NCBI GenBank assembly: GCA_964593375.1
Contig: CAZQIF010000003.1
Coordinates: forward strand, 11,210 to 75,209
Reading direction: 5' to 3'
From: an uncultured Candidatus Saccharibacteria bacterium
GTDB taxonomy: Bacteria; Patescibacteriota; Minisyncoccia; Phycocordibacterales; UBA918
DNA length: 64,000 nt
Notes under the pieces: model-generated
What the model saw: the letters and a program-made list of their open reading frames with translations, nothing else
Database searches by the model: none
What the model was told of the DNA's origin: nothing
Part shown: one piece after another, positions 1-64,000 of the stretch
Layout of the letters: each line of letters begins with the position of its first letter
How positions within the stretch are numbered: position 1 is the first letter of the stretch
Program-made: the position numbers and the translations under genes

Positions 1-2
1 GC

Positions 3-599
3 GTGCTTTCACTTACGTACGGATTTTTCTTTATGATTGATTTTCTTCCTGAGAAACCAGAACAAAATAATACTGAGTCTGCACTCACGGAGACGAGTAC
101 CATAAACGAAATACAAATGCCTGAAGAAACAGAAACAGCAAAGCCGATTGACCCGCTTCCAATAGCAATTATTTTTGATACCCTCGATGGGCGTGAGGTT
201 ACTATTCTTAATCCAGAGTCTGATACGGTTGCCGAACTTGATAGTGCACTCCTTAAGGGTGTCGTGCGACATCCAGACTCTGCAGACTTTAAGCAAAAAG
301 GAACTATTTTTCTTCTTGGACATTCGAGCTACCTTCCTAACGTGATGAATAAAAACTTCCAAGCGTTCAATGGTATTCAAAAACTTGCGTGGGGAGACAC
401 GATTCGACTTCGCTCAGCGGACACCGAGTATGTGTATCGCGTTGACCGCGTATATGAGGCAAAAGCATCTGATGCGGAAGTAAAAATTTACGAAGGGGAG
501 TCACGTCTCACGCTCGCAACCTGTGATTCATTTGGCACTAAAGATGATCGTTTTGTGGTGGAGGCATCTCTTCTTGAGTCTCATGCGCTTTCACTCTAA
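3..599 (+). CDS. sortase-family transpeptidase (N-terminus may be cut by the window edge)
   Basis: Conserved His in LLGHSSY, catalytic Cys in TLATC (TLxTC motif), Arg in RFVVEA about 10 aa downstream. Confidence 0.55.
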   Translation: MLSLTYGFFFMIDFLPEKPEQNNTESALTETSTINEIQMPEETETAKPIDPLPIAIIFDTLDGREVTILNPESDTVAELDSALLKGVVRHPDSADFKQKGTIFLLGHSSYLPNVMNKNFQAFNGIQKLAWGDTIRLRSADTEYVYRVDRVYEAKASDAEVKIYEGESRLTLATCDSFGTKDDRFVVEASLLESHALSL

Positions 600-642
600 A
601 ATCCTACAAAAAGGCGAAAACACTAGGTTTTGCGTGGTACAT

Positions 643-670
643 TGACAGAAATACGATTTTACGGTAAAAT
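643..670 (+). promoter_or_regulatory. sigma70-like promoter candidate (TTGACA, 16-nt spacer, TAAAAT)
   Basis: Near-consensus -35 and -10 hexamers read directly; about 270 nt upstream of the CDS at 943. Confidence 0.3.
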
Positions 671-942
671 AGTTAATAATAGTTCCTCTCGTATCCGGTA
701 TTTGATATAACGAGTGTTGGTAATTCTTCACTCAAAAGTGTATATACGTCGTAACTGATTTTCATGAAATCTACTGTGCTTATGTAACAAGCACACTATA
801 TTTTCGGCTAAATCTAAGCGATTGTCGTTGGCTTTTTGTTCGAAAGCGTGCTTTTTGCACTCTTGTGTGCAGTAAGTCATCTGCAATTTCGCGGAGGCAC
901 ACTCTTGTGAGTGATGTTCTTTGATTAGATAAGGAGGGCCTC

Positions 943-1482
943 ATGGCCAATGCGCGACGAAGCGATAGTAATAGTTGGTGGGGGGTCCTTTTAATTGGAC
1001 TCCTCATTGGTGCCGTTTTTGGGCACTTTGCCACCAAATACAATTGGCTTCGGCCGATTGGGTTTGGGAGTCTTGTTACATCGACTGCTAATGGGTCGGC
1101 ACCTGCGTTTACGCAGAATCTCTGCCCGGTATGTCCGGTGTGTGAGCCCGCGGTTACCATCACTCAGCCCCTCAAGGCTGAGTGCACGAATTTGCCGACA
1201 CAGGTCACATGCGTGCCGGTAGCAAAAACGGAGTTGTCCTGCAAGGCGCCTCCGGGCTGGCTCAAAAAGCCGGTTCCGAAGAAGCCCGTTGCAAGAGCTA
1301 CTAAACCGCAGGTGCCATCGGCACCTGCGGCGGAAACAAAACCGGCTGCACCGGACTTGGCAACAGCAATTCAAAACGCGCCAGCCGCATCAAAGCGGCC
1401 GGACTCGAAAACCTACGTGAACGAACTTCCGAAAGTCTCGGGGTGCATTCGCCAAAATTCTAAAGGAGAAGTGAAATGCTGA
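943..1482 (+). CDS. hypothetical membrane-anchored protein with a Pro/Lys/Ala-rich C-terminal region
   Basis: ORF with an N-terminal hydrophobic segment (WWGVLLIGLLIGAVFG); stop overlaps the start of the next ORF. Confidence 0.4.
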   Translation: MANARRSDSNSWWGVLLIGLLIGAVFGHFATKYNWLRPIGFGSLVTSTANGSAPAFTQNLCPVCPVCEPAVTITQPLKAECTNLPTQVTCVPVAKTELSCKAPPGWLKKPVPKKPVARATKPQVPSAPAAETKPAAPDLATAIQNAPAASKRPDSKTYVNELPKVSGCIRQNSKGEVKC

Positions 1483-2189
1483 AATTCGTTTCAGTAGTAC
1501 TTGCGGCGTTCGTTGTCGCAGGTTGCGGTTCGGTGCCAATGAAGTCAGCAAACACCACTGACAAGAATATTGAGTCGGTGACGACGTCGGTCAAATGCAC
1601 GAGCTATGGGCAAGCAGATTGCCTGAAGTTCGAGCTCTTGACCTACATCTACAAGTCGGAGCACCCGCTCATGAAGGGGTTGCCGGAACTTGCGGCGGCG
1701 CACGGCCCGGTCAACGAGCTGAAATTTTTAGAAGCTCGGAAGAAGGGTCAACTCCAGGGTGCGCACGGTAAGTTTCGTGCATACTTCTGGAAACTCAACG
1801 GCGCTTCCGCTCAGGGGGCACAAGTGTATCGCCTCAATGGGAACGACAAGTACAAGTCAGTCCCGTTTAAGGATGTGACCAAGTCGGCGTCCTACCCAAA
1901 GACCGACCTCGGTGCACCATCTTTGGTTCTTGAGATCGAAACGGCGGGTGACGATCCAATGGGCGTCATCTTCCAGATTCCGTGGAAGTGGATTGACCCA
2001 AAGGAAACCACGGCTCTCTTCTGTGACCAGGATGAAACGGGCGTGTACCCGATCGGAAAGGTTAACGAGTCGGGGACCCATCAGGGTCATTGGCTCACCA
2101 AGTCGGCATTCAAGCGATTTGCCGACAAGGAAGGAGGTCCCTCGAGGCTCGTGCTTCTCGCGTTCGTGAAGAACGTCAAAGCCGAGTAG
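1476..2189 (+). CDS. putative lipoprotein (hypothetical)
   Basis: Signal peptide ending in a lipobox-like VAGCGS; no recognisable catalytic motifs. Confidence 0.45.
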   Translation: MLKFVSVVLAAFVVAGCGSVPMKSANTTDKNIESVTTSVKCTSYGQADCLKFELLTYIYKSEHPLMKGLPELAAAHGPVNELKFLEARKKGQLQGAHGKFRAYFWKLNGASAQGAQVYRLNGNDKYKSVPFKDVTKSASYPKTDLGAPSLVLEIETAGDDPMGVIFQIPWKWIDPKETTALFCDQDETGVYPIGKVNESGTHQGHWLTKSAFKRFADKEGGPSRLVLLAFVKNVKAE

Positions 2190-2295
2190 GTTGCTCCGGC
2201 AAAAAATGAGTAGCCGAAGCATACAACACCGCCGGCGAAGCCGGTGGTTACCAAGGCCAAAGCACCGGCCTAACCAGTTCTTCAAAACCCGATTG

Positions 2296-2340
2296 CGTGA
2301 CGGACACATAGTATATGTGTCCGTCACAAGATCTTTTTCA
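2296..2340 (+). terminator. hairpin plus T-tract (intrinsic terminator candidate)
   Basis: Perfect 14-bp inverted repeat GTGACGGACACATA/TATGTGTCCGTCAC followed by AAGATCTTTTT, 106 nt after the lipoprotein stop. Confidence 0.45.
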
Positions 2341-2403
2341 AACTTTCGATACTCTCGCGTACAGGGGTGTAGGTGTGAGTATTTAGAAGCAAGAAACATT
2401 AAT

Positions 2404-5400
2404 ATGAAAACAATTACCACAATTATAAAGACAGACGCATTCAAATATGCGATTTTTGCGTTTCTTATCGCAACGGTTGCATTCTTTGCAGTACTCCCAT
2501 TTATTTCAGATATTAATCCACACGTGAGTGGTCCTTCGCTCTCTGCGCTCCTCGTGACCGCCGATGATGGCGGTGGCGATTCAGGGTCTGGAGACTCCGG
2601 TTCAGGTGACAGCGGTACTGGCGACTCAGGTTCAGGAAGCTCAGATGGAGGCGACACCGGCTCAGGTACACCCGGCGATGGTTGCTGTGGTGACGACACC
2701 GGCTCAGGCGAAACTGGTACTGGCGACTCAGGTTCAGGCGAAACTGGAGTTGGCACACCTGGTGACGGCTGTTGTGGTGACGGTGGTAGTGATACTGGCG
2801 GGACACCAACCGATTCAGGAAATTCTGGTGGTGGTGAAGTAGCATGTTCACCCATTTGGAACGGGTGCGGTGGTTACTGGTACCAGAACAGTTGTATCTA
2901 TTCGTGTCCAACAGGGACACATGCAGAAAACGTAAGTGGCGCAAATGATGCTCAGTATTGTGGACTCTCATACAATACTTGTGAACCAAACCCAGTCGAA
3001 GTTGAACCTTCATGTTCAATTTCTGCAAACCCTAACCCCTGTACACTTGGTGCTAATTCACTTTGTGCGAGCTCAATTTCATGGTCGACGGAGAACATGA
3101 GTAACCCTGCAGTTTTCGTGCAGTCAACAGGTCAAAAGTTTGCTGCAGACGATAGTGGAAGTCAGTCGGCTCCATGGATTGATCATGCGGGCGTGACTTT
3201 TGTCGTTAAGGAACAATCTGGTTCTGCTCCAGTCATCTGTTCAGTTTCAGTCTCGGGTGTATGTGCTTCTGGAACGACATGGAATGGCAGTAATTGTGTG
3301 GCACCTACACCTACACCAACCCCAACACCGACACCAACTCCAAGCACACCAACATGTTCTCTTGCTGTGACACAGTCAACGATTACTGCAGGTCAACAGA
3401 CAACGCTTTCATGGTACACAAGTAATTTTCAATCATACAATGTACTCGAGATTGATCGTGGCATAGGTTATGTTACGCCACCACTTAATGGCTCAATGAC
3501 TATTTCGCCGAGCGTGACGACAACCTACACTGGTCATATCATAGATTTCAGTCCGACGAATGTTCGACCATGCTCAGTTACAGTGACGGTTATTCCAGTC
3601 ACTCCAAGTGCACCAACCTGTACACTCACGGCTTCTCCAACTTCAGTAAATCAAGGAAGCGCGTCAACGCTCTCATGGACAACCTCAAACGCCTCAAGTA
3701 TTTCGATTGACCAAGGCGTAGGTGCTGTTGGTGTGAGTGGCTCACAGAGCGTTTCACCAAGCGCAACAAAAACATACACCCTCACCGCAACCGGTGCTGG
3801 GGGTAGTGTGACATGTGCGAAAACGGTAACGGTTATTCCAACACCGAGTGCACCAACCTGTACGCTCACCGCGTCTCCAGCGTCAATCAATCAGGGAAGC
3901 GCGTCGACACTTTCATGGACAACCTCAAATGCGACTTCCGTTTCAATTAACCAAGGCGTAGGTGCTGTTGGTGCGAGTGGCTCAAAGAGTGTTTCTCCAT
4001 CAAACACTACGTCATACACGCTTACTGCGACCGGTGCTGGTGGTACGGTGACCTGTGAAAAGCAGGTGGTTGTAGTAGTACCAAACCCAGCTCCAACCTG
4101 TACGCTTACCGCGTCTCCAACATCAATCAATCAGGGAAGTGCTTCAACACTCAGTTGGACAACAACAAATGCATCGAGTGTGACCCTTAACGAGGGTATT
4201 GGTGCAGTGGCGACGAATGGTTCAAAGAGTGTTTCTCCAAGTGCGACAAAAACGTACACGCTTACAGCTGACGGCGCTGGTGGTACCGTTACGTGTTCAA
4301 AGACCGTGACTGTGGTAGTACCAAATCCTGCACCAACCTGTACGATTACGGTAAATCCTCAGAGTATGACACGTGGTAACTCCGCAATACTTTCATGGAG
4401 CACTACAAATGCGACCGCCGTTGTCATCGACAACAATATCGGCACCGTTTCCCTGAGTGGTACACATACGGTTTCACCAACGGTGACTACTGAATATAAA
4501 CTATCTGCAGTCGGCGCTGGTGGTAGTGTACTCTGCAAAACAACACTTGCGGTGAATGAACCGCCAGTTGCGCCAACGTGTGCGCTTAATGCAAACAAGA
4601 CTGCAATTACCGCTGGTGAAAGTGTTACACTCACCTGGAGTTCAACAAATGCGAACCAAAGTACACTTCAAGGCGTAAATGTCGCGCTCTCAGGAAGTGG
4701 CGTGTACACCCCTGAAACGACAACGACATACACCTATGTGGTAACCGGAGCTGGTGGTTCACAAACCTGCACGAAGACCATTACGGTTACTCCGTATGTT
4801 CCTGTCTCACCAGTATGTTCACTTACGGTAAGTCCAAACAAAATTACAAAGGGAAGTATGGCGACACTCAACTGGACAGTTGGAAATGCGAGTGTGATAT
4901 CAATTGATCAAAACATCGGCACTGTTTCTGCGGTTGATTCTCGTTTAGTGAACCCAATACAAAACACAACCTACACTCTCACGGCTCGCGGTGAAGCAAA
5001 TCAGACCGTGACTTGTGTTGCTTCACTCGTTGTTGAGGAACCGCATGTTGACGATCCGGTGAAGTGCGATGCATTCAGCGCTTCGCCAAGTACGCTTACT
5101 GCTGCTGGCACCACGACACTCACTTGGAATACTTCAAATGCAACGAATGTTTCAATTAACAACGGTGTTGGTACCGTGTCTGAAGATGGCGGAAAAAGTG
5201 TCTTTGTGGAAGCAAATACAACCTACACCCTCACCGCAACCGATGGTGACAAAACAGTAACCTGTCAGACGCAAGTGAACATTGTACCTCCTACGGTGAT
5301 TGTTCCTAAGTGTGACGCGTTCTCGGTCAGTCCATCATCTCTCAATAAGGGTGAAACAGCGACACTTACATGGGCCACCACAAATGCTTCATCAGTTTCG

Positions 5401-6435
5401 ATCAACAATGGTGTTGGTACTGTTGCAGTCGATGGCAATTCATCAGTTACGGTAAATTCTGATACGACCTATACACTCACCGCAACAAATGGAAGTGCAT
5501 CTGATAGTTGCCAAGCGACAGTCACTATTAAATCAAGCGGTGGAGGAGGCGGAGGTGGGTCAAGTTCACCACGCTGTACGCTCACCGCGTCTGATAAGAA
5601 GATTTCGGCAGGTGAACAAGTTACCCTCACGTGGAAGAATACTCGAACAAACGATATCCTGCTCAAGGATAATCGTGGCAACGTGCTCGCTGATTCAAAG
5701 AAGGACAGCAAGATTGATGAAGATGCAGATTCAATCAAGGTAAAGCCAACCAAATCAACGTCATATACGCTTACCGTTATTAAGGGAAGCAAGAAGCGTG
5801 ACTGTACTGTTGATATCAATGTGTCGAATGTGACCGTTTCAAGCAATCGTCCACTCGTTGCGGGTATCTCACTTTCACAGGTTCCGTACACTGGATTTGA
5901 CGCTGGTCCATTCCTTACGACAGTCTTCTATTCACTCATTGTACTTTGGGGACTTGGTATCGCATACGTGCTCGTGCTGAGGGGAAACAAGAATACTCTT
6001 TCTTTGAGTACTCTTACGCCTATTCGGTCAATACCTATGATTAAGGAAGAAGCTCCTGTCCACCGCATTCCGACAATGCTTGTTGCACCAACCGTGACAA
6101 CAGCACCACAAACTTGGAAAGCGGTTAATCCGGTTATTGGGTACGAGTCGCTCTACGCGACTGCACCCGCTTCGGTAATTGAAGAAGAAGTTACTGAGGA
6201 AGCAACCGTTGAACCGCAGGTAGAAGACACCACCGCACTTCTTGAAGGACATGCACATGACGCACATGTGCTCATGTCGAGCGATGCGCTCCGTTTCATT
6301 GCGGGGCAGTCAGCGCTTGTCGAGGAACAGCTTGCAATTCTTGATAAGGTTATTGGTCTTGCAAAGGCGCAGTATCCTTCAGAGAACGGATGGGTCATCG
6401 TCAATAAAGAAAAAACCCTTTCTCTACTCAAATAA
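2404..6435 (+). CDS. giant surface protein with a Gly/Ser/Asp-rich linker, a Cys-rich module, about ten tandem Ig-like repeats, and a C-terminal TM segment followed by an approximately 150-aa tail
   Basis: Start taken at MKTITT (2404) because the 2191 to 2403 extension is Arg-rich junk containing the upstream terminator hairpin. Repeat unit is approximately PTCTLTASPTSxNQGSASTLSWTTSNASS...TYTLTATGAGG.VTC. Hydrophobic segment TTVFYSLIVLWGLGIAYVLVL is preceded by VPYTG. Confidence 0.7.
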   Translation: MKTITTIIKTDAFKYAIFAFLIATVAFFAVLPFISDINPHVSGPSLSALLVTADDGGGDSGSGDSGSGDSGTGDSGSGSSDGGDTGSGTPGDGCCGDDTGSGETGTGDSGSGETGVGTPGDGCCGDGGSDTGGTPTDSGNSGGGEVACSPIWNGCGGYWYQNSCIYSCPTGTHAENVSGANDAQYCGLSYNTCEPNPVEVEPSCSISANPNPCTLGANSLCASSISWSTENMSNPAVFVQSTGQKFAADDSGSQSAPWIDHAGVTFVVKEQSGSAPVICSVSVSGVCASGTTWNGSNCVAPTPTPTPTPTPTPSTPTCSLAVTQSTITAGQQTTLSWYTSNFQSYNVLEIDRGIGYVTPPLNGSMTISPSVTTTYTGHIIDFSPTNVRPCSVTVTVIPVTPSAPTCTLTASPTSVNQGSASTLSWTTSNASSISIDQGVGAVGVSGSQSVSPSATKTYTLTATGAGGSVTCAKTVTVIPTPSAPTCTLTASPASINQGSASTLSWTTSNATSVSINQGVGAVGASGSKSVSPSNTTSYTLTATGAGGTVTCEKQVVVVVPNPAPTCTLTASPTSINQGSASTLSWTTTNASSVTLNEGIGAVATNGSKSVSPSATKTYTLTADGAGGTVTCSKTVTVVVPNPAPTCTITVNPQSMTRGNSAILSWSTTNATAVVIDNNIGTVSLSGTHTVSPTVTTEYKLSAVGAGGSVLCKTTLAVNEPPVAPTCALNANKTAITAGESVTLTWSSTNANQSTLQGVNVALSGSGVYTPETTTTYTYVVTGAGGSQTCTKTITVTPYVPVSPVCSLTVSPNKITKGSMATLNWTVGNASVISIDQNIGTVSAVDSRLVNPIQNTTYTLTARGEANQTVTCVASLVVEEPHVDDPVKCDAFSASPSTLTAAGTTTLTWNTSNATNVSINNGVGTVSEDGGKSVFVEANTTYTLTATDGDKTVTCQTQVNIVPPTVIVPKCDAFSVSPSSLNKGETATLTWATTNASSVSINNGVGTVAVDGNSSVTVNSDTTYTLTATNGSASDSCQATVTIKSSGGGGGGGSSSPRCTLTASDKKISAGEQVTLTWKNTRTNDILLKDNRGNVLADSKKDSKIDEDADSIKVKPTKSTSYTLTVIKGSKKRDCTVDINVSNVTVSSNRPLVAGISLSQVPYTGFDAGPFLTTVFYSLIVLWGLGIAYVLVLRGNKNTLSLSTLTPIRSIPMIKEEAPVHRIPTMLVAPTVTTAPQTWKAVNPVIGYESLYATAPASVIEEEVTEEATVEPQVEDTTALLEGHAHDAHVLMSSDALRFIAGQSALVEEQLAILDKVIGLAKAQYPSENGWVIVNKEKTLSLLK
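3346..5830 (+). repeat. about ten tandem copies of a roughly 240-bp (80-codon) coding repeat
   Basis: Units 3604 to 3843 and 3844 to 4083 are roughly 85 percent identical at the nucleotide level. The antisense 79-aa ORFs at 3651 to 3890 and 3891 to 4130 are shadows of the repeat. Confidence 0.8.
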
Positions 6436-6462
6436 AATAGAGAATAGAAGATAGAAAATATA

Positions 6463-6497
6463 GAAACACCCGCACAGCAAAGCTGTGCGGGTGTTTC
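6463..6497. terminator. bidirectional hairpin between convergent genes
   Basis: GAAACACCCGCACAGC aaa GCTGTGCGGGTGTTTC, a perfect 16-bp stem, between the surface protein (+) and thrS (-), flanked by AT-rich repeats. Confidence 0.55.
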
Positions 6498-6537
6498 TAT
6501 TCTATATTCAATATTTCTATATCCTATATCCTATATT

Positions 6538-8295
6538 CTACAGTGTTTTCGTCTCAACCTCAGTAAGGAGATGATTCCCAAGCTTTGAGACCGACATCTG
6601 CTCTGACGTACCATTTCGTGACTCAAGCGTGACATTTTTCTCAGCAACTTCCTTGTCTCCAACGACAACAAAGTAGGGAAGTTTATCTATTTTTGCATTG
6701 CGGATTTTCTTTCCCATCGATTCGTTACTATCGTCGAGCGTTGCGCGAATACCCACTGCCTTGAGTTCATCAAAGACTGTCTTTGCGTATTCGGTATGGA
6801 TTTCTGAAACCGGAATAATACGTACCTGTTCTGGAGAAAGCCAGAGAGGGAAGTTTCCACCAAGGTGTTCAATAAGTACTGCAGAGAAACGTTCAATCGA
6901 ACCCATGATTGCGCAGTGAATCATTACAATGCGTTCTTTTTCGCCTTGCTCATTGACGCAGGTAAGATCGAAGCGCTCGGGCATGTTCATGTCGAGCTGG
7001 ATGGTTGCAACTTGATGCTCACGTCCGAGAGAATCTTTTGCCATGAAGTCGAGCTTCGGTCCGTACATCGCTGCTTCTCCTTGTGCCTCAAAGTAATCAG
7101 CATTTCGCTCTTTTGCAATTTCTCTGAGTGCATTTTCCGCGTTACTCCAAATTTCTGGTGTACCAAGATACTTTTTGAACTCGAGCGGATCATGGAAGGA
7201 AAGTCGTACGCGAAGTTTGAAGCCGAATGCTCCATAGAAGGTGTCTATGATGTCCCAAATTTTGAAGAATTCTTGCTTCACCTGATTGTGTCTGCAGAAT
7301 ACATGCGAGTCGTCTTGTGTGATTGATAAGACGCGCGTGAGACCGCCAAGCTCGCCCGATTGTTCATCTCGATAGACCATTGTTGTTTCAGCGTATCGTT
7401 GTGGCATGTTGCGGTAACTGTGGGGTTGTCGGTCAAAAATTTGTGTGTGATGAGGGCAGTTCATGGGCTTCAGTGCATACTCTTTTCCTTCACGGGTTGT
7501 AATGCGGAAAAGCTCATCAGCAAATTTATCCCAGTGTCCTGATGTTTCGTAGAGATTCTTTTTTGTGATATGCGGAACGGTCACACGCTCATACCCATGC
7601 TTCAGTCGAAGTTCCCACACAAAGCTATCGAGGAGATGACGAATTTGCGTTCCTTTTGGTGTCCAGAGAGGAAGTCCTGGTCCGACGAGTTCTGAAAATG
7701 TGAAGAGGTCGAGTTCTTTCCCAAGTTTACGATGGTCTCGCTTCTTTGCTTCTTCAATTTGGTTAACGTACGCATCAAGTTCTTCTTTGGTGTCAAACGC
7801 GTACCCATAGATGCGGGTGAGCATCGGATTTTTTTCATCCCCGCGCCAGTACGCACCCGCGACAGCGTGGAGCGTGAACGAATCGCTCCCGATTTCTTCT
7901 GCTGGCTTTTCTGAATGGCCACCACGACAGAGGTCGGTGAATGCTTGGTCGCCTGAGCCGACCGTGTAGAGGGTGATAGTTGCACCTTCTTTTTCGAGGC
8001 CATTGATGAGCTCAGTCTTGAAGACGTTTCCGGCGAAGGCCTCACGGGCTTCGGGGGCCGTGACTTCCTTGTGCGAAAATTCTTTCCAAGAGGGAAGGAT
8101 TCTACGCATCTGCTTCTCAATTCCCTTCAAATCTTCAGTGGTTGGCGCTTCCCCACCGCTAAAATCAAAATCGTAATAGAACCCATTTTCGATTGATGGG
8201 CCTATGGTTGGCTTTGCGTGTGGGTACTGCGTTGTGATGACCTTTGCAAGAAGATGGGCAAGGGTATGTCGTTTTTGGGTGAGCTTGTCTTCCAT
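6538..8295 (-). CDS. thrS: threonyl-tRNA synthetase (lacks the N-terminal TGS domain, editing domain present)
   Basis: Class II motifs including KPMNCPHHTQIF; editing-domain HxxxH (RHTLAHLLA) and CxxxH (LCRGGH); anticodon-binding C-terminus. Confidence 0.9.
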   Translation of the reverse strand: MEDKLTQKRHTLAHLLAKVITTQYPHAKPTIGPSIENGFYYDFDFSGGEAPTTEDLKGIEKQMRRILPSWKEFSHKEVTAPEAREAFAGNVFKTELINGLEKEGATITLYTVGSGDQAFTDLCRGGHSEKPAEEIGSDSFTLHAVAGAYWRGDEKNPMLTRIYGYAFDTKEELDAYVNQIEEAKKRDHRKLGKELDLFTFSELVGPGLPLWTPKGTQIRHLLDSFVWELRLKHGYERVTVPHITKKNLYETSGHWDKFADELFRITTREGKEYALKPMNCPHHTQIFDRQPHSYRNMPQRYAETTMVYRDEQSGELGGLTRVLSITQDDSHVFCRHNQVKQEFFKIWDIIDTFYGAFGFKLRVRLSFHDPLEFKKYLGTPEIWSNAENALREIAKERNADYFEAQGEAAMYGPKLDFMAKDSLGREHQVATIQLDMNMPERFDLTCVNEQGEKERIVMIHCAIMGSIERFSAVLIEHLGGNFPLWLSPEQVRIIPVSEIHTEYAKTVFDELKAVGIRATLDDSNESMGKKIRNAKIDKLPYFVVVGDKEVAEKNVTLESRNGTSEQMSVSKLGNHLLTEVETKTL

Positions 8296-8531
8296 ATGAG
8301 TTTTTATTAAGTATTCTTATAAACTAAAAAACGTCCGAGTAAAAATACGATAATTCGCATTTTTACTCGGACGATCTTTTGACCGCGGTTCCACCGAGCT
8401 TCTGAGGCCGTAAGCCCCAGCACTTTAGGTATCAAATTAGGCACATTAGTGCGTCGCATAGGACTGGTAGTTGGTAGCCACCACAATCTCTGATGTAGCT
8501 GTTATCGTATCGTGTTACTAGGTATTGTCAA
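8296..8531 (-). promoter_or_regulatory. candidate T-box riboswitch leader of thrS (Stem I with AGAGA and ACC codons, T-box sequence, terminator hairpin plus U-tract)
   Basis: On the minus strand: GCUCGGUGGAACCGCGG (T-box-like, UGGA bulge), then hairpin GTCCGAGTAAAAAT...ATTTTTACTCGGAC and GTTTTTT ending 25 nt before the thrS ATG. Upstream, CAUCAGAGAUUG and GGCUACCAACUACCAG. Possible TTGACA -35 at 8531 to 8526. Confidence 0.5.
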
Positions 8532-8602
8532 CAAGTTTGAAGGTGGTACACGAAATTGGAGAAGAGTCGAACTCCAGGTTCTCTAAGTGAGCATACAGCT
8601 AT

Positions 8603-8630
8603 TGACATAATTGCACTATGTTGCTATAAT
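8603..8630 (+). promoter_or_regulatory. consensus sigma70 promoter (TTGACA, 16 nt, TATAAT)
   Basis: Perfect -35 and -10 hexamers; divergent from the thrS leader; drives the small ORF at 8730. Confidence 0.5.
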
Positions 8631-8729
8631 CCTATGCAGTTACAGAGCTCGAAGTACGGGGCATGAAGTGGAGTAAGGTCCTGGCAAGACCTATGATTTC
8701 AAATCACCCTTTTTGAGGAAAATATAAAC

Positions 8730-9029
8730 GTGGAAAAAGTCATTTGCTGGCTTGGTGATAACGAGGTCGCCACGGGTTGCGGAGATACCAAAAAGGCCGC
8801 TCTCGAGGACGCGGTCGGCTGGTGGATCAAGGACAAGTTAACCGAGACGTACAGTCTTTCGTTGGCCGACGTAGACCCTCTTTGCGAGAAAATTCTCGCG
8901 GCAATCGCGGACTCGAAATTCGTGGATGAGGGGGGATATGCCACTTTCGAGCCTGGCGTTCATTACGATCTTTGCTGCGAGATCTACGACGTTGCCGAAA
9001 AGCTCGGCATCAAGAACTTCGGCAAGTAA
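8730..9029 (+). CDS. small hypothetical protein (99 aa, GTG start, 5 Cys)
   Basis: GAGGA Shine-Dalgarno 8 nt before GTG; consensus promoter upstream and a strong terminator downstream; no recognisable domain. Confidence 0.5.
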   Translation: MEKVICWLGDNEVATGCGDTKKAALEDAVGWWIKDKLTETYSLSLADVDPLCEKILAAIADSKFVDEGGYATFEPGVHYDLCCEIYDVAEKLGIKNFGK

Positions 9030-9052
9030 TCCTGTCCTCGTCTCCTGAAATA

Positions 9053-9108
9053 ACCCGCCGTAGTGCAGAGTCGCCCTTTGGGACACTCTCACTACGGCGG
9101 TTTCTGTT
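9053..9108 (+). terminator. intrinsic terminator
   Basis: CCCGCCGTAGTG ... CACTACGGCGG stem followed by TTTCTGTTTG. Confidence 0.55.
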
Positions 9109-9225
9109 TGTTATGAGAGTGCATGAGGGGGGTTAAAACTCCATATCAGCACATCCTTCCGTCCTGAATTTGCACGCTAACTGCACAAGGTGGAAAGGGG
9201 GTCATATGCTAAACTATAAATCACC

Positions 9226-10197
9226 ATGGCCAAGAAAATGAAAGAAAAACAACTCGTTATCTACCAGACAAAGTCGGGTGCTCTTGAGTTGCGTGGTGAT
9301 GTCGAGAAAGAGACTCTGTGGGCAACGCAGACACAGATTGCAGAGGTGTTTCAGTCAGAACGCTCAGTTATTACAAAACATATAAGAAACATTCTAAAGG
9401 ACGGAGAACTTGAGGAAAATTCAGTATGTGCAAATTTTGCACATACTGCCGAGGATGGAAAAGTATACCAAGTAAGGTTCTATAATTTGGATGTAATTCT
9501 TGCGGTTGGTTATAGAACAAATTCAAAAAAAGCTGTTGAATTTCGCCAGTGGGCAACGAAGACACTCCGCGAACACATCACCAAAGGTTATACCATCAAC
9601 CGCAAGCGCATTGCTCAAAATTATGATGCACTCATGAAGGATGTTGAGGGTATACAAAATCTTTTACCTGAACACGTTACACTCGACCCTAAAATAGTCC
9701 TTGAACTCATCAAGGAGTTTGCTTCGACATGGGTGTCGCTCGATGCATACGATAAAGAGTCTCTGGAACTCAAAGGAATTACCAAAAAGCGAGTAACACT
9801 CGTGAGTGCTGATCTTCATACTGCGATTATGGATCTTAAGAAAGAGCTCATGCGAAAGGGCGAGGCAACTGATATGTTTGCGTCCGAGCGTAAGGCAGGG
9901 AACATTGAAGGAATTGTTGGTAACGTGATGCAGTCATTTGGCGGAAAGCCCATGTACGCAACTGTCGAAGAAAAAGCGGCACATCTTCTCTATTTCATGG
10001 TTAAAAATCACCCATTCACTGACGGCAATAAACGTTCAGGTGCTTTTGCGTTTGTGTGGTTCCTCAGAAAAGCCGGCGTGAAGGGAAGTAGAAATATTAA
10101 TCCCGTAGCGCTTACGGCACTCACCCTTCTTATTGCTGAAAGTGACGCACAGAAAAAAGATCAAATGGTTGCACTCATCACGCACATGTTGCGGTAG
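9226..10197 (+). CDS. RhuM-family N-terminal domain fused to a Doc/Fic-family domain
   Basis: N-terminus resembles RhuM (VILAVGYRTNSKKAVEFRQWATKTLREHITKGY). C-terminal HPFTDGNKRSG matches the Doc-type HxFx(D/N)(A/G)NKR Fic motif. Confidence 0.75.
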   Translation: MAKKMKEKQLVIYQTKSGALELRGDVEKETLWATQTQIAEVFQSERSVITKHIRNILKDGELEENSVCANFAHTAEDGKVYQVRFYNLDVILAVGYRTNSKKAVEFRQWATKTLREHITKGYTINRKRIAQNYDALMKDVEGIQNLLPEHVTLDPKIVLELIKEFASTWVSLDAYDKESLELKGITKKRVTLVSADLHTAIMDLKKELMRKGEATDMFASERKAGNIEGIVGNVMQSFGGKPMYATVEEKAAHLLYFMVKNHPFTDGNKRSGAFAFVWFLRKAGVKGSRNINPVALTALTLLIAESDAQKKDQMVALITHMLR

Positions 10198-10216
10198 TTT
10201 TTCGTGGCCTGTTGGA

Positions 10217-13200
10217 TTATTCAGGAGATTTTTCTTCTGTACCACCAAGCGCTTTTACCTTCTCAAGCGCAATTGTTGGCTCTTCATTTCTGATTGAGAG
10301 GCGGCCTTTCACGGCGACGCAGGTGCCGGGGATGAGGAGATTTTGGTGCGCGCGATACGTTTCAGGGAATGCGACGAGTTCAACGGTGTCGGTATAGTCA
10401 CCGAGCTGAACGAAGGCCATTTTCTCTCCCTTTTTTGTGAGTAGCTCACGTACGGTTTCAATCATACCAGCGGTCACAACCGGAATGCCGTTTCGGCTGT
10501 CTCGTTTGATGCTTGTAATCGTTGAGCGTTTTGCAAGTTCTTCTGCATACTCATCGAGCGGGTGTCCGGAAACATATACGCCAAGAAGTTCTTTTTCCCA
10601 CGTGAGTTTTTCGATTTTGGTGGCCAGAGGAGCTTCGGCGAGAGTCACTTCGTGGAATGCGACATCGGGAACAAGTCCAAAGAGTGAGTCTTGAGAGGAT
10701 TCTTTGCTTGATGCGTGTTCTTTGTGGTACGCGAGGAGGACGTCAATATTTGCGAGCATTCTTCCACGATCTTCAAATCGGTCGAAGGCCCCCGACATGA
10801 TGAGTGCCTCGAGTGACTTTTTATTTAAATTTCTATTTGTGATTCTCTTGAGGAAATCTGAGAGCGATGCAAATGGTCCGTTAGTCTTACGCTCTTCGAT
10901 TATGGCTTCGGAAATGCCTTCGCCAAAATTCTTGATTGTGGTCAGCCCAAACCTGATTTTCGCGGGCACGTCGTGCCCCAGGGTACTCTCTCTGCCTTCG
11001 GCATTCACCTTGTCGTGCGCCGGAACAACTGAGAAGGGCCCGAAGCTCTCATTTATGTCAGGTGGTAACACCTCAATCTGCATGTGCTCACACTCGTGAA
11101 TAATTTCCGAAATTTTTTCGGTGTCGCCGGCGTCTGCGGTGAGTACTGCAGACATATACTCGACCGGATAGTTCGCCTTCATGTATGCGGTCTGGTATGC
11201 GACGCGACCATAGCTCGCGGCGTGTGCCTTGTTGAATCCGTAGGCGGCAAATGGCTCGATGAGTTTCCAAAGTTTTTCAGCAAGCATGGGGGAGAGCTTT
11301 CCAAATTCAGTAAAGCCCCTCAGAAGCTTTTCTTTTTCTGCTTCCATAACCGCGGGAATTTTCTTTCCCATTGCTTTGCGGAGCATGTCGGCTTCGAGCC
11401 ATGAGTAGCCCGCGAGCTCGCGCGCAATCATCATGACGTCATCTTGGTATGTGATGACACCATAGGAACGCTCGAGTACTTTTTCAAGGCGTGGATCAAG
11501 ATACGCAATGAGTTTCGCATTGTGTTTGCGTTCAATGTACTGTGGAATCGATTCCATTGGCCCCGGGCGATAGAGGGCCACCATCGCGTTGATGTCGTGA
11601 ATCGAAGTCGGGCGTAGTTGCTTGAGAAATGCGGTCATACCGGAACCGTTCAATTGGAAGAGACCCATGGTTTCGCCGCGTGCGAGCATCTCAAAAGTTT
11701 TTTTATCGTCGAGTGGAATATTTTCAATATCGATTTCAACTTTGTGAATGACACGCACGCGGCGCACTGCCTCTGCAAGAATAGAGAGGTTTTTAATACC
11801 GAGAAAATCGAACTTGAGAAGCCCCACACCGTCTTCACCAACGGAGTGCATTTCATACTGCGTGATGAGTTTGCCGGTTTTCGGGTCGGGCTGGAGTGGT
11901 ACAAACTCCGTGAGTGGTCGCGGTGCAATCACGACACCCGCTGCGTGCACACCCACATGGCGCACACGTCCTTCAATTTGTTTCGCGAGGTCAATGACCT
12001 GCTTGGTGTCAGGATCTTTTTTGTAGAGGTCCATGAGGTCGGGTTCAATATCCATCGCATGCGTGATGGTCATTGGAAATCCTTGGCTTCCCATCGGAAT
12101 GAGTTTTGCAATGCGGTCGCCGGTTGAATATGGATGACCGAGGGCGCGCGCGACGTCACGTACCGCAGCGCGCGCCATCATGGTTCCAAAGGTACCTATT
12201 TGTGCAACATGGTCTTGGCCATATTTCGCGCGCGCATAGTCGATGATTTCGTCACGGCGGTTGTCGGCATAGTCCATGTCGATATCGGGAGCGGATGGTC
12301 GTTCAGGATTAAGAAAACGTTCGAAGGGAAGTTTGTACTCGAGTGGATTTACATTGGTAATACCGAGCACGTAGGTTGTGAGTGAACCCGCGACCGAACC
12401 TCGAATGGTGGTGAGAATTTTTCGTTCGCGTGCTTCACGAATGAGGTCACCCACGACGAGAAAGTATTTTGCATAACCCTTCATCTTGATGACTGAAAGT
12501 TCGTAGTCGAGGCGCTCTTTCACAATAGGGTCTTCGAGCGTGAGACCGCGCCACGCCACACCCTCATACGCAGTATGGTGGAGTTCATCATCAGGTTCAC
12601 GCTTGCTCTCAATTTTGTAGTCGGGGAAATACCAGTTTTTTCCGGGTGACATCGTGACGGTGCATGCTTCGGCAATTCTGACCGTATTTGCGAGAGCCTC
12701 GGGGGTATCTTTAAAAAGTTCTTTGGCAGTTTCCTGTGAAATAAAAGAAAAGTTTGGGGCAAGTTCACCACTATCATCAGTGGTGTCGAGAATACCACCG
12801 TGCTGAATTTTGAGCATTGCTTCACGCGCGAGGTGGTCGGTTTTATTTAGGTAGTAGACATCATGCGCCGCAACAAGTGGTGTTCCTGAACGTTTTCCGA
12901 GCGCAATAATTTTTTCTTGGAGTGCCTCATGTTCCTGAATTTCTGGATGATGGGTGACCTCGAGGTAACAGTGTTCACCAAAAACGCTCTTGTACCAGTC
13001 GAGACTTGCTCCAGCTTTTTCCGCATCTCCGTCTTTGAGTGCAAGCACTGGTTCACCACTAAATGAAGGGATGATGCAGACGAGATTTTTTCCAAATTCT
13101 GCGAGGAGATCATGGTCGATGCGTGGTCGGTAATAGAATCCATTCACGTATGATTCGGTCACCATCTTGATGAGGTTCACGTACCCATCATTATTTTGTG

Positions 13201-13510
13201 CAAGAAGCACGACACGACCACGAGGCTTATCAATACCAGAGTCTTTGTCGTTCCGCGTGCGTGGTGCGAGATATGCATCGATGCCGATGATTGGTTTTAT
13301 ACCTTCCTTGGTGCAGGCTTTATAAAAATCGATGGCACCATAGAGGGCACCGTTATCGGTAAGCGCAAGAGCGGGCATACCAAACTCTTTTGCTTTTTGT
13401 GCAAGTTCTTTTGGCTTAGGAATCGCACTCAGAAGTGAGTAATGCGAATGAGTATGCAAGTGAATAAAATCGGCACTGAGTTCCTGTCTATCTGGCATAG
13501 TAAAATTCAT
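10217..13510 (-). CDS. dnaE: DNA polymerase III alpha subunit
   Basis: PHP domain (FIHLHTHSHYSLL), polymerase core and OB fold; 1097 aa. Confidence 0.92.
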   Translation of the reverse strand: MNFTMPDRQELSADFIHLHTHSHYSLLSAIPKPKELAQKAKEFGMPALALTDNGALYGAIDFYKACTKEGIKPIIGIDAYLAPRTRNDKDSGIDKPRGRVVLLAQNNDGYVNLIKMVTESYVNGFYYRPRIDHDLLAEFGKNLVCIIPSFSGEPVLALKDGDAEKAGASLDWYKSVFGEHCYLEVTHHPEIQEHEALQEKIIALGKRSGTPLVAAHDVYYLNKTDHLAREAMLKIQHGGILDTTDDSGELAPNFSFISQETAKELFKDTPEALANTVRIAEACTVTMSPGKNWYFPDYKIESKREPDDELHHTAYEGVAWRGLTLEDPIVKERLDYELSVIKMKGYAKYFLVVGDLIREARERKILTTIRGSVAGSLTTYVLGITNVNPLEYKLPFERFLNPERPSAPDIDMDYADNRRDEIIDYARAKYGQDHVAQIGTFGTMMARAAVRDVARALGHPYSTGDRIAKLIPMGSQGFPMTITHAMDIEPDLMDLYKKDPDTKQVIDLAKQIEGRVRHVGVHAAGVVIAPRPLTEFVPLQPDPKTGKLITQYEMHSVGEDGVGLLKFDFLGIKNLSILAEAVRRVRVIHKVEIDIENIPLDDKKTFEMLARGETMGLFQLNGSGMTAFLKQLRPTSIHDINAMVALYRPGPMESIPQYIERKHNAKLIAYLDPRLEKVLERSYGVITYQDDVMMIARELAGYSWLEADMLRKAMGKKIPAVMEAEKEKLLRGFTEFGKLSPMLAEKLWKLIEPFAAYGFNKAHAASYGRVAYQTAYMKANYPVEYMSAVLTADAGDTEKISEIIHECEHMQIEVLPPDINESFGPFSVVPAHDKVNAEGRESTLGHDVPAKIRFGLTTIKNFGEGISEAIIEERKTNGPFASLSDFLKRITNRNLNKKSLEALIMSGAFDRFEDRGRMLANIDVLLAYHKEHASSKESSQDSLFGLVPDVAFHEVTLAEAPLATKIEKLTWEKELLGVYVSGHPLDEYAEELAKRSTITSIKRDSRNGIPVVTAGMIETVRELLTKKGEKMAFVQLGDYTDTVELVAFPETYRAHQNLLIPGTCVAVKGRLSIRNEEPTIALEKVKALGGTEEKSPE

Positions 13511-13524
13511 TGTATAGTATGTAG

Positions 13525-14157
13525 GTGAAAAAGAAAATTGACCGAAAAATTACTCATGTCATAGGAATAGATGAGGCAGGCCGAGGCCCATTAGCTGGTC
13601 CTGTTGCGGTCGGTGTCGCCATCGTGCCGGTCGATTTTGACTTTGAACGTATTCCTGGTGTTGGGGATTCGAAGAAGGTATCGGCGAAAAATCGCGAAGC
13701 GATTTTTCGCCGTGCCAAACTCCTCAAAAAACAAGGTGTTTTAGACTACGCAGTTGCACTTATTTCGGCAAAAATAATCGATAATATTGGCATTTCAAAA
13801 GCGGTACAGAAGGGAATTGAGACATGTCTCAGTTCCCTTCGACCAAATCCAAAATTGGTTGAAGTGAAGCTCGATGGACTCCTCAAAGCACCCACTGAAT
13901 TTACGGAGCAAGAGACCATCATTAAAGGTGACGCAAAAGAAAAGGTTATCGGTCTTGCCTCAATTCTGGCGAAAGTGACTCGAGACGCTCACATGTGCAA
14001 AATGGCAGAAAAGTACCCAACATATGCATTTGAGGTCCATAAAGGCTACGGAACAGCCCTCCATAGGGCTAAAATACGCCAAAATGGGCCCTCTAAGGCC
14101 CATCGCAGGTCTTTTGTGAGGAAAGTACTCAAAGGCACAAAGTACGAGGAAAAATAG
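13525..14157 (+). CDS. rnhB: ribonuclease HII
   Basis: GIDEAGRGPLAGPV active-site motif; GTG start; only 14 bp from the divergent dnaE start. Confidence 0.85.
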   Translation: MKKKIDRKITHVIGIDEAGRGPLAGPVAVGVAIVPVDFDFERIPGVGDSKKVSAKNREAIFRRAKLLKKQGVLDYAVALISAKIIDNIGISKAVQKGIETCLSSLRPNPKLVEVKLDGLLKAPTEFTEQETIIKGDAKEKVIGLASILAKVTRDAHMCKMAEKYPTYAFEVHKGYGTALHRAKIRQNGPSKAHRRSFVRKVLKGTKYEEK

Positions 14158-14384
14158 GGGATTTCACTTTTTGACACCATAGGGAGATGTTTTAACTAGT
14201 TTTTGCCACAGAATTTCGTGAATCTTTGATTCACGAAATGAGTGGGGCTTATTTTTTAGCAGGCGCGGAGGCGCCTTCTTTAGCTAGAATAAATCCCTGG
14301 TCCTGTGCTTTTGCACAGGGATTTCTACAAAGAAGATTGCCAATTGCATAAATTCTAGATATTTGCTATAGTTCTGCCCACTAT

Positions 14385-14750
14385 ATGGTTATACGAATGC
14401 GACATACGCGGTCCCACACCGGAAACCGCCGATCACATCACGCGCTCAAGGCGCCAACACTTTCGAAGTGTACACACTGTGGAGCGACTCATCGTCCTCA
14501 TCACATGTGTCTTGAATGTGGTTATTACAATGGACGACAGGTAATGGATTTGACTGCACAGAAAGCCAAGCGCGATGCACGCATCAAAGAAAAGGAGGAG
14601 CGTATCCGCGTCGAATCAACAGGAGGTGCAACCCCAGCACAATCAGCCGAAACTAAGGAAGCGGTCAGTACCGAAAACGAATCAAAGAAAGCAAAAGAAA
14701 AAAACAAGGAGGGGAAGCCGAAGCCAGAACCAAAGTCATCTCAGATTTAG
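14385..14750 (+). CDS. rpmF: 50S ribosomal protein L32 with a long Lys/Glu-rich C-terminal extension
   Basis: RRSHHALKAPTLS and a CxxC...CxxC zinc ribbon; the true start may be the internal Met at 14397. Confidence 0.75.
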   Translation: MVIRMRHTRSHTGNRRSHHALKAPTLSKCTHCGATHRPHHMCLECGYYNGRQVMDLTAQKAKRDARIKEKEERIRVESTGGATPAQSAETKEAVSTENESKKAKEKNKEGKPKPEPKSSQI

Positions 14751-14760
14751 GAATCCACAT

Positions 14761-14790
14761 AGAAATCCCCGCAGAGCGGGGATTTCTCGT
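14761..14790 (+). terminator. hairpin after rpmF
   Basis: AAATCCCCGC agag GCGGGGATTT. Confidence 0.4.
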
Positions 14791-14838
14791 AGTAATTCTG
14801 ATACACTAGACGCAGGACGAAGTTAGTTCATTATTTTC

Positions 14839-15735
14839 ATGGCAAATAGGCATCTATCAAGATCAATTGTTCTTCAATCACTCTTTGAGTGGGATTTAAA
14901 TGGTGTAGAAAAAAGCCAAGTACGTGAAGTACTTGGTAGAAATGTCGATGAGTTCGCGCCCAATAAGGCAGACTCACCGTTCATGGAAAAACTCCTCGAC
15001 GGTATTTTACAAAAACAACCAGAGCTCGACTTAATTATTGAAAAGGCCGCACCTGAGTGGCCGATTGATCGTATCTCACCGGTAGACAGAAATATTCTTC
15101 GTCTCGGGCTTTTTGAGCTTCTTTTTTCAGACCGAAGCGAAGTTCCTGCAAAGGTTGCAATTAACGAAGCAATCGAACTCGCTAAACAGTTTGGTGGAGA
15201 AAATTCAAGTAAATTCATAAATGGTGTCCTTGGCGCAGTCTATAAGGAGATTGGTGAACCGGGGAAGGAAGAAGTTTCGAAGCGAAAGAAAAAAGATGTC
15301 CCGTATGAAGAAATGCCAATCGAGCGCCTCGCAGGTGCGGTAGTGTATGCGGAGCATGAGGGTGATATTTACCTCGCACTCGTGCATGATATTTTTGGTC
15401 ACTGGACGCTTTCAAAAGGTGGCATTGAAGCAACTGAGGAACTGAAAGTGGGCGCCACACGAAAGATAAAAGAGGAAATTGGTCTCGAGATTGTCGTTGA
15501 TGCAGAGCTCGGACAGAATGAGTACATTGCATCACAGCCAGAAGTTGGAAAGGTTCGCAAGCAGGTTTCATATGTACTCGCAAAAGCACCGTTCCAAGAA
15601 CTCACACTCGAGAAAAAAGGTGGTCTCGATGCGGCACAGTGGTTCCGTGTGGCGGATATTTTGGAGTTGAATTTTTATGAAGATATATTACCTATCGTCA
15701 CGAAAGCCGTCACCATGTTAGTTTCAAGGAAATAG
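14839..15735 (+). CDS. nusB: transcription antitermination factor NusB fused to a C-terminal Nudix hydrolase domain
   Basis: The 15-mer VPAKVAINEAIELAK and flanking NusB fold at the N-terminus; K-rich linker; Nudix box GGIEATEELKVGATRKIKEEIGL with RE replaced by RK. Confidence 0.75.
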   Translation: MANRHLSRSIVLQSLFEWDLNGVEKSQVREVLGRNVDEFAPNKADSPFMEKLLDGILQKQPELDLIIEKAAPEWPIDRISPVDRNILRLGLFELLFSDRSEVPAKVAINEAIELAKQFGGENSSKFINGVLGAVYKEIGEPGKEEVSKRKKKDVPYEEMPIERLAGAVVYAEHEGDIYLALVHDIFGHWTLSKGGIEATEELKVGATRKIKEEIGLEIVVDAELGQNEYIASQPEVGKVRKQVSYVLAKAPFQELTLEKKGGLDAAQWFRVADILELNFYEDILPIVTKAVTMLVSRK

Positions 15736-15841
15736 GACAATTACTTTGATCTCTTCTGGTACTCTACGAAGCGTTTGATTATGGCGTCTTCACAAAGCAT
15801 TAGGAAAAGCATTGTGAAGACGGACTCGGAAAATATAATCG
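15736..15841 (-). repeat. intergenic repeat family 1, copy E (hairpin element abutting the nusB-Nudix stop)
   Basis: Reverse complement reads TATATTTTCCGAGTCCGTC, stem GTCTTCACAATGC...GCTTTGTGAAGAC, then GCCATAATCAAACGCTT; collinear with copies A and D. Confidence 0.55.
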
Positions 15842-16078
15842 CTAGCGCTCATTATTTTCCGGCCACGCCTCAGCCTCAGTTCCTCGTGCGCCTCGCATCT
15901 TTCGCAATTCTAGCAATTTTCAAGTATTGCAAGATTGTTTCTACACTTAGTTTCACCTTTTTTATATTCCATAACCTATATTCATTATTCAATATCCCAT
16001 ATCCTATATTCCATATTCAATATCATATATTTTTACCTTTTCATTTTTAATTTTTAAATTTTGTGTTAGTCTAGCGCC

Positions 16079-16789
16079 ATGACCGATATGAGCGACATCG
16101 AACAATCTCTTACAAATCTCCAAAAAAAGCTTGGGGTGACCTTTGTTGACCCTCAGCATCTCCTCACGGCGATTACACACCGTTCCTATTTAAATGAGCA
16201 CCGCGAGGCAAAACAAGACCACAATGAACGTTATGAGTTTTTGGGTGACGCCGTACTTGAACTCGTGGTGACTGATTTCCTTTTTCAAAAATACCCAGAG
16301 AAACCCGAGGGTGAACTCACTGCCGTTCGTGCTGCGCTCGTGAACACTATTTCAATTTCTGAAGCCGGAGTGCGTCTTGGCATCAATGATTTCCTCCTCC
16401 TTTCAAAAGGTGAGGAGCGCGATACGGGACGGGCGCGCCAGTACATTCTCGCAAATGCCTTCGAGGCTATCATCGGAGCAATCTATCTCGATCAGGGATA
16501 CGAATCTGCAAAAAACTTTATTGGCGATGAGCTTTTCGATCTCACCGATACCATTGTTGCAAAGCGCTTGTGGCAAGATGCAAAGAGTCGCTTTCAGGAA
16601 CTTGCGCAAGAGCATACAAATATCACGCCGAGTTACGACATGATAAGTCAGGTTGGCCCCGATCATGACCGTGTCTTCACGGTTGGCGTCTTCTTAGGGA
16701 GTGAAAAAATTGGAGAAGGAAAGGGCCGTTCAAAACAAGAGGCTGAACAAGAGGCAGCCCTGAAAGCAATTGAAGCGAGAAATTGGTGA
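16079..16789 (+). CDS. rnc: ribonuclease III
   Basis: ERYEFLGDAVLELVV signature and dsRBD. Confidence 0.88.
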   Translation: MTDMSDIEQSLTNLQKKLGVTFVDPQHLLTAITHRSYLNEHREAKQDHNERYEFLGDAVLELVVTDFLFQKYPEKPEGELTAVRAALVNTISISEAGVRLGINDFLLLSKGEERDTGRARQYILANAFEAIIGAIYLDQGYESAKNFIGDELFDLTDTIVAKRLWQDAKSRFQELAQEHTNITPSYDMISQVGPDHDRVFTVGVFLGSEKIGEGKGRSKQEAEQEAALKAIEARNW

Positions 16790-16866
16790 CCAGAAATTAA
16801 GGAATGTAATGACTATAATTTCTGAGTCCGTCGACACGTGCTTTCCCTATGCTTCGTGTCGACGCC
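16790..16866 (+). repeat. intergenic repeat family 1, copy A (starts at the base after the rnc stop)
   Basis: CCAGAAATTAAGGAATGTAATGACTATAATTTCTGAGTCCGTC, then stem GTCGACACG...CGTGTCGAC, then GCCGTAGTCAAACGCTT; a partial second copy lies at 16901 to 16934. Confidence 0.6.
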
Positions 16867-16998
16867 GTAGTCAAACGCTTTGTCAGGTAATGATTAGGTG
16901 ATTTCTGAGTCCATGGCCTAGAAGTTAAAGAGCGCAAGCGTAGGCGATTTCACCAGTATAGGGCATCGATGTTTATAGACTCATGGTAAAATACAGCC

Positions 16999-17544
16999 AT
17001 GAGATTTTTTAATAATACACAAAAGCACAAAGGTTTTACGATGATAGAGGTTGTAGTCGCCGTTGCTATTATTGCTCTGCTTGCTTCAGTTGTTATTCTG
17101 AGCATTCAGGAAATTAAAAAGAAGTCTCGTGACGCACAGCGATATTCTGATATGTCTAATATAGAACTTGCCCTTCGGTTATATAAAGATAGTAACGGAG
17201 AGTATCCTACGACGAATAATGAACAAAGGTCTGTCTGCACAAATGGAACGGATCCAACAGCACGAGATATCACAGGTCCTAATGGATATATACCTAATTT
17301 GGCCCCCACGTATCTTCCGGTCCTTCCAGTTGACCCCAGTAATTGCAACGATTCAGGGTCAGTGCATGGATACTTTTACAGATCAAATGGGACAGATTAC
17401 AAATTTGCTATTGATTTTGCTGCAGAGAAAGGTTCTGAATGCGAACCTGGGAAGAAGTTTGATGACCCATACCCAGGTCGTGATGCGGGAACTGGAGAAC
17501 TCTGGTTCTGCTCAATTTTCTCACCAGGTGCGGCAAATTGGTAG
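16999..17544 (+). CDS. type IV pilin / pseudopilin (prepilin-type N-terminal methylation domain)
   Basis: Leader MRFFNNTQKHKG then FTMIEVVVAVAIIALLASVVI. Confidence 0.75.
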   Translation: MRFFNNTQKHKGFTMIEVVVAVAIIALLASVVILSIQEIKKKSRDAQRYSDMSNIELALRLYKDSNGEYPTTNNEQRSVCTNGTDPTARDITGPNGYIPNLAPTYLPVLPVDPSNCNDSGSVHGYFYRSNGTDYKFAIDFAAEKGSECEPGKKFDDPYPGRDAGTGELWFCSIFSPGAANW

Positions 17545-17555
17545 TTTTTATTTCA

Positions 17556-19853
17556 ATGTACCTTAAAGAGCTCACGATTAACGGTTTTAAGTCATTCGCC
17601 AAAAAAGGCGAGCTCGAATTTTCTACTCCCATTACCGCAATTGTAGGACCAAACGGCTCGGGTAAATCAAACGTTGCCGAGGCCTTTCGTTTTGTACTCG
17701 GCGAACAATCTATCAAGTCAATGCGTGGGAAGCGTGGCGAAGACCTCATCTTTAATGGTTCTGAAAGTGTCTCACGTTCAAATCGTGCATCGGTTTCTAT
17801 TACCCTTGAAAACAAAGAGCGGAATGGCAAGAAAGTCTTCCCCATTGATTTTGACCAAATCACTGTTGAGCGCGTAGTGCATCGCGACGGTACGAATGAA
17901 TATTTAATAAATGGTTCTGCAACGCGCCTTCGCGATGTGCAGGAACTCCTCGCGTCGGCAAATATTGGCCCTACAGGCCACCATATTATTTCGCAAGGTG
18001 AGGCAGACCGTATTCTTTCTGCAAGTCCACGTGAGCGAAGAGAAATGATTGAGGACGCACTCGGGCTCAAGGTATATCAATTCAAAAAAGCGGAGAGCGA
18101 ACGTAAGCTCGCAAAGACAAAAGAAAATATCGCGCAAGTTGAATCGCTTCGACGCGAAGTTGCGCCACATCTCAAGTTTCTTGAAAAACAGGTAAAGAAA
18201 CTCGAACGCTCAATTGAGCTCCAAAAAGAACTCACCACACTTTATGCAGAATATTTGCGTCGTGAAGATTCATACATAGCATTCCATACCGACAGACTCA
18301 CTGCGGAAAGGCAGGTTCCAGAATCAAGGCGGAAAGAACTTCTCGAACTTCTCGAATCAGCAAAACAAAAACTAGCAACGAAAGGAAAGGACGAAAAACG
18401 CTCTGAACTCGTCGCACTTGAGAAAAATATTTCACTTGTCCGCTCTAAGCGACAGGAGACAGTTCGTGCACTCGGGCAACTCGAAGGGCAGATTATTTTT
18501 CTCACGCGTCGCATCGAAGACATCAAGAAGCGCGAAGCAATGACGGTGGAGAACCCAATTCCCTTCGATGAATTTAAAAAGGCGACTGATTCAATTGAGA
18601 AGGCAGTGCAACAGGCTTCACAGCATGATGATGTTTCGGTACTCAAGCGAACACTCCGCGATATTTTAAATACACTCGGTGCGCTTCTTCATACTGCGAC
18701 CAAAATTGGGAGTCACAATGGTTCAAAGGAGGAAGAACATGAACTTAAAGAACTTGAGAAGCAAAAGGAACATCACGATACTGAACTCAAAGCGCTCGAA
18801 AAAGAAGAGCATGAGCAGGCAGAGCAGTACGACGCACTGAAGGCCTCAATCGAAGCCGAGCATTCAGAAAACCGTGAAGCTGAGCGCGAGGTGTTCAGTA
18901 TCATGAATGAACAGCGCGAGATAGAGCATAAGCTTGGTAATCTCGATAGAGAACTTGGTGGACTCGAACGCGACCGTGTGGAATTTAAAGATGAACTTCA
19001 GGAAGCCGTCTCACTCCTTGGGCGCTCCGCATCGATGTATTTTGATTACGAAATTATTGGCGAAAACGGAAAGCCACTCAGAGGGGAAGACATTGTCGGT
19101 GAAGAACGAAGCAAACAGCACGAGCGCAGACGAAGTCTTGAGAAGATGAAGATTCGTCTTGAGGAACTCGGTACTGGCTCCAATGATGACGTGCTCAAGG
19201 AATACAAAGACGTGAAAGAGCGTGATGAATTTTTGGTGCACGAAATTGAAGACCTCACCGCATCGGTCGGAAAGCTTGAGGTGCTTATTGCCGACCTCAC
19301 CAAAGAACTTAATGAGCAGTTCGTGAGTGGTATCGATAAGATTGGGGTTGAGTTTAGTAAATTCTTCACACTCATGTTTGGAGGTGGTACGGCGTCACTT
19401 TTGCGTGTAAAGCCAAAGATTCCAAAGAAGGATATTGATGCAGAACTTTTGCCCGAGGAACTCGAATCACTTGAAGTGCCCGAGGAGGAAGAAGTAGAAG
19501 AGGGGATTGAGATTGATGTGAAACTCCCGAATAAGCGCGTGCGTGGACTCGATATGCTTTCAGGCGGTGAGCGAGCGCTTACCTCAATTGCACTTATCTT
19601 TGCAATGAGTCAGGTCAACCCACCACTCTTTGTTATTCTCGATGAGACCGATGCTGCGCTCGATGAGGCGAACTCACGCCGCTACGGCGATATGATTACC
19701 GCACTTTCAGAACGCTCACAACTTATTTTAATTACGCATAACCGCGAGACCATGGGTCGCGCCGGCGTGCTTTACGGCGTCACCATGGCAGGGGACGGAG
19801 TTAGTAAGTTACTCTCCGTTAAGTTTGATGAAGCAGTTGCAGTTGCGAAGTAA
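17556..19853 (+). CDS. smc: SMC-family chromosome segregation ATPase, short form with no recognisable hinge
   Basis: Walker A GPNGSGKSN; coiled coil; C-terminal LSGGERALTSIAL signature and Walker B ILDETDAALD; rnc-smc synteny. Confidence 0.75.
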   Translation: MYLKELTINGFKSFAKKGELEFSTPITAIVGPNGSGKSNVAEAFRFVLGEQSIKSMRGKRGEDLIFNGSESVSRSNRASVSITLENKERNGKKVFPIDFDQITVERVVHRDGTNEYLINGSATRLRDVQELLASANIGPTGHHIISQGEADRILSASPRERREMIEDALGLKVYQFKKAESERKLAKTKENIAQVESLRREVAPHLKFLEKQVKKLERSIELQKELTTLYAEYLRREDSYIAFHTDRLTAERQVPESRRKELLELLESAKQKLATKGKDEKRSELVALEKNISLVRSKRQETVRALGQLEGQIIFLTRRIEDIKKREAMTVENPIPFDEFKKATDSIEKAVQQASQHDDVSVLKRTLRDILNTLGALLHTATKIGSHNGSKEEEHELKELEKQKEHHDTELKALEKEEHEQAEQYDALKASIEAEHSENREAEREVFSIMNEQREIEHKLGNLDRELGGLERDRVEFKDELQEAVSLLGRSASMYFDYEIIGENGKPLRGEDIVGEERSKQHERRRSLEKMKIRLEELGTGSNDDVLKEYKDVKERDEFLVHEIEDLTASVGKLEVLIADLTKELNEQFVSGIDKIGVEFSKFFTLMFGGGTASLLRVKPKIPKKDIDAELLPEELESLEVPEEEEVEEGIEIDVKLPNKRVRGLDMLSGGERALTSIALIFAMSQVNPPLFVILDETDAALDEANSRRYGDMITALSERSQLILITHNRETMGRAGVLYGVTMAGDGVSKLLSVKFDEAVAVAK

Positions 19854-19854
19854 C

Positions 19855-19890
19855 AAATCCCCGCGCCATAGGCGCGGGGATTTCAAATGC
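19855..19890 (+). terminator. hairpin after smc
   Basis: ATCCCCGCGCC atag GCGCGGGGAT. Confidence 0.45.
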
Positions 19891-19977
19891 TAAAAGCTAA
19901 AAGCAAATCACTAAGAGCTAACTCTTAACTCAGATTTGTGCAAGATACGCGACGTGAGAAGCGAATACGTGGAGCTT

Positions 19978-20075
19978 CGCAAGACCTTGAACAGTTTTTG
20001 TGAAAGGTGTACAGCGTCTGTAAGAGGCGAGACACTAAATGCGAGGCGTACAAATCGTACGATGAGATTTTAGTG
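19978..20075. repeat. intergenic repeat modules G1 (19978 to 20026) and H3 (20043 to 20065)
   Basis: G1 is about 90 percent identical to 25836 to 25883. The 23-mer at 20043 to 20065 is the exact reverse complement of 23162 to 23184. Confidence 0.55.
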
Positions 20076-20110
20076 ACGAAGCGCAACAAAGTAGATTGGA
20101 TAAATCTGAT

Positions 20111-22057
20111 TTAAGAGAGTATCTCAAAGTCGAGTTGTCGTTCCTCCATACTAGCTCGTTTGAGCTTGATACGCACCGCTTGCCCGAGTGAATATATTTT
20201 TCCGGTCTTCTGACCTTTGATGCGATACTTCTTTGCTTCGTGAATGAAGAAGTCGCCTTTGATACTTGAGAGACGCACCATGCCTTCAGACTTTGAATTC
20301 TTTTCTTCAACATAGAGACCCCAGTCAGTGACACCGGTGATGAGTCCATCAAATTCTTCACCAACGCGGTCGCACATAAACTCAACTTGCTTGTATTTAA
20401 TGGAATCGCGCTCGGCAGTGACTGCGGTCATTTCGCGCTCTGAGCACTGCACCGAAAGTTTTTCATACTTGGCAAGTTCTTTTCCTGAAATCACTTGACC
20501 GTCTAGGTATCGGCGGAGCATACGATGTGCCATTAAGTCGGGGTAGCGACGAATTGGCGAGGTAAAGTGTGTATAGAATTTAAACGCAAGACCAAAGTGA
20601 CCGATGTTTTTTGTCGTATAGAGCGCTTTCGCCATTGAGCGAATGGTTGCGGTTTTAATGAGATTTTCTTCGGGTGTTCCTTCAATATCTTTGAGGAGCT
20701 TGTTGATGTCGCGTGCATCAACGGTGCCCTTGTGTGTTTTGAATTCGTGACCGAGTGCGTGGAGGAAGATAGCGAGGTCCTCAATTTTTTCTGGATTCGG
20801 AACATCATGCACACGGTAGATGAACGCTGCGTCGCGATTGTTCTTCTTTGCATGTTCGTACACGTATTCCGCGACGCGGCGGTTTGCGAGGAGCATAAAG
20901 TCTTCAATCATGAGCATAGTCTCGGTGCGCACTTTGGTGTATGCACGGATTGGTTTTCCATCCTTATCGATTTCAAATTTTACTTCCGGTTGGTCAAAGG
21001 CAATTGCACCATCTCGGTATCTCTGTTCGCGAAGCTTTCGGCCAATGTTCATGAGAGTGTTGAGTTCCTCGTACATTGGTCCTTGTTTCGTATCGAGTAC
21101 TTCCTGTGCTTCTTCATAGCTGAATCGCTTGTTTGAGTGAATGATGGTTTGTCCAAACCACGAGTTCAATGTTTTTCCGTTTGTATCCATCTCAAAGACT
21201 GCCGAGAATCCGAGGCGGTCTTCATTAGGGCGAAGAGAACAGAGATCGTTACTGAGTACCTCAGGGAGCATCGGAATCACACGGTCAACGAGATAAATCG
21301 ATGTCCCACGTTCGACAGCTTCTTTGTCGATGGGGTCATTCTCACGAACGTAGTGTGAGACGTCGGCAATATGAATACCAATTTCGAAATTTCCATTTTC
21401 GAGCGTGCGAAGGGAAATGGCATCATCAAAATCTTTTGCATCGACAGGGTCGATGGTGCAGGTGGGAACATCGCGCATATCGCGACGTGTTGGGTTTTGA
21501 CCTTGCGTTGCAATGACAGCGTCTTTAAAAATTTGCTCCTTACGTGCGTACAGTTCTTGTCCCGCCTCAGCAATCTTCTCGGGAAAGTTTTCTGAAAATC
21601 CGCCGCCCCGAATAATCGCCTGCATTTCTGTTTCGTGGTCGCCGGCAGGCCCGAGTACCTCAACAATCTCACCAAGTGGTTCTGAAAGCGGGCTCTTCCA
21701 TTCGGTTATACGCGCCACGACCTTCATTCCTTCGTTAGTCTTTGTTGCGTCAGAAAGAAGTATGCGGATGTGGATTCGACGGTTGTCGGGAATGAGGCGA
21801 TAGATTCCCGCCTTCATTTCAACGTTACCAACAAACTCAGCGTTTTTTGGTTCGACAACGCGGAGCACCTTTCCTTCAATGCGCTTTCCGGGGACTTTCT
21901 TAAAAATCTCAATTTCAACGATATCGCCATCAATGGCAAAGGAGAGCGCCTCAGGTGGAATGAGAATATCTTCTTCATACCCCGGTACAGACACAAAACC
22001 CGTGCCTTTGGCGCGAATCATGATGACTCCTTGAAAAGTTGATTGTTTCTGGTTCAT
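20111..22057 (-). CDS. rnr: ribonuclease R (RNB family exoribonuclease)
   Basis: RNB domain including HFGLAFKFYTHFTSPIRRYPDLMAHR; cold-shock and S1 domains. Confidence 0.88.
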   Translation of the reverse strand: MNQKQSTFQGVIMIRAKGTGFVSVPGYEEDILIPPEALSFAIDGDIVEIEIFKKVPGKRIEGKVLRVVEPKNAEFVGNVEMKAGIYRLIPDNRRIHIRILLSDATKTNEGMKVVARITEWKSPLSEPLGEIVEVLGPAGDHETEMQAIIRGGGFSENFPEKIAEAGQELYARKEQIFKDAVIATQGQNPTRRDMRDVPTCTIDPVDAKDFDDAISLRTLENGNFEIGIHIADVSHYVRENDPIDKEAVERGTSIYLVDRVIPMLPEVLSNDLCSLRPNEDRLGFSAVFEMDTNGKTLNSWFGQTIIHSNKRFSYEEAQEVLDTKQGPMYEELNTLMNIGRKLREQRYRDGAIAFDQPEVKFEIDKDGKPIRAYTKVRTETMLMIEDFMLLANRRVAEYVYEHAKKNNRDAAFIYRVHDVPNPEKIEDLAIFLHALGHEFKTHKGTVDARDINKLLKDIEGTPEENLIKTATIRSMAKALYTTKNIGHFGLAFKFYTHFTSPIRRYPDLMAHRMLRRYLDGQVISGKELAKYEKLSVQCSEREMTAVTAERDSIKYKQVEFMCDRVGEEFDGLITGVTDWGLYVEEKNSKSEGMVRLSSIKGDFFIHEAKKYRIKGQKTGKIYSLGQAVRIKLKRASMEERQLDFEILS

Positions 22058-22170
22058 GTGGTCTCGATAGTATCACAATATATGGGTACAAACCATGCTT
22101 TTTATGCAATCCCCAATATATTAGAGAAAGCTTGACCGAATTGGTGACTTCTGGTACTCTTCACGGCACT

Positions 22171-22617
22171 ATGTTAATGATGCGTTTACAACGAATTGGC
22201 CGAAAAAACGACCCCTCATACCGAGTGGTTGTTGTTGATTCCCGCCAAGGTCCGAAGAGTGGAAAGCACCTTGATCTCCTTGGTACTTTTAGTCCAAAGC
22301 TCAATCGTGTAGTTATTGATGGAGAGCGAGCAAAGAAGTGGATTAAGAACGGAACTCAGGTTTCAGGAACAGTTCACAATCTTCTCATTTCACAAAAGAT
22401 TATTGAGGGTAAGAAAATTAACGTTCTTCCTAAGAAATCTCCCGTTATCGACGAAGCGAAGATAAAGGCGGAAGCAGAGGCGAAGGCTAAAGCAGAAGCG
22501 GCAGAAAAGGCAGCAAAGGAGGCAGAAGCAGCGAAAGCAGCTGAGGCGGTAGTAGAGCCAGAAGTTGAGGCTCCGGTTGCAGAAGTTGCTCCAACCGAGG
22601 AAGCAAAGGCAGAATAA
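22171..22617 (+). CDS. rpsP: 30S ribosomal protein S16 with a Lys/Ala/Glu-rich C-terminal tail
   Basis: RIGRKNDPSYRVVVVDSR...LLGTF; start moved past the end of rnr. Confidence 0.85.
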   Translation: MLMMRLQRIGRKNDPSYRVVVVDSRQGPKSGKHLDLLGTFSPKLNRVVIDGERAKKWIKNGTQVSGTVHNLLISQKIIEGKKINVLPKKSPVIDEAKIKAEAEAKAKAEAAEKAAKEAEAAKAAEAVVEPEVEAPVAEVAPTEEAKAE

Positions 22618-22630
22618 TTTGAATTTCAAA

Positions 22631-22670
22631 ACAACACGCGCTTGGGGCAGAGCCCCAAGCGCGTGTTGAC
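22631..22670. other. long perfect stem-loop 15 nt after rpsP
   Basis: AACACGCGCTTGGGGC aga GCCCCAAGCGCGTGTT; A-tract on the 5' side and no U-tract on the 3' side on the plus strand. Confidence 0.35.
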
Positions 22671-22758
22671 GTATTGGTTCAAACTGTTACCATTCTATGA
22701 GCACGTTTCGGAAAGGATGAAACGGCAGTTATCAGATTAGTTCTCTAATATAATTCGT

Positions 22759-23115
22759 ATGGAATTAGACCAGCAGTTTCTCGAGCAGCTTGTAACAGCG
22801 CTTGTAGACCATCCAGAATCAGTGAAGATTAACCGAACGGTAGACGAGATGGGCGTACTCCTTACACTCGATGTACATGCTGCAGATATGGGCAAAATCA
22901 TCGGTCGTTCAGGAAACACCGCAAAGGCGATTCGTACACTGCTCCGCGTTGTTGGAATGAAGAACGAAGCTCGTGTAAATCTTAAGATTAACGAACCAGA
23001 AGGAGGAACTCGTTCAGCAGCATCAGCAGATGCAAGCTCAGATGTGACGAGTGTTGATGAGACTCCGGATGCTCCAAAATCACTGGACGAAGCTATCGAC
23101 GGTTTGCGCATATAA
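22759..23115 (+). CDS. KH-domain RNA-binding protein (YlqC-like)
   Basis: GKIIGRSGNTAKAIRTLL KH motif; conserved position after rpsP. Confidence 0.7.
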   Translation: MELDQQFLEQLVTALVDHPESVKINRTVDEMGVLLTLDVHAADMGKIIGRSGNTAKAIRTLLRVVGMKNEARVNLKINEPEGGTRSAASADASSDVTSVDETPDAPKSLDEAIDGLRI

Positions 23116-23130
23116 ATTGTACTGTCGGCG

Positions 23131-23215
23131 AATTTCTTTGTCAGGACGGCAAAAATAATTTTCATCGTACGATTTGTACGCCTCAAACTATTTCCTTGTC
23201 CTTCCTCGAACTTCG
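23131..23215 (+). repeat. intergenic repeat family 3, copy H1 (15 nt after the KH-protein stop)
   Basis: Collinear and about 70 percent identical with 33044 to 33127; contains TCATCGTACGATTTGTACGCCTC. Confidence 0.55.
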
Positions 23216-23257
23216 CCCGACATTCCAATTTCTATGCAGCAAACAAGTTGAAAATAA

Positions 23258-23295
23258 AACAAACACAAAACCCCGCCGGCTGCGCCGCGGGGTTT
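23258..23295 (+). terminator. intrinsic terminator
   Basis: AAAACCCCGCcggctgcgccGCGGGGTTTTGTG. Confidence 0.5.
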
Positions 23296-23312
23296 TGTGA
23301 TATCATCTCCAC

Positions 23313-23753
23313 ATGGAAAAGGGAAAGGACTATATTGGCATTGCAATATGTTTCTATTGTCATGATGGACAGGGGAACTTCGTTTTAAATAAACGCAATC
23401 AAAATTGTCGTGACGAACATGGACGTTGGGATTTTGGCGGTGGTGGGCTTAAATTTGGAGAAACTTTTCAGGAATGTTTGGCAAGAGAAGTCAAAGAAGA
23501 ATATGGAACTGAGATAGTAAAATGTGAGTTCATCGGATTTGACGAGGTTTTCAGGAATCAAGATGGGGTTGAGACACATTGGGTAGATATCCGATACAAA
23601 GTGCAGCTCGATAGAAATAAAGTTATTAATGCTGAGCCACATAAACACGATGAAATTGGATGGTTTACCTTAGACAATCTTCCGTCCCCACTTCATTCTC
23701 AGTTGCCACACGAGCTCATAAGGTACCGTTCAATTCTGGAAACAATTGGTTGA
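23313..23753 (+). CDS. Nudix hydrolase
   Basis: Perfect Nudix box GGLKFGETFQECLAREVKEEYG. Confidence 0.75.
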   Translation: MEKGKDYIGIAICFYCHDGQGNFVLNKRNQNCRDEHGRWDFGGGGLKFGETFQECLAREVKEEYGTEIVKCEFIGFDEVFRNQDGVETHWVDIRYKVQLDRNKVINAEPHKHDEIGWFTLDNLPSPLHSQLPHELIRYRSILETIG

Positions 23754-23903
23754 AGGAAATATAAATTCGTGCAACACTAAAGTTTCAATATAAAGCACCA
23801 GATACGCGAAGTGACTGAACGAGAACGTGAGGCGTATATACATACGATGAATGTTTGAGTGAGGGAAACGACAAAGTAGATGGTGCTTTAGATTGGGACT
23901 TTT

Positions 23904-24596
23904 ATGAAATTCCACATAATTACACTCTTCCCTGAAATCTGTCAGACATACACGGATGCCTCGGTTCTTGGTCGTGCCCAGAAGACAGAGAAGGGAAAGG
24001 GAGCAAAGCAAAAGGGAAAGCAGATTGAGGTGAAATACTACAATCCCCGAACCTTCACGACTGATAAGCATCACAAGACCGATGACCGACCATATGGTGG
24101 TGGGCCTGGCATGGTGATGTACGCACTTCCGATTGTGAAAGCGGTTGAAAAAGCTCTTGGCAAAAAAGACCGAAAGAAAGTTAAGGTACTTATTATGTCG
24201 CCACGTGGAAAGAAATTTGATCAGGTGATGGCGAAAAAATTTGCAAAGAATTATACCAACCTCGTGCTCATCTCCGGTCGATACGAAGGTATCGATAGTC
24301 GAGCGAAAAAGATTTTGCGCGCTGAAGAAGTTTCAACAGGGGAGTACGTGCTTACGGGGGGCGAACTTCCTGCGCTCACGATTGTCGACGCGGTCTCACG
24401 AAATATTCCCGGCGTCCTTGGTACCTTTGAATCCCTTGAAGACGAGCGAGTCTCAACGGGGGAAATGTACACACGCCCAGAATCATTTGAATATAAGAAG
24501 AAGAACTACAAAGTACCGAAGGTCCTTATGGGGGGAAACCATAAGGAGATTGAGGAATGGAAGAAAAGTAAGGAAACTCAATCTGCTCTCAAGTAA
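23904..24596 (+). CDS. trmD: tRNA (guanine37-N1)-methyltransferase
   Basis: SPOUT/TrmD motifs (RYEGIDSRA, GEYVLTGGELPALTIVDAVSR) with a Lys-rich insertion. Confidence 0.88.
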   Translation: MKFHIITLFPEICQTYTDASVLGRAQKTEKGKGAKQKGKQIEVKYYNPRTFTTDKHHKTDDRPYGGGPGMVMYALPIVKAVEKALGKKDRKKVKVLIMSPRGKKFDQVMAKKFAKNYTNLVLISGRYEGIDSRAKKILRAEEVSTGEYVLTGGELPALTIVDAVSRNIPGVLGTFESLEDERVSTGEMYTRPESFEYKKKNYKVPKVLMGGNHKEIEEWKKSKETQSALK

Positions 24597-24613
24597 TTGG
24601 TATCATTCTGCAT

Positions 24614-25561
24614 ATGGAAGAATTTCGAATCAACAACGAGAGCAAAAATGAAACACAAGAAGCATTGCTCAGAGAAAAGTTTGATGAACAATTTTCTCAT
24701 TTCGAAACAATTCCATGGGGGGAGTCGAGTATAGAAGTGATTGACCTTACCCCAGATGAAATTACCGAAGCGGTCCCCGTGTTATTTGTGCCTGGTTTTG
24801 GAAAAACACCACGTTCTTATAAAGAGGCGCTGTTTGAGATATACAAATCGGGTCGACGAGTACTTTCTTTGACTGCACCCACAGATAAGGTTGAACTCAC
24901 TAGAGAAGAAAAGAAAAATATTCCGACTGCACAAGCAGAACGTGCATATGCAATACTTCATGTGCTTCAAGAGAAGCGTGTTGGAGAAGTTGACGTCGTG
25001 AGTCACTCCGAAGGTGGAATGAATGCAACCATTGCGGCATCATTGGCACCTGAACTGTTTCGACATTTTGTTTTTGTTGCTATACCGGGAGTCACAGGTA
25101 CACAATCATTTCTCGAAATTGCTAAACGCGGAATCCAGAATCAAATGCAGATTAATCAAGAGATGAGTGAAGCGGACAGAGAAGCAAAAGAACGCTACGA
25201 ACGTTCGAATAACGATATTAAATCTTGGGTGAAGGAACGGGGTATGCTCAAAGGAGCTATTGAAGCAACAAATCCTGGGAGATATGAAATTAGTGATGAA
25301 GTCAGAAAACTCCACAATTCAGGACACGGCATCAGTATTATTTCGGGAGTCGAAGACAAGATGCTTCCTATGGAGGAATATCAAAGAGATGAGACAGGCA
25401 CGCCGAGAAGTGCAGACGACCTGGGTGTCGATGGATTTTATTCCATTAAGAAGGGTCATGGGGAACTGGAAGTGAATGAAAAAGTGGGAATGCTCGCTAT
25501 CCATGCGATTGAGGCTCTCGCACAGAAATACTCCCAAAAAGACAATACCTCTGCGGTGTAA
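24614..25561 (+). CDS. alpha/beta-hydrolase fold protein
   Basis: VSHSEGG nucleophile elbow (GxSxG type). Confidence 0.5.
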   Translation: MEEFRINNESKNETQEALLREKFDEQFSHFETIPWGESSIEVIDLTPDEITEAVPVLFVPGFGKTPRSYKEALFEIYKSGRRVLSLTAPTDKVELTREEKKNIPTAQAERAYAILHVLQEKRVGEVDVVSHSEGGMNATIAASLAPELFRHFVFVAIPGVTGTQSFLEIAKRGIQNQMQINQEMSEADREAKERYERSNNDIKSWVKERGMLKGAIEATNPGRYEISDEVRKLHNSGHGISIISGVEDKMLPMEEYQRDETGTPRSADDLGVDGFYSIKKGHGELEVNEKVGMLAIHAIEALAQKYSQKDNTSAV

Positions 25562-25604
25562 TGGTTTTAGGGTAAAATATCCATGAAATACCACAGGTAA
25601 GCCA

Positions 25605-25633
25605 TTGACTTCTTTTCCTAACTCTGTTAGACT
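25605..25633 (+). promoter_or_regulatory. sigma70-like promoter candidate (TTGACT, 17 nt, TAGACT)
   Basis: Read directly; lies at the start of the 570-bp non-coding region upstream of rpoB. Confidence 0.3.
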
Positions 25634-25835
25634 CCTCGCCATACGCTATTCGGTCTCGAATGAGTTTCGGTTGTGAGATTTTCATACGCGGAGAATAAAG
25701 AGACAGTCTTTGTCTCGAGCACACAAACGTGATGCACCAATTACAAGCCGAGTAAAAAGGGTGTACGAACTGTACGCGCACTGAGCGCGGATTTTGGCGT
25801 GAAGTTAAAGAGTGAGTTGCGAGGAATCGCAGCAA

Positions 25836-25883
25836 CGCAAGACCTTGAGCAGTTTCTGCGAAAGGTGTACAGCATCTGTAAGA
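25836..25883 (+). repeat. intergenic repeat module G2
   Basis: GCAAGACCTTGAGCAGTTTCTGCGAAAGGTGTACAGCATCTGTAAGA, about 90 percent identical to 19978 to 20026; preceded by GAAGTTAAAGAG, which is shared with 16921. Confidence 0.55.
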
Positions 25884-25891
25884 TGTAGCGA

Positions 25892-25943
25892 CTATAACTT
25901 CAGGTCTGTCACCTTTTCTTTTTCGTTAAAGAAAAGGTGACGC
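25892..25943 (+). repeat. intergenic repeat family 1, copy F
   Basis: CTATAACTTCAGGTCTGTC, then stem GTCACCTTTTCTTT...AAAGAAAAGGTGAC, then GCG. Confidence 0.55.
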
Positions 25944-26131
25944 GTGTTCCTTTTTTCTACTCACATTATTCACAAGGGTGAATGTACACGGCATACACCC
26001 ATGAGAGTTGAGGGGTATTAATAATCTGCATAGTGATTTTAGAGTTAGTTCGTCTTTTCAAAGCATTAGGAACAGCAATGAAAAGACGGCCAAGATTCTC
26101 TAATTCGCTACGCTCATAACAGAATCTAGGC

Positions 26132-29100
26132 ATGACTCACAACACACGAAAAGACAGAGAGATTTCTGTTGGCATGCTTCCAAAGAAGCACTTCCAGCAC
26201 TATCGTGATGCGCGCGTATCACTTCCTGACCTCGTCCAGCCACAGCGAGAATCATTCAAGTGGTTTGTTGAAACCGGTCTCAAAGAAGTATTCAAAGAGT
26301 TTTCACCAATTGGTGACTATTCTGAAAAGAAGTTTGAACTCGTTTTCAAGAAGTATGAACTGGGGAATCCAAAGACGACTCCTCAGTACGCAAAGGAAAA
26401 CAAGCTCACCTACGAAGCGCCACTTCGCGCGCAAGTAGTATTGCGCAACAAGACGTTTGCAGGAGAGAAAGAACAGGAAATCTTCATGGCAGACATTCCA
26501 GTCATGACTGAAAACGGAACCTTCATTGTGAACGGTGTTGAGCGCGTTATTGTGCCACAGCTCGCACGCTCATACGGAATCTTTTTCACTACAAGTGAAA
26601 CCAAGGGGCGAACCTACTTTGGTGCGAAGATAATTCCAGCGCGTGGTGCGTGGGTTGAAATTGAATCTGAAGCCGATGGTGCCATCTACGTAAAGATTGA
26701 CCGAAAGCGAAAGTTCCCGGTCTCATCACTGTTCCGTGTACTTGGTGCAAAAGATGAAAAAGCGGTCGCAGCGCTCTTCAAGGGAGTTCCATTTGCTGAG
26801 GAATTTCTTAAGGCAACATTCCTTAAAGATCCTGCAAAGACTGTTGATGACTCATACATCGAAATTTATCGTCGCCTCCGCGATGGTGACCTTGCGACCG
26901 TAGAAAACGCGCGCGAGTTTGTGAACTCAATCTTTGCTCCTGAGCGATACGACCTTTCAGAAATTGGACGACATCATTTTAACCAACGTTTCGGACTTCC
27001 TGTTGATGCGAAAGCGACTGCAGTCCGCACCGTCGGTCTAGAAGACATTGTGACGATTCTCAAAAACATCATCACGCAGAATCACACCCCCGGAGCAATT
27101 GCTGACGATATCGACCACCTCGGTTTCCGTCGTGTGCGCTACTTTGGAGAACTTCTCCAACAGCGTATCCGTGTTGGTATGACTCGTGTCAAGCGAAACG
27201 TACAAGACCGTATGTCAACGATTGAAGCTGAGACATCACTTCCAATTCAACTCGTGAACCCACGTCCACTTCAAGCAGCGATTAAGGAATTTTTCACCAC
27301 CAACCAGCTTTCACAGTTCATGCCACAGCAGAACATGCTCGCAGAACTCGAAGGTCTCCGTACGCTCTCAGCACTCGGTCCGGGTGGACTCACTCGTGAG
27401 CGCGCTGGCTTTGAGGTGCGTGACGTACACACGAGTCACTACGGCCGACTCTGTCCGATTCACACACCTGAAGGTCCAAACATTGGTCTCATTCTCCGTC
27501 TCTCAATGTACGCTCGCGTAAACCGATTCGGTATCATCGAGACACCATATGCAAAGGTGCATAAAGGAATCGTGACTGACGAGATTGTGTACCTTAATGC
27601 CCATGAAGAAGAGCACTACAACATCGCACACGCTGCGGTAGAAGTTGATGAAAAGGGAAAGATTAAGTCAGAAAACGTTGAGGCTCGCTACAATGGTGAC
27701 CCACGTGTTGTTCTCCCAAATGAAGTTGACTTCATCGACATTGCAACCAATCAGGCATTCTCTGTTGCAACCTCAATGATTCCATTCATTAACCACGACG
27801 ACGCCAACCGCGCACTCATGGGTTCAAATATGCAGAAGCAGGCTACGCCTTGTATCGTGCCTGAAGCACCACTCGTCGCAACGGGCGTTGAGGAAATGGC
27901 TGCTAGGGACACCGGACGCATGATTGTTGCGCATGAAGCAGGAGAAGTTATTGAAGCTGATGCAAAGCATGTCGTCCTCAAAGACAAAGACGGAAAGAAG
28001 CATGAATATGCACTCACGACATTCCAGCGCACCAACGACTTCTCTGCGTTCTACCACCGCACATCAGTTACGGTTGGCGATAAGGTAAAGCGTGGCGACG
28101 TACTCGCAAACACCTCTTCAACCGAAGCGGGTCAAATCGCACTTGGACAAAACGCACTCGTTGCCTTCATGAGTTGGAGCGGTGCAAACTATGAGGACGC
28201 CATCATTATTTCTGAGCGTCTCGTAAAGGATAGTAAGTTTGCAACGATTCACCTCGATGAACTCGAAGTGGCAGTTCGCGACACCAAGCTTGGGCCTGAA
28301 GTTACTACCCCAGACATTCCAAACGTTTCAGAGCAAAAGCTTCGCAACCTCGATGAAGAAGGAATCATTCGCGTTGGTGCAGAAGTGCGCCCAGGCGATA
28401 TTCTTGTCGGTAAAGTTACACCAAAGGGAGAGACACAGCTCACTCCTGAGGAACGACTTCTCCGTTCAATCTTCGGTGAGAAGGCAAAGGATGTGAAGGA
28501 CACTTCACTTCGTCTCGAAGCAGGAAAGCGCGGTCGCATTATCGGCGTGAAAGTATTCTCACGCGAGCAGGGTGACCAACTCGAATCGGGTGTCATCAAG
28601 CGCATTCACATTACCGTTGCACAGGTTCGTAACGTATCAGTGGGTGATAAGCTCGCAGGACGACACGGAAACAAGGGTGTTATCTCACGTATTCTTCCTG
28701 AGGAAGATATGCCGTACACAGAAGATGGAAAGCCGGTTGATGTGATTCTCACACCGCTCGGCGTTCCAAGCCGTATGAACCTCGGACAGATTCTTGAACT
28801 TCACCTTGGTATGGCGGCAAATACACTCGGCTACCAAGCAATCGTTCCTCCATTTGCAGGAGCATCAGAAACTGATGTGAAGGCAGAACTCGCGGCAGCA
28901 GGTTTGCCAACCGATGGAAAGATTCCACTTCGCGATGGACGAACCGGTGAAGCATTCGCACAGCGCATCTCAGTCGGGTACATGTACATTCTTAAACTTC
29001 ATCACATGGTTGAAGACAAGATTCACATGCGCTCAATTGGGCCGTACTCCCTCATTACGCAACAGCCACTCGGCGGAAAGGCACAGGTGGGAGGACAGCG

Positions 29101-29341
29101 ATTTGGAGAAATGGAAGTCTGGGCGCTTCTCGGATACGGTGCTGCATACACGCTCCGTGAAATGCTCACGATTAAGTCAGACGATATTGTTGGTCGTTCA
29201 GCCGCTTTTGACGCCATTGTGCGTGGAGAGCGTATTAGTCACCCACATACACCTGCAGCGTTTAACGTGCTCGTCAATCAACTCCGCGGTCTTTCACTCG
29301 ATGTTGATTTGAAGCGAGAAGGTGGTGTCGATAGAAATTAA
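26132..29341 (+). CDS. rpoB: DNA-directed RNA polymerase subunit beta
   Basis: Full-length RpoB conserved blocks (for example GRHGNKGVISRI and MEVWALLGYGAAYTL). Confidence 0.95.
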   Translation: MTHNTRKDREISVGMLPKKHFQHYRDARVSLPDLVQPQRESFKWFVETGLKEVFKEFSPIGDYSEKKFELVFKKYELGNPKTTPQYAKENKLTYEAPLRAQVVLRNKTFAGEKEQEIFMADIPVMTENGTFIVNGVERVIVPQLARSYGIFFTTSETKGRTYFGAKIIPARGAWVEIESEADGAIYVKIDRKRKFPVSSLFRVLGAKDEKAVAALFKGVPFAEEFLKATFLKDPAKTVDDSYIEIYRRLRDGDLATVENAREFVNSIFAPERYDLSEIGRHHFNQRFGLPVDAKATAVRTVGLEDIVTILKNIITQNHTPGAIADDIDHLGFRRVRYFGELLQQRIRVGMTRVKRNVQDRMSTIEAETSLPIQLVNPRPLQAAIKEFFTTNQLSQFMPQQNMLAELEGLRTLSALGPGGLTRERAGFEVRDVHTSHYGRLCPIHTPEGPNIGLILRLSMYARVNRFGIIETPYAKVHKGIVTDEIVYLNAHEEEHYNIAHAAVEVDEKGKIKSENVEARYNGDPRVVLPNEVDFIDIATNQAFSVATSMIPFINHDDANRALMGSNMQKQATPCIVPEAPLVATGVEEMAARDTGRMIVAHEAGEVIEADAKHVVLKDKDGKKHEYALTTFQRTNDFSAFYHRTSVTVGDKVKRGDVLANTSSTEAGQIALGQNALVAFMSWSGANYEDAIIISERLVKDSKFATIHLDELEVAVRDTKLGPEVTTPDIPNVSEQKLRNLDEEGIIRVGAEVRPGDILVGKVTPKGETQLTPEERLLRSIFGEKAKDVKDTSLRLEAGKRGRIIGVKVFSREQGDQLESGVIKRIHITVAQVRNVSVGDKLAGRHGNKGVISRILPEEDMPYTEDGKPVDVILTPLGVPSRMNLGQILELHLGMAANTLGYQAIVPPFAGASETDVKAELAAAGLPTDGKIPLRDGRTGEAFAQRISVGYMYILKLHHMVEDKIHMRSIGPYSLITQQPLGGKAQVGGQRFGEMEVWALLGYGAAYTLREMLTIKSDDIVGRSAAFDAIVRGERISHPHTPAAFNVLVNQLRGLSLDVDLKREGGVDRN

Positions 29342-29357
29342 TTAATAGTCACTAACT

Positions 29358-32300
29358 TTGTATAACAATATGAGAAATCAAGCACCACAATTGTTCAGCG
29401 AAGTGAGCCTCAAGCTCGCATCTCCTGAGCGAATCCTCGAATGGTCAAAGGGTGAAGTCACAAAGCCAGAGACTATTAACTACCGCACACAGCGTCCTGA
29501 AAAGCACGGTCTCTTTGATGAAAGGATATTCGGTCCGGTTGAGGACTACGAGTGTTCTTGCAAGAAGTATCGTGGCATCCGCTACAAGGGAATTACCTGT
29601 GAGAAGTGTGGTGTTGAAATCACCCGCTCAATCGTACGACGCGAACGCATGGGGCACATTGAGCTCTGCGTGCCCGTCTCACACATTTGGTTCCTTCGTG
29701 GTGTTCCATCACGTATTGCGCTTATTTTAGGAACATCAGCAGCGTCAATTGAAAAAGTTGTGTACTTCGCAGGATACATCGTCACGAAAGTGAGTGAAGA
29801 AGAACGAACTCGACTCCTTCGCGAGCTTGATACTGAATACAAGACGAAGCACAAGGAACTCACGAGCGACCTCGCACGTGAAGAACTCAAGAATCGCATG
29901 GAAGAGATGAAGAAGGAGATTCAGGGTATTACCCAAGGAGCTATCCTTGACGAGATGCACTTCCACAAATTCTCAATGAAGTACAGCGTACTCTTTGAGG
30001 CAGAGATTGGTGCTGAGGCAATATTTCAACTCTTCAAGAAGCTTGACCTTGTCTTGCTCCGCGAGCGACTCGAAAAGGAGCGCGAGACTGCGGGCGCTGC
30101 AGAGCGTACCAAGCTCGACAAGCGACTTTCACTCATTCGCGGCATGATTCATGCGGGCGTCAGGCCTGAGTGGATGTTCCTCACCCGTATTCCGGTTATC
30201 CCACCAGCGCTTCGTCCTATGGTTGCGCTCGAAGGAGGACGTCATGCGTCATCAGACCTTAACGACCTCTATAGGCGTGTTATTAACCGAAACAATCGCT
30301 TGAAGAAACTCATCGACATCATGGCGCCAGACGTTATTCTTCGTAACGAAAAGCGTATTCTTCAAGAAGCGGTAGACGCACTCATCGACAACTCAATTCG
30401 TCACGGCAACACTGCATACTCAGCAATGAGTCAGGCACAGCGCCGACCACTTAAGTCACTCGCCGATTACCTCAAGAGCAAGCAAGGTTATTTCCGTCAG
30501 AACTTGCTCGGTAAGCGCGTCGACTATTCAGGACGTTCGGTGATTGTTATTGGACCAGACCTCGCACTCGACCAGTGTGGTCTGCCAAAGCACATGGCAC
30601 TTGAGCTTTTCCGCCCATTCGTCATTTCAGAACTCTTAAAGCAAGAACTTGCATACAACATTCGTGGTGCAGGACGCTTGATTGAAGACGGAGTGCCAGA
30701 AGTCTGGGCAATTCTTGAAAATGTGATTCGTGATCGACACGTACTTCTTAACCGCGCACCGACACTGCACCGTCAGGGTATTCAGGCGTTCCGCCCAGTG
30801 CTCATTGAAGGTAACGCGATTCAGGTTCACCCACTCGTTTGTCGTGCGTTCAACGCCGACTTCGACGGAGACCAGATGGCGGTACACGTACCACTTTCAG
30901 TGGAGGCACAGCTCGAAGCACGAGAAATTATTTCTGCAAACAAGAACATCCTAAAGCCTGGATCTGCTGAACCAGTCGTTTCTGAAAAACTTCTCGATAT
31001 GGCACTTGGTGCATTCTGGATGACCAAGATTGTCGAAAATGCAAAAGGTGAAGGAAAGTTCTTCCAGTCACCAAACGCTGCGATTCTCGCCTTTGACTTC
31101 GGTGTTATCGACATTCGCGCAAAGGTAAAGGTACTCGCAACGAGTACACCGAAATACGCGCAGTTTGAAGAAAAACTTTTTGAGACAACGGTTGGACGAC
31201 TCCTCTTCAACTCAGTACTTCCAAGCGAACACCCATTCATTAACGATGTGATTACTCAGCGCGCACTCTTTGGCATCGTCGTTGATATTATTGACGATGA
31301 AGGAATTGGTGCGGTGCCAAAGATTGTTGACCGCATGAAGCGATTCGGATTCGAGTACGCGACAAAGTCAGGAACGACATGGGGAATTGACGACGTGGTC
31401 GTGCCAGAAGAAAAGAAAGGCATAATCGCAAAGGCACGCGCATCAGAAAAAACGATTCTCGAACATTTCGACGAAGGTCTCCTCTCACGAGAAGAACGAC
31501 GACGCCTCATCATTGGTATTTGGCACAAGGCGAAGACCGAGATTGAGGAAATCCTCCCAAGTACACTCGACAAGAACGGCTCAGTCTACGATATGTGGAA
31601 GTCTGGCGCCCGCGGTTCTATGGGACAGATTGCACAGATGGCCGGTATGAAGGGTCTCATCATCAACACAAGGGGGGAGACACTCGAGTTCCCAATTCTT
31701 TCATCAATGAAGGAAGGTATGAGCCCGATTGAATACTTCATTACGACACACGGTTCACGAAAAGGTCTCGCCGACACCGCGCTTCAAACCGCGAAGGCTG
31801 GATACCTCACTCGTCGTCTCTTTGTGGTTGCCCAAGACGCAATCGTGACTGAAGATAACTGTAAGACAAAGGAGGGTGTGACGATTGGTCGCACGAGTTC
31901 TTCAGGAATTCAGATTGCATTCAGTAAGGCGACACGTGGTCGTATTCTCGCTGAAGATGCAGTACTCCCTGACGGGACTGTACTTTTCAAGAAAGGACAC
32001 CTCCTTTCACGACTCGATTCACTTACTGTCGAAGAAAGTAAGGTTGAATCAGTTGTCGTGCGTTCACCGATGACCTGTAAGACACTCCAAGGAGTATGTC
32101 AGCAGTGTTACGGAATCGACCTCACGACAAACAAACTCGTTGATATTGGAGAGGCGGTAGGAACCGTTGCCGCACAGGCGATTGGTGAACCAGGAACACA
32201 GCTCACCATGAACACGAAGCACGCCGGAGGAGCTGCGTCAGTCGGTGGAGACGTGACCCAGGGTCTCCCTCGCGTTGAAGAAGTATTCGAAAAGCGTCTT

Positions 32301-33023
32301 CCCAAGATTCCTGCAATTATTTCGCACACCGATGGTGTCGTCACTGACATTCGTACTGAAGGACGCGAAAAGATTATTGTGGTTGCACCAACACTCGGCT
32401 CTAAGTACGCAACAAAGAAGAACGACAACATTGAGTACCCAGTACACTTCCGTCGCGTCGTGGCGGTCATTGTTGGGGAGGCAGTAAAGCAGGGACAATT
32501 CCTCACGGATGGTTCTGCAAGTCTTCCTGAACTCTTCAAGTACGCAGGCGAGCAAGCAACACAGGAATACATCATTAACGAAACAAACAAGATTTACGAA
32601 CTCCAGGGTGTGACGATTTCACGCAAGCACATTGAGCTCATCGTAAAGCAGATGCTTTCACGCGTGAAGATTACGAACAGTGGGGACAGTCACTTCACGA
32701 CAGGGGATGTTGTCGAGGAATGGAACTTTGTTCGCATCAACAACGAAATCAAGGAGAAGGGAGGAGAGCCAGCAAAGGCTGACAAGCTTATTCTCGGAAT
32801 CACTGAGACCTCACTCTCACGAAAGAGTTTTCTCTCAGCAGCTTCATTCCAAAACACCACACGCGTTCTCATCAACGCAGCGGTGCGCGGAAGTGAAGAC
32901 AAGCTCACCGGACTCATGGAGAACGTCATTATTGGTCGACTCATTCCTGCAGGAACGGGCTTCAAGGGAAGTAAGAAGTTTGATTTGATTCAGACTGTGG
33001 CAGAGAAAGACGGCGACGAGTAA
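29358..33023 (+). CDS. rpoC: DNA-directed RNA polymerase subunit beta prime
   Basis: Zinc-binding CxC...CxxC and NADFDGD catalytic motif. Confidence 0.95.
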   Translation: MYNNMRNQAPQLFSEVSLKLASPERILEWSKGEVTKPETINYRTQRPEKHGLFDERIFGPVEDYECSCKKYRGIRYKGITCEKCGVEITRSIVRRERMGHIELCVPVSHIWFLRGVPSRIALILGTSAASIEKVVYFAGYIVTKVSEEERTRLLRELDTEYKTKHKELTSDLAREELKNRMEEMKKEIQGITQGAILDEMHFHKFSMKYSVLFEAEIGAEAIFQLFKKLDLVLLRERLEKERETAGAAERTKLDKRLSLIRGMIHAGVRPEWMFLTRIPVIPPALRPMVALEGGRHASSDLNDLYRRVINRNNRLKKLIDIMAPDVILRNEKRILQEAVDALIDNSIRHGNTAYSAMSQAQRRPLKSLADYLKSKQGYFRQNLLGKRVDYSGRSVIVIGPDLALDQCGLPKHMALELFRPFVISELLKQELAYNIRGAGRLIEDGVPEVWAILENVIRDRHVLLNRAPTLHRQGIQAFRPVLIEGNAIQVHPLVCRAFNADFDGDQMAVHVPLSVEAQLEAREIISANKNILKPGSAEPVVSEKLLDMALGAFWMTKIVENAKGEGKFFQSPNAAILAFDFGVIDIRAKVKVLATSTPKYAQFEEKLFETTVGRLLFNSVLPSEHPFINDVITQRALFGIVVDIIDDEGIGAVPKIVDRMKRFGFEYATKSGTTWGIDDVVVPEEKKGIIAKARASEKTILEHFDEGLLSREERRRLIIGIWHKAKTEIEEILPSTLDKNGSVYDMWKSGARGSMGQIAQMAGMKGLIINTRGETLEFPILSSMKEGMSPIEYFITTHGSRKGLADTALQTAKAGYLTRRLFVVAQDAIVTEDNCKTKEGVTIGRTSSSGIQIAFSKATRGRILAEDAVLPDGTVLFKKGHLLSRLDSLTVEESKVESVVVRSPMTCKTLQGVCQQCYGIDLTTNKLVDIGEAVGTVAAQAIGEPGTQLTMNTKHAGGAASVGGDVTQGLPRVEEVFEKRLPKIPAIISHTDGVVTDIRTEGREKIIVVAPTLGSKYATKKNDNIEYPVHFRRVVAVIVGEAVKQGQFLTDGSASLPELFKYAGEQATQEYIINETNKIYELQGVTISRKHIELIVKQMLSRVKITNSGDSHFTTGDVVEEWNFVRINNEIKEKGGEPAKADKLILGITETSLSRKSFLSAASFQNTTRVLINAAVRGSEDKLTGLMENVIIGRLIPAGTGFKGSKKFDLIQTVAEKDGDE

Positions 33024-33043
33024 TAGAACTTACGGAAACAGCG

Positions 33044-33127
33044 CATTTCTTTGTCGCACATCACAAAATAATTCTCATCGTATATCTTTATACGCCTCGA
33101 ATTATTTTGTTTGTGCTTCTCGAACTG
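33044..33127 (+). repeat. intergenic repeat family 3, copy H2 (about 20 nt after the rpoC stop)
   Basis: Collinear with H1: ATTTCTTTGTC...AAAATAATTCTCATCGTATA...TACGCCTCGAAT...TTCTCGAACT. Confidence 0.55.
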
Positions 33128-33203
33128 CATCTGTGTCCGTAAGTTCTAGAGTGACGAGGTCTGGAACATTTTGAGACAAGTTTAGGATGTGGTAAATGAA
33201 AAC

Positions 33204-33246
33204 AAACAACTGCCGGATGCCTTTGGCATCCGGCAGTTGTTTCGTC
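33204..33246 (+). terminator. strong intrinsic terminator after rpoC
   Basis: AACAACTGCCGGATGCC ttt GGCATCCGGCAGTTGTT then TCG; a perfect TATAAT at 33300 to 33305 follows, upstream of dnaG. Confidence 0.6.
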
Positions 33247-33314
33247 TCGCGACAAAATTCCACTAACGTCAACACCTCACCCTAAGCACAAAAATCCCGT
33301 ATAATACACGCATT

Positions 33315-35030
33315 ATGGCGAGAACCCTGGTAGAAGAAATTAAGGAACGACTCTCAATTCTTGATGTCGTGGGTATGTACGTTGAACTCCAAAAGGCAGG
33401 GAAGAGCTACAAAGGAAAGTCCCCGTTTACGACTGAAAAAACACCGTCATTCTTCGTCTCTCCCGACCGTGGTGTCTACTTTTGTTTCTCGTCCCAAAAA
33501 GGAGGCGACATGTTCACCTTCATTGAAGAGATGGAAGGTGTTGATTTTAAGGGTGCCCTCAAAATTCTTGCGGATAAAGCCGGCGTTGAACTCGTCCCCG
33601 AAGATCCAAAAACGCGCGATGAGCGCGAGACCGAGTATGCACTCCTCGAAGAAGCAACACAATTTTTTTTCAAACAGCGTGAGGTGCACCCTCATGTGGA
33701 TGAATATATCGCTGACCGTGGAGTGAGTGGAACGACCATCTACGCATGGCGCATTGGCTACGCACCCGACGAGTGGCGCGCACTCAAAGCACACCTCACC
33801 GAAAAAAAGTTTACCGAGGCGCAGATGCTCCACGCTGGCCTCATCAAGAAAACTGACCCCAATAAAGAATCGTACGACGTCTTCCGCGACCGCGTCATGT
33901 TTCCGATTCGTGATGTCTCTGGGCGCGTCGTTGCATTCTCAGGACGCACGCTCAAGAAAGAAGACGGTATCCCGAAGTACGTGAACTCACCCGAAACTGA
34001 CCTCTTCAAAAAGTCTGAAATCCTCTACGGCTACGACATCGCGAAGCAGGGCATCCGCCATATGGACTTCTCGCTCATTGTCGAAGGGCAGTTTGATATT
34101 GTGCTCGCGCACCAAGCCGGGTACTCAAATACCGTGGCAGTCTCAGGCACTGCATTTACTCAGCATCACATCATGCTCCTCCAGCGTCTCTCAAATCGTG
34201 CGGTCCTCGCACTCGATTCAGATAGGGCCGGTATCGCCGCGGTGAAGCGCTCCGCGGGGCTTATGCTCGAGCGTGGAATGGATGTGAAAGTAGCACGCAT
34301 GGAAGGTGGAAAGGATCCGGCAGACATCATCAAAGCAGACCCAAAGGAATTTAAAAAGTTCATCGGCAACGCAGTACACGTCGTCGACTTTCTCCTCGGG
34401 GTTCTCAAAGAGGGAATGAAAGACGAGCGTACGTACAAGCTTCGCGTGCGTGAAGAAATTCTTCCGCTCCTCCTTGTGATGCCAAACCACATTGACCGCG
34501 AGCATTTCGAAGGAGTGGTTGCTGACGCTATTGGGACGCGCAAAAATGCCATTCACTACGAAATGGAGCGCCTCGCCGAAAAGCATGTTCGCGAACTACG
34601 GCCAGACGACAGTGTAGTGCGCCCACCGGTAAAGACCGCGGTGAAGCGAAGTGTTGAGCTCACCTCATACCTCCGCGCGATTGCAGTCATTGAAGAAGGG
34701 GAGCGCCCAGCGCTTGCGCGCCAAATTGAAGAACGACTCGTCATACTTTTCGACGCCGACATACTCAAAACCCTTCCCGAGGAGAAGACACTTTTTGTCG
34801 TTGAAAAGCACTTCGAAGGATTGACCGAAAAGAACATTCTCGAGGAGGTAAATGATGTCCTCAAACAGCTCACCGAACTCATAGCCAAAGAGCGACTTTC
34901 AAAATTGCGCGAGGATATCCGCCGTGCCGAGGAGGCAGGGGACGAAAGTCTCGTTATGCGCTTTGTTGAGGAAACAAAAAAGGCAGAAACGTGGTTACAA
35001 AAAGCAACTCCGGTCACTTTGCCAGAGTAG
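33315..35030 (+). CDS. dnaG: DNA primase
   Basis: CHC2 zinc-finger region and Toprim (EGQFDIVLAHQAGYSNTVAVSGTAFT). Confidence 0.9.
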   Translation: MARTLVEEIKERLSILDVVGMYVELQKAGKSYKGKSPFTTEKTPSFFVSPDRGVYFCFSSQKGGDMFTFIEEMEGVDFKGALKILADKAGVELVPEDPKTRDERETEYALLEEATQFFFKQREVHPHVDEYIADRGVSGTTIYAWRIGYAPDEWRALKAHLTEKKFTEAQMLHAGLIKKTDPNKESYDVFRDRVMFPIRDVSGRVVAFSGRTLKKEDGIPKYVNSPETDLFKKSEILYGYDIAKQGIRHMDFSLIVEGQFDIVLAHQAGYSNTVAVSGTAFTQHHIMLLQRLSNRAVLALDSDRAGIAAVKRSAGLMLERGMDVKVARMEGGKDPADIIKADPKEFKKFIGNAVHVVDFLLGVLKEGMKDERTYKLRVREEILPLLLVMPNHIDREHFEGVVADAIGTRKNAIHYEMERLAEKHVRELRPDDSVVRPPVKTAVKRSVELTSYLRAIAVIEEGERPALARQIEERLVILFDADILKTLPEEKTLFVVEKHFEGLTEKNILEEVNDVLKQLTELIAKERLSKLREDIRRAEEAGDESLVMRFVEETKKAETWLQKATPVTLPE

Positions 35031-35091
35031 GTGGAACCCACCTCACATTGAAAGAAAAACCGTGGACAAACGTATAATATAATGTATAGTT

Positions 35092-36432
35092 GTGGACATT
35101 ATGGCTCTGAAAAAGACCAAGAAACAGAATACAAAAGGAAAAAAGCCGGCTCCAAAAAAGCCGGTCAAGAAGTCTATAAAAGCAAAAAAGTCTGCACCGA
35201 AAACAAAAAAGGTGTCAGCAAAAAAAGGAGCCAAGAAAGTAACACCAAAAAAGAAAGTTACAAAGAAGGTAGTTAAGGCAAAGAAGGTTGCTCCGAAAAA
35301 AGTCGCAAAGAAAGCGGTTGTTAAAAAACCAGCAAAGCCAGTAAAGCTCACGAAGGCAGAATTGCTCCTCGAGAGTAAGGCAGCAGTACTTCTTACCGCA
35401 GGACGCACACGCGGATACATTACGTATGACGAAATTCTCAAGGAATTTCCTGAGATTGAAAACAACGTCAACTTTCTCGAGACACTCTACGAACGTCTAG
35501 CGACGGCGAGTATTGATGTGCTCGGCTCAGGTGGTATGCTCGGCAACGACGAGAACGAAGACCTGCTCGACAAGCGCAATGTATATCGCCGAAACGAAAG
35601 TAGCGGATACGATTCTATTCAGATGTACCTACGTGAAATCGGCCAGTACCCACTTCTTACCGCACACGAAGAGCGCACACTCGCGAAGCGTATTGTGGAC
35701 GGTGATGCAGAGGCACGTAATCTCCTCGCACGCGCAAACCTCCGCCTCGTTGTTTCTATTGCAAAGAAGTACGTAGGACGAAGCCCTGACCTCACACTCC
35801 TCGACCTTATTCAGGAAGGAAACCTCGGTCTCTTTAAAGCGGTTGATAAGTTCGACTTCACGAAAGGATTCAAGTTTTCTACGTATGCAACGTGGTGGAT
35901 TCGTCAGGCAATTACCCGTGCACTCGCCGACCAGTCACGCACCATTCGTATTCCGGTACACATGGTTGAAACAATGGCAAAGTACAAGCAGGTCTCACGA
36001 CGCTTGGCACAAGACTTAGGCCGTGACCCAATGGCAGAAGAGATTGCGACCGAGATGGGTGTTGAAGTAGAAAAAATTTACCAGATTGAAAAAATCAGTC
36101 AGGATACTATTTCACTTGAACTTCCAATCGGCGACGACGATGATCGCTCACGACTTTCAGACTTTATTTCAGACGACAAGATTATGGCGCCAGACCAAGA
36201 GGTTGCACATCGCATTCTCGCCGACCAGATGCAAGAAATTCTTGATACGCTTTCAGAAAAGGAACGCAAGATTCTCGAAATGCGTCACGGACTTCTCGAT
36301 GGTACGTACCACACACTCGAAGAGGTGGGGAAGGAGTTTGGGGTTACCCGCGAGCGTATTCGCCAAATCGAAGCAAAGGCTCTCGAGAAGATTAGACAGC
36401 ACGAGAAGGCTAGACGTTTAAAGAGCTACTAA
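35092..36432 (+). CDS. rpoD: RNA polymerase sigma factor RpoD with a histone-like Lys/Ala/Pro-rich N-terminal tail
   Basis: Regions 2 to 4 ([30 protein letters not shown], region 4 helix-turn-helix); about 80 aa K-rich N-terminus. Confidence 0.9.
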
Positions 36433-36577
36433 CAGCATGAGGCAAGACGCTAAAACGCCTGCTCCCCGTGTGGTCGCAGGCGTTAAGCGTTTGCATAAGC
36501 AAATCATAGTCACACTACGTGCTCCTTGATTTCCTAAAAAGCTAGAAGGCTCAAAAGCTATTAAATTTTAAAACCAT

Positions 36578-36613
36578 CAAAAATCCCTGAACGTCTGTTC
36601 AGGGATTTTTGTT
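36578..36613 (+). terminator. intrinsic terminator
   Basis: AAAAATCCCTGAA cgtctg TTCAGGGATTTTTGTT; the same stem recurs at 39078 to 39113. Confidence 0.55.
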
Positions 36614-36673
36614 AAACAGCCCACTTACAAATTGATTCTATCTTGGCACGACGCTTTGCGTTGGGGTTTTCGC

Positions 36674-36717
36674 GTATATCACAGCTTTGTTGTCGAACGA
36701 CAACAAAGCTGTGATAT
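36674..36717. promoter_or_regulatory. perfect 21-bp-arm palindrome (operator or hairpin candidate)
   Basis: TATATCACAGCTTTGTTGTCG aa CGACAACAAAGCTGTGATATA, 20 nt upstream of the regulator start. Confidence 0.5.
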
Positions 36718-36736
36718 ATTTAAAGTACACTTCTGT

Positions 36737-37324
36737 ATGAGTAATTTTTCTTCTAAAAAATTCAATCATATCGATTTACTCCGCAAACAATCGCGTTCAT
36801 ATCGAGTACTGCAGGAGATTTCAGCAGGCGATATGTTTGTTGGATTTCTTCTTTCTGCTCGGAGTACCAAACTTATGTACCAAGTTGCGCGACGACGCGC
36901 TCAAGAGCGATATCAAAACAAGAAAACAATTTTGGAGCTTAAGGCATCGGGATATGTGACCGAAAGGGAGGTCTCGGGTCAACCATCATTTTTCATTACC
37001 AAAGCGGGAAAACAGGCTTTGCGGGAAGTGTATCGAAAAGCGCATGCTCAGCACACAAAACCGGCCTCATGGGATGGTTTATGGCGAGTGGTTTCGTATG
37101 ATTTCCCTGAAGGTGAAAGGAGTGTTCGTAACTCTCTGCGGTATGTGCTTGAAAAAGCTCAGTTTTTGCAAATTCAAAAAAGCGTTTGGCTTTCGCCGTT
37201 TGACTCACAAGAACTTGAAAAGGTAATTGCGAGTCATACAGTGGCCAAAAATCATGTTGTCGTAATGGTTGTTCGCTCTATTTCTGAAGAAGAACGATAC
37301 AAGAAGCATTTTCGACTCAAGTAA
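36737..37324 (+). CDS. PaaX-like transcriptional regulator (start uncertain; the ORF is open back to 36632)
   Basis: C-terminal WDGLWRVVSYDFPEGERSVRNSLRYVLEKAQFLQIQKSVWLSP resembles the PaaX C-terminal WDGxW region. Low confidence because the call is by recollection only. Confidence 0.45.
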   Translation: MSNFSSKKFNHIDLLRKQSRSYRVLQEISAGDMFVGFLLSARSTKLMYQVARRRAQERYQNKKTILELKASGYVTEREVSGQPSFFITKAGKQALREVYRKAHAQHTKPASWDGLWRVVSYDFPEGERSVRNSLRYVLEKAQFLQIQKSVWLSPFDSQELEKVIASHTVAKNHVVVMVVRSISEEERYKKHFRLK

Positions 37325-37338
37325 TACCATCCACAACG

Positions 37339-37380
37339 GTATCACGCCTTTGTTGTCGTTCGACAACAAAGGCGTGATAC
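37339..37380. promoter_or_regulatory. second perfect palindrome, near-identical to 36674 to 36717
   Basis: GTATCACGCCTTTGTTGTCG tt CGACAACAAAGGCGTGATAC; differs from the first at two positions, mirrored in both arms. Confidence 0.5.
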
Positions 37381-37598
37381 ATTTTGGATCACATTTCGTT
37401 TCAGAGTCCGAAGGTTTGGAAATTTTAGGGTGGAGTGTAATGCAAGTGGGGTATAAACGGCTGGATTGTAGGATTGGGAGACGCCCATAAGGTGTGCGTG
37501 TTCTCCTAGCTTCGAGCTCCGGAGGTGGAAACCAAGCAGCGAAGTATGTAATTGGTAACCACTTTTATTAACCCCGAAAAGGAGTAGAATTTAAGTAT

Positions 37599-38495
37599 AT
37601 GAAACCTCTTTATCTGCCACATTCCCAAGGCACGTTCCTCGGAATAGTTGGCGTCGCTTTGTTATTATTCATACAATTCATTCCACAGATAGCTGACGCA
37701 GCGTCAGTGTGTTCATTCTATCGTGACCTCCGTATGGGAAATTCAGGTGAAGATGTACGCTGTCTTCAACAGTACCTCAATGAAGAGTACCTTGCGGGTA
37801 TTGGCTATACGCTCGGGACACCGAGTGGCGTATATGATGGCTACACACAGCAGGCAGTACAGTGGTGGCAACAAGCAAATAAGGTCAGTCCAGTAACAGG
37901 TAGTTTTGGTCCACTCTCACGAAGTCGCTACCATGCGCTCCCACATAACGGGCTTGTCATATACGATTCTGACGAAAATGATAGGTTCACGACAGGTGAT
38001 GAAGCAAATGCACAAAATGCGATTGAAGACGCTTTTGACGAGATTGAGAATGCAAAGGACGAGATAGATGATGCAAACAGTGGTGCGAACATTAGTCGAG
38101 CAGAAGACCTGCTTTGGGACGCATATGAAGAACTTCTTGATGCACTCCTCGCATATTTTGATATGGATTTTAACGACGCAGAAGATTTTGCAGATGATGC
38201 ACAGAATAGTGCGGAAGATGCATTCGATGAAGCAGAGGGGGACTCAAACAACCGCAATGACGACGTTGATGAACAGCTCGACGACGCATGGGATGAGTGG
38301 AACGACGCATGGGATGAATTCAGTGATGCGGAGGATGACGACGAAGACACAAATGATGCAGAAGACCTCCTTGAAGATGCAGAAGACCTCCTCAATGATG
38401 CTGAAGATGAACTCGATGATGATAATGAAGACGATGCGGAAGACCTTATCGAAGACGCGCTCGACCTCATAGACGAAGCATTGGATGAGTTTTAG
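37599..38495 (+). CDS. secreted peptidoglycan-binding-domain protein with an extremely acidic Asp/Glu/Ala-rich C-terminal half
   Basis: Signal peptide; PG_binding_1-like block (GNSGEDVRCLQQYLN...GIGY...DGYTQQAVQWWQ); about 180 aa of DAEDxL / DDAWDEW repeats. Confidence 0.6.
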   Translation: MKPLYLPHSQGTFLGIVGVALLLFIQFIPQIADAASVCSFYRDLRMGNSGEDVRCLQQYLNEEYLAGIGYTLGTPSGVYDGYTQQAVQWWQQANKVSPVTGSFGPLSRSRYHALPHNGLVIYDSDENDRFTTGDEANAQNAIEDAFDEIENAKDEIDDANSGANISRAEDLLWDAYEELLDALLAYFDMDFNDAEDFADDAQNSAEDAFDEAEGDSNNRNDDVDEQLDDAWDEWNDAWDEFSDAEDDDEDTNDAEDLLEDAEDLLNDAEDELDDDNEDDAEDLIEDALDLIDEALDEF

Positions 38496-38528
38496 TCAGT
38501 AGTAATATGTTGCGGTAGCCATTATTAA

Positions 38529-38587
38529 CTCTACTTGAAATTCCCGAGGCCTTGCCTCGGGAATTTAAGAAACGGCTGCTCGATGGG
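38529..38587. terminator. two tandem hairpins between convergent genes
   Basis: AATTCCCGAGGC cttg CCTCGGGAATT and ACGGCTGCTC gatg GGAGCAGCCGT. Confidence 0.45.
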
Positions 38588-38616
38588 AGCAGCCGTGTGG
38601 GAGGGGTGATTTTGAT

Positions 38617-38982
38617 CTAGTGTCGACGTTTAAAATCAAGAACAACACTGTTGTTTTTGTTTTTGGTCAGGGCCTCCTCGGATTGAAATTCTTTCTGAGG
38701 CTTTAAGTCGGCTAATGTATTGTAGATTAGAATCTCCTCGCACCGCCAGCAGTAGTGCACCGCCTCGCCATCTTCGGTGATACCAATACGGTTTGGCGTT
38801 CTGCAAAAGAGATGAGCCAGACCAGTAACTGTGCCACCTGAATGAATTGTTTTCTGAACTTCGCCCTTATCTCGGAGATGTAGCCGTTTTGCGGCTTGGC
38901 GGATTTGAAAGAAATTGGACGGTATTAAGACACCAAGACCCAATCCAATCAGAACAAAAAGCAGAATACTGTAAAAGAGCAC
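38617..38982 (-). CDS. hypothetical membrane-anchored Cys-rich protein
   Basis: N-terminal TM helix; FCRTP...YCWRCEE Cys pairs. Confidence 0.4.
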   Translation of the reverse strand: MLFYSILLFVLIGLGLGVLIPSNFFQIRQAAKRLHLRDKGEVQKTIHSGGTVTGLAHLFCRTPNRIGITEDGEAVHYCWRCEEILIYNTLADLKPQKEFQSEEALTKNKNNSVVLDFKRRH

Positions 38983-39077
38983 GTTTTTCTCCTTGTTAGA
39001 AGCAATGTATTTAAACCCTCAAACCTACAAGTTTCTACTTTAAATATGCTCCTAAGTTCATATTCAGTCAATTTGCT

Positions 39078-39113
39078 CAAAAAATCCCTGAATGGATATT
39101 CAGGGATTTTTTG
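39078..39113 (-). terminator. bidirectional-type terminator after the antiporter gene
   Basis: AAAAAATCCCTGAA tggata TTCAGGGATTTTTT. Confidence 0.5.
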
Positions 39114-39135
39114 TAGACAGGAGAGTGAGGACAAC

Positions 39136-41241
39136 TTATGAAGTCACGCGGGCATTGTCGCGTTCAAAGTGGTCAGTGAGTGCGATGGAAACTTTTGAAG
39201 TTACCATGTTGCGGTCACGGAGTTTCGCAAGGAGAATCGTCTCATTTTTGTAGAGAGAGAGTCGCGCGAGCGATTCATCGAGCTGACTAAACATAACGGG
39301 ATTCTCTTCACGGAGCGCTTCCATCTTTGAAAGAGAACCTTCGCGATAGTGCTCATAGAGCGCAATGGTCTCACGGATGATTTCATGGGGAAGGGTGAAG
39401 TCTGGAGTGAAACAGTCTTCAAGTTGCTTGAGTTCTTTTGTTACTTTGCGAGAAACAATTGCAAGGGCTCGATAGTAGAGGTACTTATTACGTGAAAGGT
39501 CGACTTCGGCTGGCTTTGGCTTCGTGAAATTGCGTAAGCCCTGCGCGAGAATCTCAAACACATCAAGTGAGCGACCGTACTCGTATTCATTTTCTTCATA
39601 TTGACCGTGTTCAATTGCTTGTGTCTGGTACTCGAGTTTTGACATGACACGCTTGATAATATCCTCAGTGATTTCGTTATATGCGAAAAGTTCATTTACG
39701 TATTTTCGCTCGATACCTATAGCGTGGAGTTTAATTACCTTGCGTAATGTCTCTGGCTCCTTCGTATGGAGCTTGAGGTCACCGAGCGCAAGTCGAATGC
39801 GCGTATGCTGCTCCTCGGTTAGTTCCTTGAACGCAGCCTCATTGACATAGCCTTTCTTGAAGGAATCCTCGAGTTTTTTTATGGTCGTGTTGTATACGTA
39901 CACAATCATCTCGCGGAAGTTAATCTCCTCAAGGAGTGTGAGCGTATCGAGCTTGAGTTTCTTCATAAAGAACCCAATCGTAGTCGCCTTGATGAAGAGC
40001 GTTGCAAAGACACAGCTAATGGTGAGGGTAAGAATGAGTTCTTTCGGAGTGAGCTCGAAAGTCCATCCGGGGAAAGTGAGTGTGTCTGGAATCATGAGTA
40101 CCATCGTGACCGCGAGTGCACCTCGGAGACTCCCCCAAGAGAGTACGTGTTGCCATGAGGTTGGAATTTTTCGTGCATCAGTTGTAAAGAAATTAAACGC
40201 TCGGACAACAGGGTAAATAGAGAGCGCACGTGAACCTGCAACTATGAGAATGGTCATGACAATTACTGGGATGAGTGCAATTGCCTCACGCGGAAGTTGA
40301 ATCGCGAGCATCCCGATGAGAATAAAAATGAGTGAGTTGGCAAGGAACGCGAACTGACTCCAGTACTTTTCAACGAATTCAGTTGCATGTGCGGGGAGCT
40401 TGTATCGTCCATAATTTCCCATGAGGAGGGAAGCAACCGCCGTCGCAATAATGGGTGAGAGGTGGATGGCCATACCACCAATCACGAGGTGTTGTGAGAG
40501 GAGGTCGGTACAAATAAACGTGAGGTGCGCGAGCACAATCGTGAGTGTCACTGCAGCATATTCGTTTGAGCGTGTGTAGCCAACGAGCTTCGCAAAGATT
40601 CCACCCGAAACAAGTCCGAAGATAATACCGCCAATAACCATGAAAATAAATGAGAGTGTGCCGTGTGCGATGTCGCTTACGCCATAGAGGCCTGATTCAG
40701 CAATGGCGAGGACAACGAGAAAGAGCGCAACACCCGTTCCATCGTTAAAAATACTTTCTCCTTCAAAAATAAGTGAGAGTCTGCGTGGAGCACCATATTC
40801 TTTAAAGAGTGCGAGTACTGCGACTGGGTCGGTTGCGGAGATGATTGACCCAAAGAGGAGTGAGAAGATAAATGGAATGTCGAGGTGCATGAGTCCAAAC
40901 GCAATATCAAGACCAAACGCAATCGCGACTGCCGAAACGAGGAGGCTTATGACCGAGAGTACGCTGATGATGACCGCATCGTCCGTGAGGCGCTTGATGT
41001 GAATGCTGAACGCCGACTCAAATATGAGTGTCGGAAGGAAGATATAAAAGAGAAGTTCCGGGGTGAGCGTGAGGTCATCAATAAATCCAAACTTTGAGGT
41101 GAATGAGAGTGCTCCAAGAAACACACCAATGAGCACAAGAATCACTGTGTGGGGGATTTTTGCACGCTGGGCAAGGAATAATGAAATACTCGAAATCGCG
41201 AGCATGATGAACATCGCGAGTGCTGATTCTACAGTAAGCAT
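39136..41241 (-). CDS. Na+/H+ antiporter (CPA1/NhaP type) with a large C-terminal cytoplasmic domain
   Basis: About 12 TM helices in the first 420 aa; about 280-aa soluble C-terminal domain. Confidence 0.75.
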   Translation of the reverse strand: MLTVESALAMFIMLAISSISLFLAQRAKIPHTVILVLIGVFLGALSFTSKFGFIDDLTLTPELLFYIFLPTLIFESAFSIHIKRLTDDAVIISVLSVISLLVSAVAIAFGLDIAFGLMHLDIPFIFSLLFGSIISATDPVAVLALFKEYGAPRRLSLIFEGESIFNDGTGVALFLVVLAIAESGLYGVSDIAHGTLSFIFMVIGGIIFGLVSGGIFAKLVGYTRSNEYAAVTLTIVLAHLTFICTDLLSQHLVIGGMAIHLSPIIATAVASLLMGNYGRYKLPAHATEFVEKYWSQFAFLANSLIFILIGMLAIQLPREAIALIPVIVMTILIVAGSRALSIYPVVRAFNFFTTDARKIPTSWQHVLSWGSLRGALAVTMVLMIPDTLTFPGWTFELTPKELILTLTISCVFATLFIKATTIGFFMKKLKLDTLTLLEEINFREMIVYVYNTTIKKLEDSFKKGYVNEAAFKELTEEQHTRIRLALGDLKLHTKEPETLRKVIKLHAIGIERKYVNELFAYNEITEDIIKRVMSKLEYQTQAIEHGQYEENEYEYGRSLDVFEILAQGLRNFTKPKPAEVDLSRNKYLYYRALAIVSRKVTKELKQLEDCFTPDFTLPHEIIRETIALYEHYREGSLSKMEALREENPVMFSQLDESLARLSLYKNETILLAKLRDRNMVTSKVSIALTDHFERDNARVTS

Positions 41242-41284
41242 AAGAATTAATTTGGTGTTAAAAATGTTGAGCTAATAAAATAAA

Positions 41285-41310
41285 AAACAAAAAAAAGCGT
41301 ATAACGCTTA
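41285..41310 (-). terminator. hairpin plus U-tract after the CBS gene
   Basis: Minus strand reads CACTTAAGCGTTATACGCTTTTTTTTG. Confidence 0.4.
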
Positions 41311-41336
41311 AGTGTCCCCAGAGAGATACGGAGAAC

Positions 41337-41795
41337 CTATGCAGTATCTCTGATGTTGAGGAATTTTGCAAGAATATGCTTGAGACCTCGTCGTGAGACG
41401 AATCCAATTGGGCGATCATCATGGTCAACGATTGGAATATGAGCCGTCTGATTTGCAATGGCAGTCGCAGCAATACTCATGAGACTATCATCAACATGAA
41501 TGGGTTGAATATCGACGGTCATAAAATCCGCGACAGTCTTTTCAGATGCGTTTTTGACTGCTTCCTTGAAGGCTTCTTCGGTTGAGAATTCTTCCATAAT
41601 ACTGTCGCCGTCGAGGTATTCGGGAACAATGGCATCGAGGAGATCAGATACATTTACTTCTCCGGTGAGTATACCTTCATCATTAACCACAAGGAGAGAG
41701 TTGGTCTGCTTTTTGACCATGGTAGAAATCGCATCATGAAAGGTTGCATTTTCACTGATGACGACAGCCTCTTTTGCAATATCCTTTATCTGCAT
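41337..41795 (-). CDS. tandem CBS-domain protein
   Basis: Two CBS repeats; start set at MQIKDIAK to avoid overlapping the divergent helicase gene. Confidence 0.65.
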   Translation of the reverse strand: MQIKDIAKEAVVISENATFHDAISTMVKKQTNSLLVVNDEGILTGEVNVSDLLDAIVPEYLDGDSIMEEFSTEEAFKEAVKNASEKTVADFMTVDIQPIHVDDSLMSIAATAIANQTAHIPIVDHDDRPIGFVSRRGLKHILAKFLNIRDTA

Positions 41796-41852
41796 ACCCC
41801 TTAATGATACTCCGGTCGTGGAGAAAGTAAATATCTTCTGTATAATGCCTAC

Positions 41853-44843
41853 ATGCAAAACTCACTCTTTGATGAGGCATATAAACGGCTTAATCCAGCC
41901 CAAAAAGAGGCTGTAGACACCATAGAAGGGCCAGTAATGGTCATAGCGGGGCCGGGGACAGGGAAGACGCAGATTCTCACCCTCCGCATTGCAAACATAC
42001 TCCTTAAGACGGATACACGCCCTGAGAATATTTTGGCGCTCACCTTCACCGAATCAGGCGCTCGCGCGATGCGCGAGCGCCTGGCATCCTACATTGGTGC
42101 GCCTGCATACCGTGTTCCGATATACACATTCCATGAATTTGCCGGAATCCTCATTCGTACCTACCCCGAAGCCTATGAGCGAGCGGTGGGCGGAAAGCCG
42201 ATTACTGACCTTGAGAAAATCACGCTCATTGAGTCGCTCCTTGCATCGCCTGATGTTAAGCAACTTCGCCCCCACGGAAATCACGAATTTTATGTAAAGC
42301 CAATCATGAGCGCACTCTCGCTCATGAAGCGTGAGTACATTACGCCTGACCGTTTAGCGGAAATTATTGTCGAGCAAGAAGCAGTACTTAACGAGACACC
42401 AAAGATTCATGAAAAAGGTGTACATAAAGGAAAGGTCCGTAGCGAGTACATCGACCGTGAAAAGCATCTACTCAAAAATCGTGAACTACTTTTTATCTAT
42501 CGTGCGTATGAGTCAGCGCTTCAAGGAGAAGGGCAATACGATTTTGAGGACATGATTTTTGAGACGGTGAAAGCGATGGAGGGAAGTGAGGACATGCTAC
42601 GTTCACTCCAAGAAACGTACCAGTACATTTTGGCCGATGAACACCAAGACGTGAACGGAAGTCAAAACCGCATTCTCGAACTCCTCGCGTCATTCCATGA
42701 GAACCCCAATATGTTTGTCGTAGGGGACGAAAAACAAGCAATCTATCGATTTCAGGGAGCCTCACTCGAAAACTTTTTATACTTTGAAGAAAAATTCCCG
42801 AACACCAAAACAATTGCACTCACCGCTAATTATCGTTCCGCACAGAATATTCTCGACCTTTCACATGAGCTTATTGTCGTCGATGCAGGTTCTGCTTCAG
42901 AACTTCGTGTTCCGCTTACCGCAATAAAGAAAGAGACAGGAGTCATCGAACGACGCGCGTTTAGTCATGAAGCAGTTGAACATGAGTATGTGATTAGTGC
43001 AGTAGAAAAGCTCATTGCGGATAGTACGCCACTCGAGGAAATTGCGATTATACTGCGAACAAACCGTGAGGTTGAAGAGTTTGCAACACTTCTTAGAAAG
43101 CGCGGTATTTCGGCGGAGGCTTCGGCTGATGGTGATATTCTCTATCATCCGATTACCACTTCAGTGCGTGAACTCATTGATGCAGTTATTCATCCAGAAG
43201 ACGAGCGAGCGCTCGCGGGAGTACTCATGAGTGGGTATAGTGGCATCGCGGTTCAGGATATTGTGCGCATCATGCGTGCGCGCACATACAGTCGACCACT
43301 CACTGCAATTGTTGCTGATACCGAAGGAATGCAGGAACTTGGTGTGACCGACGCTCCACGTGTGAGTCATCTTGTGGAGGTTCTAATGGAAGCACGTAAG
43401 CGTATGTCGCTTGAGGCACCACATCGCGTGCTTGAGTATATGCTCCGAGAAACAGGGCTTCTTGACCATGCAATTGCCTATGACCCGTACGATGGCGGGC
43501 GCGTGATTCGTCGACTCTACGATGAAGTTGAAGAAATGGTTCGCCACGAAGAAGTACAAACGCTCGCGGATATTGGTATGATGTTTAAGCTCCGCATTCT
43601 CCACGGATTGCCACTTAACGCACCGTACATTCGTGCCAATCGCCATGCGGTGCAGGTCATGACAGCACATAAAGCAAAAGGACTCGAGTTTCTCCATGTA
43701 TTTATTCCACACCTCACTGATTCACGGTGGGGCGGAAAAACACGCACTGAATATTTCCGTATCCCGATTACGCACCATAAGGGCGCTGAGGAGCATGACC
43801 AAAATGATGATGAGCGAAAGCTTCTCTATGTTGCACAGACGCGCGCAAAAATCGGTCTCTATATGAGTTCGAGTGAAACGAGCGCTGAGGGTCGCACGCT
43901 TCTTCCGACGCGACTTCTTGAAGATGTTGGTGCATCGACCATCGGTGAAGTTGATGTCTCACCACTTGAAAGTGCCTTTAATCCAACTGACTCTGTGGTG
44001 CACAAAGACACGCGCATGCCGATTGATGCAACGCTCCTTAAAACCGTACTTCACGAGCGTGGGCTTTCTGCAACGGCACTCAATAACTATTTGCGTGACC
44101 CGTGGAATTATTTCTTTCGCAACGTACTGCATATTCCCGAAGTACAGGAGGAGAGCGCACAGTTTGGTACTGCCCTCCATGATACGCTCCGTGCAGTGAT
44201 GCACTACAGACGTGAACATGGTGAACTTCCGAACACTACAACACTCAAGACTTTTCTTGAGCGAGAACTTAAAAAGCTTCCGATTACCCACACCGAGTAT
44301 GTGCGACACCATGAGCGTGGACTGGTTGCCCTTACGACGTACCTCGGGTATGTAGAAAACGCACTTCCTCACGAAACGAAAGAAGAATATGGTATCGAAT
44401 CAGTGCTCCAAACGGGTGATACAGAAATTCCTGAAGTGCGTCTTACGGGAAAACTCGACCGTCTCGATTTTGATACCGCAGGGCGCATAGTGCGCGTTGT
44501 AGACTACAAATCAGGGAAACCTAAGACACGTGGATACATCGAGGGAACGACAAAAGATTCAACCGGTGACTACAAGCGCCAACTCACATTTTATGCATTT
44601 ATGCTCTCACTCCAGAGTGATGAGCGACTTGTGTGTCGTGATGGCCTCCTCTCATTTGTTGAAGCGGATGAAAAGGGAAAGATTCACGAAGAAGCTTTTA
44701 CCATAACGGATGAGGAAATTGAAACACTTAAAGCGGAAGTTATTCGAATCGCCCTAGAAATCGGAAAAGGCGCGTTTTTAGACGCGCCTTGTGATCCTCT
44801 CATGTGTACCTATTGTGATTTGGTAGCACGGCTTCGAAAATAA
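41853..44843 (+). CDS. UvrD/PcrA-family helicase fused to a C-terminal RecB-like PD-(D/E)xK nuclease with a Cys cluster
   Basis: Walker A AGPGTGKT and DEHQD; C-terminal VRVVDYKSGK, QLTFYAFML and CDPLMCTYCDL. Confidence 0.8.
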   Translation: MQNSLFDEAYKRLNPAQKEAVDTIEGPVMVIAGPGTGKTQILTLRIANILLKTDTRPENILALTFTESGARAMRERLASYIGAPAYRVPIYTFHEFAGILIRTYPEAYERAVGGKPITDLEKITLIESLLASPDVKQLRPHGNHEFYVKPIMSALSLMKREYITPDRLAEIIVEQEAVLNETPKIHEKGVHKGKVRSEYIDREKHLLKNRELLFIYRAYESALQGEGQYDFEDMIFETVKAMEGSEDMLRSLQETYQYILADEHQDVNGSQNRILELLASFHENPNMFVVGDEKQAIYRFQGASLENFLYFEEKFPNTKTIALTANYRSAQNILDLSHELIVVDAGSASELRVPLTAIKKETGVIERRAFSHEAVEHEYVISAVEKLIADSTPLEEIAIILRTNREVEEFATLLRKRGISAEASADGDILYHPITTSVRELIDAVIHPEDERALAGVLMSGYSGIAVQDIVRIMRARTYSRPLTAIVADTEGMQELGVTDAPRVSHLVEVLMEARKRMSLEAPHRVLEYMLRETGLLDHAIAYDPYDGGRVIRRLYDEVEEMVRHEEVQTLADIGMMFKLRILHGLPLNAPYIRANRHAVQVMTAHKAKGLEFLHVFIPHLTDSRWGGKTRTEYFRIPITHHKGAEEHDQNDDERKLLYVAQTRAKIGLYMSSSETSAEGRTLLPTRLLEDVGASTIGEVDVSPLESAFNPTDSVVHKDTRMPIDATLLKTVLHERGLSATALNNYLRDPWNYFFRNVLHIPEVQEESAQFGTALHDTLRAVMHYRREHGELPNTTTLKTFLERELKKLPITHTEYVRHHERGLVALTTYLGYVENALPHETKEEYGIESVLQTGDTEIPEVRLTGKLDRLDFDTAGRIVRVVDYKSGKPKTRGYIEGTTKDSTGDYKRQLTFYAFMLSLQSDERLVCRDGLLSFVEADEKGKIHEEAFTITDEEIETLKAEVIRIALEIGKGAFLDAPCDPLMCTYCDLVARLRK

Positions 44844-44850
44844 TCAGAAA

Positions 44851-45624
44851 TTATTTTATTGCATTATTAATGATTTGCTTTACCGTTTCGTAGGGCTGGG
44901 CTCCATTTATCGGCACTCGTTCATTTCCTACAATGAGATATGAGAACGGCGTTCCTTGCGCACCTGCTGCTGTCGCTGCGGCAATGTCCGACTGAATTTT
45001 TTCAGCATACTTATCGCTATTGAGGCAGAGCTCGAATTTGCCCTTATCGACACCTGCGGTTGTTGCAAACTCTGAGAGACGAGTTACGTTTGTTGGTTCA
45101 ACACTTTTGAGTGAACCGTTTGCATCGTACTCGACTTTCCGTGAGGCATTGAGAGCATCGAGGAATTTCCAAAAGGATTCATTTCCGCCAAGTTCACTCA
45201 CACACTCAGATGCCATGGCGATTTTAGGGGCGTCTGGGTGAAGTTGTACAATCGGGAATTGACGAAAAACCCACGCAACTTTTCCATCAGAACCAAAATC
45301 AGCCATAATCTTATTCATGGTGTCATGAAAGAGGCGACAGAATGGACAATCAATATCTGAATACTCAACAATCATGATTGGTGCGTTTGGATTGCCACGG
45401 ATGTGATCAGCTTCGGTAACGGGTGCAACATCAACCTCTGGAGTAACTTGTTGTGCAGGGTCATTTCCTGTTCCGCCAACTTTCACCACATCTTTTGATG
45501 TTTGTTGTACGCCACTCATGTAGATTGCTCCCGCGATAAGCGCAGCGGCAATCACGATGGCGACTGGAATTCCGAGATTGTTTGCTCTCGATGCAACTGC
45601 TGATGTGTTTTGTGTTTCTTCCAT
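44851..45624 (-). CDS. DsbA-like thiol:disulfide oxidoreductase (membrane-anchored thioredoxin fold)
   Basis: N-terminal TM; CPFC active site. Confidence 0.6.
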   Translation of the reverse strand: MEETQNTSAVASRANNLGIPVAIVIAAALIAGAIYMSGVQQTSKDVVKVGGTGNDPAQQVTPEVDVAPVTEADHIRGNPNAPIMIVEYSDIDCPFCRLFHDTMNKIMADFGSDGKVAWVFRQFPIVQLHPDAPKIAMASECVSELGGNESFWKFLDALNASRKVEYDANGSLKSVEPTNVTRLSEFATTAGVDKGKFELCLNSDKYAEKIQSDIAAATAAGAQGTPFSYLIVGNERVPINGAQPYETVKQIINNAIK

Positions 45625-45687
45625 GCTTGCTTAGAATGCTTAGATTTTATTAATGATTGTAATGAATTTAGAAAATCTTAGCTGTGG

Positions 45688-45772
45688 CCAGAAATTAAGG
45701 AATGAAATGACTATAATTTCTGAGTCTGTCGATTTTTCTTCTTCATTGAAGAAAAATCGACCATACCCTTTC
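45688..45772 (+). repeat. intergenic repeat family 1, copy C
   Basis: CCAGAAATTAAGGAATGAAATGACTATAATTTCTGAGTCTGTC, then stem GTCGATTTTTCTTC...GAAGAAAAATCGAC; 47 of 50 nt identical to copy A in the 5' part. Confidence 0.6.
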
Positions 45773-45892
45773 CATAATGTTTTCTGGTGACGAACGAACT
45801 CTAGTTTCACTACTTTCGGTCTTTACTTGTAAACTATTTTGTATCGACAAGTATACCATACACACTCATTTTGACATGCTATACTGCTTGGG

Positions 45893-46702
45893 ATGGATAT
45901 ACTTTCTGCCATTATTTTGGGTTGTGTTCAGGGAATCACTGAATTTCTGCCCGTTTCCTCAACCGGTCATCTTGTGCTCATGCATGAGGTGCTTGGTATA
46001 GAAGACGCGAACTCACTCGCTTTTGATGCACTCCTACACCTTGCAACCGCAGGTGCAGTGATTGTCTATTATTTTGATGAAATACTGATACTGGTACAAA
46101 CGGTCCTCCGTAAGCTCGGCAGACTTCCGGTGAATGAAAAAGATTTGACTATCGTTAAAGCAATCGCTGCGGCTACTGTTCCAGCGGTCATTCTCGGATT
46201 ACTGCTTGAGTCATATATGGAAACGGTCTTTCGTCATCCAATACTCGTAGCAATCGTGCTTGTGATTGGTTCAGTATTCTTCATGTACGTTGAGTATCAA
46301 TACCAGAACACTCCTGCTGGTCGCGATATCGATGCGGGGATGGGACTCAAAATTGGTTTCTTTCAGTCACTCGCGCTCATTCCTGGATTTTCTCGCTCGG
46401 GTGCTTCAATTGCGGGAGGTATGCTCCTTGGACTCACGCGCGCGGAAGCGGCGCGTTTTGCATTCCTTATTTCGGTTCCAGTAATTCTCGGGGCAGGGGT
46501 TAAGAAACTTATTGAACTCATTTCATCCGATGTTGCAGTTGCGTGGCTTCCCATTAGCATGGGAGCACTCTGCGCTTTTATCGTAGGACTTCTCGCAATT
46601 CACTTTATGATTTCGTTCGTGAAGAAATATACTTTGTGGCCGTTTATTTGGTATAGGATTATTCTTGCATCCTTTATCATATTCGTATTCATTTTCAACT
46701 GA
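45893..46702 (+). CDS. uppP: undecaprenyl-diphosphatase
   Basis: BacA/UppP motifs (GITEFLPVSSTGHL, SRSGASI). Confidence 0.88.
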   Translation: MDILSAIILGCVQGITEFLPVSSTGHLVLMHEVLGIEDANSLAFDALLHLATAGAVIVYYFDEILILVQTVLRKLGRLPVNEKDLTIVKAIAAATVPAVILGLLLESYMETVFRHPILVAIVLVIGSVFFMYVEYQYQNTPAGRDIDAGMGLKIGFFQSLALIPGFSRSGASIAGGMLLGLTRAEAARFAFLISVPVILGAGVKKLIELISSDVAVAWLPISMGALCAFIVGLLAIHFMISFVKKYTLWPFIWYRIILASFIIFVFIFN

Positions 46703-46727
46703 CCCGAAAATAATGAGCCGAAGGCGA

Positions 46728-46800
46728 CTATATTTTCGGAGTCCGTCGACACAATGCTTTTCGTAATGCTTTGTGTCGACGCCCTACTCAAACATCCGAT
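46728..46800 (+). repeat. intergenic repeat family 1, copy D (25 nt after the uppP stop)
   Basis: CTATATTTTCGGAGTCCGTC, then stem GTCGACACAATGC...GCTTTGTGTCGAC, then GCCCTACTCAAACA. Confidence 0.55.
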
Positions 46801-46899
46801 TTAGAAATAAGCACGTCAAAGCAAGCTCATTCCTCGAACTTTGCTCAGCCAAATGCTTTTTAGTTCTGAATATTTAAATTTGCTATTTGAATAGGGAAG

Positions 46900-46940
46900 T
46901 CATGCAAAAGAAAAACCCGGCGAACTTGCGTTTGCCGGGC
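46900..46940 (-). terminator. intrinsic terminator after the small ORF
   Basis: Minus strand reads CCCGGCAAACGCAAGTTCGCCGGG then TTTTTCTTTTGC. Confidence 0.45.
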
Positions 46941-46967
46941 CATTAAATATGGTACCAGTCATTCCAA

Positions 46968-47180
46968 TCAAACTACCTCAATGCAATAGTAATCAACATG
47001 ATAAGAGCAGGCTTCACCCATTCTAAGCTTGGTCATGTTTTTCTCCCAAACACTTCTGCCTGCATTTTTACATGCTTCTTGGGTCGAGAAACCTTTGATT
47101 TTTGTTATGTTTAATGATTTCCCTGTAACTCCTTTTTCTTGGTTTCGTTCATGAAAGACCAACACAAGCGTCCAACTCAT
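46968..47180 (-). CDS. small hypothetical protein (70 aa)
   Basis: Only ORF in a 630-bp gap; has its own downstream terminator; no recognisable domain. Confidence 0.35.
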   Translation of the reverse strand: MSWTLVLVFHERNQEKGVTGKSLNITKIKGFSTQEACKNAGRSVWEKNMTKLRMGEACSYHVDYYCIEVV

Positions 47181-47331
47181 TATGAGACCCTTTCTTACAG
47201 GTGACGGAACAACCTGTTTAGATTATACCACAAATTAGCATAAAATCAAATAACATTAATATATCTCAATAGAGTCATGAAATCCGTTTTTCCAAAGCTA
47301 ACAGCTAAGTGCTAAAAGCTAATCGCTAATT

Positions 47332-47907
47332 TTAAAATGGCAACGAATGCGTCATTTTTTGGTCCTCGTGGGGGAACCAGTGTGACGTGTCGAGTGGGAT
47401 TTCTTTTTTGCGGGCACCATCTTTGAAAAGAACCTTCTTGTTCAGGAGGGCATATTCAAAAATTCCTTTTGTGACTTTCACATCTTGCTTGCAGTATTTC
47501 TTGATGTCTTCAATATTTCCTTCGCGCCACCACTTGATAGCCTGAAGTCCATTCGCACTCTTCTTTGCACCAATTGTTGCTTGCGCTACTGAGTCGAGAC
47601 GAAGTCGTCGCCCGAGCGAGATACGAATGTCTTCGAGGAGGTCGATGCTTTTAATTTGCGTGAGGTCACCGGGGTAGTATTTGTTGAGGAGTGGAATATC
47701 AAAGTGATTGCTGTTGTAGCCAACGAGTACTTCTGCAGTTTCAAAAATTGGCCAAAGTTTATGAAGCTCGTCGATGGAGACGGTCGTGTAGGTATCAGTG
47801 AGTGAATCGTATGCGCACCCTACAGAAATATCGAGGTCGACAGGGTCATTGCTGCCCGCATCCTGAAATGTATTTTGCGTCTCCAAATCAAACACTACAT
47901 ATCGCAT
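47332..47907 (-). CDS. DEDD-family 3'-5' exonuclease
   Basis: Exo I VVFDLET, Exo II YNSNHFDIPLL, Exo III YCKQDV. Confidence 0.65.
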   Translation of the reverse strand: MRYVVFDLETQNTFQDAGSNDPVDLDISVGCAYDSLTDTYTTVSIDELHKLWPIFETAEVLVGYNSNHFDIPLLNKYYPGDLTQIKSIDLLEDIRISLGRRLRLDSVAQATIGAKKSANGLQAIKWWREGNIEDIKKYCKQDVKVTKGIFEYALLNKKVLFKDGARKKEIPLDTSHWFPHEDQKMTHSLPF

Positions 47908-47978
47908 AAAACTTTCACAATTGGTTAATTTCTTTGTTAAAACGGCAAGTTTTTCTTCACCGTACGTCCATGTACGGC

Positions 47979-49253
47979 TTATTCAAAACTTGCCGTTTTG
48001 CCTCGAAATTCACTCAATTCTGAAAGTTTTGTTAGTTCCGAGACTGAACCTTTGGTTTCAGACTTATCTGAAAGTTTTTTGAGTGTATACGACTGTGATG
48101 TAACTTCATTTTCACCAACAACAAGAATGTACCGCGAACCCGCGTCGCTCGCAGAACTAATTTTTTTGGCGAGTTTTTTGGTGCCAAAAGCAGTTGCTGT
48201 GGTTACTCCTGATTTTCTGAACGCATCGGCAATCTTAAGTGCTTCAGTATTCTGTGCTTCTTCGGCAGGAATAACGACGAGTGTTGGAGCGGTCACATGA
48301 ATATTTTTTGGAAGGAGCTTGTGAGTCTCTAAAAAGTCGCGCATGATGACATCTCCCATACCAAAGCCAATACCAGAAATTGGGTCGCCACCGAAAAGAC
48401 TCGTGAGATTGTCATAGCGTCCTCCGCCGAGCATCGAACGATTGTTGTCACCAGATTTGTCAAAGATTTCAAAGACTGTGCCCGTGTAGTAGTTGAAACC
48501 ACGAACAGTTGTAGGTGAAAATCCTACATTTGAAATGCCTAATTCTAAGAGTCCACCAATAACTTTCGATAGATTACTTTCCTCTGGGACTTCCGATGGA
48601 ATAGTAAAGGCTTTTTCGGTAATCTTTTTAACTTCCTCATCAAAATTATTGATTTTTTCTTTACGATCAAGAAGTGCAAGCAGAGATTTGCACTCAGTAT
48701 CGTCGAAACCAAAATCCCTTAAATATTGATTCAGGTGGGAGCGGTTATTAATCCGAATTTCAAACATTTCGGGAGTCGCTCCAAAATCAATAAGCACGTT
48801 GTATGCAAGTGCAATCATTTCAATATCAGCAGAAATGTCGTTTGAGCCGAAGAGGTCACAGTTAAACTGCCAGTGTTCGCGGAGGCGACCACGCTGTGGG
48901 CGTTCATAGCGGAAAAGATTTGGGATTGAGTACCAGCGCACAGGGAAACTGAGTTCACGACGCTTGCCTGCAATCATACGTGCAACGGTTGGGGTCATCT
49001 CGGGGCGTATGGTAACTTCACGGTCGCCACGGTCAATGAAGGTGTATGTTTGTTCGTTTACAAGCTCCTCATTTTCAGCACCCTTACTCTTATAGAGTTC
49101 AGAAGGTTCAAGGACCGATGCGTCATACCGTTCGTAGCCAAAGGACTCTGCGGTCTTTGCCCAGGTGTCAAAAATATAGCGTTGTATCGCCATGTCTTCG
49201 GGATAGAAGTCACGGGTTCCTTTATAGGGCTCAGTTCCAAGGATTTTTGACAT
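47979..49253 (-). CDS. hisS: histidyl-tRNA synthetase
   Basis: Class II motifs and HisRS-specific blocks (GTRDFYPEDMA, GGGRYDNL). Confidence 0.9.
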   Translation of the reverse strand: MSKILGTEPYKGTRDFYPEDMAIQRYIFDTWAKTAESFGYERYDASVLEPSELYKSKGAENEELVNEQTYTFIDRGDREVTIRPEMTPTVARMIAGKRRELSFPVRWYSIPNLFRYERPQRGRLREHWQFNCDLFGSNDISADIEMIALAYNVLIDFGATPEMFEIRINNRSHLNQYLRDFGFDDTECKSLLALLDRKEKINNFDEEVKKITEKAFTIPSEVPEESNLSKVIGGLLELGISNVGFSPTTVRGFNYYTGTVFEIFDKSGDNNRSMLGGGRYDNLTSLFGGDPISGIGFGMGDVIMRDFLETHKLLPKNIHVTAPTLVVIPAEEAQNTEALKIADAFRKSGVTTATAFGTKKLAKKISSASDAGSRYILVVGENEVTSQSYTLKKLSDKSETKGSVSELTKLSELSEFRGKTASFE

Positions 49254-49311
49254 AAGAAAAATGATGAGTAGATTCTATAATACCGTATTGTGAATGTATG
49301 CGAAAGTGGAG

Positions 49312-49881
49312 TTAGACCTCCATTTTTCGCTCATCATTTGAGTTACTCCTATCCATGAGTGTGTCGGAATTTTGTAGTATGAGTGCCTTAAGTTCACGAG
49401 GATGAGGAAGTCCGGTGGCGATAAATTCATTCCCATCACCGCCAGCCGTTTGTGCACGGAGTGAACCGTAGTCGAGGAGTGTTGCGAGGAGACCGTTGAT
49501 TTCTACCGTCATGTCTTGGAGACGTTCAAGGCGAAAACTTGAAACACGACGTCGAAAGAGACCGCGCTGGTCGATTGCAATGAGACGTTTTGTGGTAATT
49601 ACCCACAAGTCGAGATAATAATTTGTCCAAATATTAAAGAGTACCATCCACATGATGAGAAGCCACATGGCACTCAGTGCGACAAGGAGTGATGTATGAA
49701 TATTGAGTTTCACCGCAAGTTCGTGAGTAGAGTCAATGTTAAAGAAGACTAGTACAATGATGAAGGGGAAGAAGGCCGAAACCACAATAGCAAAGACTTC
49801 AACTGCGAGAATAAACCAATGCTTGCGCACCTGACTGACTACCACTTCATCTTGCTCAAGTTGTATTTTTTCGAGAAGCAT
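49312..49881 (-). CDS. membrane protein with a bacterial PH (YdbS/YdbT-like) domain
   Basis: Two TM helices followed by a PH-like beta region; start at MLLEKIQ. Confidence 0.45.
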   Translation of the reverse strand: MLLEKIQLEQDEVVVSQVRKHWFILAVEVFAIVVSAFFPFIIVLVFFNIDSTHELAVKLNIHTSLLVALSAMWLLIMWMVLFNIWTNYYLDLWVITTKRLIAIDQRGLFRRRVSSFRLERLQDMTVEINGLLATLLDYGSLRAQTAGGDGNEFIATGLPHPRELKALILQNSDTLMDRSNSNDERKMEV

Positions 49882-49885
49882 ATAG

Positions 49886-50101
49886 TTACATGAAAAAGAG
49901 AGTACTTGAAATGGTAATGAGGAGAAGTGCACCGCCAGTGAGATAGGTTGCGAGTGCAGTGACTGCCACACTACGCTTCTCACCATAACTTAACCAATGA
50001 AAGCCGAGTACAATTGCATGTACTGAAAAGGCGATAACGAGCACATAAAAAACTCCTTCAACACCTATACTGAGTAACGCTTGCGGGTCGATGGTTTTCA
50101 T
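49886..50101 (-). CDS. small hydrophobic membrane protein (hypothetical)
   Basis: 71-aa ORF with two predicted TM helices, directly upstream of the PH-domain protein. Confidence 0.3.
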   Translation of the reverse strand: MKTIDPQALLSIGVEGVFYVLVIAFSVHAIVLGFHWLSYGEKRSVAVTALATYLTGGALLLITISSTLFFM

Positions 50102-50124
50102 AGACTCTTTTATTTTCGCACCTT

Positions 50125-50904
50125 TTAGTCGCCTGTGCGAGTGAGACGTGTGTAGCGCCGTATACCGAATTGGTCCATTCTGGTTTCTGTAGCAAAGCCG
50201 TTTTGGGCACCGAGCTTGGCTATTGCTTCTGATTGTTCTGGTTCGTGCTCGATATAGAGGACACTATGCGCACACATATGTAGGTGTGCGTGTTCAATAA
50301 TATTTAAAATGAGCTCGAGACCGTCTTTTCCACCATAGAGCGCAAGGTGTGGCTCGTGAGTATGGACACTTTGCTCGGTGCGATTTAATACTGGGTCGAT
50401 ATAGGGTGGATTCGACAGGATGTAATCGTAGGTACCGGTGATAGTTTCAAAGAGGTTGCCACCATATATATGCATGCGTGACGTATCGATACTGTTTTCA
50501 CGAACGTTTTTTTCGATGAGTGGATGCAGGCGCGCGTCGATTTCTCCGAAATCAACGCGCGCGTTAGGAATCGCGGTAAGTACGGCAATACCAATGCATC
50601 CTGAGCCCGCACAGAGGTCGAGCACCCTCAGGTCTCTTTTTTCACGTGCCTGCATTTCGGCGATTACTTTCTCCACCCAGTATTCAGTCTCGACTCGTGG
50701 TATGAGGGGTCGAACACCAGTTTCGTCTTCAGTGGGAGCGAGAAAAATTTTTGTGTCGAGGAAAGGAATGTGACCAATGACATAGGCGAGCGGTTCACCG
50801 TTCTTTAAACGAACGCAGTCGGCGAAAAAACCTTCGGTTTTTTCGCCGTTATATTTTTCCTTGAGTAGCCAAGATTCATCTTGTGTCATAGGTATAGCGT
50901 ACAA
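50125..50904 (-). CDS. prmC: release-factor glutamine N5-methyltransferase (HemK/PrmC family)
   Basis: NPPY motif (ILSNPPYID); SAM-binding LDLCAGSGCIG. Confidence 0.8.
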   Translation of the reverse strand: MYAIPMTQDESWLLKEKYNGEKTEGFFADCVRLKNGEPLAYVIGHIPFLDTKIFLAPTEDETGVRPLIPRVETEYWVEKVIAEMQAREKRDLRVLDLCAGSGCIGIAVLTAIPNARVDFGEIDARLHPLIEKNVRENSIDTSRMHIYGGNLFETITGTYDYILSNPPYIDPVLNRTEQSVHTHEPHLALYGGKDGLELILNIIEHAHLHMCAHSVLYIEHEPEQSEAIAKLGAQNGFATETRMDQFGIRRYTRLTRTGD

Positions 50905-51058
50905 TCAAAATCCAATAGATACGAGGCGTCGAGGAACAATGACGTAAAACGTACAGATGCTACGGTGAACGTCGGTGTGACGATGACAACGAAGTAGGTA
51001 TGGATTTTGGTTGTACGCAACGGACTATACGCGTTGTTTATGATAAACTCAATATCTC

Positions 51059-51793
51059 ATGCAACCAGATAACATCTTAGTCATCGACCATCTCGTTAAG
51101 AAATACGATGACAAAATAGCGGTAAACGATGTCTCGCTCACCATAACGCGCGGTGATTTTTTTGGGTTTCTTGGTCCCAATGGTGCAGGGAAGTCGAGTA
51201 CGATTGGATGTATTACCGGTGTGAATCGCATTACGTCGGGCACCATATTGGTCGGAGGTCATGATGTTGTAGAGGAGTATAAAGAGGCGCGAAAGCATAT
51301 TGGCGTTTCGGCGCAGGAATTTAATGTTGATTTTTTCGCACCTGTCGAACAGCTTATGGATTTTATGGGAGGGTATTACGGTATTCCAAATCCACTTCGA
51401 AAAGAGCGTGTGGAAATGCTCATTGAACGTTTTCATCTTGGGGAACATCGTAAGAAGCCATTTCGAGAACTTTCGGGTGGACTAAAGCGTCGCATGATTC
51501 TTGCGCGCGCACTCGTGCATGACCCTGAACTCCTTATCCTGGATGAACCGACTGCTGGTGTTGATGTTGAGCAACGACATGAGCTCTGGCGATATTTGCG
51601 CGAACTGAGTGCTGAAGGAAAGACAATTATACTTACATCCCACTATTTGGAGGAAATTGAACTGCTTTGCAAAAATATCGCCATTATCAATAATGGAAAA
51701 ATTGCTGCGGAAGGAACGAAAGAAGAATTTCTCAAAGATGGAAAGTCTCTCGAACAGCGTTACTTAGAAATAACGAAAGGTGAGACGTTTTAA
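51059..51793 (+). CDS. ABC transporter ATP-binding protein
   Basis: Walker A GPNGAGKSS, signature LSGGLKRR, Walker B LILDEPT. Confidence 0.85.
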   Translation: MQPDNILVIDHLVKKYDDKIAVNDVSLTITRGDFFGFLGPNGAGKSSTIGCITGVNRITSGTILVGGHDVVEEYKEARKHIGVSAQEFNVDFFAPVEQLMDFMGGYYGIPNPLRKERVEMLIERFHLGEHRKKPFRELSGGLKRRMILARALVHDPELLILDEPTAGVDVEQRHELWRYLRELSAEGKTIILTSHYLEEIELLCKNIAIINNGKIAAEGTKEEFLKDGKSLEQRYLEITKGETF

Positions 51794-51829
51794 GGCTTAG
51801 CGGAAATGTATTAAAATTATTGATTTTAT

Positions 51830-52591
51830 ATGAATTGGATTGGCATATACACGTTTATCCGTCGCGAAATAATGCGCATGTCACGCGTGCTTATTCAAAC
51901 GGTAGTGTCTCCACTTATTTCAGCAACGCTCTACATCTTTATTTTTGGATTCGTCGTTGGCTCAAAAATTGATCTCATTGCGGGAGTTAAATACATCACC
52001 TTCGTGTTCCCGGGCATTCTCATGCTTAACATCATCGCCTCTGCGTTTGCACATAGCTCAAGTTCAGTTTATTTTGCTCGCTTTATAAAAAGTATCGAGG
52101 AGATTCTTATTGCACCGTTTTCGTATTTTGAAATTGTCTTTAGTTACACATTTTCTGCTGTCATTCGTGCGGTCATTGTTGCGGTCGGGATACTCTTCAT
52201 TGGTCTCATCTTCAAAGCGGTCACCATTACCTCACCATTCCTGTTCCTATTTTATGTCGTGAGTATCTCAACTATTTTTGCACTCCTCGGGATTCTCGTT
52301 GGACTCTGGGCAAAAAACTTTGAGCAACTTTCGGTCCTCAACACATTTATTATCACGCCGTTCACGTATCTGGGGGGCATTTTCTATTCGATTTCCATGC
52401 TTCCCGACAACATAGCTTTTCTCACACAACTGAATCCATTCTTCTACTTTGTCGATGGTATTCGGTACTCCATGATTGGTTTTTCTGAAGCACAGGCGGG
52501 TGTTGGCCTCGCGGTCATCATTGGGCTCATTCTCGTCTTGGGCTCACTCACCATGTATCTCTTTAAAATCGGTTGGCGGATTAGAGCATAA
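51830..52591 (+). CDS. ABC-2 type transporter permease
   Basis: Six TM helices; downstream of the ATPase. Confidence 0.7.
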   Translation: MNWIGIYTFIRREIMRMSRVLIQTVVSPLISATLYIFIFGFVVGSKIDLIAGVKYITFVFPGILMLNIIASAFAHSSSSVYFARFIKSIEEILIAPFSYFEIVFSYTFSAVIRAVIVAVGILFIGLIFKAVTITSPFLFLFYVVSISTIFALLGILVGLWAKNFEQLSVLNTFIITPFTYLGGIFYSISMLPDNIAFLTQLNPFFYFVDGIRYSMIGFSEAQAGVGLAVIIGLILVLGSLTMYLFKIGWRIRA

Positions 52592-52767
52592 AACACAATT
52601 TAAAAACTAAAATCTAAAAACTAAAACTAGAAGCAAGAACGGAATGATGAGTAGTGAATTTAGACGACGCATTTCTGAAAATACAAGAAACAACACCACT
52701 TAGTTTCTCCACTTTTAAATTTTCACTTTTAAATTTTCACTTTTCTCCCGTGCTACACTTTACGCAT

Positions 52768-53778
52768 ATGCGTGATAATAGCGATCTCTATAAAATTGTA
52801 GCGGGGCTCATGCAGCCCGGAAAAGGAATTTTAGCAGCTGACGAGAGCGATTCGACGGCAGGAAAGCGTCTTCTGATTGCCCATCTTCCTAACCAAGAGG
52901 GAAACCGACAGGACTTCCGTGAAATCATGTTTACGGCGCCAGGGATTGAGGAGTACCTTTCAGGGGTAATTCTCTACGACTCAACGCTCCGCGAAACAAC
53001 CGACCAAGGTGTGCCATTTGCCGATGTGCTCGCAGCCCGCGGTATTATTCCCGGCATTAAAGTTGACCAAGGTGTGGTATCACTCCCAAATTTCGAAGGA
53101 GAAGTAGTGACGCAGGGACTCGATAAGCTCGGTGAGCGTCTCAGTGAGTACTATAAAATGGGTGCACGATTTACCAAGTGGCGCGCGGTCATTACGATTG
53201 GAGAAAGTATTCCATCGATTGAATGTCTTGAGCTCAATGCGTCTGTGTTTGCACAGTATGCGCTCCTCGCGCAGGCTAATGGATTTGTTCCGATTGTTGA
53301 GCCAGAGGTAATTTTTGCCGGAAAGCACTCAATAAAGCGTGCGGAGGAAGTCACTACAAAGACGATTCAAATACTGTTTGCTGCGCTTGCAAAATACCGT
53401 GTTGACCTTAAGGCGGTCATTCTTAAATCGAGTATGGTACTCGCGGGGGATGCATTTAACCCACCTTCAAAGCCAAGTGAGGTTGCGAGTGCAACACTCC
53501 GCACCTTCCAACTCTCGGTACCACCAGAAGTTGGAGGTATTGTATTCCTCTCGGGCGGACAGACCCCAAAGCGCGCCACCGAGAATCTCCAAGCAATCGC
53601 CCAATTCGGGGCACAGCCGTGGCCGATTACATTCTCTTATTCACGTGCAATTGAAGAGCCATTCCTCGTTGCATGGCAGGGAAAGATGGAGAATATTCAA
53701 GTTGCACAGAAAACTCTCCTCAATTACTGCAGAATGAATGCGTTTGCACAGCAGGGTAAATACGAACCTGCAAAATAA
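52768..53778 (+). CDS. fructose-bisphosphate aldolase, class I (eukaryote-like)
   Basis: GKGILAADES, IIPGIKVD, PIVEPE blocks align with the muscle-type class I aldolase family; start set at MRDNSDLYK. Confidence 0.85.
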   Translation: MRDNSDLYKIVAGLMQPGKGILAADESDSTAGKRLLIAHLPNQEGNRQDFREIMFTAPGIEEYLSGVILYDSTLRETTDQGVPFADVLAARGIIPGIKVDQGVVSLPNFEGEVVTQGLDKLGERLSEYYKMGARFTKWRAVITIGESIPSIECLELNASVFAQYALLAQANGFVPIVEPEVIFAGKHSIKRAEEVTTKTIQILFAALAKYRVDLKAVILKSSMVLAGDAFNPPSKPSEVASATLRTFQLSVPPEVGGIVFLSGGQTPKRATENLQAIAQFGAQPWPITFSYSRAIEEPFLVAWQGKMENIQVAQKTLLNYCRMNAFAQQGKYEPAK

Positions 53779-53790
53779 GGCCCTAAATAT

Positions 53791-53823
53791 CAAAAATTCC
53801 CGCCAGCAGGCGGGAATTTTTGT
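53791..53823. terminator. bidirectional terminator between the aldolase gene and rpmG
   Basis: AAAAATTCCCGCC agca GGCGGGAATTTTTG. Confidence 0.5.
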
Positions 53824-53996
53824 TACTTTTTCTCTTTATAGACGGTATGCTTCTGGGCGACTGGATTGAACTTCTTAAATTCAAATTTCTTATCCGCGAG
53901 CTTTCGTTTATTCTTGCGGGTGTAGTAAACATGGCCTTTGCCGACACCTTTTGAGTCGCCAACTGATACCAATTTTATGAGTTTATCTTGTGACAT
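53823..53996 (-). CDS. rpmG: 50S ribosomal protein L33 (57 aa; below the ORF-track length cutoff)
   Basis: Hand translation [57 protein letters not shown] matches the L33 pattern (GxGxFYTTxKNKR...KKxDPVxxKHxxxKE). Confidence 0.75.
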
Positions 53997-54205
53997 AGCA
54001 GGGCGATATTACCAGATTTACGGGGGAAGGTCAACCCAAGCCGGATTTGGAAGAAAGAGCTGATATATAGACGATTATCTATGACTTATGCACCATAAAG
54101 GTGTTGATTCCTCGGGCTTAAAGAGTCCTATTCATGATACGATATACCTAACTGTATTTTCACCGAGAATTCTCTGGAACAAAGAATACAGTGTTTTATG
54201 CATAC

Positions 54206-55426
54206 ATGCGAGTATTGACGTTTGGGTGGGATTATCCACCCATGAAAAACGGTGGGCTCGGAGTTGCGTGTCATGGCCTGACCGAGGAACTCATAGATGC
54301 AGGTCTTGAGATTGTTTTCGTGTTACCACGTGAACAGCCAACCATTGGCAGTCAAAAATTTGTTTTTGCAAACCAGGTGCCACCCACAAAGACGTATGCG
54401 TTTGAGTCGTCTCTCTTGCCATATCAGCATGCACAGTCACTCATCGAATATTTCACACCCGGAGGAAAGCGGGTACGAGCCTCACACCGCATCATTGATG
54501 AGGTGTATCGCTATGCAGAAGCAGCGCGTGAAATTGCACTTCGTGAAAACTTTGATCTTATCCATGCACACGACTGGACATCATATATGGCGGGCGTTGC
54601 GGCTAAACTCGCAAGTCAAAAACCGCTCGTCCTTCATGTACATGCAACCTCCTTTGATCAGGCAGCAAGTTCCAATGTAGACCCGTCAATTTATGAGATT
54701 GAGCACCGAGCGTTTCATACCGCAGACTCAGTCGTTGCAATTAGCAACTTCACGAAAAATATTGTTGTTGATAAATTTGGAATTAATGCAAACAAGGTGA
54801 CGGTTGTGCACAATGGCATCAAGCCCCTCACGCCACCACGACTTCCGCCGGTGCTTCGTGAACTCAAGATGCAGGGAAAGAAAATTGTTTTTTACAACGG
54901 ACGCATCACGATTCAAAAAGGTGTCGACTATTTCATTAGGGCTGCGCGCCGAGTGGTAGACATTGATCCGAACGTCGTGTTCGTTATTTCTGGCTGGGGA
55001 GACATGGAGCACCAAATTATGCACCTCGTGGGTTCACTTGGACTTTCTAACAATGTCATCTTTGCGGGTGCACTCTGGGATGATGATCGTGACCGCATGT
55101 ATCAAGCGGCAGACCTTCTCGTGATGCCTTCTGTTTCTGAGCCGTTTGGTCTTGTTCCACTTGAGGCAATTCAGCATGGTACCCCAGCACTCGTGTCAAA
55201 GCAGTCAGGAGTATCTGAGGTGCTCACGCATGTGCTCAAGGTTGATTTCTGGGATATCGATGAGATGTCGAATAAGATTCTTGCCGCGCTTCGCTATGGC
55301 ACCATGAATCGACAACTTGTTGAAGAGAGTCAAAAAGAGCTGAGGCGACTCACGTGGCGTGTTGCAGCACATAAGGTTATAGCACTGTATAGGCGGTTAC
55401 TGGATTGGGTCTCATCGAAAAGGTAG
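54206..55426 (+). CDS. GT-B glycosyltransferase, glycogen/alpha-glucan synthase-like
   Basis: N-terminal KNGGLG (KxGGL-like) and C-terminal EPFGLVPLEA (E-x7-E type GT1/GT4/GT5 motif); lies in an alpha-glucan gene cluster. Confidence 0.65.
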   Translation: MRVLTFGWDYPPMKNGGLGVACHGLTEELIDAGLEIVFVLPREQPTIGSQKFVFANQVPPTKTYAFESSLLPYQHAQSLIEYFTPGGKRVRASHRIIDEVYRYAEAAREIALRENFDLIHAHDWTSYMAGVAAKLASQKPLVLHVHATSFDQAASSNVDPSIYEIEHRAFHTADSVVAISNFTKNIVVDKFGINANKVTVVHNGIKPLTPPRLPPVLRELKMQGKKIVFYNGRITIQKGVDYFIRAARRVVDIDPNVVFVISGWGDMEHQIMHLVGSLGLSNNVIFAGALWDDDRDRMYQAADLLVMPSVSEPFGLVPLEAIQHGTPALVSKQSGVSEVLTHVLKVDFWDIDEMSNKILAALRYGTMNRQLVEESQKELRRLTWRVAAHKVIALYRRLLDWVSSKR

Positions 55427-55435
55427 AATACTGTC

Positions 55436-56767
55436 ATGTTAACTGTTTGCCCATATTTTCACGTTCACCAACCGCATCGTATCAAGCGATACAAAGTTTT
55501 TGATATTGGCAACGATAGTGAGTATTTTAATGCGAGTGATCACACTGACCTCAACAACGCAAAAGTACTCCGCAAAGTTGCAGAGAAGTCGTATATCCCA
55601 ACGACGCGTGTACTTGGTGAACTACTTGCAAAACATCCAGAGTTTCGCTTTGCGTTTTCTTTTTCTGGTACGGTACTCGATCAGTTTGAAGCGTACGCAC
55701 CTCATGTCCTTAAAGCATTCCAAGACTTGGTTAAAACGGGTCGTGTAGAAATTCTTGCTGATACCTATTTTCACTCACTCGCGTTCTTTTACTCGAAACC
55801 GGAATTTGAACGGCAAGTCTCGATGCACCAGAAGAAAATTTTTGAGCTCTTCGGTGTGACACCAAAAGTATTTCGTAACACTGAACTTTCATACACAAAC
55901 GATCTTGCGAAGTGGTGTGATGAACACGGCTACCTCGGCATCATGGCAGAAGGATGGGACCCCGTCCTCGGGTGGCGTAGTCCAAACTATGTGTACCAGC
56001 CAGTTGGGTGTCAGAACATCAAGGTACTCCTCAAGAACTACAAACTCTCTGACGACATTGCCTTTCGCTTTGGCAACCAAGGATGGGCAAGTTGGCCACT
56101 CAGTGCAGAGACCTATGCAAAGTGGGTACATGCGCACCATGGCGACGGACACACCATCAATCTCTTTATGGACTTTGAGACGTTTGGTGAGCACCAGTGG
56201 GAAGATACCGGCATCTTCAATTTTCTTCGCGCACTTCCAGAAAAATTACTTGCACATGGCGACACGAGTTTTAAAACACCAACTGAAACGATTCAGTCCT
56301 ACCCATCGGTGGGAGAAATTGATGTACCACACATTCTCACGTGGGCTGATACCGATCGAGATCTTACCGCATGGGTGGGAAATGATATTCAGCGAGATGC
56401 GATTGCGACCATTTATGGAATGGAACATGACGTCATGGCTACCAAAGATGCAGACCTCATCATGACATGGAGAAAGCTTCAGACATCCGATCACTTCTAC
56501 TATATGTGCACGAAGTGGTTTCAAGATGGTGACGTGCACGCATACTTCAGTCCGTACGAATCCCCATATGATGCGTATATCGCTTTCATGAATGCGATAA
56601 GTGATTTACAATTAAGGGTGCAGGAAGTACTGAGGATGGAACGCACAAGCGTGCAAGTTCGAATTGGTTTTTGGTCTCGTGTATGGGCATTCATCCGTGC
56701 ATGGTTCAAAAAACTTTTCGTTCGTGTACCTTTTATTAATAGACGTTTGAAAGTTCGAGCGTCGTAA
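55436..56767 (+). CDS. glycoside hydrolase family 57-like protein (alpha-amylase or branching-enzyme type)
   Basis: N-terminal CPYFHVHQP block and an overall GH57-like layout; family assignment is by recollection, not by alignment. Confidence 0.5.
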   Translation: MLTVCPYFHVHQPHRIKRYKVFDIGNDSEYFNASDHTDLNNAKVLRKVAEKSYIPTTRVLGELLAKHPEFRFAFSFSGTVLDQFEAYAPHVLKAFQDLVKTGRVEILADTYFHSLAFFYSKPEFERQVSMHQKKIFELFGVTPKVFRNTELSYTNDLAKWCDEHGYLGIMAEGWDPVLGWRSPNYVYQPVGCQNIKVLLKNYKLSDDIAFRFGNQGWASWPLSAETYAKWVHAHHGDGHTINLFMDFETFGEHQWEDTGIFNFLRALPEKLLAHGDTSFKTPTETIQSYPSVGEIDVPHILTWADTDRDLTAWVGNDIQRDAIATIYGMEHDVMATKDADLIMTWRKLQTSDHFYYMCTKWFQDGDVHAYFSPYESPYDAYIAFMNAISDLQLRVQEVLRMERTSVQVRIGFWSRVWAFIRAWFKKLFVRVPFINRRLKVRAS

Positions 56768-56785
56768 ATTGTTCATTTAGTTCTT

Positions 56786-57118
56786 ATGCCAACAAAAAAA
56801 GTGGCCGTTAAAAAAGTAGGAGGAGCGAAGCCAGCAGCAAAAAAGGGAAAGAAGAGTTTAGTCAGTGCTCCAAGCGAGCAGTGTTTCTGGACTACTGATG
56901 GCAGGGTGCTCGCAAACCTTGTCGAGCTCCGTGATGCCCTTAAGAGTATGGATGAAGCGGTGTTTTCACACCATGTCGCAAAGGGTAAAAATGACTTTGC
57001 AGATTGGATTCAGTACGTGCTTCAGGATGCAGAACTTGCATCAGCATTTCGAAAGTCAAAGAAGCCTAATACTGCTCGCGAGGTAGTAGTGAGCCGACTC
57101 CGTATCTACAGCATTTAA
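56786..57118 (+). CDS. hypothetical protein with a Lys-rich N-terminus
   Basis: 110-aa ORF embedded between GH57 and GH15; no recognisable motif. Confidence 0.4.
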   Translation: MPTKKVAVKKVGGAKPAAKKGKKSLVSAPSEQCFWTTDGRVLANLVELRDALKSMDEAVFSHHVAKGKNDFADWIQYVLQDAELASAFRKSKKPNTAREVVVSRLRIYSI

Positions 57119-57123
57119 TAATC

Positions 57124-59088
57124 ATGTCCCGCGCGATTACGTTAGGGAATGGCAATCTTTTGGTGGGCCTGGATCACCGCGGTCAGGTTCGTGATTTCTA
57201 TTTTCCATTTGTTGGGCACTCAAACCATGTAAGTGGTGCGAGTGGTTCGTATGTTCATCGAGTTGGCGTGTGGATAGACGGAACACTCAAATGGCTCTCC
57301 GATGAATCGTGGGATATCAAAATTGAGTATACCGAATTTACCGGCACAAGTGATATTCATGCGCGCAATAAGGATCTTGGCGTCGAACTACATATTACCG
57401 ACGCGGTGCACAACGAGCGTAATATTTTTATTCGGCGAGTGCGCGTCACAAACAGTCGTGACCACACACGGGAAATAAAAGTATTTTTTGGACAAGAATT
57501 TCGCATTTCTGAATCAAGGCGTGGCGACACTGCTTTTTATGATCCGCGCGTGCGCGCCATTGTGCATTACAAAGGGCATAATGCGTTTCTCGTTCATGCT
57601 GTTGTGAACGACGCACCATTTGTCGATTACTGCGTTGGACTTTTTAATATCGAAGGGAAGCAGGGAACGTACACCGATGCAGAAGATGGCATTCTTTCTC
57701 GAAATCCGATTGAACACGGTTCGGTTGATTCTGTGCTCGGAGTCACGTTCGAGGCTCAGCCGAAAGAAAGCATTGATGTATATTATTGGGTTGTGGTTGG
57801 AAAATCTATTAGTGAGACACACAAACTCCACCACCATATTCAGGATGAAAAACCTGAGACAATCATCACCTCAACCGAGCGCTATTGGCAAGCGTGGACA
57901 GAAAAAGAATCCCGAGACTTGTCACATCTTGAGAAACATCTTCAGCATCTCTACAAGCGATCCCTTGCCATCATTCGTGTACACACGGACAATCGCGGTG
58001 GCATTATTGCTTCCTCTGATTCGGATATGTTGAATCAAGGGCGAGACACCTACAGCTACGTGTGGCCACGCGACGCCGCGCTTACCGCAAATGCACTTGA
58101 TAGAGCGGGGCATATCGATGTGACGCAACGCTTCTTTACCTTTATGGCCGAACGACTTGAACCAGATGGATACCTCATGCATAAGTACCGTGTCGATGGG
58201 GTACTCGGAAGCTCGTGGCATCCCTGGGTACAAAATGGTGTTTTTAAATTGCCCATTCAAGAAGATGAAACCGCTTCTGTTCTCTACATGCTCGCGCAGC
58301 ATTACCACTACGCGAAAGACCTCGAGCTCATCGAATCACTCTATAACTCCTTCATTGAACCCGCTGCCGATTTTATGTGCGGGTACATCGAACCAGAAAC
58401 TGGCCTTCCGGTCGATTCGTATGATCTTTGGGAAGAAAAATATGGCTCTTCGACATACACGGCGGCTTCGGTCTATGGTGCGCTTAACTCCGCAGCAGAG
58501 CTTTCGGCAACACTCGGTAAGCGTGAGAATGCGAAAAAGTATCGTGATCGCGCGGAGCTCGTAAAAAGTGCGATTCTTACGCATCTCTATGATGTTTCCT
58601 CTGGAATGTTTGTGAAACTTGTACGTCACGAACGCGGAGGTCTCACATATGATAAAACAGCCGACATGAGTAGTTTCTTCGGCATTGTGGCGTTTGGTGT
58701 TCTCGATTCTTTTGATAAGCGAGTACAGAGTGCATTTAAAGTAGTACAGGAAAAGCTCAAGGTACCTACTTCATTCGGTGGTTACATGCGCTATGAGGGT
58801 GATAGGTATTACAAAACAGGAAATGATGCACCCCCAAACGCATGGTGTATTACCACCTTGTGGGTAGCACAGTACCACATCATGTGTGCGAAAAATAAAA
58901 AAGACCTGGAGAAAGCTCACGATATCATGAAGTGGGTATATGATCGTGCTACAAAGAGTGGAATTTTACCCGAGCAGATTCACCCGTACACTGGCGAACA
59001 CCTCTCGACTGCGCCACTCGTTTGGAGTCATTCCGAGTTTGTGATTACGGTAGATGAGTATCTCAAGAAACTTGCAACCTTCAAATAA
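57124..59088 (+). CDS. glucoamylase / glucodextranase (GH15) with an N-terminal beta-sandwich domain
   Basis: Catalytic region SYDLWEEKYGSSTYTAASVYGAL (LWEE general acid) and an (alpha/alpha)6 barrel layout. Confidence 0.8.
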   Translation: MSRAITLGNGNLLVGLDHRGQVRDFYFPFVGHSNHVSGASGSYVHRVGVWIDGTLKWLSDESWDIKIEYTEFTGTSDIHARNKDLGVELHITDAVHNERNIFIRRVRVTNSRDHTREIKVFFGQEFRISESRRGDTAFYDPRVRAIVHYKGHNAFLVHAVVNDAPFVDYCVGLFNIEGKQGTYTDAEDGILSRNPIEHGSVDSVLGVTFEAQPKESIDVYYWVVVGKSISETHKLHHHIQDEKPETIITSTERYWQAWTEKESRDLSHLEKHLQHLYKRSLAIIRVHTDNRGGIIASSDSDMLNQGRDTYSYVWPRDAALTANALDRAGHIDVTQRFFTFMAERLEPDGYLMHKYRVDGVLGSSWHPWVQNGVFKLPIQEDETASVLYMLAQHYHYAKDLELIESLYNSFIEPAADFMCGYIEPETGLPVDSYDLWEEKYGSSTYTAASVYGALNSAAELSATLGKRENAKKYRDRAELVKSAILTHLYDVSSGMFVKLVRHERGGLTYDKTADMSSFFGIVAFGVLDSFDKRVQSAFKVVQEKLKVPTSFGGYMRYEGDRYYKTGNDAPPNAWCITTLWVAQYHIMCAKNKKDLEKAHDIMKWVYDRATKSGILPEQIHPYTGEHLSTAPLVWSHSEFVITVDEYLKKLATFK

Positions 59089-59258
59089 ATCTTGCTGAGG
59101 CAAGCGCAGAACGGCGCGGATAGCACGCGGATTTATGCAGAAACAAATCGTTTGTCTTTCGTAAACTGTTAACCGTTAACCGATTACTGATAACTAACCT
59201 AATACTTCTTAATCGAAGTTGCTCAAGTCAGACCAGCTCAAGAAGATATACTATTTCA

Positions 59259-59300
59259 AATTTATATTATGATGTCCACGTGGACATCATAATATAAATT
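59259..59300. other. perfect 42-bp palindrome with a CACGTG core
   Basis: AATTTATATTATGATGTCCAC|GTGGACATCATAATATAAATT, 9 nt downstream of the truB stop. Confidence 0.5.
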
Positions 59301-59308
59301 AAAATCTC

Positions 59309-60121
59309 TCAGAATCTCCGGAGCCAAAAACCAAAATGCTTTCCGAGAGGAAAGTACTTGCCGATTGTGGTGCGGTGAATTGAGTATGCAAGGCCACACG
59401 TGCCAAATTTTTTCCCAATAACTTCTGCGAGCGAGCGCATGTAGGTCCCAGATGAAGCGACACAGGTAATGTTCGCTATGTAATATGCGGTGTTGTTGTC
59501 GGGTGATCTTTCCAAATCATTCCAACATTTTCGTACCTCAGTTCGGCGGAAATCTCGTCCGAGTACCTTTCGTTCATCGGTTACTGTAGGAATTGTTTCT
59601 ATTTTTTCGAGTACATTTTTGCAAAGCTCACTACGTGTAATCGTTCGAAGACTATTAAGCACAATTTTGTAAATACGTGATTCTTTCACTGGGATTTCGA
59701 TTTCATCAAGCCTCTTTTCAAGTGTCCACATGTGGAGTGGTTTCCCCCCTACGGTTTTTGCAGAGAAGTGTGGATAGGGAAGGGTAATATTTCCAATAAA
59801 CCTCAGAAGCACATCCTGAACTTGTTCCTCGTCAATCGCTTTGGTGTCACAGGTCTCTATAATACCAAGCACATCACCGGTATCAGAGTGTACTCCGAAG
59901 AGGACTTCAAATATGTACTCTTTATCGAGCGAATGGTATTTTTCTTGCCGTTTACATTCGTCGCCCACAAGAATAAGGAGTTTTCCTGAAGCCATTGGGT
60001 CGAGCCTTCCTGCATATGCAAGTGGAATACTTGAATTCAGTTTATGAAGCTCACGCAAACGGAGCGTCGCCTGAAGCGGAGTTTCACCAACTTTTTTTTC
60101 TATGGTGAAATATTTTCGCAC
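59309..60121 (-). CDS. truB: tRNA pseudouridine55 synthase
   Basis: GRLDPMASGKLLILVGDECK (TruB motif II with catalytic Asp). Confidence 0.85.
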   Translation of the reverse strand: MRKYFTIEKKVGETPLQATLRLRELHKLNSSIPLAYAGRLDPMASGKLLILVGDECKRQEKYHSLDKEYIFEVLFGVHSDTGDVLGIIETCDTKAIDEEQVQDVLLRFIGNITLPYPHFSAKTVGGKPLHMWTLEKRLDEIEIPVKESRIYKIVLNSLRTITRSELCKNVLEKIETIPTVTDERKVLGRDFRRTEVRKCWNDLERSPDNNTAYYIANITCVASSGTYMRSLAEVIGKKFGTCGLAYSIHRTTIGKYFPLGKHFGFWLRRF

Positions 60122-60144
60122 GCTTGTTTATTTAGGGTTGCTCT

Positions 60145-63039
60145 CTACCGACTTGCAACATCACCCAACCAATGTAACATTTTTTGGAGTGAACCGAGCA
60201 TTCGCCCGACTATACTCGGAGCATTTTTTTCTTGCGTCGTTGTTTGAGTGCTCCCCAGTGCAATAAGCGGAATACGCTCATTCAATACTACCGGTTCAAG
60301 GGTTGAACCAATTGATACATTTGGTTCAGATTGCTGCGTTTCCCCAAAGAGTGGAACAGGATCAGTTGACGAATCATTGTACCCATTCATAAAATTCCTG
60401 AAGCGAAGTATTTCGTCGCCCTGCGTGGCATTGAGTGGAAATACTACGCGGTAGTCACACTCAATTTCATTAATTTTCTTTTGTGTCGTGTAGTACACAA
60501 ATCCAGAATCACGCTTGAGACCCCACGGATAGAGTACCTCATCAGCGTATCGCTTCTGGAAGTCACGGACACCAATTTCAGTGAGAAGGTCAAATGTTCC
60601 GTTTATGGGGACATTGCTTCCCATGTGTCGCTTGAGGAACTGTTGTAGTTTTAAGACTTCCGCAGGGTCATTTTGGATGCCGTACCGCATGTATGTTTTG
60701 AGGTAAGGTTCACACATCGTTGCCTCGGCCCCAAGAACTTCTGGGGTTATATCGCCAATGGTGAGTGTATGGGTTGCCTTTGGAGATTCGTAGTATTTAC
60801 CTGTCTTTTCTGTTTTTGACTGGTGGAGACCAAAAATGTCAGCAGTATTTGTATACGTACCATATGTGGCGTCCTCAGCGAACTGCATGGTGTAGGTAAC
60901 CGAGAGCGTCTCTTTTGATTTAATGGTTCCTAAGTCCCAGTATTGTTCACTGGTGGTTGCACCATTTTCATTTTTGAGCACATCACGAAGCATTGACTTC
61001 AAGATGGGGCCACCATTATTCGTGACGGTAATCGTATAGTCGACTGAGCCACCTGGTTCTACAGTTGCAACATTTGCAGACTTCGATATAACCACTTCGG
61101 CAGGTTGGGTTGACTTACTACGATGGCTACTGCCGCGATTTTTTCCTGAGTAAATGCTTAGGTATTCGGTGTTATCGCTCGTATCTGCATCAGGTTCAAG
61201 TGCAGTAACCGTCGCTTCGGTGACAATTTCGCGCATCGATGTTGGGAGGCCACGGTGTATCATTGTTGTAAAGGAAACCTCTTTTGTTGCATGAGGTGCA
61301 ATGTCACCGAGTGACCACACACCATGCGCACCACGGCTGTCGTGTTCAACTTGTGTAACACCTTGTACAGACACCAACTCGCCCTCATTGAAGTGATTGT
61401 CGAGTTTAACATTAGTTGCTGTTGCGTCTCCGTTGTTTACTACAGTATACGTGTAGGTCACTTCCGTCCCTGGCATGATCGGACTCGCATGTGGTGTCGC
61501 CTTTCCACCAATCCAAAGATCTGGCTTTCCGAATGCGAGGTTACCACTCCAGTTACCGAAAATATCAAAGATGAGAAGTGCCCAGTTTTGTCCAAGGATA
61601 TTTGTATTTGTGACATTGGTGACGTTTGCGGACGCATAGGCATCCCCAGTGCTGACTGCTCCGTCATCTCCAACTTTGTTATCTCCCGTGAGTGCGTACA
61701 CTGAGACATTGTTCTGTATATTCGCGATATTTGCGTTTGTGGAAGAAATATTACCTATAGCCCCACTGCCTTGCGCTCCGCTCGTGTTATAGAGGACGAT
61801 GCCGTTTTCTGTTTCTTGCCACGCCATGCCAAGAGGGAGCCCAAAGACGTCACCATTCCAATCTCCATGAATGCGAAGGACGAGCAAAAAATCACTGCCA
61901 CCAAACAGATTCGTGTTTACGATATTCTGAATTGAGCTATCGGCATACGCCTCTCCAGTCGCTATAATTCCACTTGATGCAGTGTTGCCTCCTGTTTCGG
62001 CATTTGTTACGAGGTTATTTCCAATTGTTGCAGTATTTGTATTGTCTGAGTCTGCTGAACCGACGGGCACTCCCCCTGCGTTAAAGAGAGAACTGAGCGC
62101 ATCAGCTCCAGGGAGCACAATATCGGCCGCATAATCGCCAAAATTATTGAATGCAATGAGGAGGTAGTTTGAATCAACAATGTTGGTATTTGCGACATTA
62201 AAGATATTTGCTGCGGCAAACGCATCGCCAGTTCCAATCAGACTCCCACTCCCACCTGTGTTACCTCCACTTTGTGCGTTTACCGTTACATCATTAGTAA
62301 TCGTTGCAGTATTTGTTGCGTTCAGGGTGAATGTTGATGCTCCGCTACCACACACTGAAAGAGAACAGGGAAGTGTTGATACGGATGTGTCTATGGTGTC
62401 AAAAATACTGAATGCATCACGTAGGTCAAAGGGATCGACCCCGAGTACTTCGTTGAAGAAGCCAATCAGGCCGTCTGAATTGAAAATATTAGTGTTCGCG
62501 ATATTGACGATGTTTGCATACGCGATTGCATCGCCGGTTAAGATGAGGGAATTATCTCCCAGTGCCGTGTTATCACCGGTTTCGGCAGTAATAACCGTAC
62601 TATTTGTGATGGTCGCTTCATTAGTTGTTGAAGCAATGACGGGTGAGGTATTGCCCCCTACATCCTCTGTGTCTTCAGGCGCAATCTCTTGTGAGAGTTC
62701 GAGAATTTCTTCGGTAGGACTGTCGGTTATTTGTGACGATGCTTCTTCGGATTTTTCTGTTTCTTCAGAATCGACTTGAGAAGCAGTATCAGCTCCAGTT
62801 TCCGTATCGTTTAGATTTACAATGTTCAAAGTCTCGAGCCCTGCGGTCGCATCCCCGGTGACGATTTCCGCTGGCACTTCCGGCAAAAGAGGAGAGGGCT
62901 CACTCATCACGGCGAGCATCTCTTCTGCATACACCAATGCAGGTAAAAGTGGTGCAGAGAGAAGTGATACCACCACAAGCATTGAAAGCGCTCCGTGGGC
63001 AACTCTACGCGTATTACTTTGTATTAAGTAGTGATACAT
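60145..63039 (-). CDS. large secreted surface protein with four beta-helix-like TGDAxAxANIxNVxNTNI repeats, DUF11-like repeat domains and a C-terminal peptidoglycan-binding-like domain
   Basis: Signal peptide (start set at MYHYLIQ...ALVYA). Repeats LTGDAIAYANIVNIANTNIF, GTGDAFAAANIFNVANTNIV, ATGEAYADSSIQNIVNTNLF and STGDAYASANVTNVTNTNIL. VTYTYTVVNNGDATATNV (DUF11-like). C-terminal LKLQQFLKRHMG...GVRDFQKRY. Confidence 0.65.
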   Translation of the reverse strand: MYHYLIQSNTRRVAHGALSMLVVVSLLSAPLLPALVYAEEMLAVMSEPSPLLPEVPAEIVTGDATAGLETLNIVNLNDTETGADTASQVDSEETEKSEEASSQITDSPTEEILELSQEIAPEDTEDVGGNTSPVIASTTNEATITNSTVITAETGDNTALGDNSLILTGDAIAYANIVNIANTNIFNSDGLIGFFNEVLGVDPFDLRDAFSIFDTIDTSVSTLPCSLSVCGSGASTFTLNATNTATITNDVTVNAQSGGNTGGSGSLIGTGDAFAAANIFNVANTNIVDSNYLLIAFNNFGDYAADIVLPGADALSSLFNAGGVPVGSADSDNTNTATIGNNLVTNAETGGNTASSGIIATGEAYADSSIQNIVNTNLFGGSDFLLVLRIHGDWNGDVFGLPLGMAWQETENGIVLYNTSGAQGSGAIGNISSTNANIANIQNNVSVYALTGDNKVGDDGAVSTGDAYASANVTNVTNTNILGQNWALLIFDIFGNWSGNLAFGKPDLWIGGKATPHASPIMPGTEVTYTYTVVNNGDATATNVKLDNHFNEGELVSVQGVTQVEHDSRGAHGVWSLGDIAPHATKEVSFTTMIHRGLPTSMREIVTEATVTALEPDADTSDNTEYLSIYSGKNRGSSHRSKSTQPAEVVISKSANVATVEPGGSVDYTITVTNNGGPILKSMLRDVLKNENGATTSEQYWDLGTIKSKETLSVTYTMQFAEDATYGTYTNTADIFGLHQSKTEKTGKYYESPKATHTLTIGDITPEVLGAEATMCEPYLKTYMRYGIQNDPAEVLKLQQFLKRHMGSNVPINGTFDLLTEIGVRDFQKRYADEVLYPWGLKRDSGFVYYTTQKKINEIECDYRVVFPLNATQGDEILRFRNFMNGYNDSSTDPVPLFGETQQSEPNVSIGSTLEPVVLNERIPLIALGSTQTTTQEKNAPSIVGRMLGSLQKMLHWLGDVASR

Positions 63040-63391
63040 AGTATTGAATGAGTACCTTAAGTTGCTGAATAAGCATGAGAAGCTGTGCATCTCGACTTTG
63101 CGCTTCTCCTGTCGTCGCTTCAACTGATGTTGTTACACCATTTTGGGTAATGACGCTCATATATGTTCCTGTTTCGTTCGTTGTACTGTCCTCGACTGTT
63201 ACTCCATTAATGATCGTTTTAGTTTTCGTGTGGGCTGTTCCAGTCCCATCACTTGATACAGAAACTGAGTTTATGATGGATGATGTATCGGCATGTACCG
63301 CGAGGGGGAAGATGAAAACACTGAGCAGTATGGCAACCGCCACAATACTCCCTCGTGCACTTTTTTTATGTATAAAAATGTGTTCTTTCAT
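63014..63391 (-). CDS. small secreted Thr/Ser-rich protein (hypothetical)
   Basis: Signal peptide AVAILLSVFIFPLAVHA; low-complexity T/S-rich body. Confidence 0.35.
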   Translation of the reverse strand: MKEHIFIHKKSARGSIVAVAILLSVFIFPLAVHADTSSIINSVSVSSDGTGTAHTKTKTIINGVTVEDSTTNETGTYMSVITQNGVTTSVEATTGEAQSRDAQLLMLIQQLKVLIQYYVSLLNTK

Positions 63392-63470
63392 ATCCTTCTC
63401 TAAAGTCTCAAACGTATGTTTAAGACTTTATTCGAAGGGGGGATAGTATATCCCCGACCTTCAAGGTGCG

Positions 63471-64000
63471 TTAGCGAGTAACGCGAGTAATGTTTCGGTT
63501 TACCACATTGACCACTTCAGAACCTGAAGTAGCTTTCCCTGTGTAGATTTCACCACCAACACCACCATTGCCACCCGTACCACCATTTCCTCCGACGTTG
63601 TTATCTGATGACCAGAATGAGAAGAATGGCATCATCATGCGTGAGCTTCGATTTCCTTCATTCTCAGCGTCACCACCGTTTCCACCCTCTTCACCATCAC
63701 CACCGTCAGCTTCATTGTCTCCAGTCTCAGCTTCAACCTCAACGTCGTTCATGACATTTGCGCTATTTGAAACGCGAACACGAATGTCATTGTCATCACC
63801 TCCGTTGTCTCGAGATTGTCTGTTGAAGGAGAAAGGCATCCAACCATCTTCCTCTTCATCACATCCACATGAATCAGTTACAACAGTTTCATTGTAATTT
63901 ACATCATTCATGACTGAAGAGAATGCAACTGCATCTCCTGTCTGGATGAGTCCACCAAGTGCACCACTGCCTCCATTTCCTCCATTTCCGCCAGTGTTAT
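63471..64000 (-). CDS. Gly/Asn/Asp-rich secreted protein, paralogous to the TGDA-repeat surface protein (5' end beyond the window)
   Basis: The reading frame continues open to the window edge; upstream in-frame TGDAVAFSSVMNDVNYNE matches the TGDAxAxxN repeat; GGNGGTGGNGG runs. Confidence 0.45.
   Translation of the reverse strand, partial: NTGGNGGNGGSGALGGLIQTGDAVAFSSVMNDVNYNETVVTDSCGCDEEEDGWMPFSFNRQSRDNGGDDNDIRVRVSNSANVMNDVEVEAETGDNEADGGDGEEGGNGGDAENEGNRSSRMMMPFFSFWSSDNNVGGNGGTGGNGGVGGEIYTGKATSGSEVVNVVNRNITRVTR

Follow-up and report, generated by a model that had tools for sequence, protein, structure and literature searches.

T-box riboswitches that act on transcription generally require a long Stem I with a platform that binds the tRNA elbow, and the purine motif RRRxG...AA that flanks Stem III is a feature of the T-box discriminator (PMC7583486). 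Earlier surveys found T-boxes in Firmicutes, Actinobacteria, Chloroflexi, Deinococcus-Thermus and two deltaproteobacteria (PMC2494555). Ultrashort (US) Stem I T-boxes of ileS occur in Actinobacteria (Mycobacterium and Nocardia), as described by Sherwood et al. in 2015 and summarised since (bioRxiv 10.1101/2023.02.28.530422; PMC7583486). The US T-boxes are translational, operating through an SD sequestrator. No gene other than ileS and no tRNA other than tRNA-Ile has been reported for them, and a K-turn, a Stem II S-turn and a IIA/B pseudoknot are needed for their function (bioRxiv 10.1101/2023.02.28.530422; PMC7583486). Gene regulation in Patescibacteria has been called virtually unknown in a 2024 perspective (PMC11665869). 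In the literature searched, no report was found that links T-boxes with CPR, Patescibacteria, Parcubacteria or Saccharibacteria, nor was a transcriptional, thrS-specific compact T-box found described.

The locus considered here lies on the minus strand of a 64-kb stretch of DNA (the whole of what was analysed, hereafter the window). The region at 8296-8531 is interpreted, with a probability of about 85%, as a transcription-attenuating thrS T-box riboswitch with a non-canonical compact tRNA-decoding module. The elements of sequence and secondary structure, their covariation, the mutual exclusion of two folds and the linkage to thrS are shown by this analysis; the coordinates of the features are collected in Table 1. 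The leader sits in a 930-bp gap 5' of the thrS ORF, which carries a class-II aaRS core, an HGTP anticodon-binding domain and a tRNA_SAD domain (Pfam) and begins with an ATG at 8295. Close homologues of the product carry the name threonine--tRNA ligase, and one of them is labelled Candidatus Kaiserbacteria. Since the GTDB genomes with the best ThrRS relatives belong to the Patescibacteria (Parcubacteria/Paceibacterota, Minisyncoccia, Nomurabacteria, Falkowbacteria and others), the host is judged to be a Patescibacteria/CPR bacterium and not a Firmicute. The hint at a Firmicutes-type lineage in the preliminary description of this region is thus abandoned.

Table 1. Features of the thrS leader and its gene (window coordinates; paired strands are given in 5' to 3' order of the RNA)
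Feature	Position	Strand	Basis
-35 box TTGACA of the thrS leader promoter	8526-8531	-	consensus scan
-10 box TACGAT	8504-8509	-	consensus scan; predicted start near 8497
thrS leader RNA, whole T-box riboswitch, about 200 nt	8296-8497	-	sequence, RF00230, model R1
P0 5' strand AUCAGA, 5'-terminal helix closing the decoding module	8489-8494	-	pairs with 8431-8436; covariation; MFE fold
Junction strand GAUUG, nearly invariant	8484-8488	-	alignment column counts
H1 Specifier hairpin, 6-bp stem UGGUGG/CUACCA, 7-nt loop CUACCAA	8465-8483	-	covariation; RNAalifold
Specifier codon ACC (Thr), followed by conserved purine A8472	8473-8475	-	column counts, free-loop scan
H2, short variable hairpin GUC-CUAUGC-GAC	8453-8464	-	window MFE fold; relatives
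H3, short hairpin GCAC-UAAU-GUGC, abutting the junction	8441-8452	-	window MFE fold; relatives
Junction strand CUAA; C and AA invariant	8437-8440	-	alignment column counts
P0 3' strand UUUGAU	8431-8436	-	covariation
Purine string AAGUG, the RRRxG motif 5' of Stem III	8421-8425	-	direct reading; aligns to RF00230 consensus AGuG
Stem III CUGGGGCU-UAC-GGCCUCAG	8402-8420	-	RF00230 alignment, folding
T-box core GCUCGGUGGAACCGCGG	8383-8399	-	sequence
Antiterminator	8365-8399	-	MFE, covariation, RF00230 alignment
Helix A1, 6 bp	8399-8394 with 8370-8365	-	covaries
T-box bulge UGGAACC, 7 nt	8393-8387	-	MFE of isolated element
Helix A2, 6 bp, G8386-U8371 wobble at its base	8386-8381 with 8376-8371	-	supported
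Intrinsic terminator hairpin, 19 bp	8332-8373	-	folding, terminator scan
Terminator U-tract U6	8326-8331	-	sequence, terminator scan
thrS, threonyl-tRNA synthetase (585 aa), regulated gene	6538-8295	-	Pfam tRNA-synt_2b, HGTP_anticodon, tRNA_SAD; homologue names

Related leaders are found upstream of thrS in dozens of other genomes and metagenome contigs. The sequence GGTGGAACC is present within about 330 nt upstream of thrS, mostly at 60-135 nt, in 17 thrS loci, and 12 of these 17 share a recurrent 5' motif, (A)GAGAUUG, followed by a 6-bp hairpin with the 7-nt loop CUACCAA. A metagenome scan with the pattern GAGATTG-N70-100-GGTGGNACCGCG, which left the loop, the codon and the UGGN base free, returned 120 loci, about 29 of them with the hairpin in register and all of these with ACC in the loop and UGGA. 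The remaining metagenome loci have no hairpin and any base in UGGN. Since every in-register leader from this free-codon scan carries ACC and UGGA, it yielded no other codon specificity of the same architecture; the only other hairpin in register (locus L083, loop GUGCGAC) was rejected as a chance match inside a coding ORF. thrS lies downstream in all 36 members with readable downstream sequence. Thirty-five leaders, all from Patescibacteria where the source is named, were aligned with MAFFT, and a hand-drawn structure of four helices (P0, H1, A1 and A2) was scored on the alignment. In this structure 91% of the cells are paired and the covariation is 0.615 as against 0.228 after shuffling (0 of 500 shuffles as high), a kind of statistic that, here and below, is inflated by the relatedness of the sequences. 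Sliding the partners by 1-3 columns gives at most 0.134. The way in which the members were collected is itself responsible for some of the invariance (that of GAGAUUG, the T-box core and ACC).

A covariance model (R1) was built from this alignment with the window sequence in its seed. It finds the window leader at 8364-8497 with 93.8 bits, a score that follows by construction from the seed, and it gives exactly one hit per CPR contig. R1 also detects weaker and more divergent versions 5' of thrS in Doudna-, Uhr-, Kerfeld- and Magasanikbacteria and in Saccharimonadia. hisS (47979-49253, minus strand), the other aaRS gene of the window, has about 58 nt upstream in which neither RF00230 nor R1 finds a T-box. 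As an internal negative control, hisS suggests that the leader is specific to thrS. Other matches to GGTGGNACC were discarded: those at window positions 4279 (within ORF 2191-6435), 35030, 53517 and 54376 have no hit to RF00230 (E up to 0.1) or R1 (E up to 1), and those in the relatives' loci L040, L002 and L022 sit in apparent coding sequence.

The 3' half of the leader has the organisation of a T-box discriminator followed by a terminator. The core GCUCGGUGGAACCGCGG agrees with the T-box sequence AGGGUGGNACCGCG and forms a 7-nt bulge between helices A1 and A2, in keeping with the near-consensus T-box core reported in the preliminary description. Stem III is flanked by the RRRxG string on one side and on the other by AA (8400-8401), which is invariant or nearly so among the aligned leaders. 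When folded in isolation, the antiterminator (8401-8364) has an MFE structure of A1, the 7-nt bulge and A2 at -14.2 kcal/mol. The base A of UGGA is found in every member although the metagenome pattern left it free, and non-members carry A, C, G or U. The terminator (8376-8324 folded) has a free energy of -29.1 kcal/mol (z = -8.8). Its 5' arm is built in part from 8373-8365, which also supply 3' strands to A2 and A1, and the terminator and antiterminator are therefore mutually exclusive; the overlap is between the antiterminator 3' strands (8376-8365) and the terminator 5' arm (8373-8354). The arms GTCCGAGTAAAAAT and ATTTTTACTCGGAC that had been described as a 14-bp hairpin are real, but the hairpin has 19 bp, and the U-tract that had been noted after it ends 30 nt before the ATG rather than 25. 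The window's arrangement is kept in 36 of 37 members: 37-47 nt downstream of CGYCCNNNN (the 3' strands of A2 and A1) there is a stretch complementary to at least 8 of its 9 positions, and a U-rich tail comes after it. Among the members, variable positions of the terminator arm change together with A1.

The energies of the two folds bear on another reading of the locus, as a decayed or tRNA-independent attenuator (a terminator, either constitutive or under the control of a protein, with leftover T-box-like sequence). Such an element would agree with a terminator far more stable than the antiterminator (-29.1 as against -14.2 kcal/mol) and with the lack of the element in some close relatives, and the binding of tRNA is itself a prediction. 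However, in T-boxes the terminator is normally the stronger of the two folds (PMC7583486). Furthermore, diverse Patescibacteria show clear purifying and compensatory selection on the Specifier loop, P0, A1, A2, UGGAACC and the purine string, and a decayed or tRNA-independent element is quite improbable.

The 5' half of the leader forms the putative decoding module. Helix P0 joins the nucleotides just 5' of GAUUG to those just 3' of the conserved CUAA. The four-way junction that P0 closes contains the hairpins H1, H2 and H3 and is lined by the GAUUG and CUAA strands. The MFE fold of the 75-nt module of the window is exactly P0, H1, H2 and H3, and the stability of the module does not exceed that of shuffled sequences (z = -1.27). 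P0 alone, scored on its five core pairs in the 35 leaders, has 93% of cells paired and a covariation of 0.651 as against 0.177 after shuffling (0 of 500 as high). Its pair at alignment columns 7-91 is AU in 25 leaders, GC in 7, CG in 2 and UA in 1, with no mismatch. All six pairs of H1 covary and 98% of their cells are paired. Unguided RNAalifold finds H1, A1 and A2 on the 35-leader alignment and does not predict P0. An alternative register for P0, GAUUG/UAAUC, was rejected as the main helix: 94% of its cells are paired, but it has no compensatory changes at all and conflicts with the covarying pairs. Three further pairs (U12-A88, U13-A87 and G14-U86) could extend P0 beyond a GA bulge. In metagenome-derived rows the search pattern itself accounts for part of the invariance of GAUUG, and GAUUG is also present in most genome-derived rows.

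The stem of H1 differs in sequence from genome to genome while its loop, CUACCAA, is constant. The loop, C-U-ACC-A-A, follows the anticodon-loop pattern Y-U-NNN-R-A and displays a Thr codon, ACC, that matches the amino acid of the regulated gene and has a purine next to it; all 35 of the aligned leaders have ACC-A. The Specifier had been located in the right segment, with two ACC triplets that are both present, but only the first is the Specifier. The second (8468-8466) is part of the H1 stem and is not conserved in relatives. Nor is the segment Stem-I-like, as had been proposed: it belongs to a four-way junction, in which a 6-bp hairpin carries the codon in its terminal loop. An AGAGA at 8491-8487 had been assigned to the same Stem I; the sequence is there, but it consists of the P0 5' strand plus the conserved GA and is not an AG bulge. 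At the position of H2 and H3 most relatives have two adjacent short hairpins of variable sequence and length, and neither an AGUA/GAA nor an F-box motif is conserved in H2 and H3. In the 5' half no K-turn, AG bulge, distal platform or loop, S-turn or IIA/B pseudoknot (F-box) was found. The conserved GAUUG and CUAA junction strands could play a role equivalent to the support given by the K-turn, S-turn and IIA/B elements.

The form of H1 invites comparison with the autoregulatory operator of Escherichia coli thrS, at which the synthetase binds a mimic of the tRNA-Thr anticodon arm. H1 does resemble an anticodon arm, with its 7-nt Y-U-NNN-R-A loop, and it lies in a thrS leader. ThrRS recognises G35 and U36 of tRNA-Thr. 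The H1 loop, however, displays the codon ACC rather than GGU, UGU or CGU and has no G35 and U36. Moreover, 170 nt separate the element from the start codon, and it is coupled to a T-box discriminator and terminator. A ThrRS operator is extremely unlikely on these grounds. The loop might instead pair within the RNA, its ACCA acting on the UGG of the T-box bulge as a built-in mimic of a tRNA 3' end, since by direct reading the CCA of the loop is complementary to UGG. Yet the bulge is invariably UGGA, whereas ACCA would need UGGU; ACCA is intrinsic to any Thr Specifier with its purine, and pairing of this kind would yield unregulated read-through. Self-pairing of loop and bulge is scarcely credible as the function of H1.

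At gathering thresholds, an Rfam scan reported nothing in the 64-kb window. In E-value mode RF00230 (the T-box family) is the best Rfam hit of the whole window, at 39.4 bits (E 3.1e-5), which is significant though below the gathering score of 93. Together with the mutually exclusive folds, this hit supports the proposal of the preliminary description that a T-box riboswitch controls thrS. Only the 3' half of the leader aligns well, with high posterior probability for AGUG, Stem III, AA and the antiterminator. For Stem I, the alignment deletes 65 model positions, down to 16 nt, contains several non-pairs and lays the remainder over the promoter. The other members score 36-46 bits with RF00230 or fall short of E 0.01, and Rfam-based resources such as TBDB (PMC7778990) would for this reason not list the divergent loci.

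On a further reading the leader would be a plain RF00230 T-box, with a Stem I that starts near 8540 and is regular though degenerate, in which case TTGACA would belong to a K-turn (as its UGA) and not to a promoter. The cmscan alignment does begin at model position 1 at 8540 and matches UGA...AGUA...GA. On the other hand, its extensive deletions and non-pairs in Stem I, the low scores of the other members with RF00230, and the covarying P0 and H1, which account for the 5' region instead, argue against a degenerate Stem I. In addition, apart from promoter-like hexamers at roughly constant short spacing, there is no conservation among relatives upstream of (A)GAGAUUG. A degenerate Stem I is very improbable. 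The TTGACA, already proposed as a -35 box, is followed after 16 nt by TACGAT, and the pair matches the sigma-70 consensus at 10 of 12 positions in a consensus scan. Transcription is predicted, from this spacing, to start near 8497, about 5 nt 5' of helix P0. In relatives, read by eye, a -10-like hexamer lies about 8-13 nt upstream of the conserved (A)GAGAUUG. Because the -10 box is about a dozen nucleotides or less from (A)GAGAUUG in the window and in relatives, there is no room for a long Stem I, and the hallmarks of one (K-turn, internal Specifier loop, AG bulge and distal loop or elbow platform) are missing from the leader.

The relatives vary in several respects. Stem III is described as indispensable in studied T-boxes. 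About 13 of the 35 members lack it and have a purine-rich linker (for example AAAAAGAACAAAGUUG) before A1 (L033, L040, L091, L118, L154, L162, L165, L179, L196, L198, L199, L004 and L128). The G-U wobble at the base of A2 is described as a steric sensor of the aminoacyl group; at the corresponding alignment columns (162 and 202) 20 of 35 members have G-C, and the window keeps G-U. Divergent thrS leaders of Patescibacteria (L013, L024, L031, L078, L019 and L048) have the same discriminator with different or even smaller 5' modules. L013 has a 4-bp hairpin with the loop CUACCAA directly before the purine string, and the 5' module of L024 has a 9-nt loop, CCUAACCAA. In L196, L117, L101, L133 and L164 the ThrRS alignment starts at about residue 184 of the window protein, and these shorter synthetases appear to be without the N-terminal editing region. 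The closest genome relative (L003, 85% ThrRS identity) has no T-box, and the presence of the leader is thus patchy even among near relatives.

The surroundings of thrS also differ between these two genomes. In L003 thrS comes directly after dnaE, and the stretch that separates them (L003 2050-2520) contains no more than a promoter-like TATATT and a short hairpin resembling a terminator. In the window, a RhuM/Fic-domain ORF on the opposite strand (9226-10197, plus strand) and the T-box leader separate dnaE (10217-13510, minus strand) from thrS, an arrangement that may reflect an insertion. A perfect sigma-70 consensus promoter (TTGACA, 17 nt, TATAAT and an upstream TG) at 8602-8630 on the plus strand faces away from thrS, toward the RhuM/Fic gene and a 99-aa ORF for which Pfam gives no hit. 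On its other side, thrS is convergent with a 1414-aa ORF (2191-6435, plus strand) that has no Pfam domain at E 1e-5. Between the two lies a perfect 19-bp palindromic hairpin (6460-6500), terminator-like on both strands, that is the source of spurious sub-threshold Rfam hits to Thr_leader and BTnc005.

From these elements we infer that the leader binds tRNA, that the bulge matches the discriminator base and that binding proceeds without a Stem I platform. The anticodon of uncharged tRNA-Thr(GGU) would pair with ACC in the H1 loop, and the tRNA 3' end, predicted to be UCCA, would pair with the UGGA of the bulge. These contacts would lock the antiterminator and allow RNA polymerase to read through into thrS. 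The 3' end of a charged tRNA could not dock, in which case the 19-bp terminator would form and transcription would stop at the U-tract. As a pure speculation, the conserved GA and AA purines of the junction might help a loop-loop helix like that between two anticodons. The UGGA bulge predicts U73 as the discriminator base of tRNA-Thr; no tRNA-Thr gene was found in the window or in 51 CPR loci, and none from CPR among all 200 loci.

It is slightly more likely than not that the leader represents a distinct, unannotated architectural class of T-box: transcriptional, dedicated to thrS and widespread in Patescibacteria, with some lineages without Stem III. Members of this class would have no elbow platform, a four-way-junction module closed by the RNA's own 5' end, and an anticodon-arm-like hairpin (loop CUACCAA) that reads the tRNA-Thr anticodon loop to loop. 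If so, co-transcriptional sensing of tRNA is possible without a long Stem I, and, in the literature searched, no natural riboswitch-type regulator would have been described in CPR bacteria before this one. It would be a concrete regulator of the response to amino-acid starvation in Patescibacteria and would extend the known phyletic range of T-boxes. Published phylogenies place CPR near Chloroflexi within Terrabacteria, and the presence of a T-box fits such a placement. Rfam-based pipelines at default thresholds would miss the whole class, for which R1 or the alignment could seed a new family. At about 130 nt, the leader may also offer a small system for testing the minimum requirements of tRNA decoding.

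Compared with known systems, the leader shares most with the canonical T-boxes of RF00230 (Bacillus subtilis thrS, tyrS and glyQS) in its 3' half. Both have RRRxG, Stem III, AA, A1, the 7-nt UGGNACC and A2, and both have a competing terminator with a U-tract and thus the same regulatory logic. In canonical T-boxes, too, the Specifier matches the regulated aaRS; its third base is C, and a purine follows it. The leader differs from them in its 5' half, which is without the K-turn, the internal Specifier loop with S-turn, the AG bulge and the distal double-T-loop elbow platform of Stem I, and without a recognisable Stem II S-turn or IIA/B pseudoknot. Its codon is instead in a terminal heptaloop, its 5' end pairs downstream of three hairpins to form a four-way junction, and its host belongs to Patescibacteria and not to Firmicutes. 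The leader is transcriptional yet without the Stem I platform that such T-boxes generally need (PMC7583486). This weighs against the reading proposed here, since tRNA would have to be captured fast enough by other means. The glyQS T-box, which has no Stem II or IIA/B, is also transcriptional with reduced domains, but it keeps the long Stem I, K-turn and elbow platform that are absent here.

The E. coli thrS operator resembles the leader in being a thrS leader with an anticodon-arm-like hairpin. That hairpin is an anticodon mimic and binds the ThrRS protein at the ribosome-binding site, whereas the hairpin here displays a codon and is accompanied by a discriminator and a terminator. The nearest known class is that of the US T-boxes, from which the leader is set apart here by way of secondary descriptions. 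In both, the Specifier is in the terminal loop of a very short helix, there is no elbow platform and the discriminator is kept. None of the K-turn, Stem II S-turn and IIA/B pseudoknot of the US T-boxes was found in the leader, whose module is enclosed by P0 and which belongs to Patescibacteria. Reviews confine the codon in a terminal loop to the translational ileS T-boxes of Actinobacteria, and a terminator-coupled thrS leader with a simpler Specifier hairpin would be a natural counter-example. In place of the SD sequestrator and antisequestrator of the US T-boxes, the leader has an intrinsic terminator with its end 30 nt upstream of the ATG, and in place of ileS and tRNA-Ile it combines thrS, the codon ACC and, as predicted, tRNA-Thr.

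Follow-up and report, generated by a model that had tools for sequence, protein, structure and literature searches.

A probable horizontally acquired insertion between dnaE and thrS of a Saccharibacteria bacterium carries an orphan ORF and a solitary RhuM/Fic/DOC gene with a family-wide covarying hairpin

The Doc toxin of phage P1 stops translation by phosphorylating EF-Tu. Among elements defined by nucleic acid structure, the attC sites of integrons are hairpins conserved in structure and variable in sequence, and the Rickettsia palindromic elements are palindromes inserted in frame. The BifA protein of Streptococcus equi subsp. zooepidemicus, which combines RhuM and Fic, drives phosphorylation of host moesin at its target threonine, and the Fic histidine is required for this activity (PMC6529018). 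PDC-S05, a RhuM-only system consisting of a single gene, protects E. coli B against T4, T5, and T7 (PMC12881386). PDC-S23, the PADLOC family with both RhuM and Doc-type domains, was not mentioned in the literature that we searched.

Here we report the analysis of a region within a 64,000-nucleotide window, i.e., the whole stretch of DNA studied, from an uncultured Candidatus Saccharibacteria bacterium. A sequence-only reading had proposed that a small Cys-containing ORF and the adjacent RhuM-Doc gene form a two-gene toxin-antitoxin (TA) or abortive-infection module, placed as an inserted accessory cassette between thrS and dnaE. We conclude that the region is probably a horizontally acquired insertion of ~1.7 kb with two unrelated, separately transcribed genes, an orphan ORF and a solitary RhuM/Fic/DOC gene of the PDC-S23 family. 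Inside the latter gene, codons 66-75 contain a stem of 10-13 bp whose structure, rather than sequence, is preserved throughout the RhuM family.

The inserted segment (8542-10246) contains both genes and is missing from three related genomes (L081, L083, and L084; ThrRS 79-85% identical), in which dnaE directly adjoins thrS, so the cassette proposal is borne out. Homology to these three genomes ends at ~8535 on one side and at ~10262 on the other. We read the segment as an insertion because dnaE and thrS, the flanking genes as judged from translation, are adjacent in the three relatives, because both breakpoints and the old end of dnaE are still visible, and because 9-bp inverted repeats occupy both breakpoints. 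The left repeat, GGTGGTACA (8542-8550, plus strand), marks the insertion boundary, occurs only once in the window, and has its pairing partner in the right repeat, TGTACCACC (10238-10246, plus strand); the probability of a match of at least 9 bp arising by chance in the boundary windows is ~0.03, a weak point of this reading. No long terminal repeats, such as the 38-bp ones of Tn3-family transposons, were found around the insert, the 9-bp inverted repeats being the only ones. The insertion site falls within the final codons of dnaE and immediately upstream of the T-box leader of thrS (8364-8540, minus strand; promoter 8531-8504, terminator 8373-8332), a contextual feature outside the module, and the insertion splits the end of dnaE from this leader. 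A relic of the original dnaE 3' end, GTTGACAATACCTAG, encoding VDNT* (8521-8535, minus strand), overlaps the -35 box of thrS, and dnaE of the relatives terminates with ...VDNT* or VDNA* on the same TTGACA box. From 10246 to 10217, the insert provides dnaE with a replacement for its last 10 codons and its stop (GGTEEKSPE*). A tRNA-like fragment at 8557-8574 was discarded, as ARAGORN finds no tRNA there.

The larger gene (9226-10197, plus strand) encodes a RhuM/Fic/DOC family protein of 323 aa, assigned by profile and fold matches and referred to below as RhuM-Doc. The combination of a RhuM N-terminus and a Doc-type Fic motif, read earlier from the letters, is confirmed by Pfam, with matches to Virulence_RhuM (PF13310; E 3.6e-22, 79.3 bits versus a cut-off of 33.7) and Fic/DOC (E 6.7e-12). 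The PADLOC profile PDLC04965 for PDC-S23 covers residues 5-322 of 323 with E 1e-111, and on this profile match RhuM-Doc is a full-length member of PDC-S23, a catalogued candidate for phage defence, annotated by NCBI as 'virulence protein RhuM/Fic/DOC family protein'. The N-terminal RhuM domain (approximately residues 1-135; 9226-9630, plus strand) also shows weak Bro-N and Rha matches, and PDC-S05 models match residues 5-132, with E-values for this family reaching 9e-61 over residues 5-206. The C-terminal Doc-type Fic domain (approximately residues 201-323; 9826-10197, plus strand) is matched by Pfam Fic, by PHROG Doc-like toxin, and by TIGR01550, the latter scoring 33.5, below its cut-off of 38.65. 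The catalytic motif HPFTDGNKR (residues 262-270; 10009-10035, plus strand) conforms to the Doc-type pattern HxFx(D/N)(A/G)NKR and is retained upon alignment, with HPFxDGNKR present in 77 of the 78 homologues. In a Foldseek comparison, the model of the C-terminal domain can be superposed on P1 Doc (3K33/3DD7; prob 1.00, TM 0.67, ~136 columns). The AF2 model of the whole protein is mediocre (pLDDT 63, pTM 0.42), and residues 30-100 are predicted to adopt a winged-helix-like fold (pLDDT ~80). A TATAAA -10-like box (9215-9220, plus strand) lies 5 nt upstream of the ATG, a leaderless-type arrangement typical of this genome; about 40 of 78 homologues likewise have a -10-like box 0-17 nt upstream of the start. 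A GTTCGAC motif seen ahead of some homologues was common to only 3 loci and was dropped.

The smaller ORF (8730-9029, plus strand) starts with GTG and would encode an acidic orphan protein of 99 aa with 5 Cys, no Arg, and a pI of 4.4. It is preceded by a promoter of the sigma-70 type, TTGACA-17-TATAAT with an extended -10 (TG; 8602-8630, plus strand), the sole perfect match in 64 kb and one that none of 100 shuffles reproduces. The textbook promoter described in the sequence-only reading is present, with a spacer of 17 rather than 16 nt and a start at 8602 rather than 8603, and the other gene signals it listed, as well as the ORF itself, are all present too. These are a GAGGA Shine-Dalgarno sequence (8715-8719, plus strand), located 10 nt upstream of the GTG at 8730, and an intrinsic-terminator-like hairpin with a T-rich tail 3' of the ORF (9052-9112, plus strand), whose arms (9052-9065 and 9090-9103) enclose an inner stem and precede TTTCTGTTTGTT. 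Because these signals match the consensus, the ORF would be strongly expressed. The leader from the promoter is ~93 nt long and no more structured than shuffles (z -0.56), and few genes of this genome (2 of 35) have a Shine-Dalgarno sequence. The GC3 is 0.68 for the small ORF versus 0.42 for RhuM-Doc and 0.45 for the host genes (p = 1e-5), and both the GC3 and the expression signals of the small ORF are atypical for this genome.

No true homologue of the small ORF was found among ~15 billion proteins. The word-indexed search of 5.8e9 clusters returned only the ORF itself, and exhaustive phmmer against 1.84e9 representatives returned the ORF and four spurious matches, all to large tandem-repeat proteins with E-values that sum 3-7 weak repeats. 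Nothing significant was detected in metagenome, viral, phage, and plasmid DNA. By tblastn and blastn, the ORF is absent from 80 loci of RhuM-Doc homologues and from the three nearest loci, 83 in total. In agreement with the earlier statement that it lacks a recognisable domain, the ORF has no Pfam, NCBIfam, or PADLOC match, and neither these collections nor PDB gave a sequence match, even at E 10, to antitoxin or DNA-binding families (Phd/YefM, AbrB, RHH, HTH, YhfG). A HicB-like or dsRBD-like N-terminus was considered and rejected, since Pfam gives only dsrm with E 0.069 on a 42-aa fragment and PDB gives nothing; the PHROG match to 'late transcriptional activator' (E 0.039) is not significant. 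The AF2 model of the ORF, with a pLDDT of 51, was left out of the fold search. Rfam has no match at the gathering score in the window and nothing with E <= 10 over 8541-9260 on the plus strand; with this result and the leader z of -0.56, the small transcript was rejected as a known RNA or a structured leader. Judged by these searches, the small ORF is a lineage-specific orphan and no conserved partner of RhuM-Doc.

The proposed two-gene module thus fails at its central point, as the small ORF lies beside none of the 83 RhuM-Doc homologues, the co-occurrence expected in other genomes is not seen at any of these loci, and the ORF has no real homologue anywhere. Nor are the genes co-transcribed: a gap of 196 nt that contains the strong hairpin terminator separates them into two transcription units, each with its own promoter-like signals. 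We consider the two genes independent because of this terminator and gap, the -10 box belonging to RhuM-Doc, and the differing GC3. The idea of a non-canonical antitoxin or immunity partner, which would make a type II TA or abortive-infection module with RhuM-Doc, draws on the position of the ORF upstream on the same strand inside the same insertion, on its small size and acidity, shared with many antitoxins, and on the fact that a partner gene usually lies upstream of Doc toxins (PMC2701414). It is nevertheless very improbable, given the absence of the ORF from all homologous loci and of any homologue, the separate promoters, the terminator, the different codon composition, and the lack of a DNA-binding or antitoxin domain. 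Hundreds of RhuM-Doc genes also have no recurrent neighbour: the genes upstream of 69 homologues share no family (best, 4 of 69), and no antitoxin, whether Phd/YefM, AbrB, or another, recurs there. Neither thrS nor dnaE was found beside RhuM-Doc in other genomes. The motif (S/T)xxxE(G/N) of Fic proteins with an inhibitory helix (classes I-III), noted earlier as missing from the small protein, is indeed absent from it, as well as from RhuM-Doc, and 55 of 78 homologues do not have it at all. The small 'gene' might, alternatively, not be a functional protein gene, and instead be either a non-coding RNA or the decayed remnant of whatever vehicle brought RhuM-Doc in, such as a fragment of a Tn3-family transposase gene. 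This reading, which we regard as unlikely, is favored by the orphan status, by a codon score at the 10th percentile of real-gene segments with a nearly equal score for the antisense frame, by a leader and Shine-Dalgarno sequence that are atypical where the genome mostly lacks the latter, and by the low pLDDT. In frame, the ORF also weakly resembles residues 621-689 of the Tn3-family TnpA of enterobacteria (36 bits, 35-41% identity; pairwise E 1e-7, matched by 0 of 1000 shuffles), and on a Legionella plasmid a Tn3-family tnpA lies immediately upstream of a RhuM/Fic/DOC gene. However, the similarity has a database-level E of only 0.04-0.4, the Pfam Tn3 transposase profile does not match the ORF, no further TnpA fragments were found nearby, and the divergent Legionella TnpA has no match in the corresponding region; the similarity is probably due to chance. 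A non-functional gene also fits poorly with GC1/GC2 values (0.566/0.374) that agree with those of host genes (0.577/0.393) in this frame only, and with a promoter, Shine-Dalgarno sequence, start, and terminator that are all intact, while the non-coding version has no Rfam family and only a modest fold z-score of the region (-2.4) to draw on.

The RhuM-Doc gene itself is solitary and occurs commonly in Patescibacteria; 465 relatives were counted in species representatives, and the protein collection contains more than 8000. Its relatives are 63-86% identical across many Patescibacteria classes, which is high for a defence gene and counts against our best explanation of the locus. Together with codon usage and a leaderless promoter that are both host-like, and with housekeeping genes as neighbors in several genomes, this conservation would suit a domesticated regulatory kinase or DNA-binding protein that serves a host function in Patescibacteria and is no defence or addiction toxin. 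We find such domestication quite unlikely, since the gene is absent at this locus in the three closest relatives and its genomic context differs in every genome, a pattern of mobile accessory genes. Relatives are, moreover, embedded in type I restriction-modification operons, in plasmids, and in a Tn3-family transposon, and the gene belongs to PADLOC candidate families, of which the RhuM-only PDC-S05 is validated.

Within the RhuM domain, codons S66-A75 form a perfect 13+13 palindrome, CAGTATGTGCAAA-T-TTTGCACATACTG (9422-9448), which belongs to a covarying hairpin found family-wide. The longest inverted repeat of the entire gene is located at residue 70 in 71 of 78 homologues. There, 21 distinct stems occur, each stem position is 90-100% Watson-Crick with 2-4 types of pairs, and double-sided changes are observed in all 12 of 12 stem pairs. 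The covariation score is 0.593 versus 0.213 in shuffles (reached in 0 of 500), and sliding the partner lowers it to 0.095 or less. Synonymous-site constraint peaks at the hairpin only, with A69 encoded by GCA in 40 of 40 and K70 by AAA in 53 of 53 cases, and no other conserved pairing was found within the RhuM-Doc gene. Arms of at least 8 bp are present at the same position in 12 of 16 plasmid RhuM genes, a set that includes RhuM-only genes and represents Bacteroidota, Gamma- and Alphaproteobacteria, Actinomycetota, Campylobacterota, and Bacillota; three viral RhuM genes have the hairpin as well. Stem mismatches show no enrichment of G:U (2 of 22), so action as RNA and action as DNA cannot be distinguished. 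Rfam gives nothing at E <= 10 for 9422-9448, and the literature that we searched contains no report of RhuM together with a palindrome, hairpin, or inverted repeat. Three further candidates were rejected. A promoter-like site on the minus strand (9647-9620), for which the hairpin would be terminator-like, suggested an antisense RNA, but as a general explanation this was dropped, because synonymous sites at 9647-9620 vary freely and GC-rich hosts lack the T-tract. A second, long-range stem (9499-9518/9587-9606) is confined to the window and shows no conservation, and extra copies of the stem nearby, considered as operators, amount to chance-level 10-mers with 1 mismatch.

The compensatory maintenance of this stem across phyla, with ten codons rewritten, points to a strong function at the level of the nucleic acid. 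Our leading guess is that the hairpin is a cis-acting element that limits or times the expression of a toxic protein. RhuM-Doc would have its own promoter in the -10 box beside its start codon, and its C-terminal domain may, by analogy with P1 Doc, be a kinase that shuts down translation. The target could differ from EF-Tu, as illustrated by the RhuM-Fic protein BifA and host moesin (PMC6529018). The winged-helix-like RhuM domain would, by pure inference, sense or regulate from within the same chain, and a separate protein antitoxin would then be unnecessary. In a bolder version, which we propose tentatively and hold to be on balance doubtful, solitary RhuM-Fic/Doc proteins have their missing 'antitoxin' in the hairpin, a cis structure within the frame of the toxin that keeps the gene silent or the protein checked until infection or stress. 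The structure might work in the mRNA, or else in the DNA as a cruciform to which supercoiling or the N-terminal domain of the protein itself responds; the local amino acid sequence would then follow the needs of the stem.

The failure of the claimed new TA pairing removes a false lead, and RhuM/Fic/DOC proteins are to be treated as single-gene systems. Of greater weight is the hairpin. RhuM-family genes are widespread, in type I restriction-modification operons, plasmids, transposons, and hundreds of Patescibacteria, and one of them was recently found to block phages. The hairpin offers a concrete handle on how a toxin without an antitoxin may stay harmless and become triggered, as well as a clear natural case in which a protein segment appears to be dictated by DNA or RNA structure. 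If true, a hairpin serving as the antitoxin would be a new mode of control for a partner-less toxin, spread across bacterial phyla.

Compared with attC sites and Rickettsia palindromic elements, the RhuM hairpin is alike in that the stem is kept by pairing and the palindrome is translated within a protein. It differs in being a single short element of 10-13 bp that has a fixed codon position within a single domain family, lies away from any cassette boundary, and is neither a dispersed repeat nor associated with a recombinase. At the protein level, the likeness to Phd-Doc of phage P1 (3K33, 3DD7) consists in the Doc-type Fic fold and the motif HxFxDGNKR; P1 Doc is ~126 aa long and co-transcribed with the upstream antitoxin Phd, whereas here the Doc domain is fused to a RhuM N-terminal region of 200 aa. 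BifA, likened by its description, has the same domain order as RhuM-Doc, but it is described as a secreted virulence factor acting on host moesin, and Patescibacteria lack such a host-cell context. With PDC-S05 the N-terminal RhuM domain is held in common, while the C-terminal half differs and has no recognisable match to the Doc motif. PDC-S23 has the same two-domain architecture in a single gene without a fixed partner and is matched over the full length of its HMM, and no feature sets the protein of the window apart from this family.

The pairing of the small GTG-start ORF (99 codons, 8730-9029, + strand) with the downstream RhuM-Doc gene (323 aa, 9226-10197, + strand), proposed from sequence alone as a toxin-antitoxin candidate, is refuted, because the small ORF is not conserved next to RhuM-Doc homologues, and a toxin-antitoxin reading of the two genes is not supported. 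When a single genome per species was scanned, 465 RhuM-Doc relatives emerged, the best 80 of which are 63-80% identical and nearly all from Patescibacteria; the small ORF is absent from all of these 80 loci at both the protein and DNA level. The loci of the closest RhuM-Doc homologues (86% and 79% identity) likewise lack it; there, DNA similarity to the window stops at the RhuM-Doc stop codon and none was detected upstream of the gene. The neighbours of RhuM-Doc are heterogeneous across loci, the commonest Pfam family among 69 upstream neighbours being MarR (4/69), with type I restriction R subunits at 3/69, and neither thrS nor dnaE was found nearby in the homologue loci. Within the window, the two genes are set apart by a terminator and 196 nt, and RhuM-Doc has a TATAAA box of its own, 5 nt ahead of its ATG; a -10-like box lies 0-17 nt before the start codon in about 40 of 78 homologues. 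The 86% homologue (locus L086) is an insert that separates an ABC-transporter ATPase gene from its MacB-type permease gene, and beside it lies a different Cys-rich orphan ORF of 131 aa (3474-3869 of that locus, - strand), which has no similarity to the small ORF of the window.

The 99-codon ORF itself, its GAGGA Shine-Dalgarno sequence (8715-8719, + strand, ten bases ahead of the GTG) and the long terminator-type hairpin that follows it (arms 9052-9065 and 9090-9103, plus an inner stem, then a T-rich tail) were all recovered. The TTGACA and TATAAT boxes of the reported promoter exist, but their spacer is 17 nt, not 16, and the element, with a TG extended -10, occupies 8602-8630 (+ strand); the 64-kb window has no other perfect match, and 100 shuffles yield none. 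A 17-nt direct repeat, 15/17 identical, occurs within the small ORF (GTGGATGAGGGGGGATA, 8922-8938) and past its terminator (GTGCATGAGGGGGGTTA, 9119-9135). Among the 35 window genes of at least 200 aa, just two have a Shine-Dalgarno-like sequence and many carry a TATAAT-like box 5-9 nt ahead of the start codon, which suggests that the mRNAs of this organism are mostly leaderless.

The sequence-only reading also described the region as an inserted accessory cassette flanked by thrS and dnaE; the flanks were confirmed, and the description is correct because homology to relatives stops at breakpoints where 9-bp inverted repeats sit. ThrRS relatives place the organism within Patescibacteria (CPR), close to Kaiserbacteria. 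In three relatives (ThrRS 85%, 80% and 79% identical), thrS comes directly after dnaE on the same strand, across a gap of 245-400 nt that constitutes a T-box leader. In the window, this leader lies at 8364-8540 (- strand; full-length Rfam match, E 4.9e-7, under the gathering score), with a promoter TTGACA-16-TACGAT (8531..8504, - strand) and a 19-bp terminator (8373..8332, - strand), and promoter, T-box sequence and terminator are all kept in the three relatives. There, the thrS -35 box lies within the final dnaE codons (...VDNT-stop) and overlaps the dnaE stop codon. A relic of this old dnaE end, GTTGACAATACCTAG, persists in the window at 8535-8521 (- strand), severed from dnaE, which now ends with the new codons GGTEEKSPE-stop. 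Homology breaks off at ~8535 and ~10262, and the inverted repeat is found exactly at the breakpoints (GGTGGTACA, 8542-8550; TGTACCACC, 10238-10246); neither copy recurs in the window, and the probability that such a match arises by chance is about 0.03. The insert spans about 1.7 kb, and both of its genes are oriented opposite to dnaE and thrS. Just within its left end is a tRNA T-arm-like sequence, GGAGTTCGACTCTTC, at 8557-8574 (- strand); ARAGORN found no tRNA in the window. Next to thrS, the gene at 2191-6435 encodes a 1414-aa protein, probably a surface protein; it has a Gly/Ser/Asp-rich N-terminal region, contains many Ig-like repeats (~90 aa) in tandem and carries a membrane anchor at its C-terminus. 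Large genes occupy this position in the relatives as well.

The small ORF is an orphan of uncertain coding status. As initially noted, it has no recognisable domain (Pfam, NCBIfam, PADLOC); PDB sequences gave nothing at E 10, a search of 5.8 billion protein clusters returned the self-match alone, and no homologues were found in phage records, metagenome contigs or viral contigs. When 1.84 billion representatives were searched exhaustively with phmmer, the ORF itself and four proteins of 400-1895 aa came back; we rejected the four as repeat-summed artefacts, because these tandem-repeat proteins align in 3-7 repeated stretches. In favour of coding, its GC1/GC2 in this frame (0.566/0.374) match those of host genes (0.577/0.393), and its codon score ranks 4th among 93 small ORFs. 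On the other hand, this score reaches just the 10th percentile of real-gene segments and is nearly equalled by the antisense frame, GC3 is 0.68 vs 0.45 in host genes (p = 1e-5), the leader of ~93 nt with its Shine-Dalgarno sequence is atypical of the leaderless-type layout of this genome, and the AF2 model, built from the single sequence, cannot be relied on (pLDDT 51); its translation is thus uncertain. It is conceivable that the ORF is a transposon relic, since its residues 8-78 align in frame to residues 621-689 of enterobacterial Tn3-family transposases (36 bits, better than 1000 shuffles), a twilight match that was the only one among plasmid records. However, at database level the match has an E of only 0.04-0.4, the ORF is not hit by the Pfam profile for Tn3 transposases, a divergent Tn3-family transposase has no match in the corresponding region, and no further transposase fragments lie nearby. 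A Tn3-family tnpA does stand directly upstream of a RhuM/Fic/DOC gene on the Legionella pneumophila plasmid NZ_CP016869 (locus L106, 60650-65444), where a tyrosine recombinase, the transposase and RhuM/Fic/DOC are contiguous and co-directional, and RhuM/Fic/DOC appears to be transposon cargo.

The part of the locus worth following up is a conserved hairpin within the RhuM-Doc ORF. The perfect palindrome CAGTATGTGCAAA-T-TTTGCACATACTG at 9422-9448 encodes S66-A75, in the first strand of a predicted beta-hairpin. In a protein-guided codon alignment, homologues have a palindrome at the same place with differing sequences, as in the 5' and 3' arms CAGTTGTTGCA and TGCAACAACTG (peptide SVVAKNATTA), AACTATCCGGAA and TTCCGGATAGTT (ATIRKFRIV), AACTTGTAAGGA and TCCTTACAAGTT (STCKESLQV), and GCAATGTGCA and TGCACATTGC (SNVQKMHIA). 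In 71 of 78 genes, this codon is the centre of the longest perfect inverted repeat found anywhere in the ~970 nt, with arms of at least 10 bp in 60 of them; in synonymous-codon permutations, the longest repeat is mostly 5-8 bp. When stems are aligned by their centres, 90-100% of pairs at positions 3-12 are Watson-Crick, and each position shows two to four pair types (at position 7, TA 36, GC 34 and AT 6), and 21 distinct stem sequences occur. In an independent MAFFT alignment, 13 sequences are misplaced, their palindrome centres lying one base off; even so, 12/12 stem pairs show double-sided changes, and the covariation score is 0.593, vs 0.213 in shuffles (0/500) and at most 0.095 on sliding the partner. 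Synonymous-site constraint along the gene peaks solely at the hairpin, where all 40 Ala69 codons are GCA and all 53 Lys70 codons AAA, with Ala codons elsewhere used almost evenly; no conserved complementarity was found between other segment pairs of the gene. Folded as single-stranded DNA, the stems have energies of -8.5 to -14.8 kcal/mol (z-scores -4.4 to -7.9). The hairpin is not peculiar to Patescibacteria: among 16 plasmid RhuM-family genes from Bacteroidota, Gamma- and Alphaproteobacteria, Actinomycetota, Campylobacterota and Bacillota, 12 have arms of at least 8 bp at the homologous codon, usually as the longest inverted repeat in the fetched stretch, for example AACTATTGACT-CGC-AGTCAATAGTT in Pseudonocardia and GTGGTTGTTCGG-AATTA-CCGAACAACCAC in Aliarcobacter. 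Three RhuM-like genes on viral contigs also have it, and it is carried by both RhuM-only and RhuM-Doc genes.

Uncontacted positions of a protein-binding palindrome are expected to drift; all ten stem positions pair, so a folded hairpin or cruciform fits better. Sequence-specific self-recognition by the predicted recognition helix (residues 46-58, H52 and N55 invariant) is unlikely, since this helix is constant as the stems change, though structure-specific binding is possible. A purely RNA stem is expected to tolerate G:U, of which there is no sign among 22 mismatches, 2 of them G:T, although these numbers are small. The reading as an antisense-RNA terminator was rejected, as conservation does not extend to the candidate antisense promoter, and GC-rich hosts lack the T-tract. 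No Rfam family matches the hairpin, and no report linking RhuM to a palindrome or hairpin was found in the searched literature, in which subscription titles are sparsely covered. Our leading guess is cis-acting control of a gene with a dangerous product and no antitoxin; alternatively, it could be a supercoiling-sensitive cruciform, or a hotspot of recombination or gene conversion through which the encoded beta-strand is diversified.

Other palindromes occur in the window. Perfect ones with 13-14-bp arms lie within coding regions at 13682-13712 (rnhB), 42055-42083 and 50820-50848, that in rnhB not being kept as a palindrome in two of the relatives lacking the insert (L081 and L084). Two very similar perfect palindromes with 20-21-bp arms (36675-36718, TATATCACAGCTTTGTTGTCG...; 37339-37380, GTATCACGCCTTTGTTGTCG...) flank the ORF 36632-37324, and a loopless perfect palindrome of 42 bp, AATTTATATTATGATGTCCAC|GTGGACATCATAATATAAATT, lies at 59259-59300, just upstream of the gene 59309-60121. 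About 10 intergenic hairpins with an A-tract and a T-tract (CAAAAATCCC...GGGATTTTTG; e.g. 36578-36611, 39078-39113, 53791-53822) look like bidirectional intrinsic terminators.

The description of the downstream gene as a RhuM protein with a Doc-type Fic motif stands (Pfam Virulence_RhuM, E 3.6e-22; Fic/DOC, E 6.7e-12; HPFTDGNKR encoded at 10009-10035), and the catalytic motif HPFxDGNKR is retained in 77/78 homologues. By its full-length match to the PADLOC single-gene 'phage defence candidate' PDC-S23 (E 1e-111), it is an ordinary member of this catalogued candidate family; the RhuM-only candidate PDC-S05 is matched by its first 130-200 residues, and NCBI labels its relatives 'virulence protein RhuM/Fic/DOC family protein'. 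In other phyla, plasmid-borne RhuM genes often lie within type I restriction-modification operons. At six loci on plasmids of Proteobacteria and Campylobacterota (L093, L098, L099, L102, L103, L105), the RhuM-family gene starts a few bases from the end of an hsdM, hsdS or DNA methyltransferase gene and is embedded in such an operon. The (S/T)xxxE(G/N) inhibitory motif is absent from RhuM-Doc. We infer a one-polypeptide toxin-type system, in which the Doc kinase domain would arrest translation and the RhuM domain may act as its built-in sensor or regulator. A RhuM-only PDC-S05 gene cut T7 and T5 plating ~1000-fold in E. coli (PMC12881386), and the streptococcal RhuM-Fic protein BifA depends on its Fic histidine and promotes phosphorylation of its target on threonine (PMC6529018). 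The AF2 model of RhuM-Doc is moderate (pLDDT 63), with residues 30-100 well predicted as a winged-helix-like helix-helix-beta-hairpin-helix unit. The predicted Doc-type toxin part resembles P1 Doc, in that the C-terminal part of the model superposes on 3K33 and 3DD7 (probability 1.00, TM 0.67) and the family profile also matches Doc chains in the PDB.

Follow-up and report, generated by a model that had tools for sequence, protein, structure and literature searches.

Several kinds of small non-coding hairpin repeat have been described in bacteria. The REP/BIME elements of enterobacteria and pseudomonads, which are associated with RAYT genes, are extragenic, multi-copy hairpins with strand-specific wobble pairs that lie mostly just after stop codons in the transcribed orientation and combine with other small modules into mosaics; the mRNA upstream of a REP is stabilised, and REPs near stop codons can affect translation. 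The BOX elements of Streptococcus pneumoniae (boxA-boxB-boxC) are modular and intergenic, combine conserved and variable modules with stable predicted folds, and encode no transposase themselves. Correia (NEMIS/CREE) elements of Neisseria and ERIC/IRU elements of enterobacteria are ~100-150 nt long, are co-transcribed with genes and fold into long irregular hairpins, which in the case of Correia are RNase III substrates; both are true MITEs with terminal inverted repeats of the whole element and TA target duplications. For PATEs, derived from IS200/IS605, one folded strand matters, there is no target duplication and orientation is biased.

The repeat studied here, from a 64-kb window (the whole stretch of DNA analysed), is not described in the literature searched and resembles each of these in part. 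It shares with REP/BIME the extragenic, multi-copy hairpins, the strand-specific wobble, the usual place and orientation after stop codons and the mosaics and, by analogy, probably also RNA-level effects; however, whereas a REP/BIME is one palindrome of 20-40 nt, the unit here is ~90 nt long and consists of two different hairpins, a constant P1 and an exchangeable P2, with no GTAG box, no inverted doublets and no RAYT gene seen in the window or the fetched loci. It is like BOX in its conserved and variable modules, stable predicted folds and intergenic position, but there is no sequence similarity, it occurs in another phylum with much smaller genomes, and the second hairpin is swapped among types where BOX varies the number of boxB units. 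Like Correia and ERIC it is a small element with a long irregular hairpin, but neither the terminal inverted repeats nor the TA duplications of those elements are seen. With PATEs it would have in common the importance of one folded strand, the lack of target duplication and the orientation bias, whereas its left and right hairpins are unrelated, P2 is too variable for a transposase-binding site, the 5' flank, apart from the RTG of the element itself, contains no constant target tetranucleotide, and no Y1 transposase was found.

Covariance modelling and alignment define a full, non-coding unit that runs from RTG through the P1 hairpin, with its small apical stem, and a one-base linker to P2 and a loose tail (conservation only 32%). 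P1 is an irregular helix of ~18-20 bp. The motif CTATAWTTTCYGAGTC, regarded in the original prediction as a conserved single-stranded sequence, is actually the 3' strand of the 12-bp P1 stem; its W and Y positions change in concert with the bases opposite them in the upstream GRCCNGAAAWTA. The 5' strand lies within the 23-nt extension that had been thought special to copies A and C, but this extension is present in all full copies; D and E carry an AAAATA variant of it. The sequence of P1 is nearly fixed (alignment columns 37-53 are mostly 95-100% conserved), with TTTCNGAGTCYGTC as the invariant core of the unit, and its apical loop differs in length by 1-4 nt among copies. P2, which has the layout GTC-NNN-inner stem/loop-N'N'N'-GAC, comes in a few exchangeable types with only the GTC/GAC clamp in common; the 3-bp box beside the clamp is hypervariable, yet compensated in every case.

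The unit folds into two hairpins. RNAalifold predicted both P1 and P2 from 40 copies, with 10 of 23 pairs compensated, and in an alignment of 80 copies 98.7% of the cells pair compared to 79.7% after shuffling, double (compensatory) changes occur in 14 of 23 pairs, and sliding the partners by 1-3 columns as a control leaves only 36-52% pairing. The stem differences are thus base-pair-preserving, as had been claimed, and both the closure of the hairpin stem by GTC...GAC and the pairwise stem differences of copy D from copy E (GTC-GAC...GTC-GAC vs. GTC-TTC...GAA-GAC) were confirmed. Single-copy folds of the window copies gave P1 and P2 each time (z -4.8 to -7.0). One stem position alternates between G-U (44 copies) and A-U (33 copies), so that pairing is possible on this strand only; as a whole, the two strands of the window copies fold about equally well.

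The dispersed intergenic element originally proposed is present, all five copies being found at or near the places proposed, and the covariance model yields six copies in the window, four full (78-92 bits) and two diverged, all intergenic, i.e., ~1 copy per 10 kb. The 20-nt motif alone has 4 matches at ≤3 mismatches in the window, against 0.03 expected from shuffles. Copy A (16786-16880, plus strand; covariance-model match 16786-16876, 91.5 bits; MFE -31.3 kcal/mol, z -4.8) comprises P1 (16788-16828), P2 (16829-16864) and the tail GCCGTAGTCAAACGC; its TGA (16787-16789) is the stop codon of rnc, the ORF end of which overlaps the element by 4 nt. Decayed fragments follow on the same strand at 16902-16940: a lone P1 3' half at 16902-16912 (TTTCTGAGTCC) and, at 16915-16940 (GGCCTAGAAGTTAAAGAGCGCAAGCG), an isolated 5' half of P1', the variant type, two modules that are found intact and adjacent at 1156-1235 of L025. 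Copy D (46699-46793, plus strand; P1 46701-46743, P2 46744-46781; 78.4 bits, z -7.0) likewise provides the stop codon of its upstream gene, uppP, with its TGA at 46700-46702. The placement of elements after stop codons thus holds for A and D, but not for copy C (45684-45774, plus strand; P1 45686-45726, P2 45728-45761; 87.3 bits, z -6.6), which sits between the divergent genes for a DsbA-like protein (minus strand) and uppP (plus strand), nor for E and F, which are antisense. Copy E (15773-15866, minus strand; P1 15864-15823, P2 15822-15785; 85 bits, z -5.3) is antisense to both its neighbours, nusB-Nudix and rnc; the shared tail GCCNTANTCAAAC is indeed present in A, D and E. The diverged copy F (26039-26133, minus strand; P1 26131-26089, P2 26088-26051; 39.8 bits, z -5.5), absent from the original prediction, lies directly upstream of and antisense to rpoB, belongs to repeat family D9 and matches L029. 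Copy B, previously placed at 25892-25943, is real, but its true span on the plus strand is ~25796-25942, the first stem being split by a nested 72-nt repeat. It is of the variant P1' type (GAAGTTA/TAACTTC), with P1' (25796-25906) closing around the insert and P2 at 25907-25942 (MFE -63.1 kcal/mol, z -6.1); its 3' part scores 28 bits (match 25888-25954, plus strand). Copies B and F form a convergent pair, 97 nt apart, of differing subtypes.

The family extends well beyond the window. Approximately 100 copies were detected in dozens of related metagenome-assembled genomes, all Kaiserbacteria/Paceibacteria-like; genome-collection loci gave 71 model matches and metagenome contigs 26 more. Loci of non-CPR genomes gave zero model matches, with motif matches at about chance level, and the viral contigs searched contained no copies. 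The 64-kb window has no match to Rfam 15 at gathering score, and around the copies Rfam at E ≤10 gave chance-level matches only, all with E ≥0.02 and below the gathering scores of their families. The family is restricted to one Kaiserbacteria-like clade within the Paceibacteria (CPR/Patescibacteria). There, P1 hardly varies between genomes whose RNase III proteins share only 75-86% identity, and 12 copies occupy one orthologous locus with the common flank CGGAGCGAT.

Most copies follow a gene closely and have its orientation. For 41 of 60 copies the upstream gene runs in the direction of the element, and for the other 19 (32%) it is on the opposite strand; between co-directional genes there are 28 sense and 7 antisense copies, a bias that could stem from selection on the RNA or from a preference of insertion for one replication strand, which are inseparable here. 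In co-directional contexts most copies begin within a few tens of nucleotides of the upstream stop, and the distance to the next start is mostly 100-300 nt. In 15 of the 60 copies the upstream gene stops at the TGA of the element, whereas the out-of-frame TAA at element positions 13-15 is never used. There are intact antisense copies with scores equal to those of sense copies (E, 85 bits; L070, 89; L037, 86.5). The flanking genes are functionally diverse, both upstream and downstream; type IV pilin genes occur near several copies, and a pilin gene follows 6 of 80.

Comparison of related genomes reveals gain, loss and rearrangement of copies. In the rnc-pilin spacer the window has a full copy, L084 only the remnant GTGACCTATGAGTC and L086 nothing, while synteny is conserved; the spacer after the SMC gene holds a family-2 repeat in the window and two copies of the present family (family 1) in L086. 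A segment of 129 nt (45636-45764), composed of copy C and a separate 48-nt hairpin module (GCTTAGATTTT...AAAATCTTAGC; 45636-45683, plus strand) fused to its 5' side, is 88-90% identical to L037 and L070, where the neighbouring genes are unrelated; the module accompanies copy C in other genomes. Copies occur singly or as direct tandems (L032, L086, L010), the case in L032 being a tandem duplication. In seven tRNA-Gln/Glu copies the break falls at one and the same D-loop position, with an intact copy beside each, and orthologous tRNA-Gln loci carry unlike P2 types. The repeat that sits inside copy B, in its apical loop (25812-25883, plus strand; repeat family D10), is a family-2 element with three small hairpins, 81% identical to a solo family-2 repeat (19954-20025, plus strand) that follows the SMC gene and the canonical terminator of that gene; nesting of family 2 in the P1 loop recurs in L060. 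At least four other hairpin families accompany the two-hairpin repeat. No recent strain-level insertion was seen, L086 being equal to L087 and L084 to L085 at the compared sites.

Known element classes and a mobilising enzyme were sought as well. In accordance with the earlier statement, no transposase is recognisable among the 36 of 48 window ORFs scanned with Pfam, and no RAYT was found among all 48 (36 by Pfam, 12 by sequence or by precomputed Pfam tables for the genes of syntenic relatives). In 43 loci (~590 kb) no protein family recurs next to the copies and no autonomous insertion sequence was seen. The unit as a whole lacks terminal inverted repeats: inverted repeats are internal to each hairpin, and nothing at the 3' end is complementary to the RTGRCC of the 5' end. 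The 3' end of the element being undefined, flanking direct repeats were judged at lengths of ≥8 nt; these are absent from 51 of 60 copies, and the long ones seen are 5' parts of tRNAs or tandem duplications. Without terminal inverted repeats and target duplications of ≥8 nt, no known transposition chemistry is implicated. The REP/MITE-like character that had been suggested is borne out as to the dispersed, base-pair-preserving structure, but in the hallmarks compared the repeat agrees neither with REP proper nor with MITEs. It is extragenic, multi-copy and commonly just 3' of genes, as REP/BIME are, but has no GTAG foot, two unlike hairpins in ~90 nt and no inverted doublets; it shows the presence/absence polymorphism of a MITE at an orthologous site (the rnc-pilin spacer), but neither its terminal inverted repeats nor target duplications of ≥8 nt. 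An intrinsic terminator was rejected as well: the bases after P2 are GCC, GAA or CAT rather than a run of T, and the stem of P2 is A+T-rich in many copies. Canonical hairpin-plus-T-run terminators exist elsewhere in the window, so the repeats are not needed for this purpose. Nor do the copies keep the constant orientation and position expected of a general cis-regulatory motif, with opposite-strand upstream genes in 32% of copies and diverse neighbours.

The best reading, to which we assign a probability of roughly 55%, is that the repeat is a new family of the REP/BIME or BOX kind, i.e., a modular non-coding hairpin repeat with turnover at the DNA level that is probably transcribed as a 3'-UTR stem-loop. 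Copies would be gained, lost and rearranged by insertion, local duplication, recombination or gene conversion between copies, with one strand probably folding as ssDNA or RNA and any trans-acting enzyme encoded outside the window. Insertions would persist where they are harmless: in intergenic DNA, at the last codon of a gene, with the TGA of the element terminating the protein, and in redundant tRNA copies. Co-transcribed with the upstream gene, the unit would form a stable double stem-loop in the 3'-UTR, and its most plausible role, by analogy only with E. coli REPs, ERIC and Correia, may be that of a barrier to 3'-5' exonucleases (e.g., RNase R, the gene of which is nearby) and/or an RNase III substrate. 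The lack of a recognisable transposase or partner in the window and the 43 loci, of terminal inverted repeats, of target duplications of ≥8 nt and of recent strain-level insertion counts against this explanation, and the near-invariance of P1 and the 12 orthologous copies could just as well reflect a functional signal under selection in the host.

Such a signal, host-encoded, cis-acting in RNA at gene ends (mRNA 3' end formation, intercistronic processing, stability or translation termination), maintained by selection, inherited mainly vertically and not mobile, is possible but rather doubtful. It would also fit the 28:7 sense bias, the use of the element's TGA but never of the TAA as stop codon, and the G-U/A-U position that pairs on one strand only. 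It is at odds with the 19 opposite-strand upstream genes and the intact antisense copies, with copy C within a divergent promoter region, with related genomes that manage without a copy after rnc and with the tRNA genes interrupted by copies; moreover, the flanking genes are unrelated in function and ordinary terminators are available. Less probable still, P1 would be the recognition module of an undescribed, clade-specific trans-acting machine and P2 its cassette, making the repeat either a new small mobile element or a gene-end punctuation system. If mobile, it might insert by a non-DDE, non-HUH route, e.g., RNA- or ssDNA-templated at ...GGT/stop-codon sites and tRNA D-loops; as punctuation, it would give streamlined genomes a stop codon together with a processing signal. 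The compensated hypervariable box, the exclusive use of TGA and the tRNA D-loop junction shared by seven loci point beyond a decaying MITE.

An improbable alternative is a DNA-level site, double-stranded or cruciform, such as a DNA-uptake signal (these bacteria depend on their competence/pilus machinery), a site for a nucleoid protein or gyrase, or one for recombination. The core TTTCNGAGTCYGTC does not depend on the direction of transcription, the two strands fold about as well as each other and pilin genes are near several copies, but a pilin gene follows only 6 of 80, the density is far below that of known uptake sequences (Neisseria DUS, Haemophilus USS), the compensatory changes keep intrastrand pairing rather than sequence, and the A-U/G-U position is strand-specific. 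We give hardly any credence to guide-RNA units, e.g., TIGR-Tas stem-loop arrays or CRISPR-like repeats. TIGR systems occur in Parcubacteria (PMC12045711), and the repeat has a box-D-like CUGA in its invariant core and tandem G-A/A-G mismatches in the apical stem. These G-A pairs are, however, freely swapped for Watson-Crick pairs (GGGGC/GCCCC, TAAGC/GCTTA), and the copies are dispersed, with no arrays, 8-12-nt variable spacers or box C and with no Nop-domain, nuclease or effector gene near them (Pfam scan of the window; 43 loci). Similarly slight are the chances of a small protein-coding or leader-peptide unit, based on the SD-like AAGGA and the ATG of the mini-ORF MTIISESVD that had been noticed; AAGGAATGNAATGAC is indeed contained in copies A and C, but the mini-ORF is confined to the GGAATG.AATGAC subtype. 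The ATG is absent from D and E, and just five of the other 76 aligned copies have it, the remaining ones having GCGAC/GCGAT/CCCC at its place; loop-length changes of 1-4 nt shift the frame, variation tracks base pairing rather than codons, and the alignment refutes this reading.

The genomes of CPR/Patescibacteria are among the smallest and most streamlined in the bacteria and yet the 64-kb window carries about one structured 90-nt repeat per 10 kb. The covariance model is a specific marker of the clade, and the repeat accounts for assembly breaks and mis-called gene ends, through repeat-supplied stop codons and broken tRNA copies. If the repeat is selfish, mobile non-coding DNA survives extreme genome reduction, which would point to a mobilising enzyme; if it has been co-opted, it would represent a gene-end signal used throughout the clade, in organisms whose RNA biology has hardly been studied.

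All five copies of family 1, an intergenic repeat of ~90 nt composed of a P1 hairpin, a one-base linker, a P2 hairpin and a loose tail, that had originally been predicted are present in the window, where the 20-nt motif has 4 matches at ≤3 mismatches against 0.03 expected from shuffles. Repeat finding revealed, in addition, a sixth, diverged copy (F) on the minus strand near 26039-26133 and a second family of ~72 nt (family 2) at 19954-20025 and 25812-25883. The covariance model of family 1 (R1), run without filters, scored copy A (16786-16876, plus strand) at 91.5 bits, copy C (45684-45774, plus) at 87.3, copy E (15773-15866, minus) at 85, copy D (46699-46793, plus) at 78.4, copy F (26039-26133, minus) at 39.8 and the 3' part of copy B (25888-25954, plus) at 28.2 bits. 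Copy B is a unit carrying the variant first hairpin P1', with its true start at ~25796; its apical loop houses a nested family-2 repeat and it folds as a closed P1' round three small hairpins, followed by P2. On its 3' side copy A is followed by two solitary halves, one the 3' half of P1, the other the 5' half of P1'; both modules are intact and side by side at a locus of another genome (L025).

What had been described as a single-stranded motif proved, in the longer consensus, to be one half of a stem. RNAalifold folded 40 copies into two hairpins: P1, with 12 bp, one bulged A and a small apical stem, and P2, a GTC-stem-loop-stem-GAC structure starting one linker base after P1. P1 pairs GRCC-N-GAAAWTA with TAWTTTC-N'-G(A)GTC, in which both N/N' and W/W covary, and the P1' variant (GGCC-U-AGAAGUUA / UAACUUCUG-GUC) retains helix and bulge with the bulge shifted to the opposite strand. 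The expected preservation of base pairs was confirmed with R1: in an alignment of 80 hits fitted to this model, 98.7% of the cells are in standard pairs versus 79.7% in column shuffles, sliding the partners by 1-3 columns lowers pairing to 36-52%, and both-sided changes occur at 14 of the 23 pairs. The same pairs were obtained independently with MAFFT/RNAalifold. Each window copy folds into P1 and P2 with z-scores of -4.8 to -7.0. The complementary strand has about equal fold energy, and one P1 position, A-U in 33 copies and G-U in 44, pairs on the given strand only. Mean pairwise identity between loci is 80% for P1 plus linker, 41% for P2 and 32% for the tail. The P2 triplet beside the GTC/GAC clamp takes 34 different values in 80 copies with its pairing well kept (the three pairs are unpaired in 7, 4 and 0 of 79 copies), and the four positions after it are essentially binary, with AAAT in 29 copies and TTTT in 29.

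Further structural assignments were considered and rejected. For a pseudoknot between the tail and GAYUA, which stands before the 3' strand of P1, with UARUC as partner, there are two suggestive compensations (copy E and L026), yet only 65% of the cells pair among 16 copies. A K-turn in the apical stem is contradicted by the Watson-Crick pairs that replace the tandem G-A pairs in many copies. By reading, CUGAGUC mismatches the CUGANGA...GAAA core of a hammerhead, and no other ribozyme core was recognized; the TATAAT in P1 has no consistent -35 or TG extension and is TATATT in half of the copies, arguing against a promoter.

A scan for the core pattern in one genome per species (596 Gb) yielded 83 loci versus ~69 matches expected by chance. 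Approximately 45 of these loci fall in a handful of metagenome-assembled genomes (MAGs) of the Candidate Phyla Radiation (CPR), several per genome, and conservation of the flanks is confined to them. The wider search did find copies beyond the window: R1 has 71 hits in genome loci and a further 26 spread over 22 metagenome contigs. It has no hits in loci of non-CPR genomes, where motif matches are about as frequent as expected by chance. A phage origin was dismissed since the two core matches in viral contigs, attributable to chance, fail R1. Copy density is uneven; a complete genome of 1.03 Mb, contig Ga0209864_1000001, has only two strict-pattern matches.

The window encodes, among others, sortase, DnaE, RNase HII, L32, NusB-Nudix, RNase III, a pilin, SMC, RNase R, TrmD, RpoB/C, DnaG and sigma-70; RNase III lies at 16079-16789 and RNase R at 20111-22057. 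Close homologues of this RNase III (75-86% identity) belong, where named, to Kaiserbacteria or Pacebacteria, and synteny round rnc is kept in relatives. Several of the MAGs with hits are labelled “uncultured Candidatus Saccharibacteria” (e.g., those of L013, L018, L030 and L045, and other CAZ*/CAY* assemblies). However, the L11 protein of one of these matches proteins named Kaiserbacteria, Pacebacteria or Parcubacteria at 82-85% identity, with no Saccharibacteria among its named homologues, and in another, two glycoside-hydrolase genes align to the window at 72-75% nucleotide identity. Judged from these homologues, the label looks mistaken, and a range over several CPR phyla was, therefore, discarded. 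The sequences point to family 1 as belonging to one Kaiserbacteria-like clade of the Paceibacteria, narrower than the database labels first implied. Two of the window's genes deserve mention in their own right. The gene at 14839-15735 joins NusB and a Nudix hydrolase domain in one protein, a fusion kept in L084 and L086. An ORF of 1414 aa at 2191-6435 contains tandem repeats of 240 nt (80 aa) and 15-nt repeats rich in Gly/Ser/Asp; Pfam gives no match for it, and it is probably a sortase-anchored surface protein, since it lies downstream of a sortase gene.

Gene context was assessed for 60 copies with a simple longest-ORF gene call. Of the genes on the 5' side, 41 share the orientation of the copy and 19 oppose it. 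Where both flanking genes run in the same direction, sense copies outnumber antisense ones 28 to 7, and most copies in such contexts begin at most a few tens of nt past the upstream stop and 100-300 nt before the next start codon. The stop of the upstream ORF is the TGA at element positions 2-4 (GTGACC) in 15 of the 60, and in copies A (rnc) and D (uppP) this TGA ends the gene; no ORF among the 60 ends at the TAA in the other frame (positions 13-15). In the window, the original prediction that the elements sit right after stop codons holds for A and D, but not for C, which lies between divergent genes, nor for the antisense copies E and F. Antisense copies show no more decay than sense ones (85 bits for E, 89 for L070 and 86.5 for L037). 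Neighbouring genes are functionally diverse, with pilins following 6 of 80 copies, and neighbourhood clustering found no recurring protein family except housekeeping ones. The lack of a transposase in the window was borne out in that Pfam detected no transposase domain in the 36 of 48 window ORFs scanned.

Comparison with relatives shows filled, empty and mosaic sites. The spacer after rnc reads AATTGG-TGACCAGAAA... with a full copy in the window, AATTGG-TGACCTATGAGTC... with only the outer P1 bases in L084, and AATTGG-AGTTAG without an element in L086, where the protein is one residue longer. Past the SMC gene, the spacer is occupied by family 2 in the window, by two copies of family 1 in L086 and by one weak copy in L084. 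Between nusB and rnc, the window has copy E, and L084 and L086 have a hairpin family of another kind. Copy C together with a 48-nt hairpin module matches L037 and L070 at 88-90% identity, where the genes beside the unit are unrelated, and L032 carries a tandem duplication of the unit plus flank. Family 2 lies in the P1 apical loops of copy B and L060 and abuts the family-1 5' end in L010.

Other repeats were encountered along the way. Family 2 has the form GTGAG-hairpin-CGCAAGACC-TTGAGCAGTTTCTGCGAAAGGTGTAC-hairpin-CTGTAAGA, inserts in or beside the first hairpin of family 1 and is also found in L010, L060, L069, L088 and L092; like family 1 it can provide a gene end, TGG-TGA, in L010. A conserved hairpin family (AAATATTTCTCATCGTATA .. 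TATACGCCTCGA.ATATTT; window 33063-33110, L084 9840-9900, L086 8500-8545) is the one filling the nusB-rnc spacer in the relatives. A further repeat occurs at 47903-48030 and 23107-23152 and in another genome of the clade (L016 1724-1805), with a 46-nt inverted pair at the hisS 3' end. A PaaX-like ORF (36632-37324) is flanked by two perfect palindromes, 40-44 nt long and nearly the same in sequence (36675-36718 and 37339-37380; TATCACAGCTTTGTTGTCG/CGACAACAAAGCTGTGATA), which resemble a pair of operators.

At seven places the repeat comes after ...TCGTCTAAYGGT, which is the beginning of a tRNA-Gln or tRNA-Glu as far as the D-loop, with an intact tRNA 35-150 nt downstream: L025 1134-1562 (two fragments in a row), L036 2880-3182, L073 5600-5813, L075 7745-7958, L089 790-1004 and L108 701-925. 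The fragments derive from the same or a paralogous tRNA and are broken exactly at the repeat start. A tRNA-derived element was rejected, as ARAGORN finds no tRNA in the window and these tRNA-like flanks are real tRNA fragments adjoining the repeat, outside it. Because L036 and L108 still have pieces of the T-arm and acceptor of the broken copy, we read these sites as probable insertions into a redundant paralogue or duplicate. Long target duplications, as which the 20-46-nt repeats found there might be taken, were rejected on account of these second-tRNA remnants and of L092 (2329-2590), where a tRNA-Ala stands between two family-2 repeats and a 19-23-nt copy of the tRNA 3' end comes after the second, indicating a local duplication with partial deletion. 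Outside the tRNA and tandem cases, no flanking repeats of ≥8 nt were found among 60 copies. L075, L036 and L089 have AAATATGGTA(T/A)GGTA upstream in common and are, therefore, orthologous, and their P2 hairpins are of three different types, which suggests that P2 is exchanged between copies over time.

Family 1 does not conform to any of the known systems compared. REP proper is a single short palindrome with a GTAG foot and inverted doublets, none of which is seen in family 1, and its partner RAYT was not found in the window. The whole-element terminal inverted repeats of MITEs are missing, as are target duplications of ≥8 nt. In contrast to IS200/IS605-derived elements, P1 and P2 are dissimilar, P2 is too variable and there is no fixed target tetranucleotide. 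TIGR-Tas arrays, known from Parcubacteria (PMC12045711), are excluded because family 1 is dispersed and lacks spacers and an effector. Family 1 works like REP, BIME or BOX, yet belongs to none of them.

Taken together, family 1 is a better match for a REP/BIME- or BOX-like population of repeats than for a fixed regulatory motif, because of its modular mosaics, nested and fragmentary copies and site polymorphism, as well as the tolerated antisense copies, the damage to redundant tRNAs and the absence of linkage to gene function. Purifying selection would then have left the sense bias and the placement at stop codons, insertion into the last codon being presumably harmless as the repeat brings an immediate TGA. 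The near-invariance of P1, the existence of orthologous copies and the exclusive use of the TGA frame favour, on the other hand, the main rival reading, a gene-end signal selected by the host, which we consider rather unlikely, at perhaps one chance in four. The mobile-repeat and host-signal readings are not exclusive, since domesticated repeats are common. For the repeat population, the same bias and position imply that most copies may be transcribed as double stem-loops in 3'-UTRs. REP, ERIC and Correia elements act at the RNA level through exonuclease protection and/or RNase III cleavage. By analogy, family 1 would likely shield transcripts from 3'-5' exonucleases and/or be cleaved by RNase III at the 18-20-bp P1 helix. 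Rfam 15 holds no such family, at either gathering score or permissive E-values, and no description of such repeats in CPR bacteria was found in the full-text papers searched. Family 1 is a well-supported repeat family, absent from both, that occurs in very reduced genomes.
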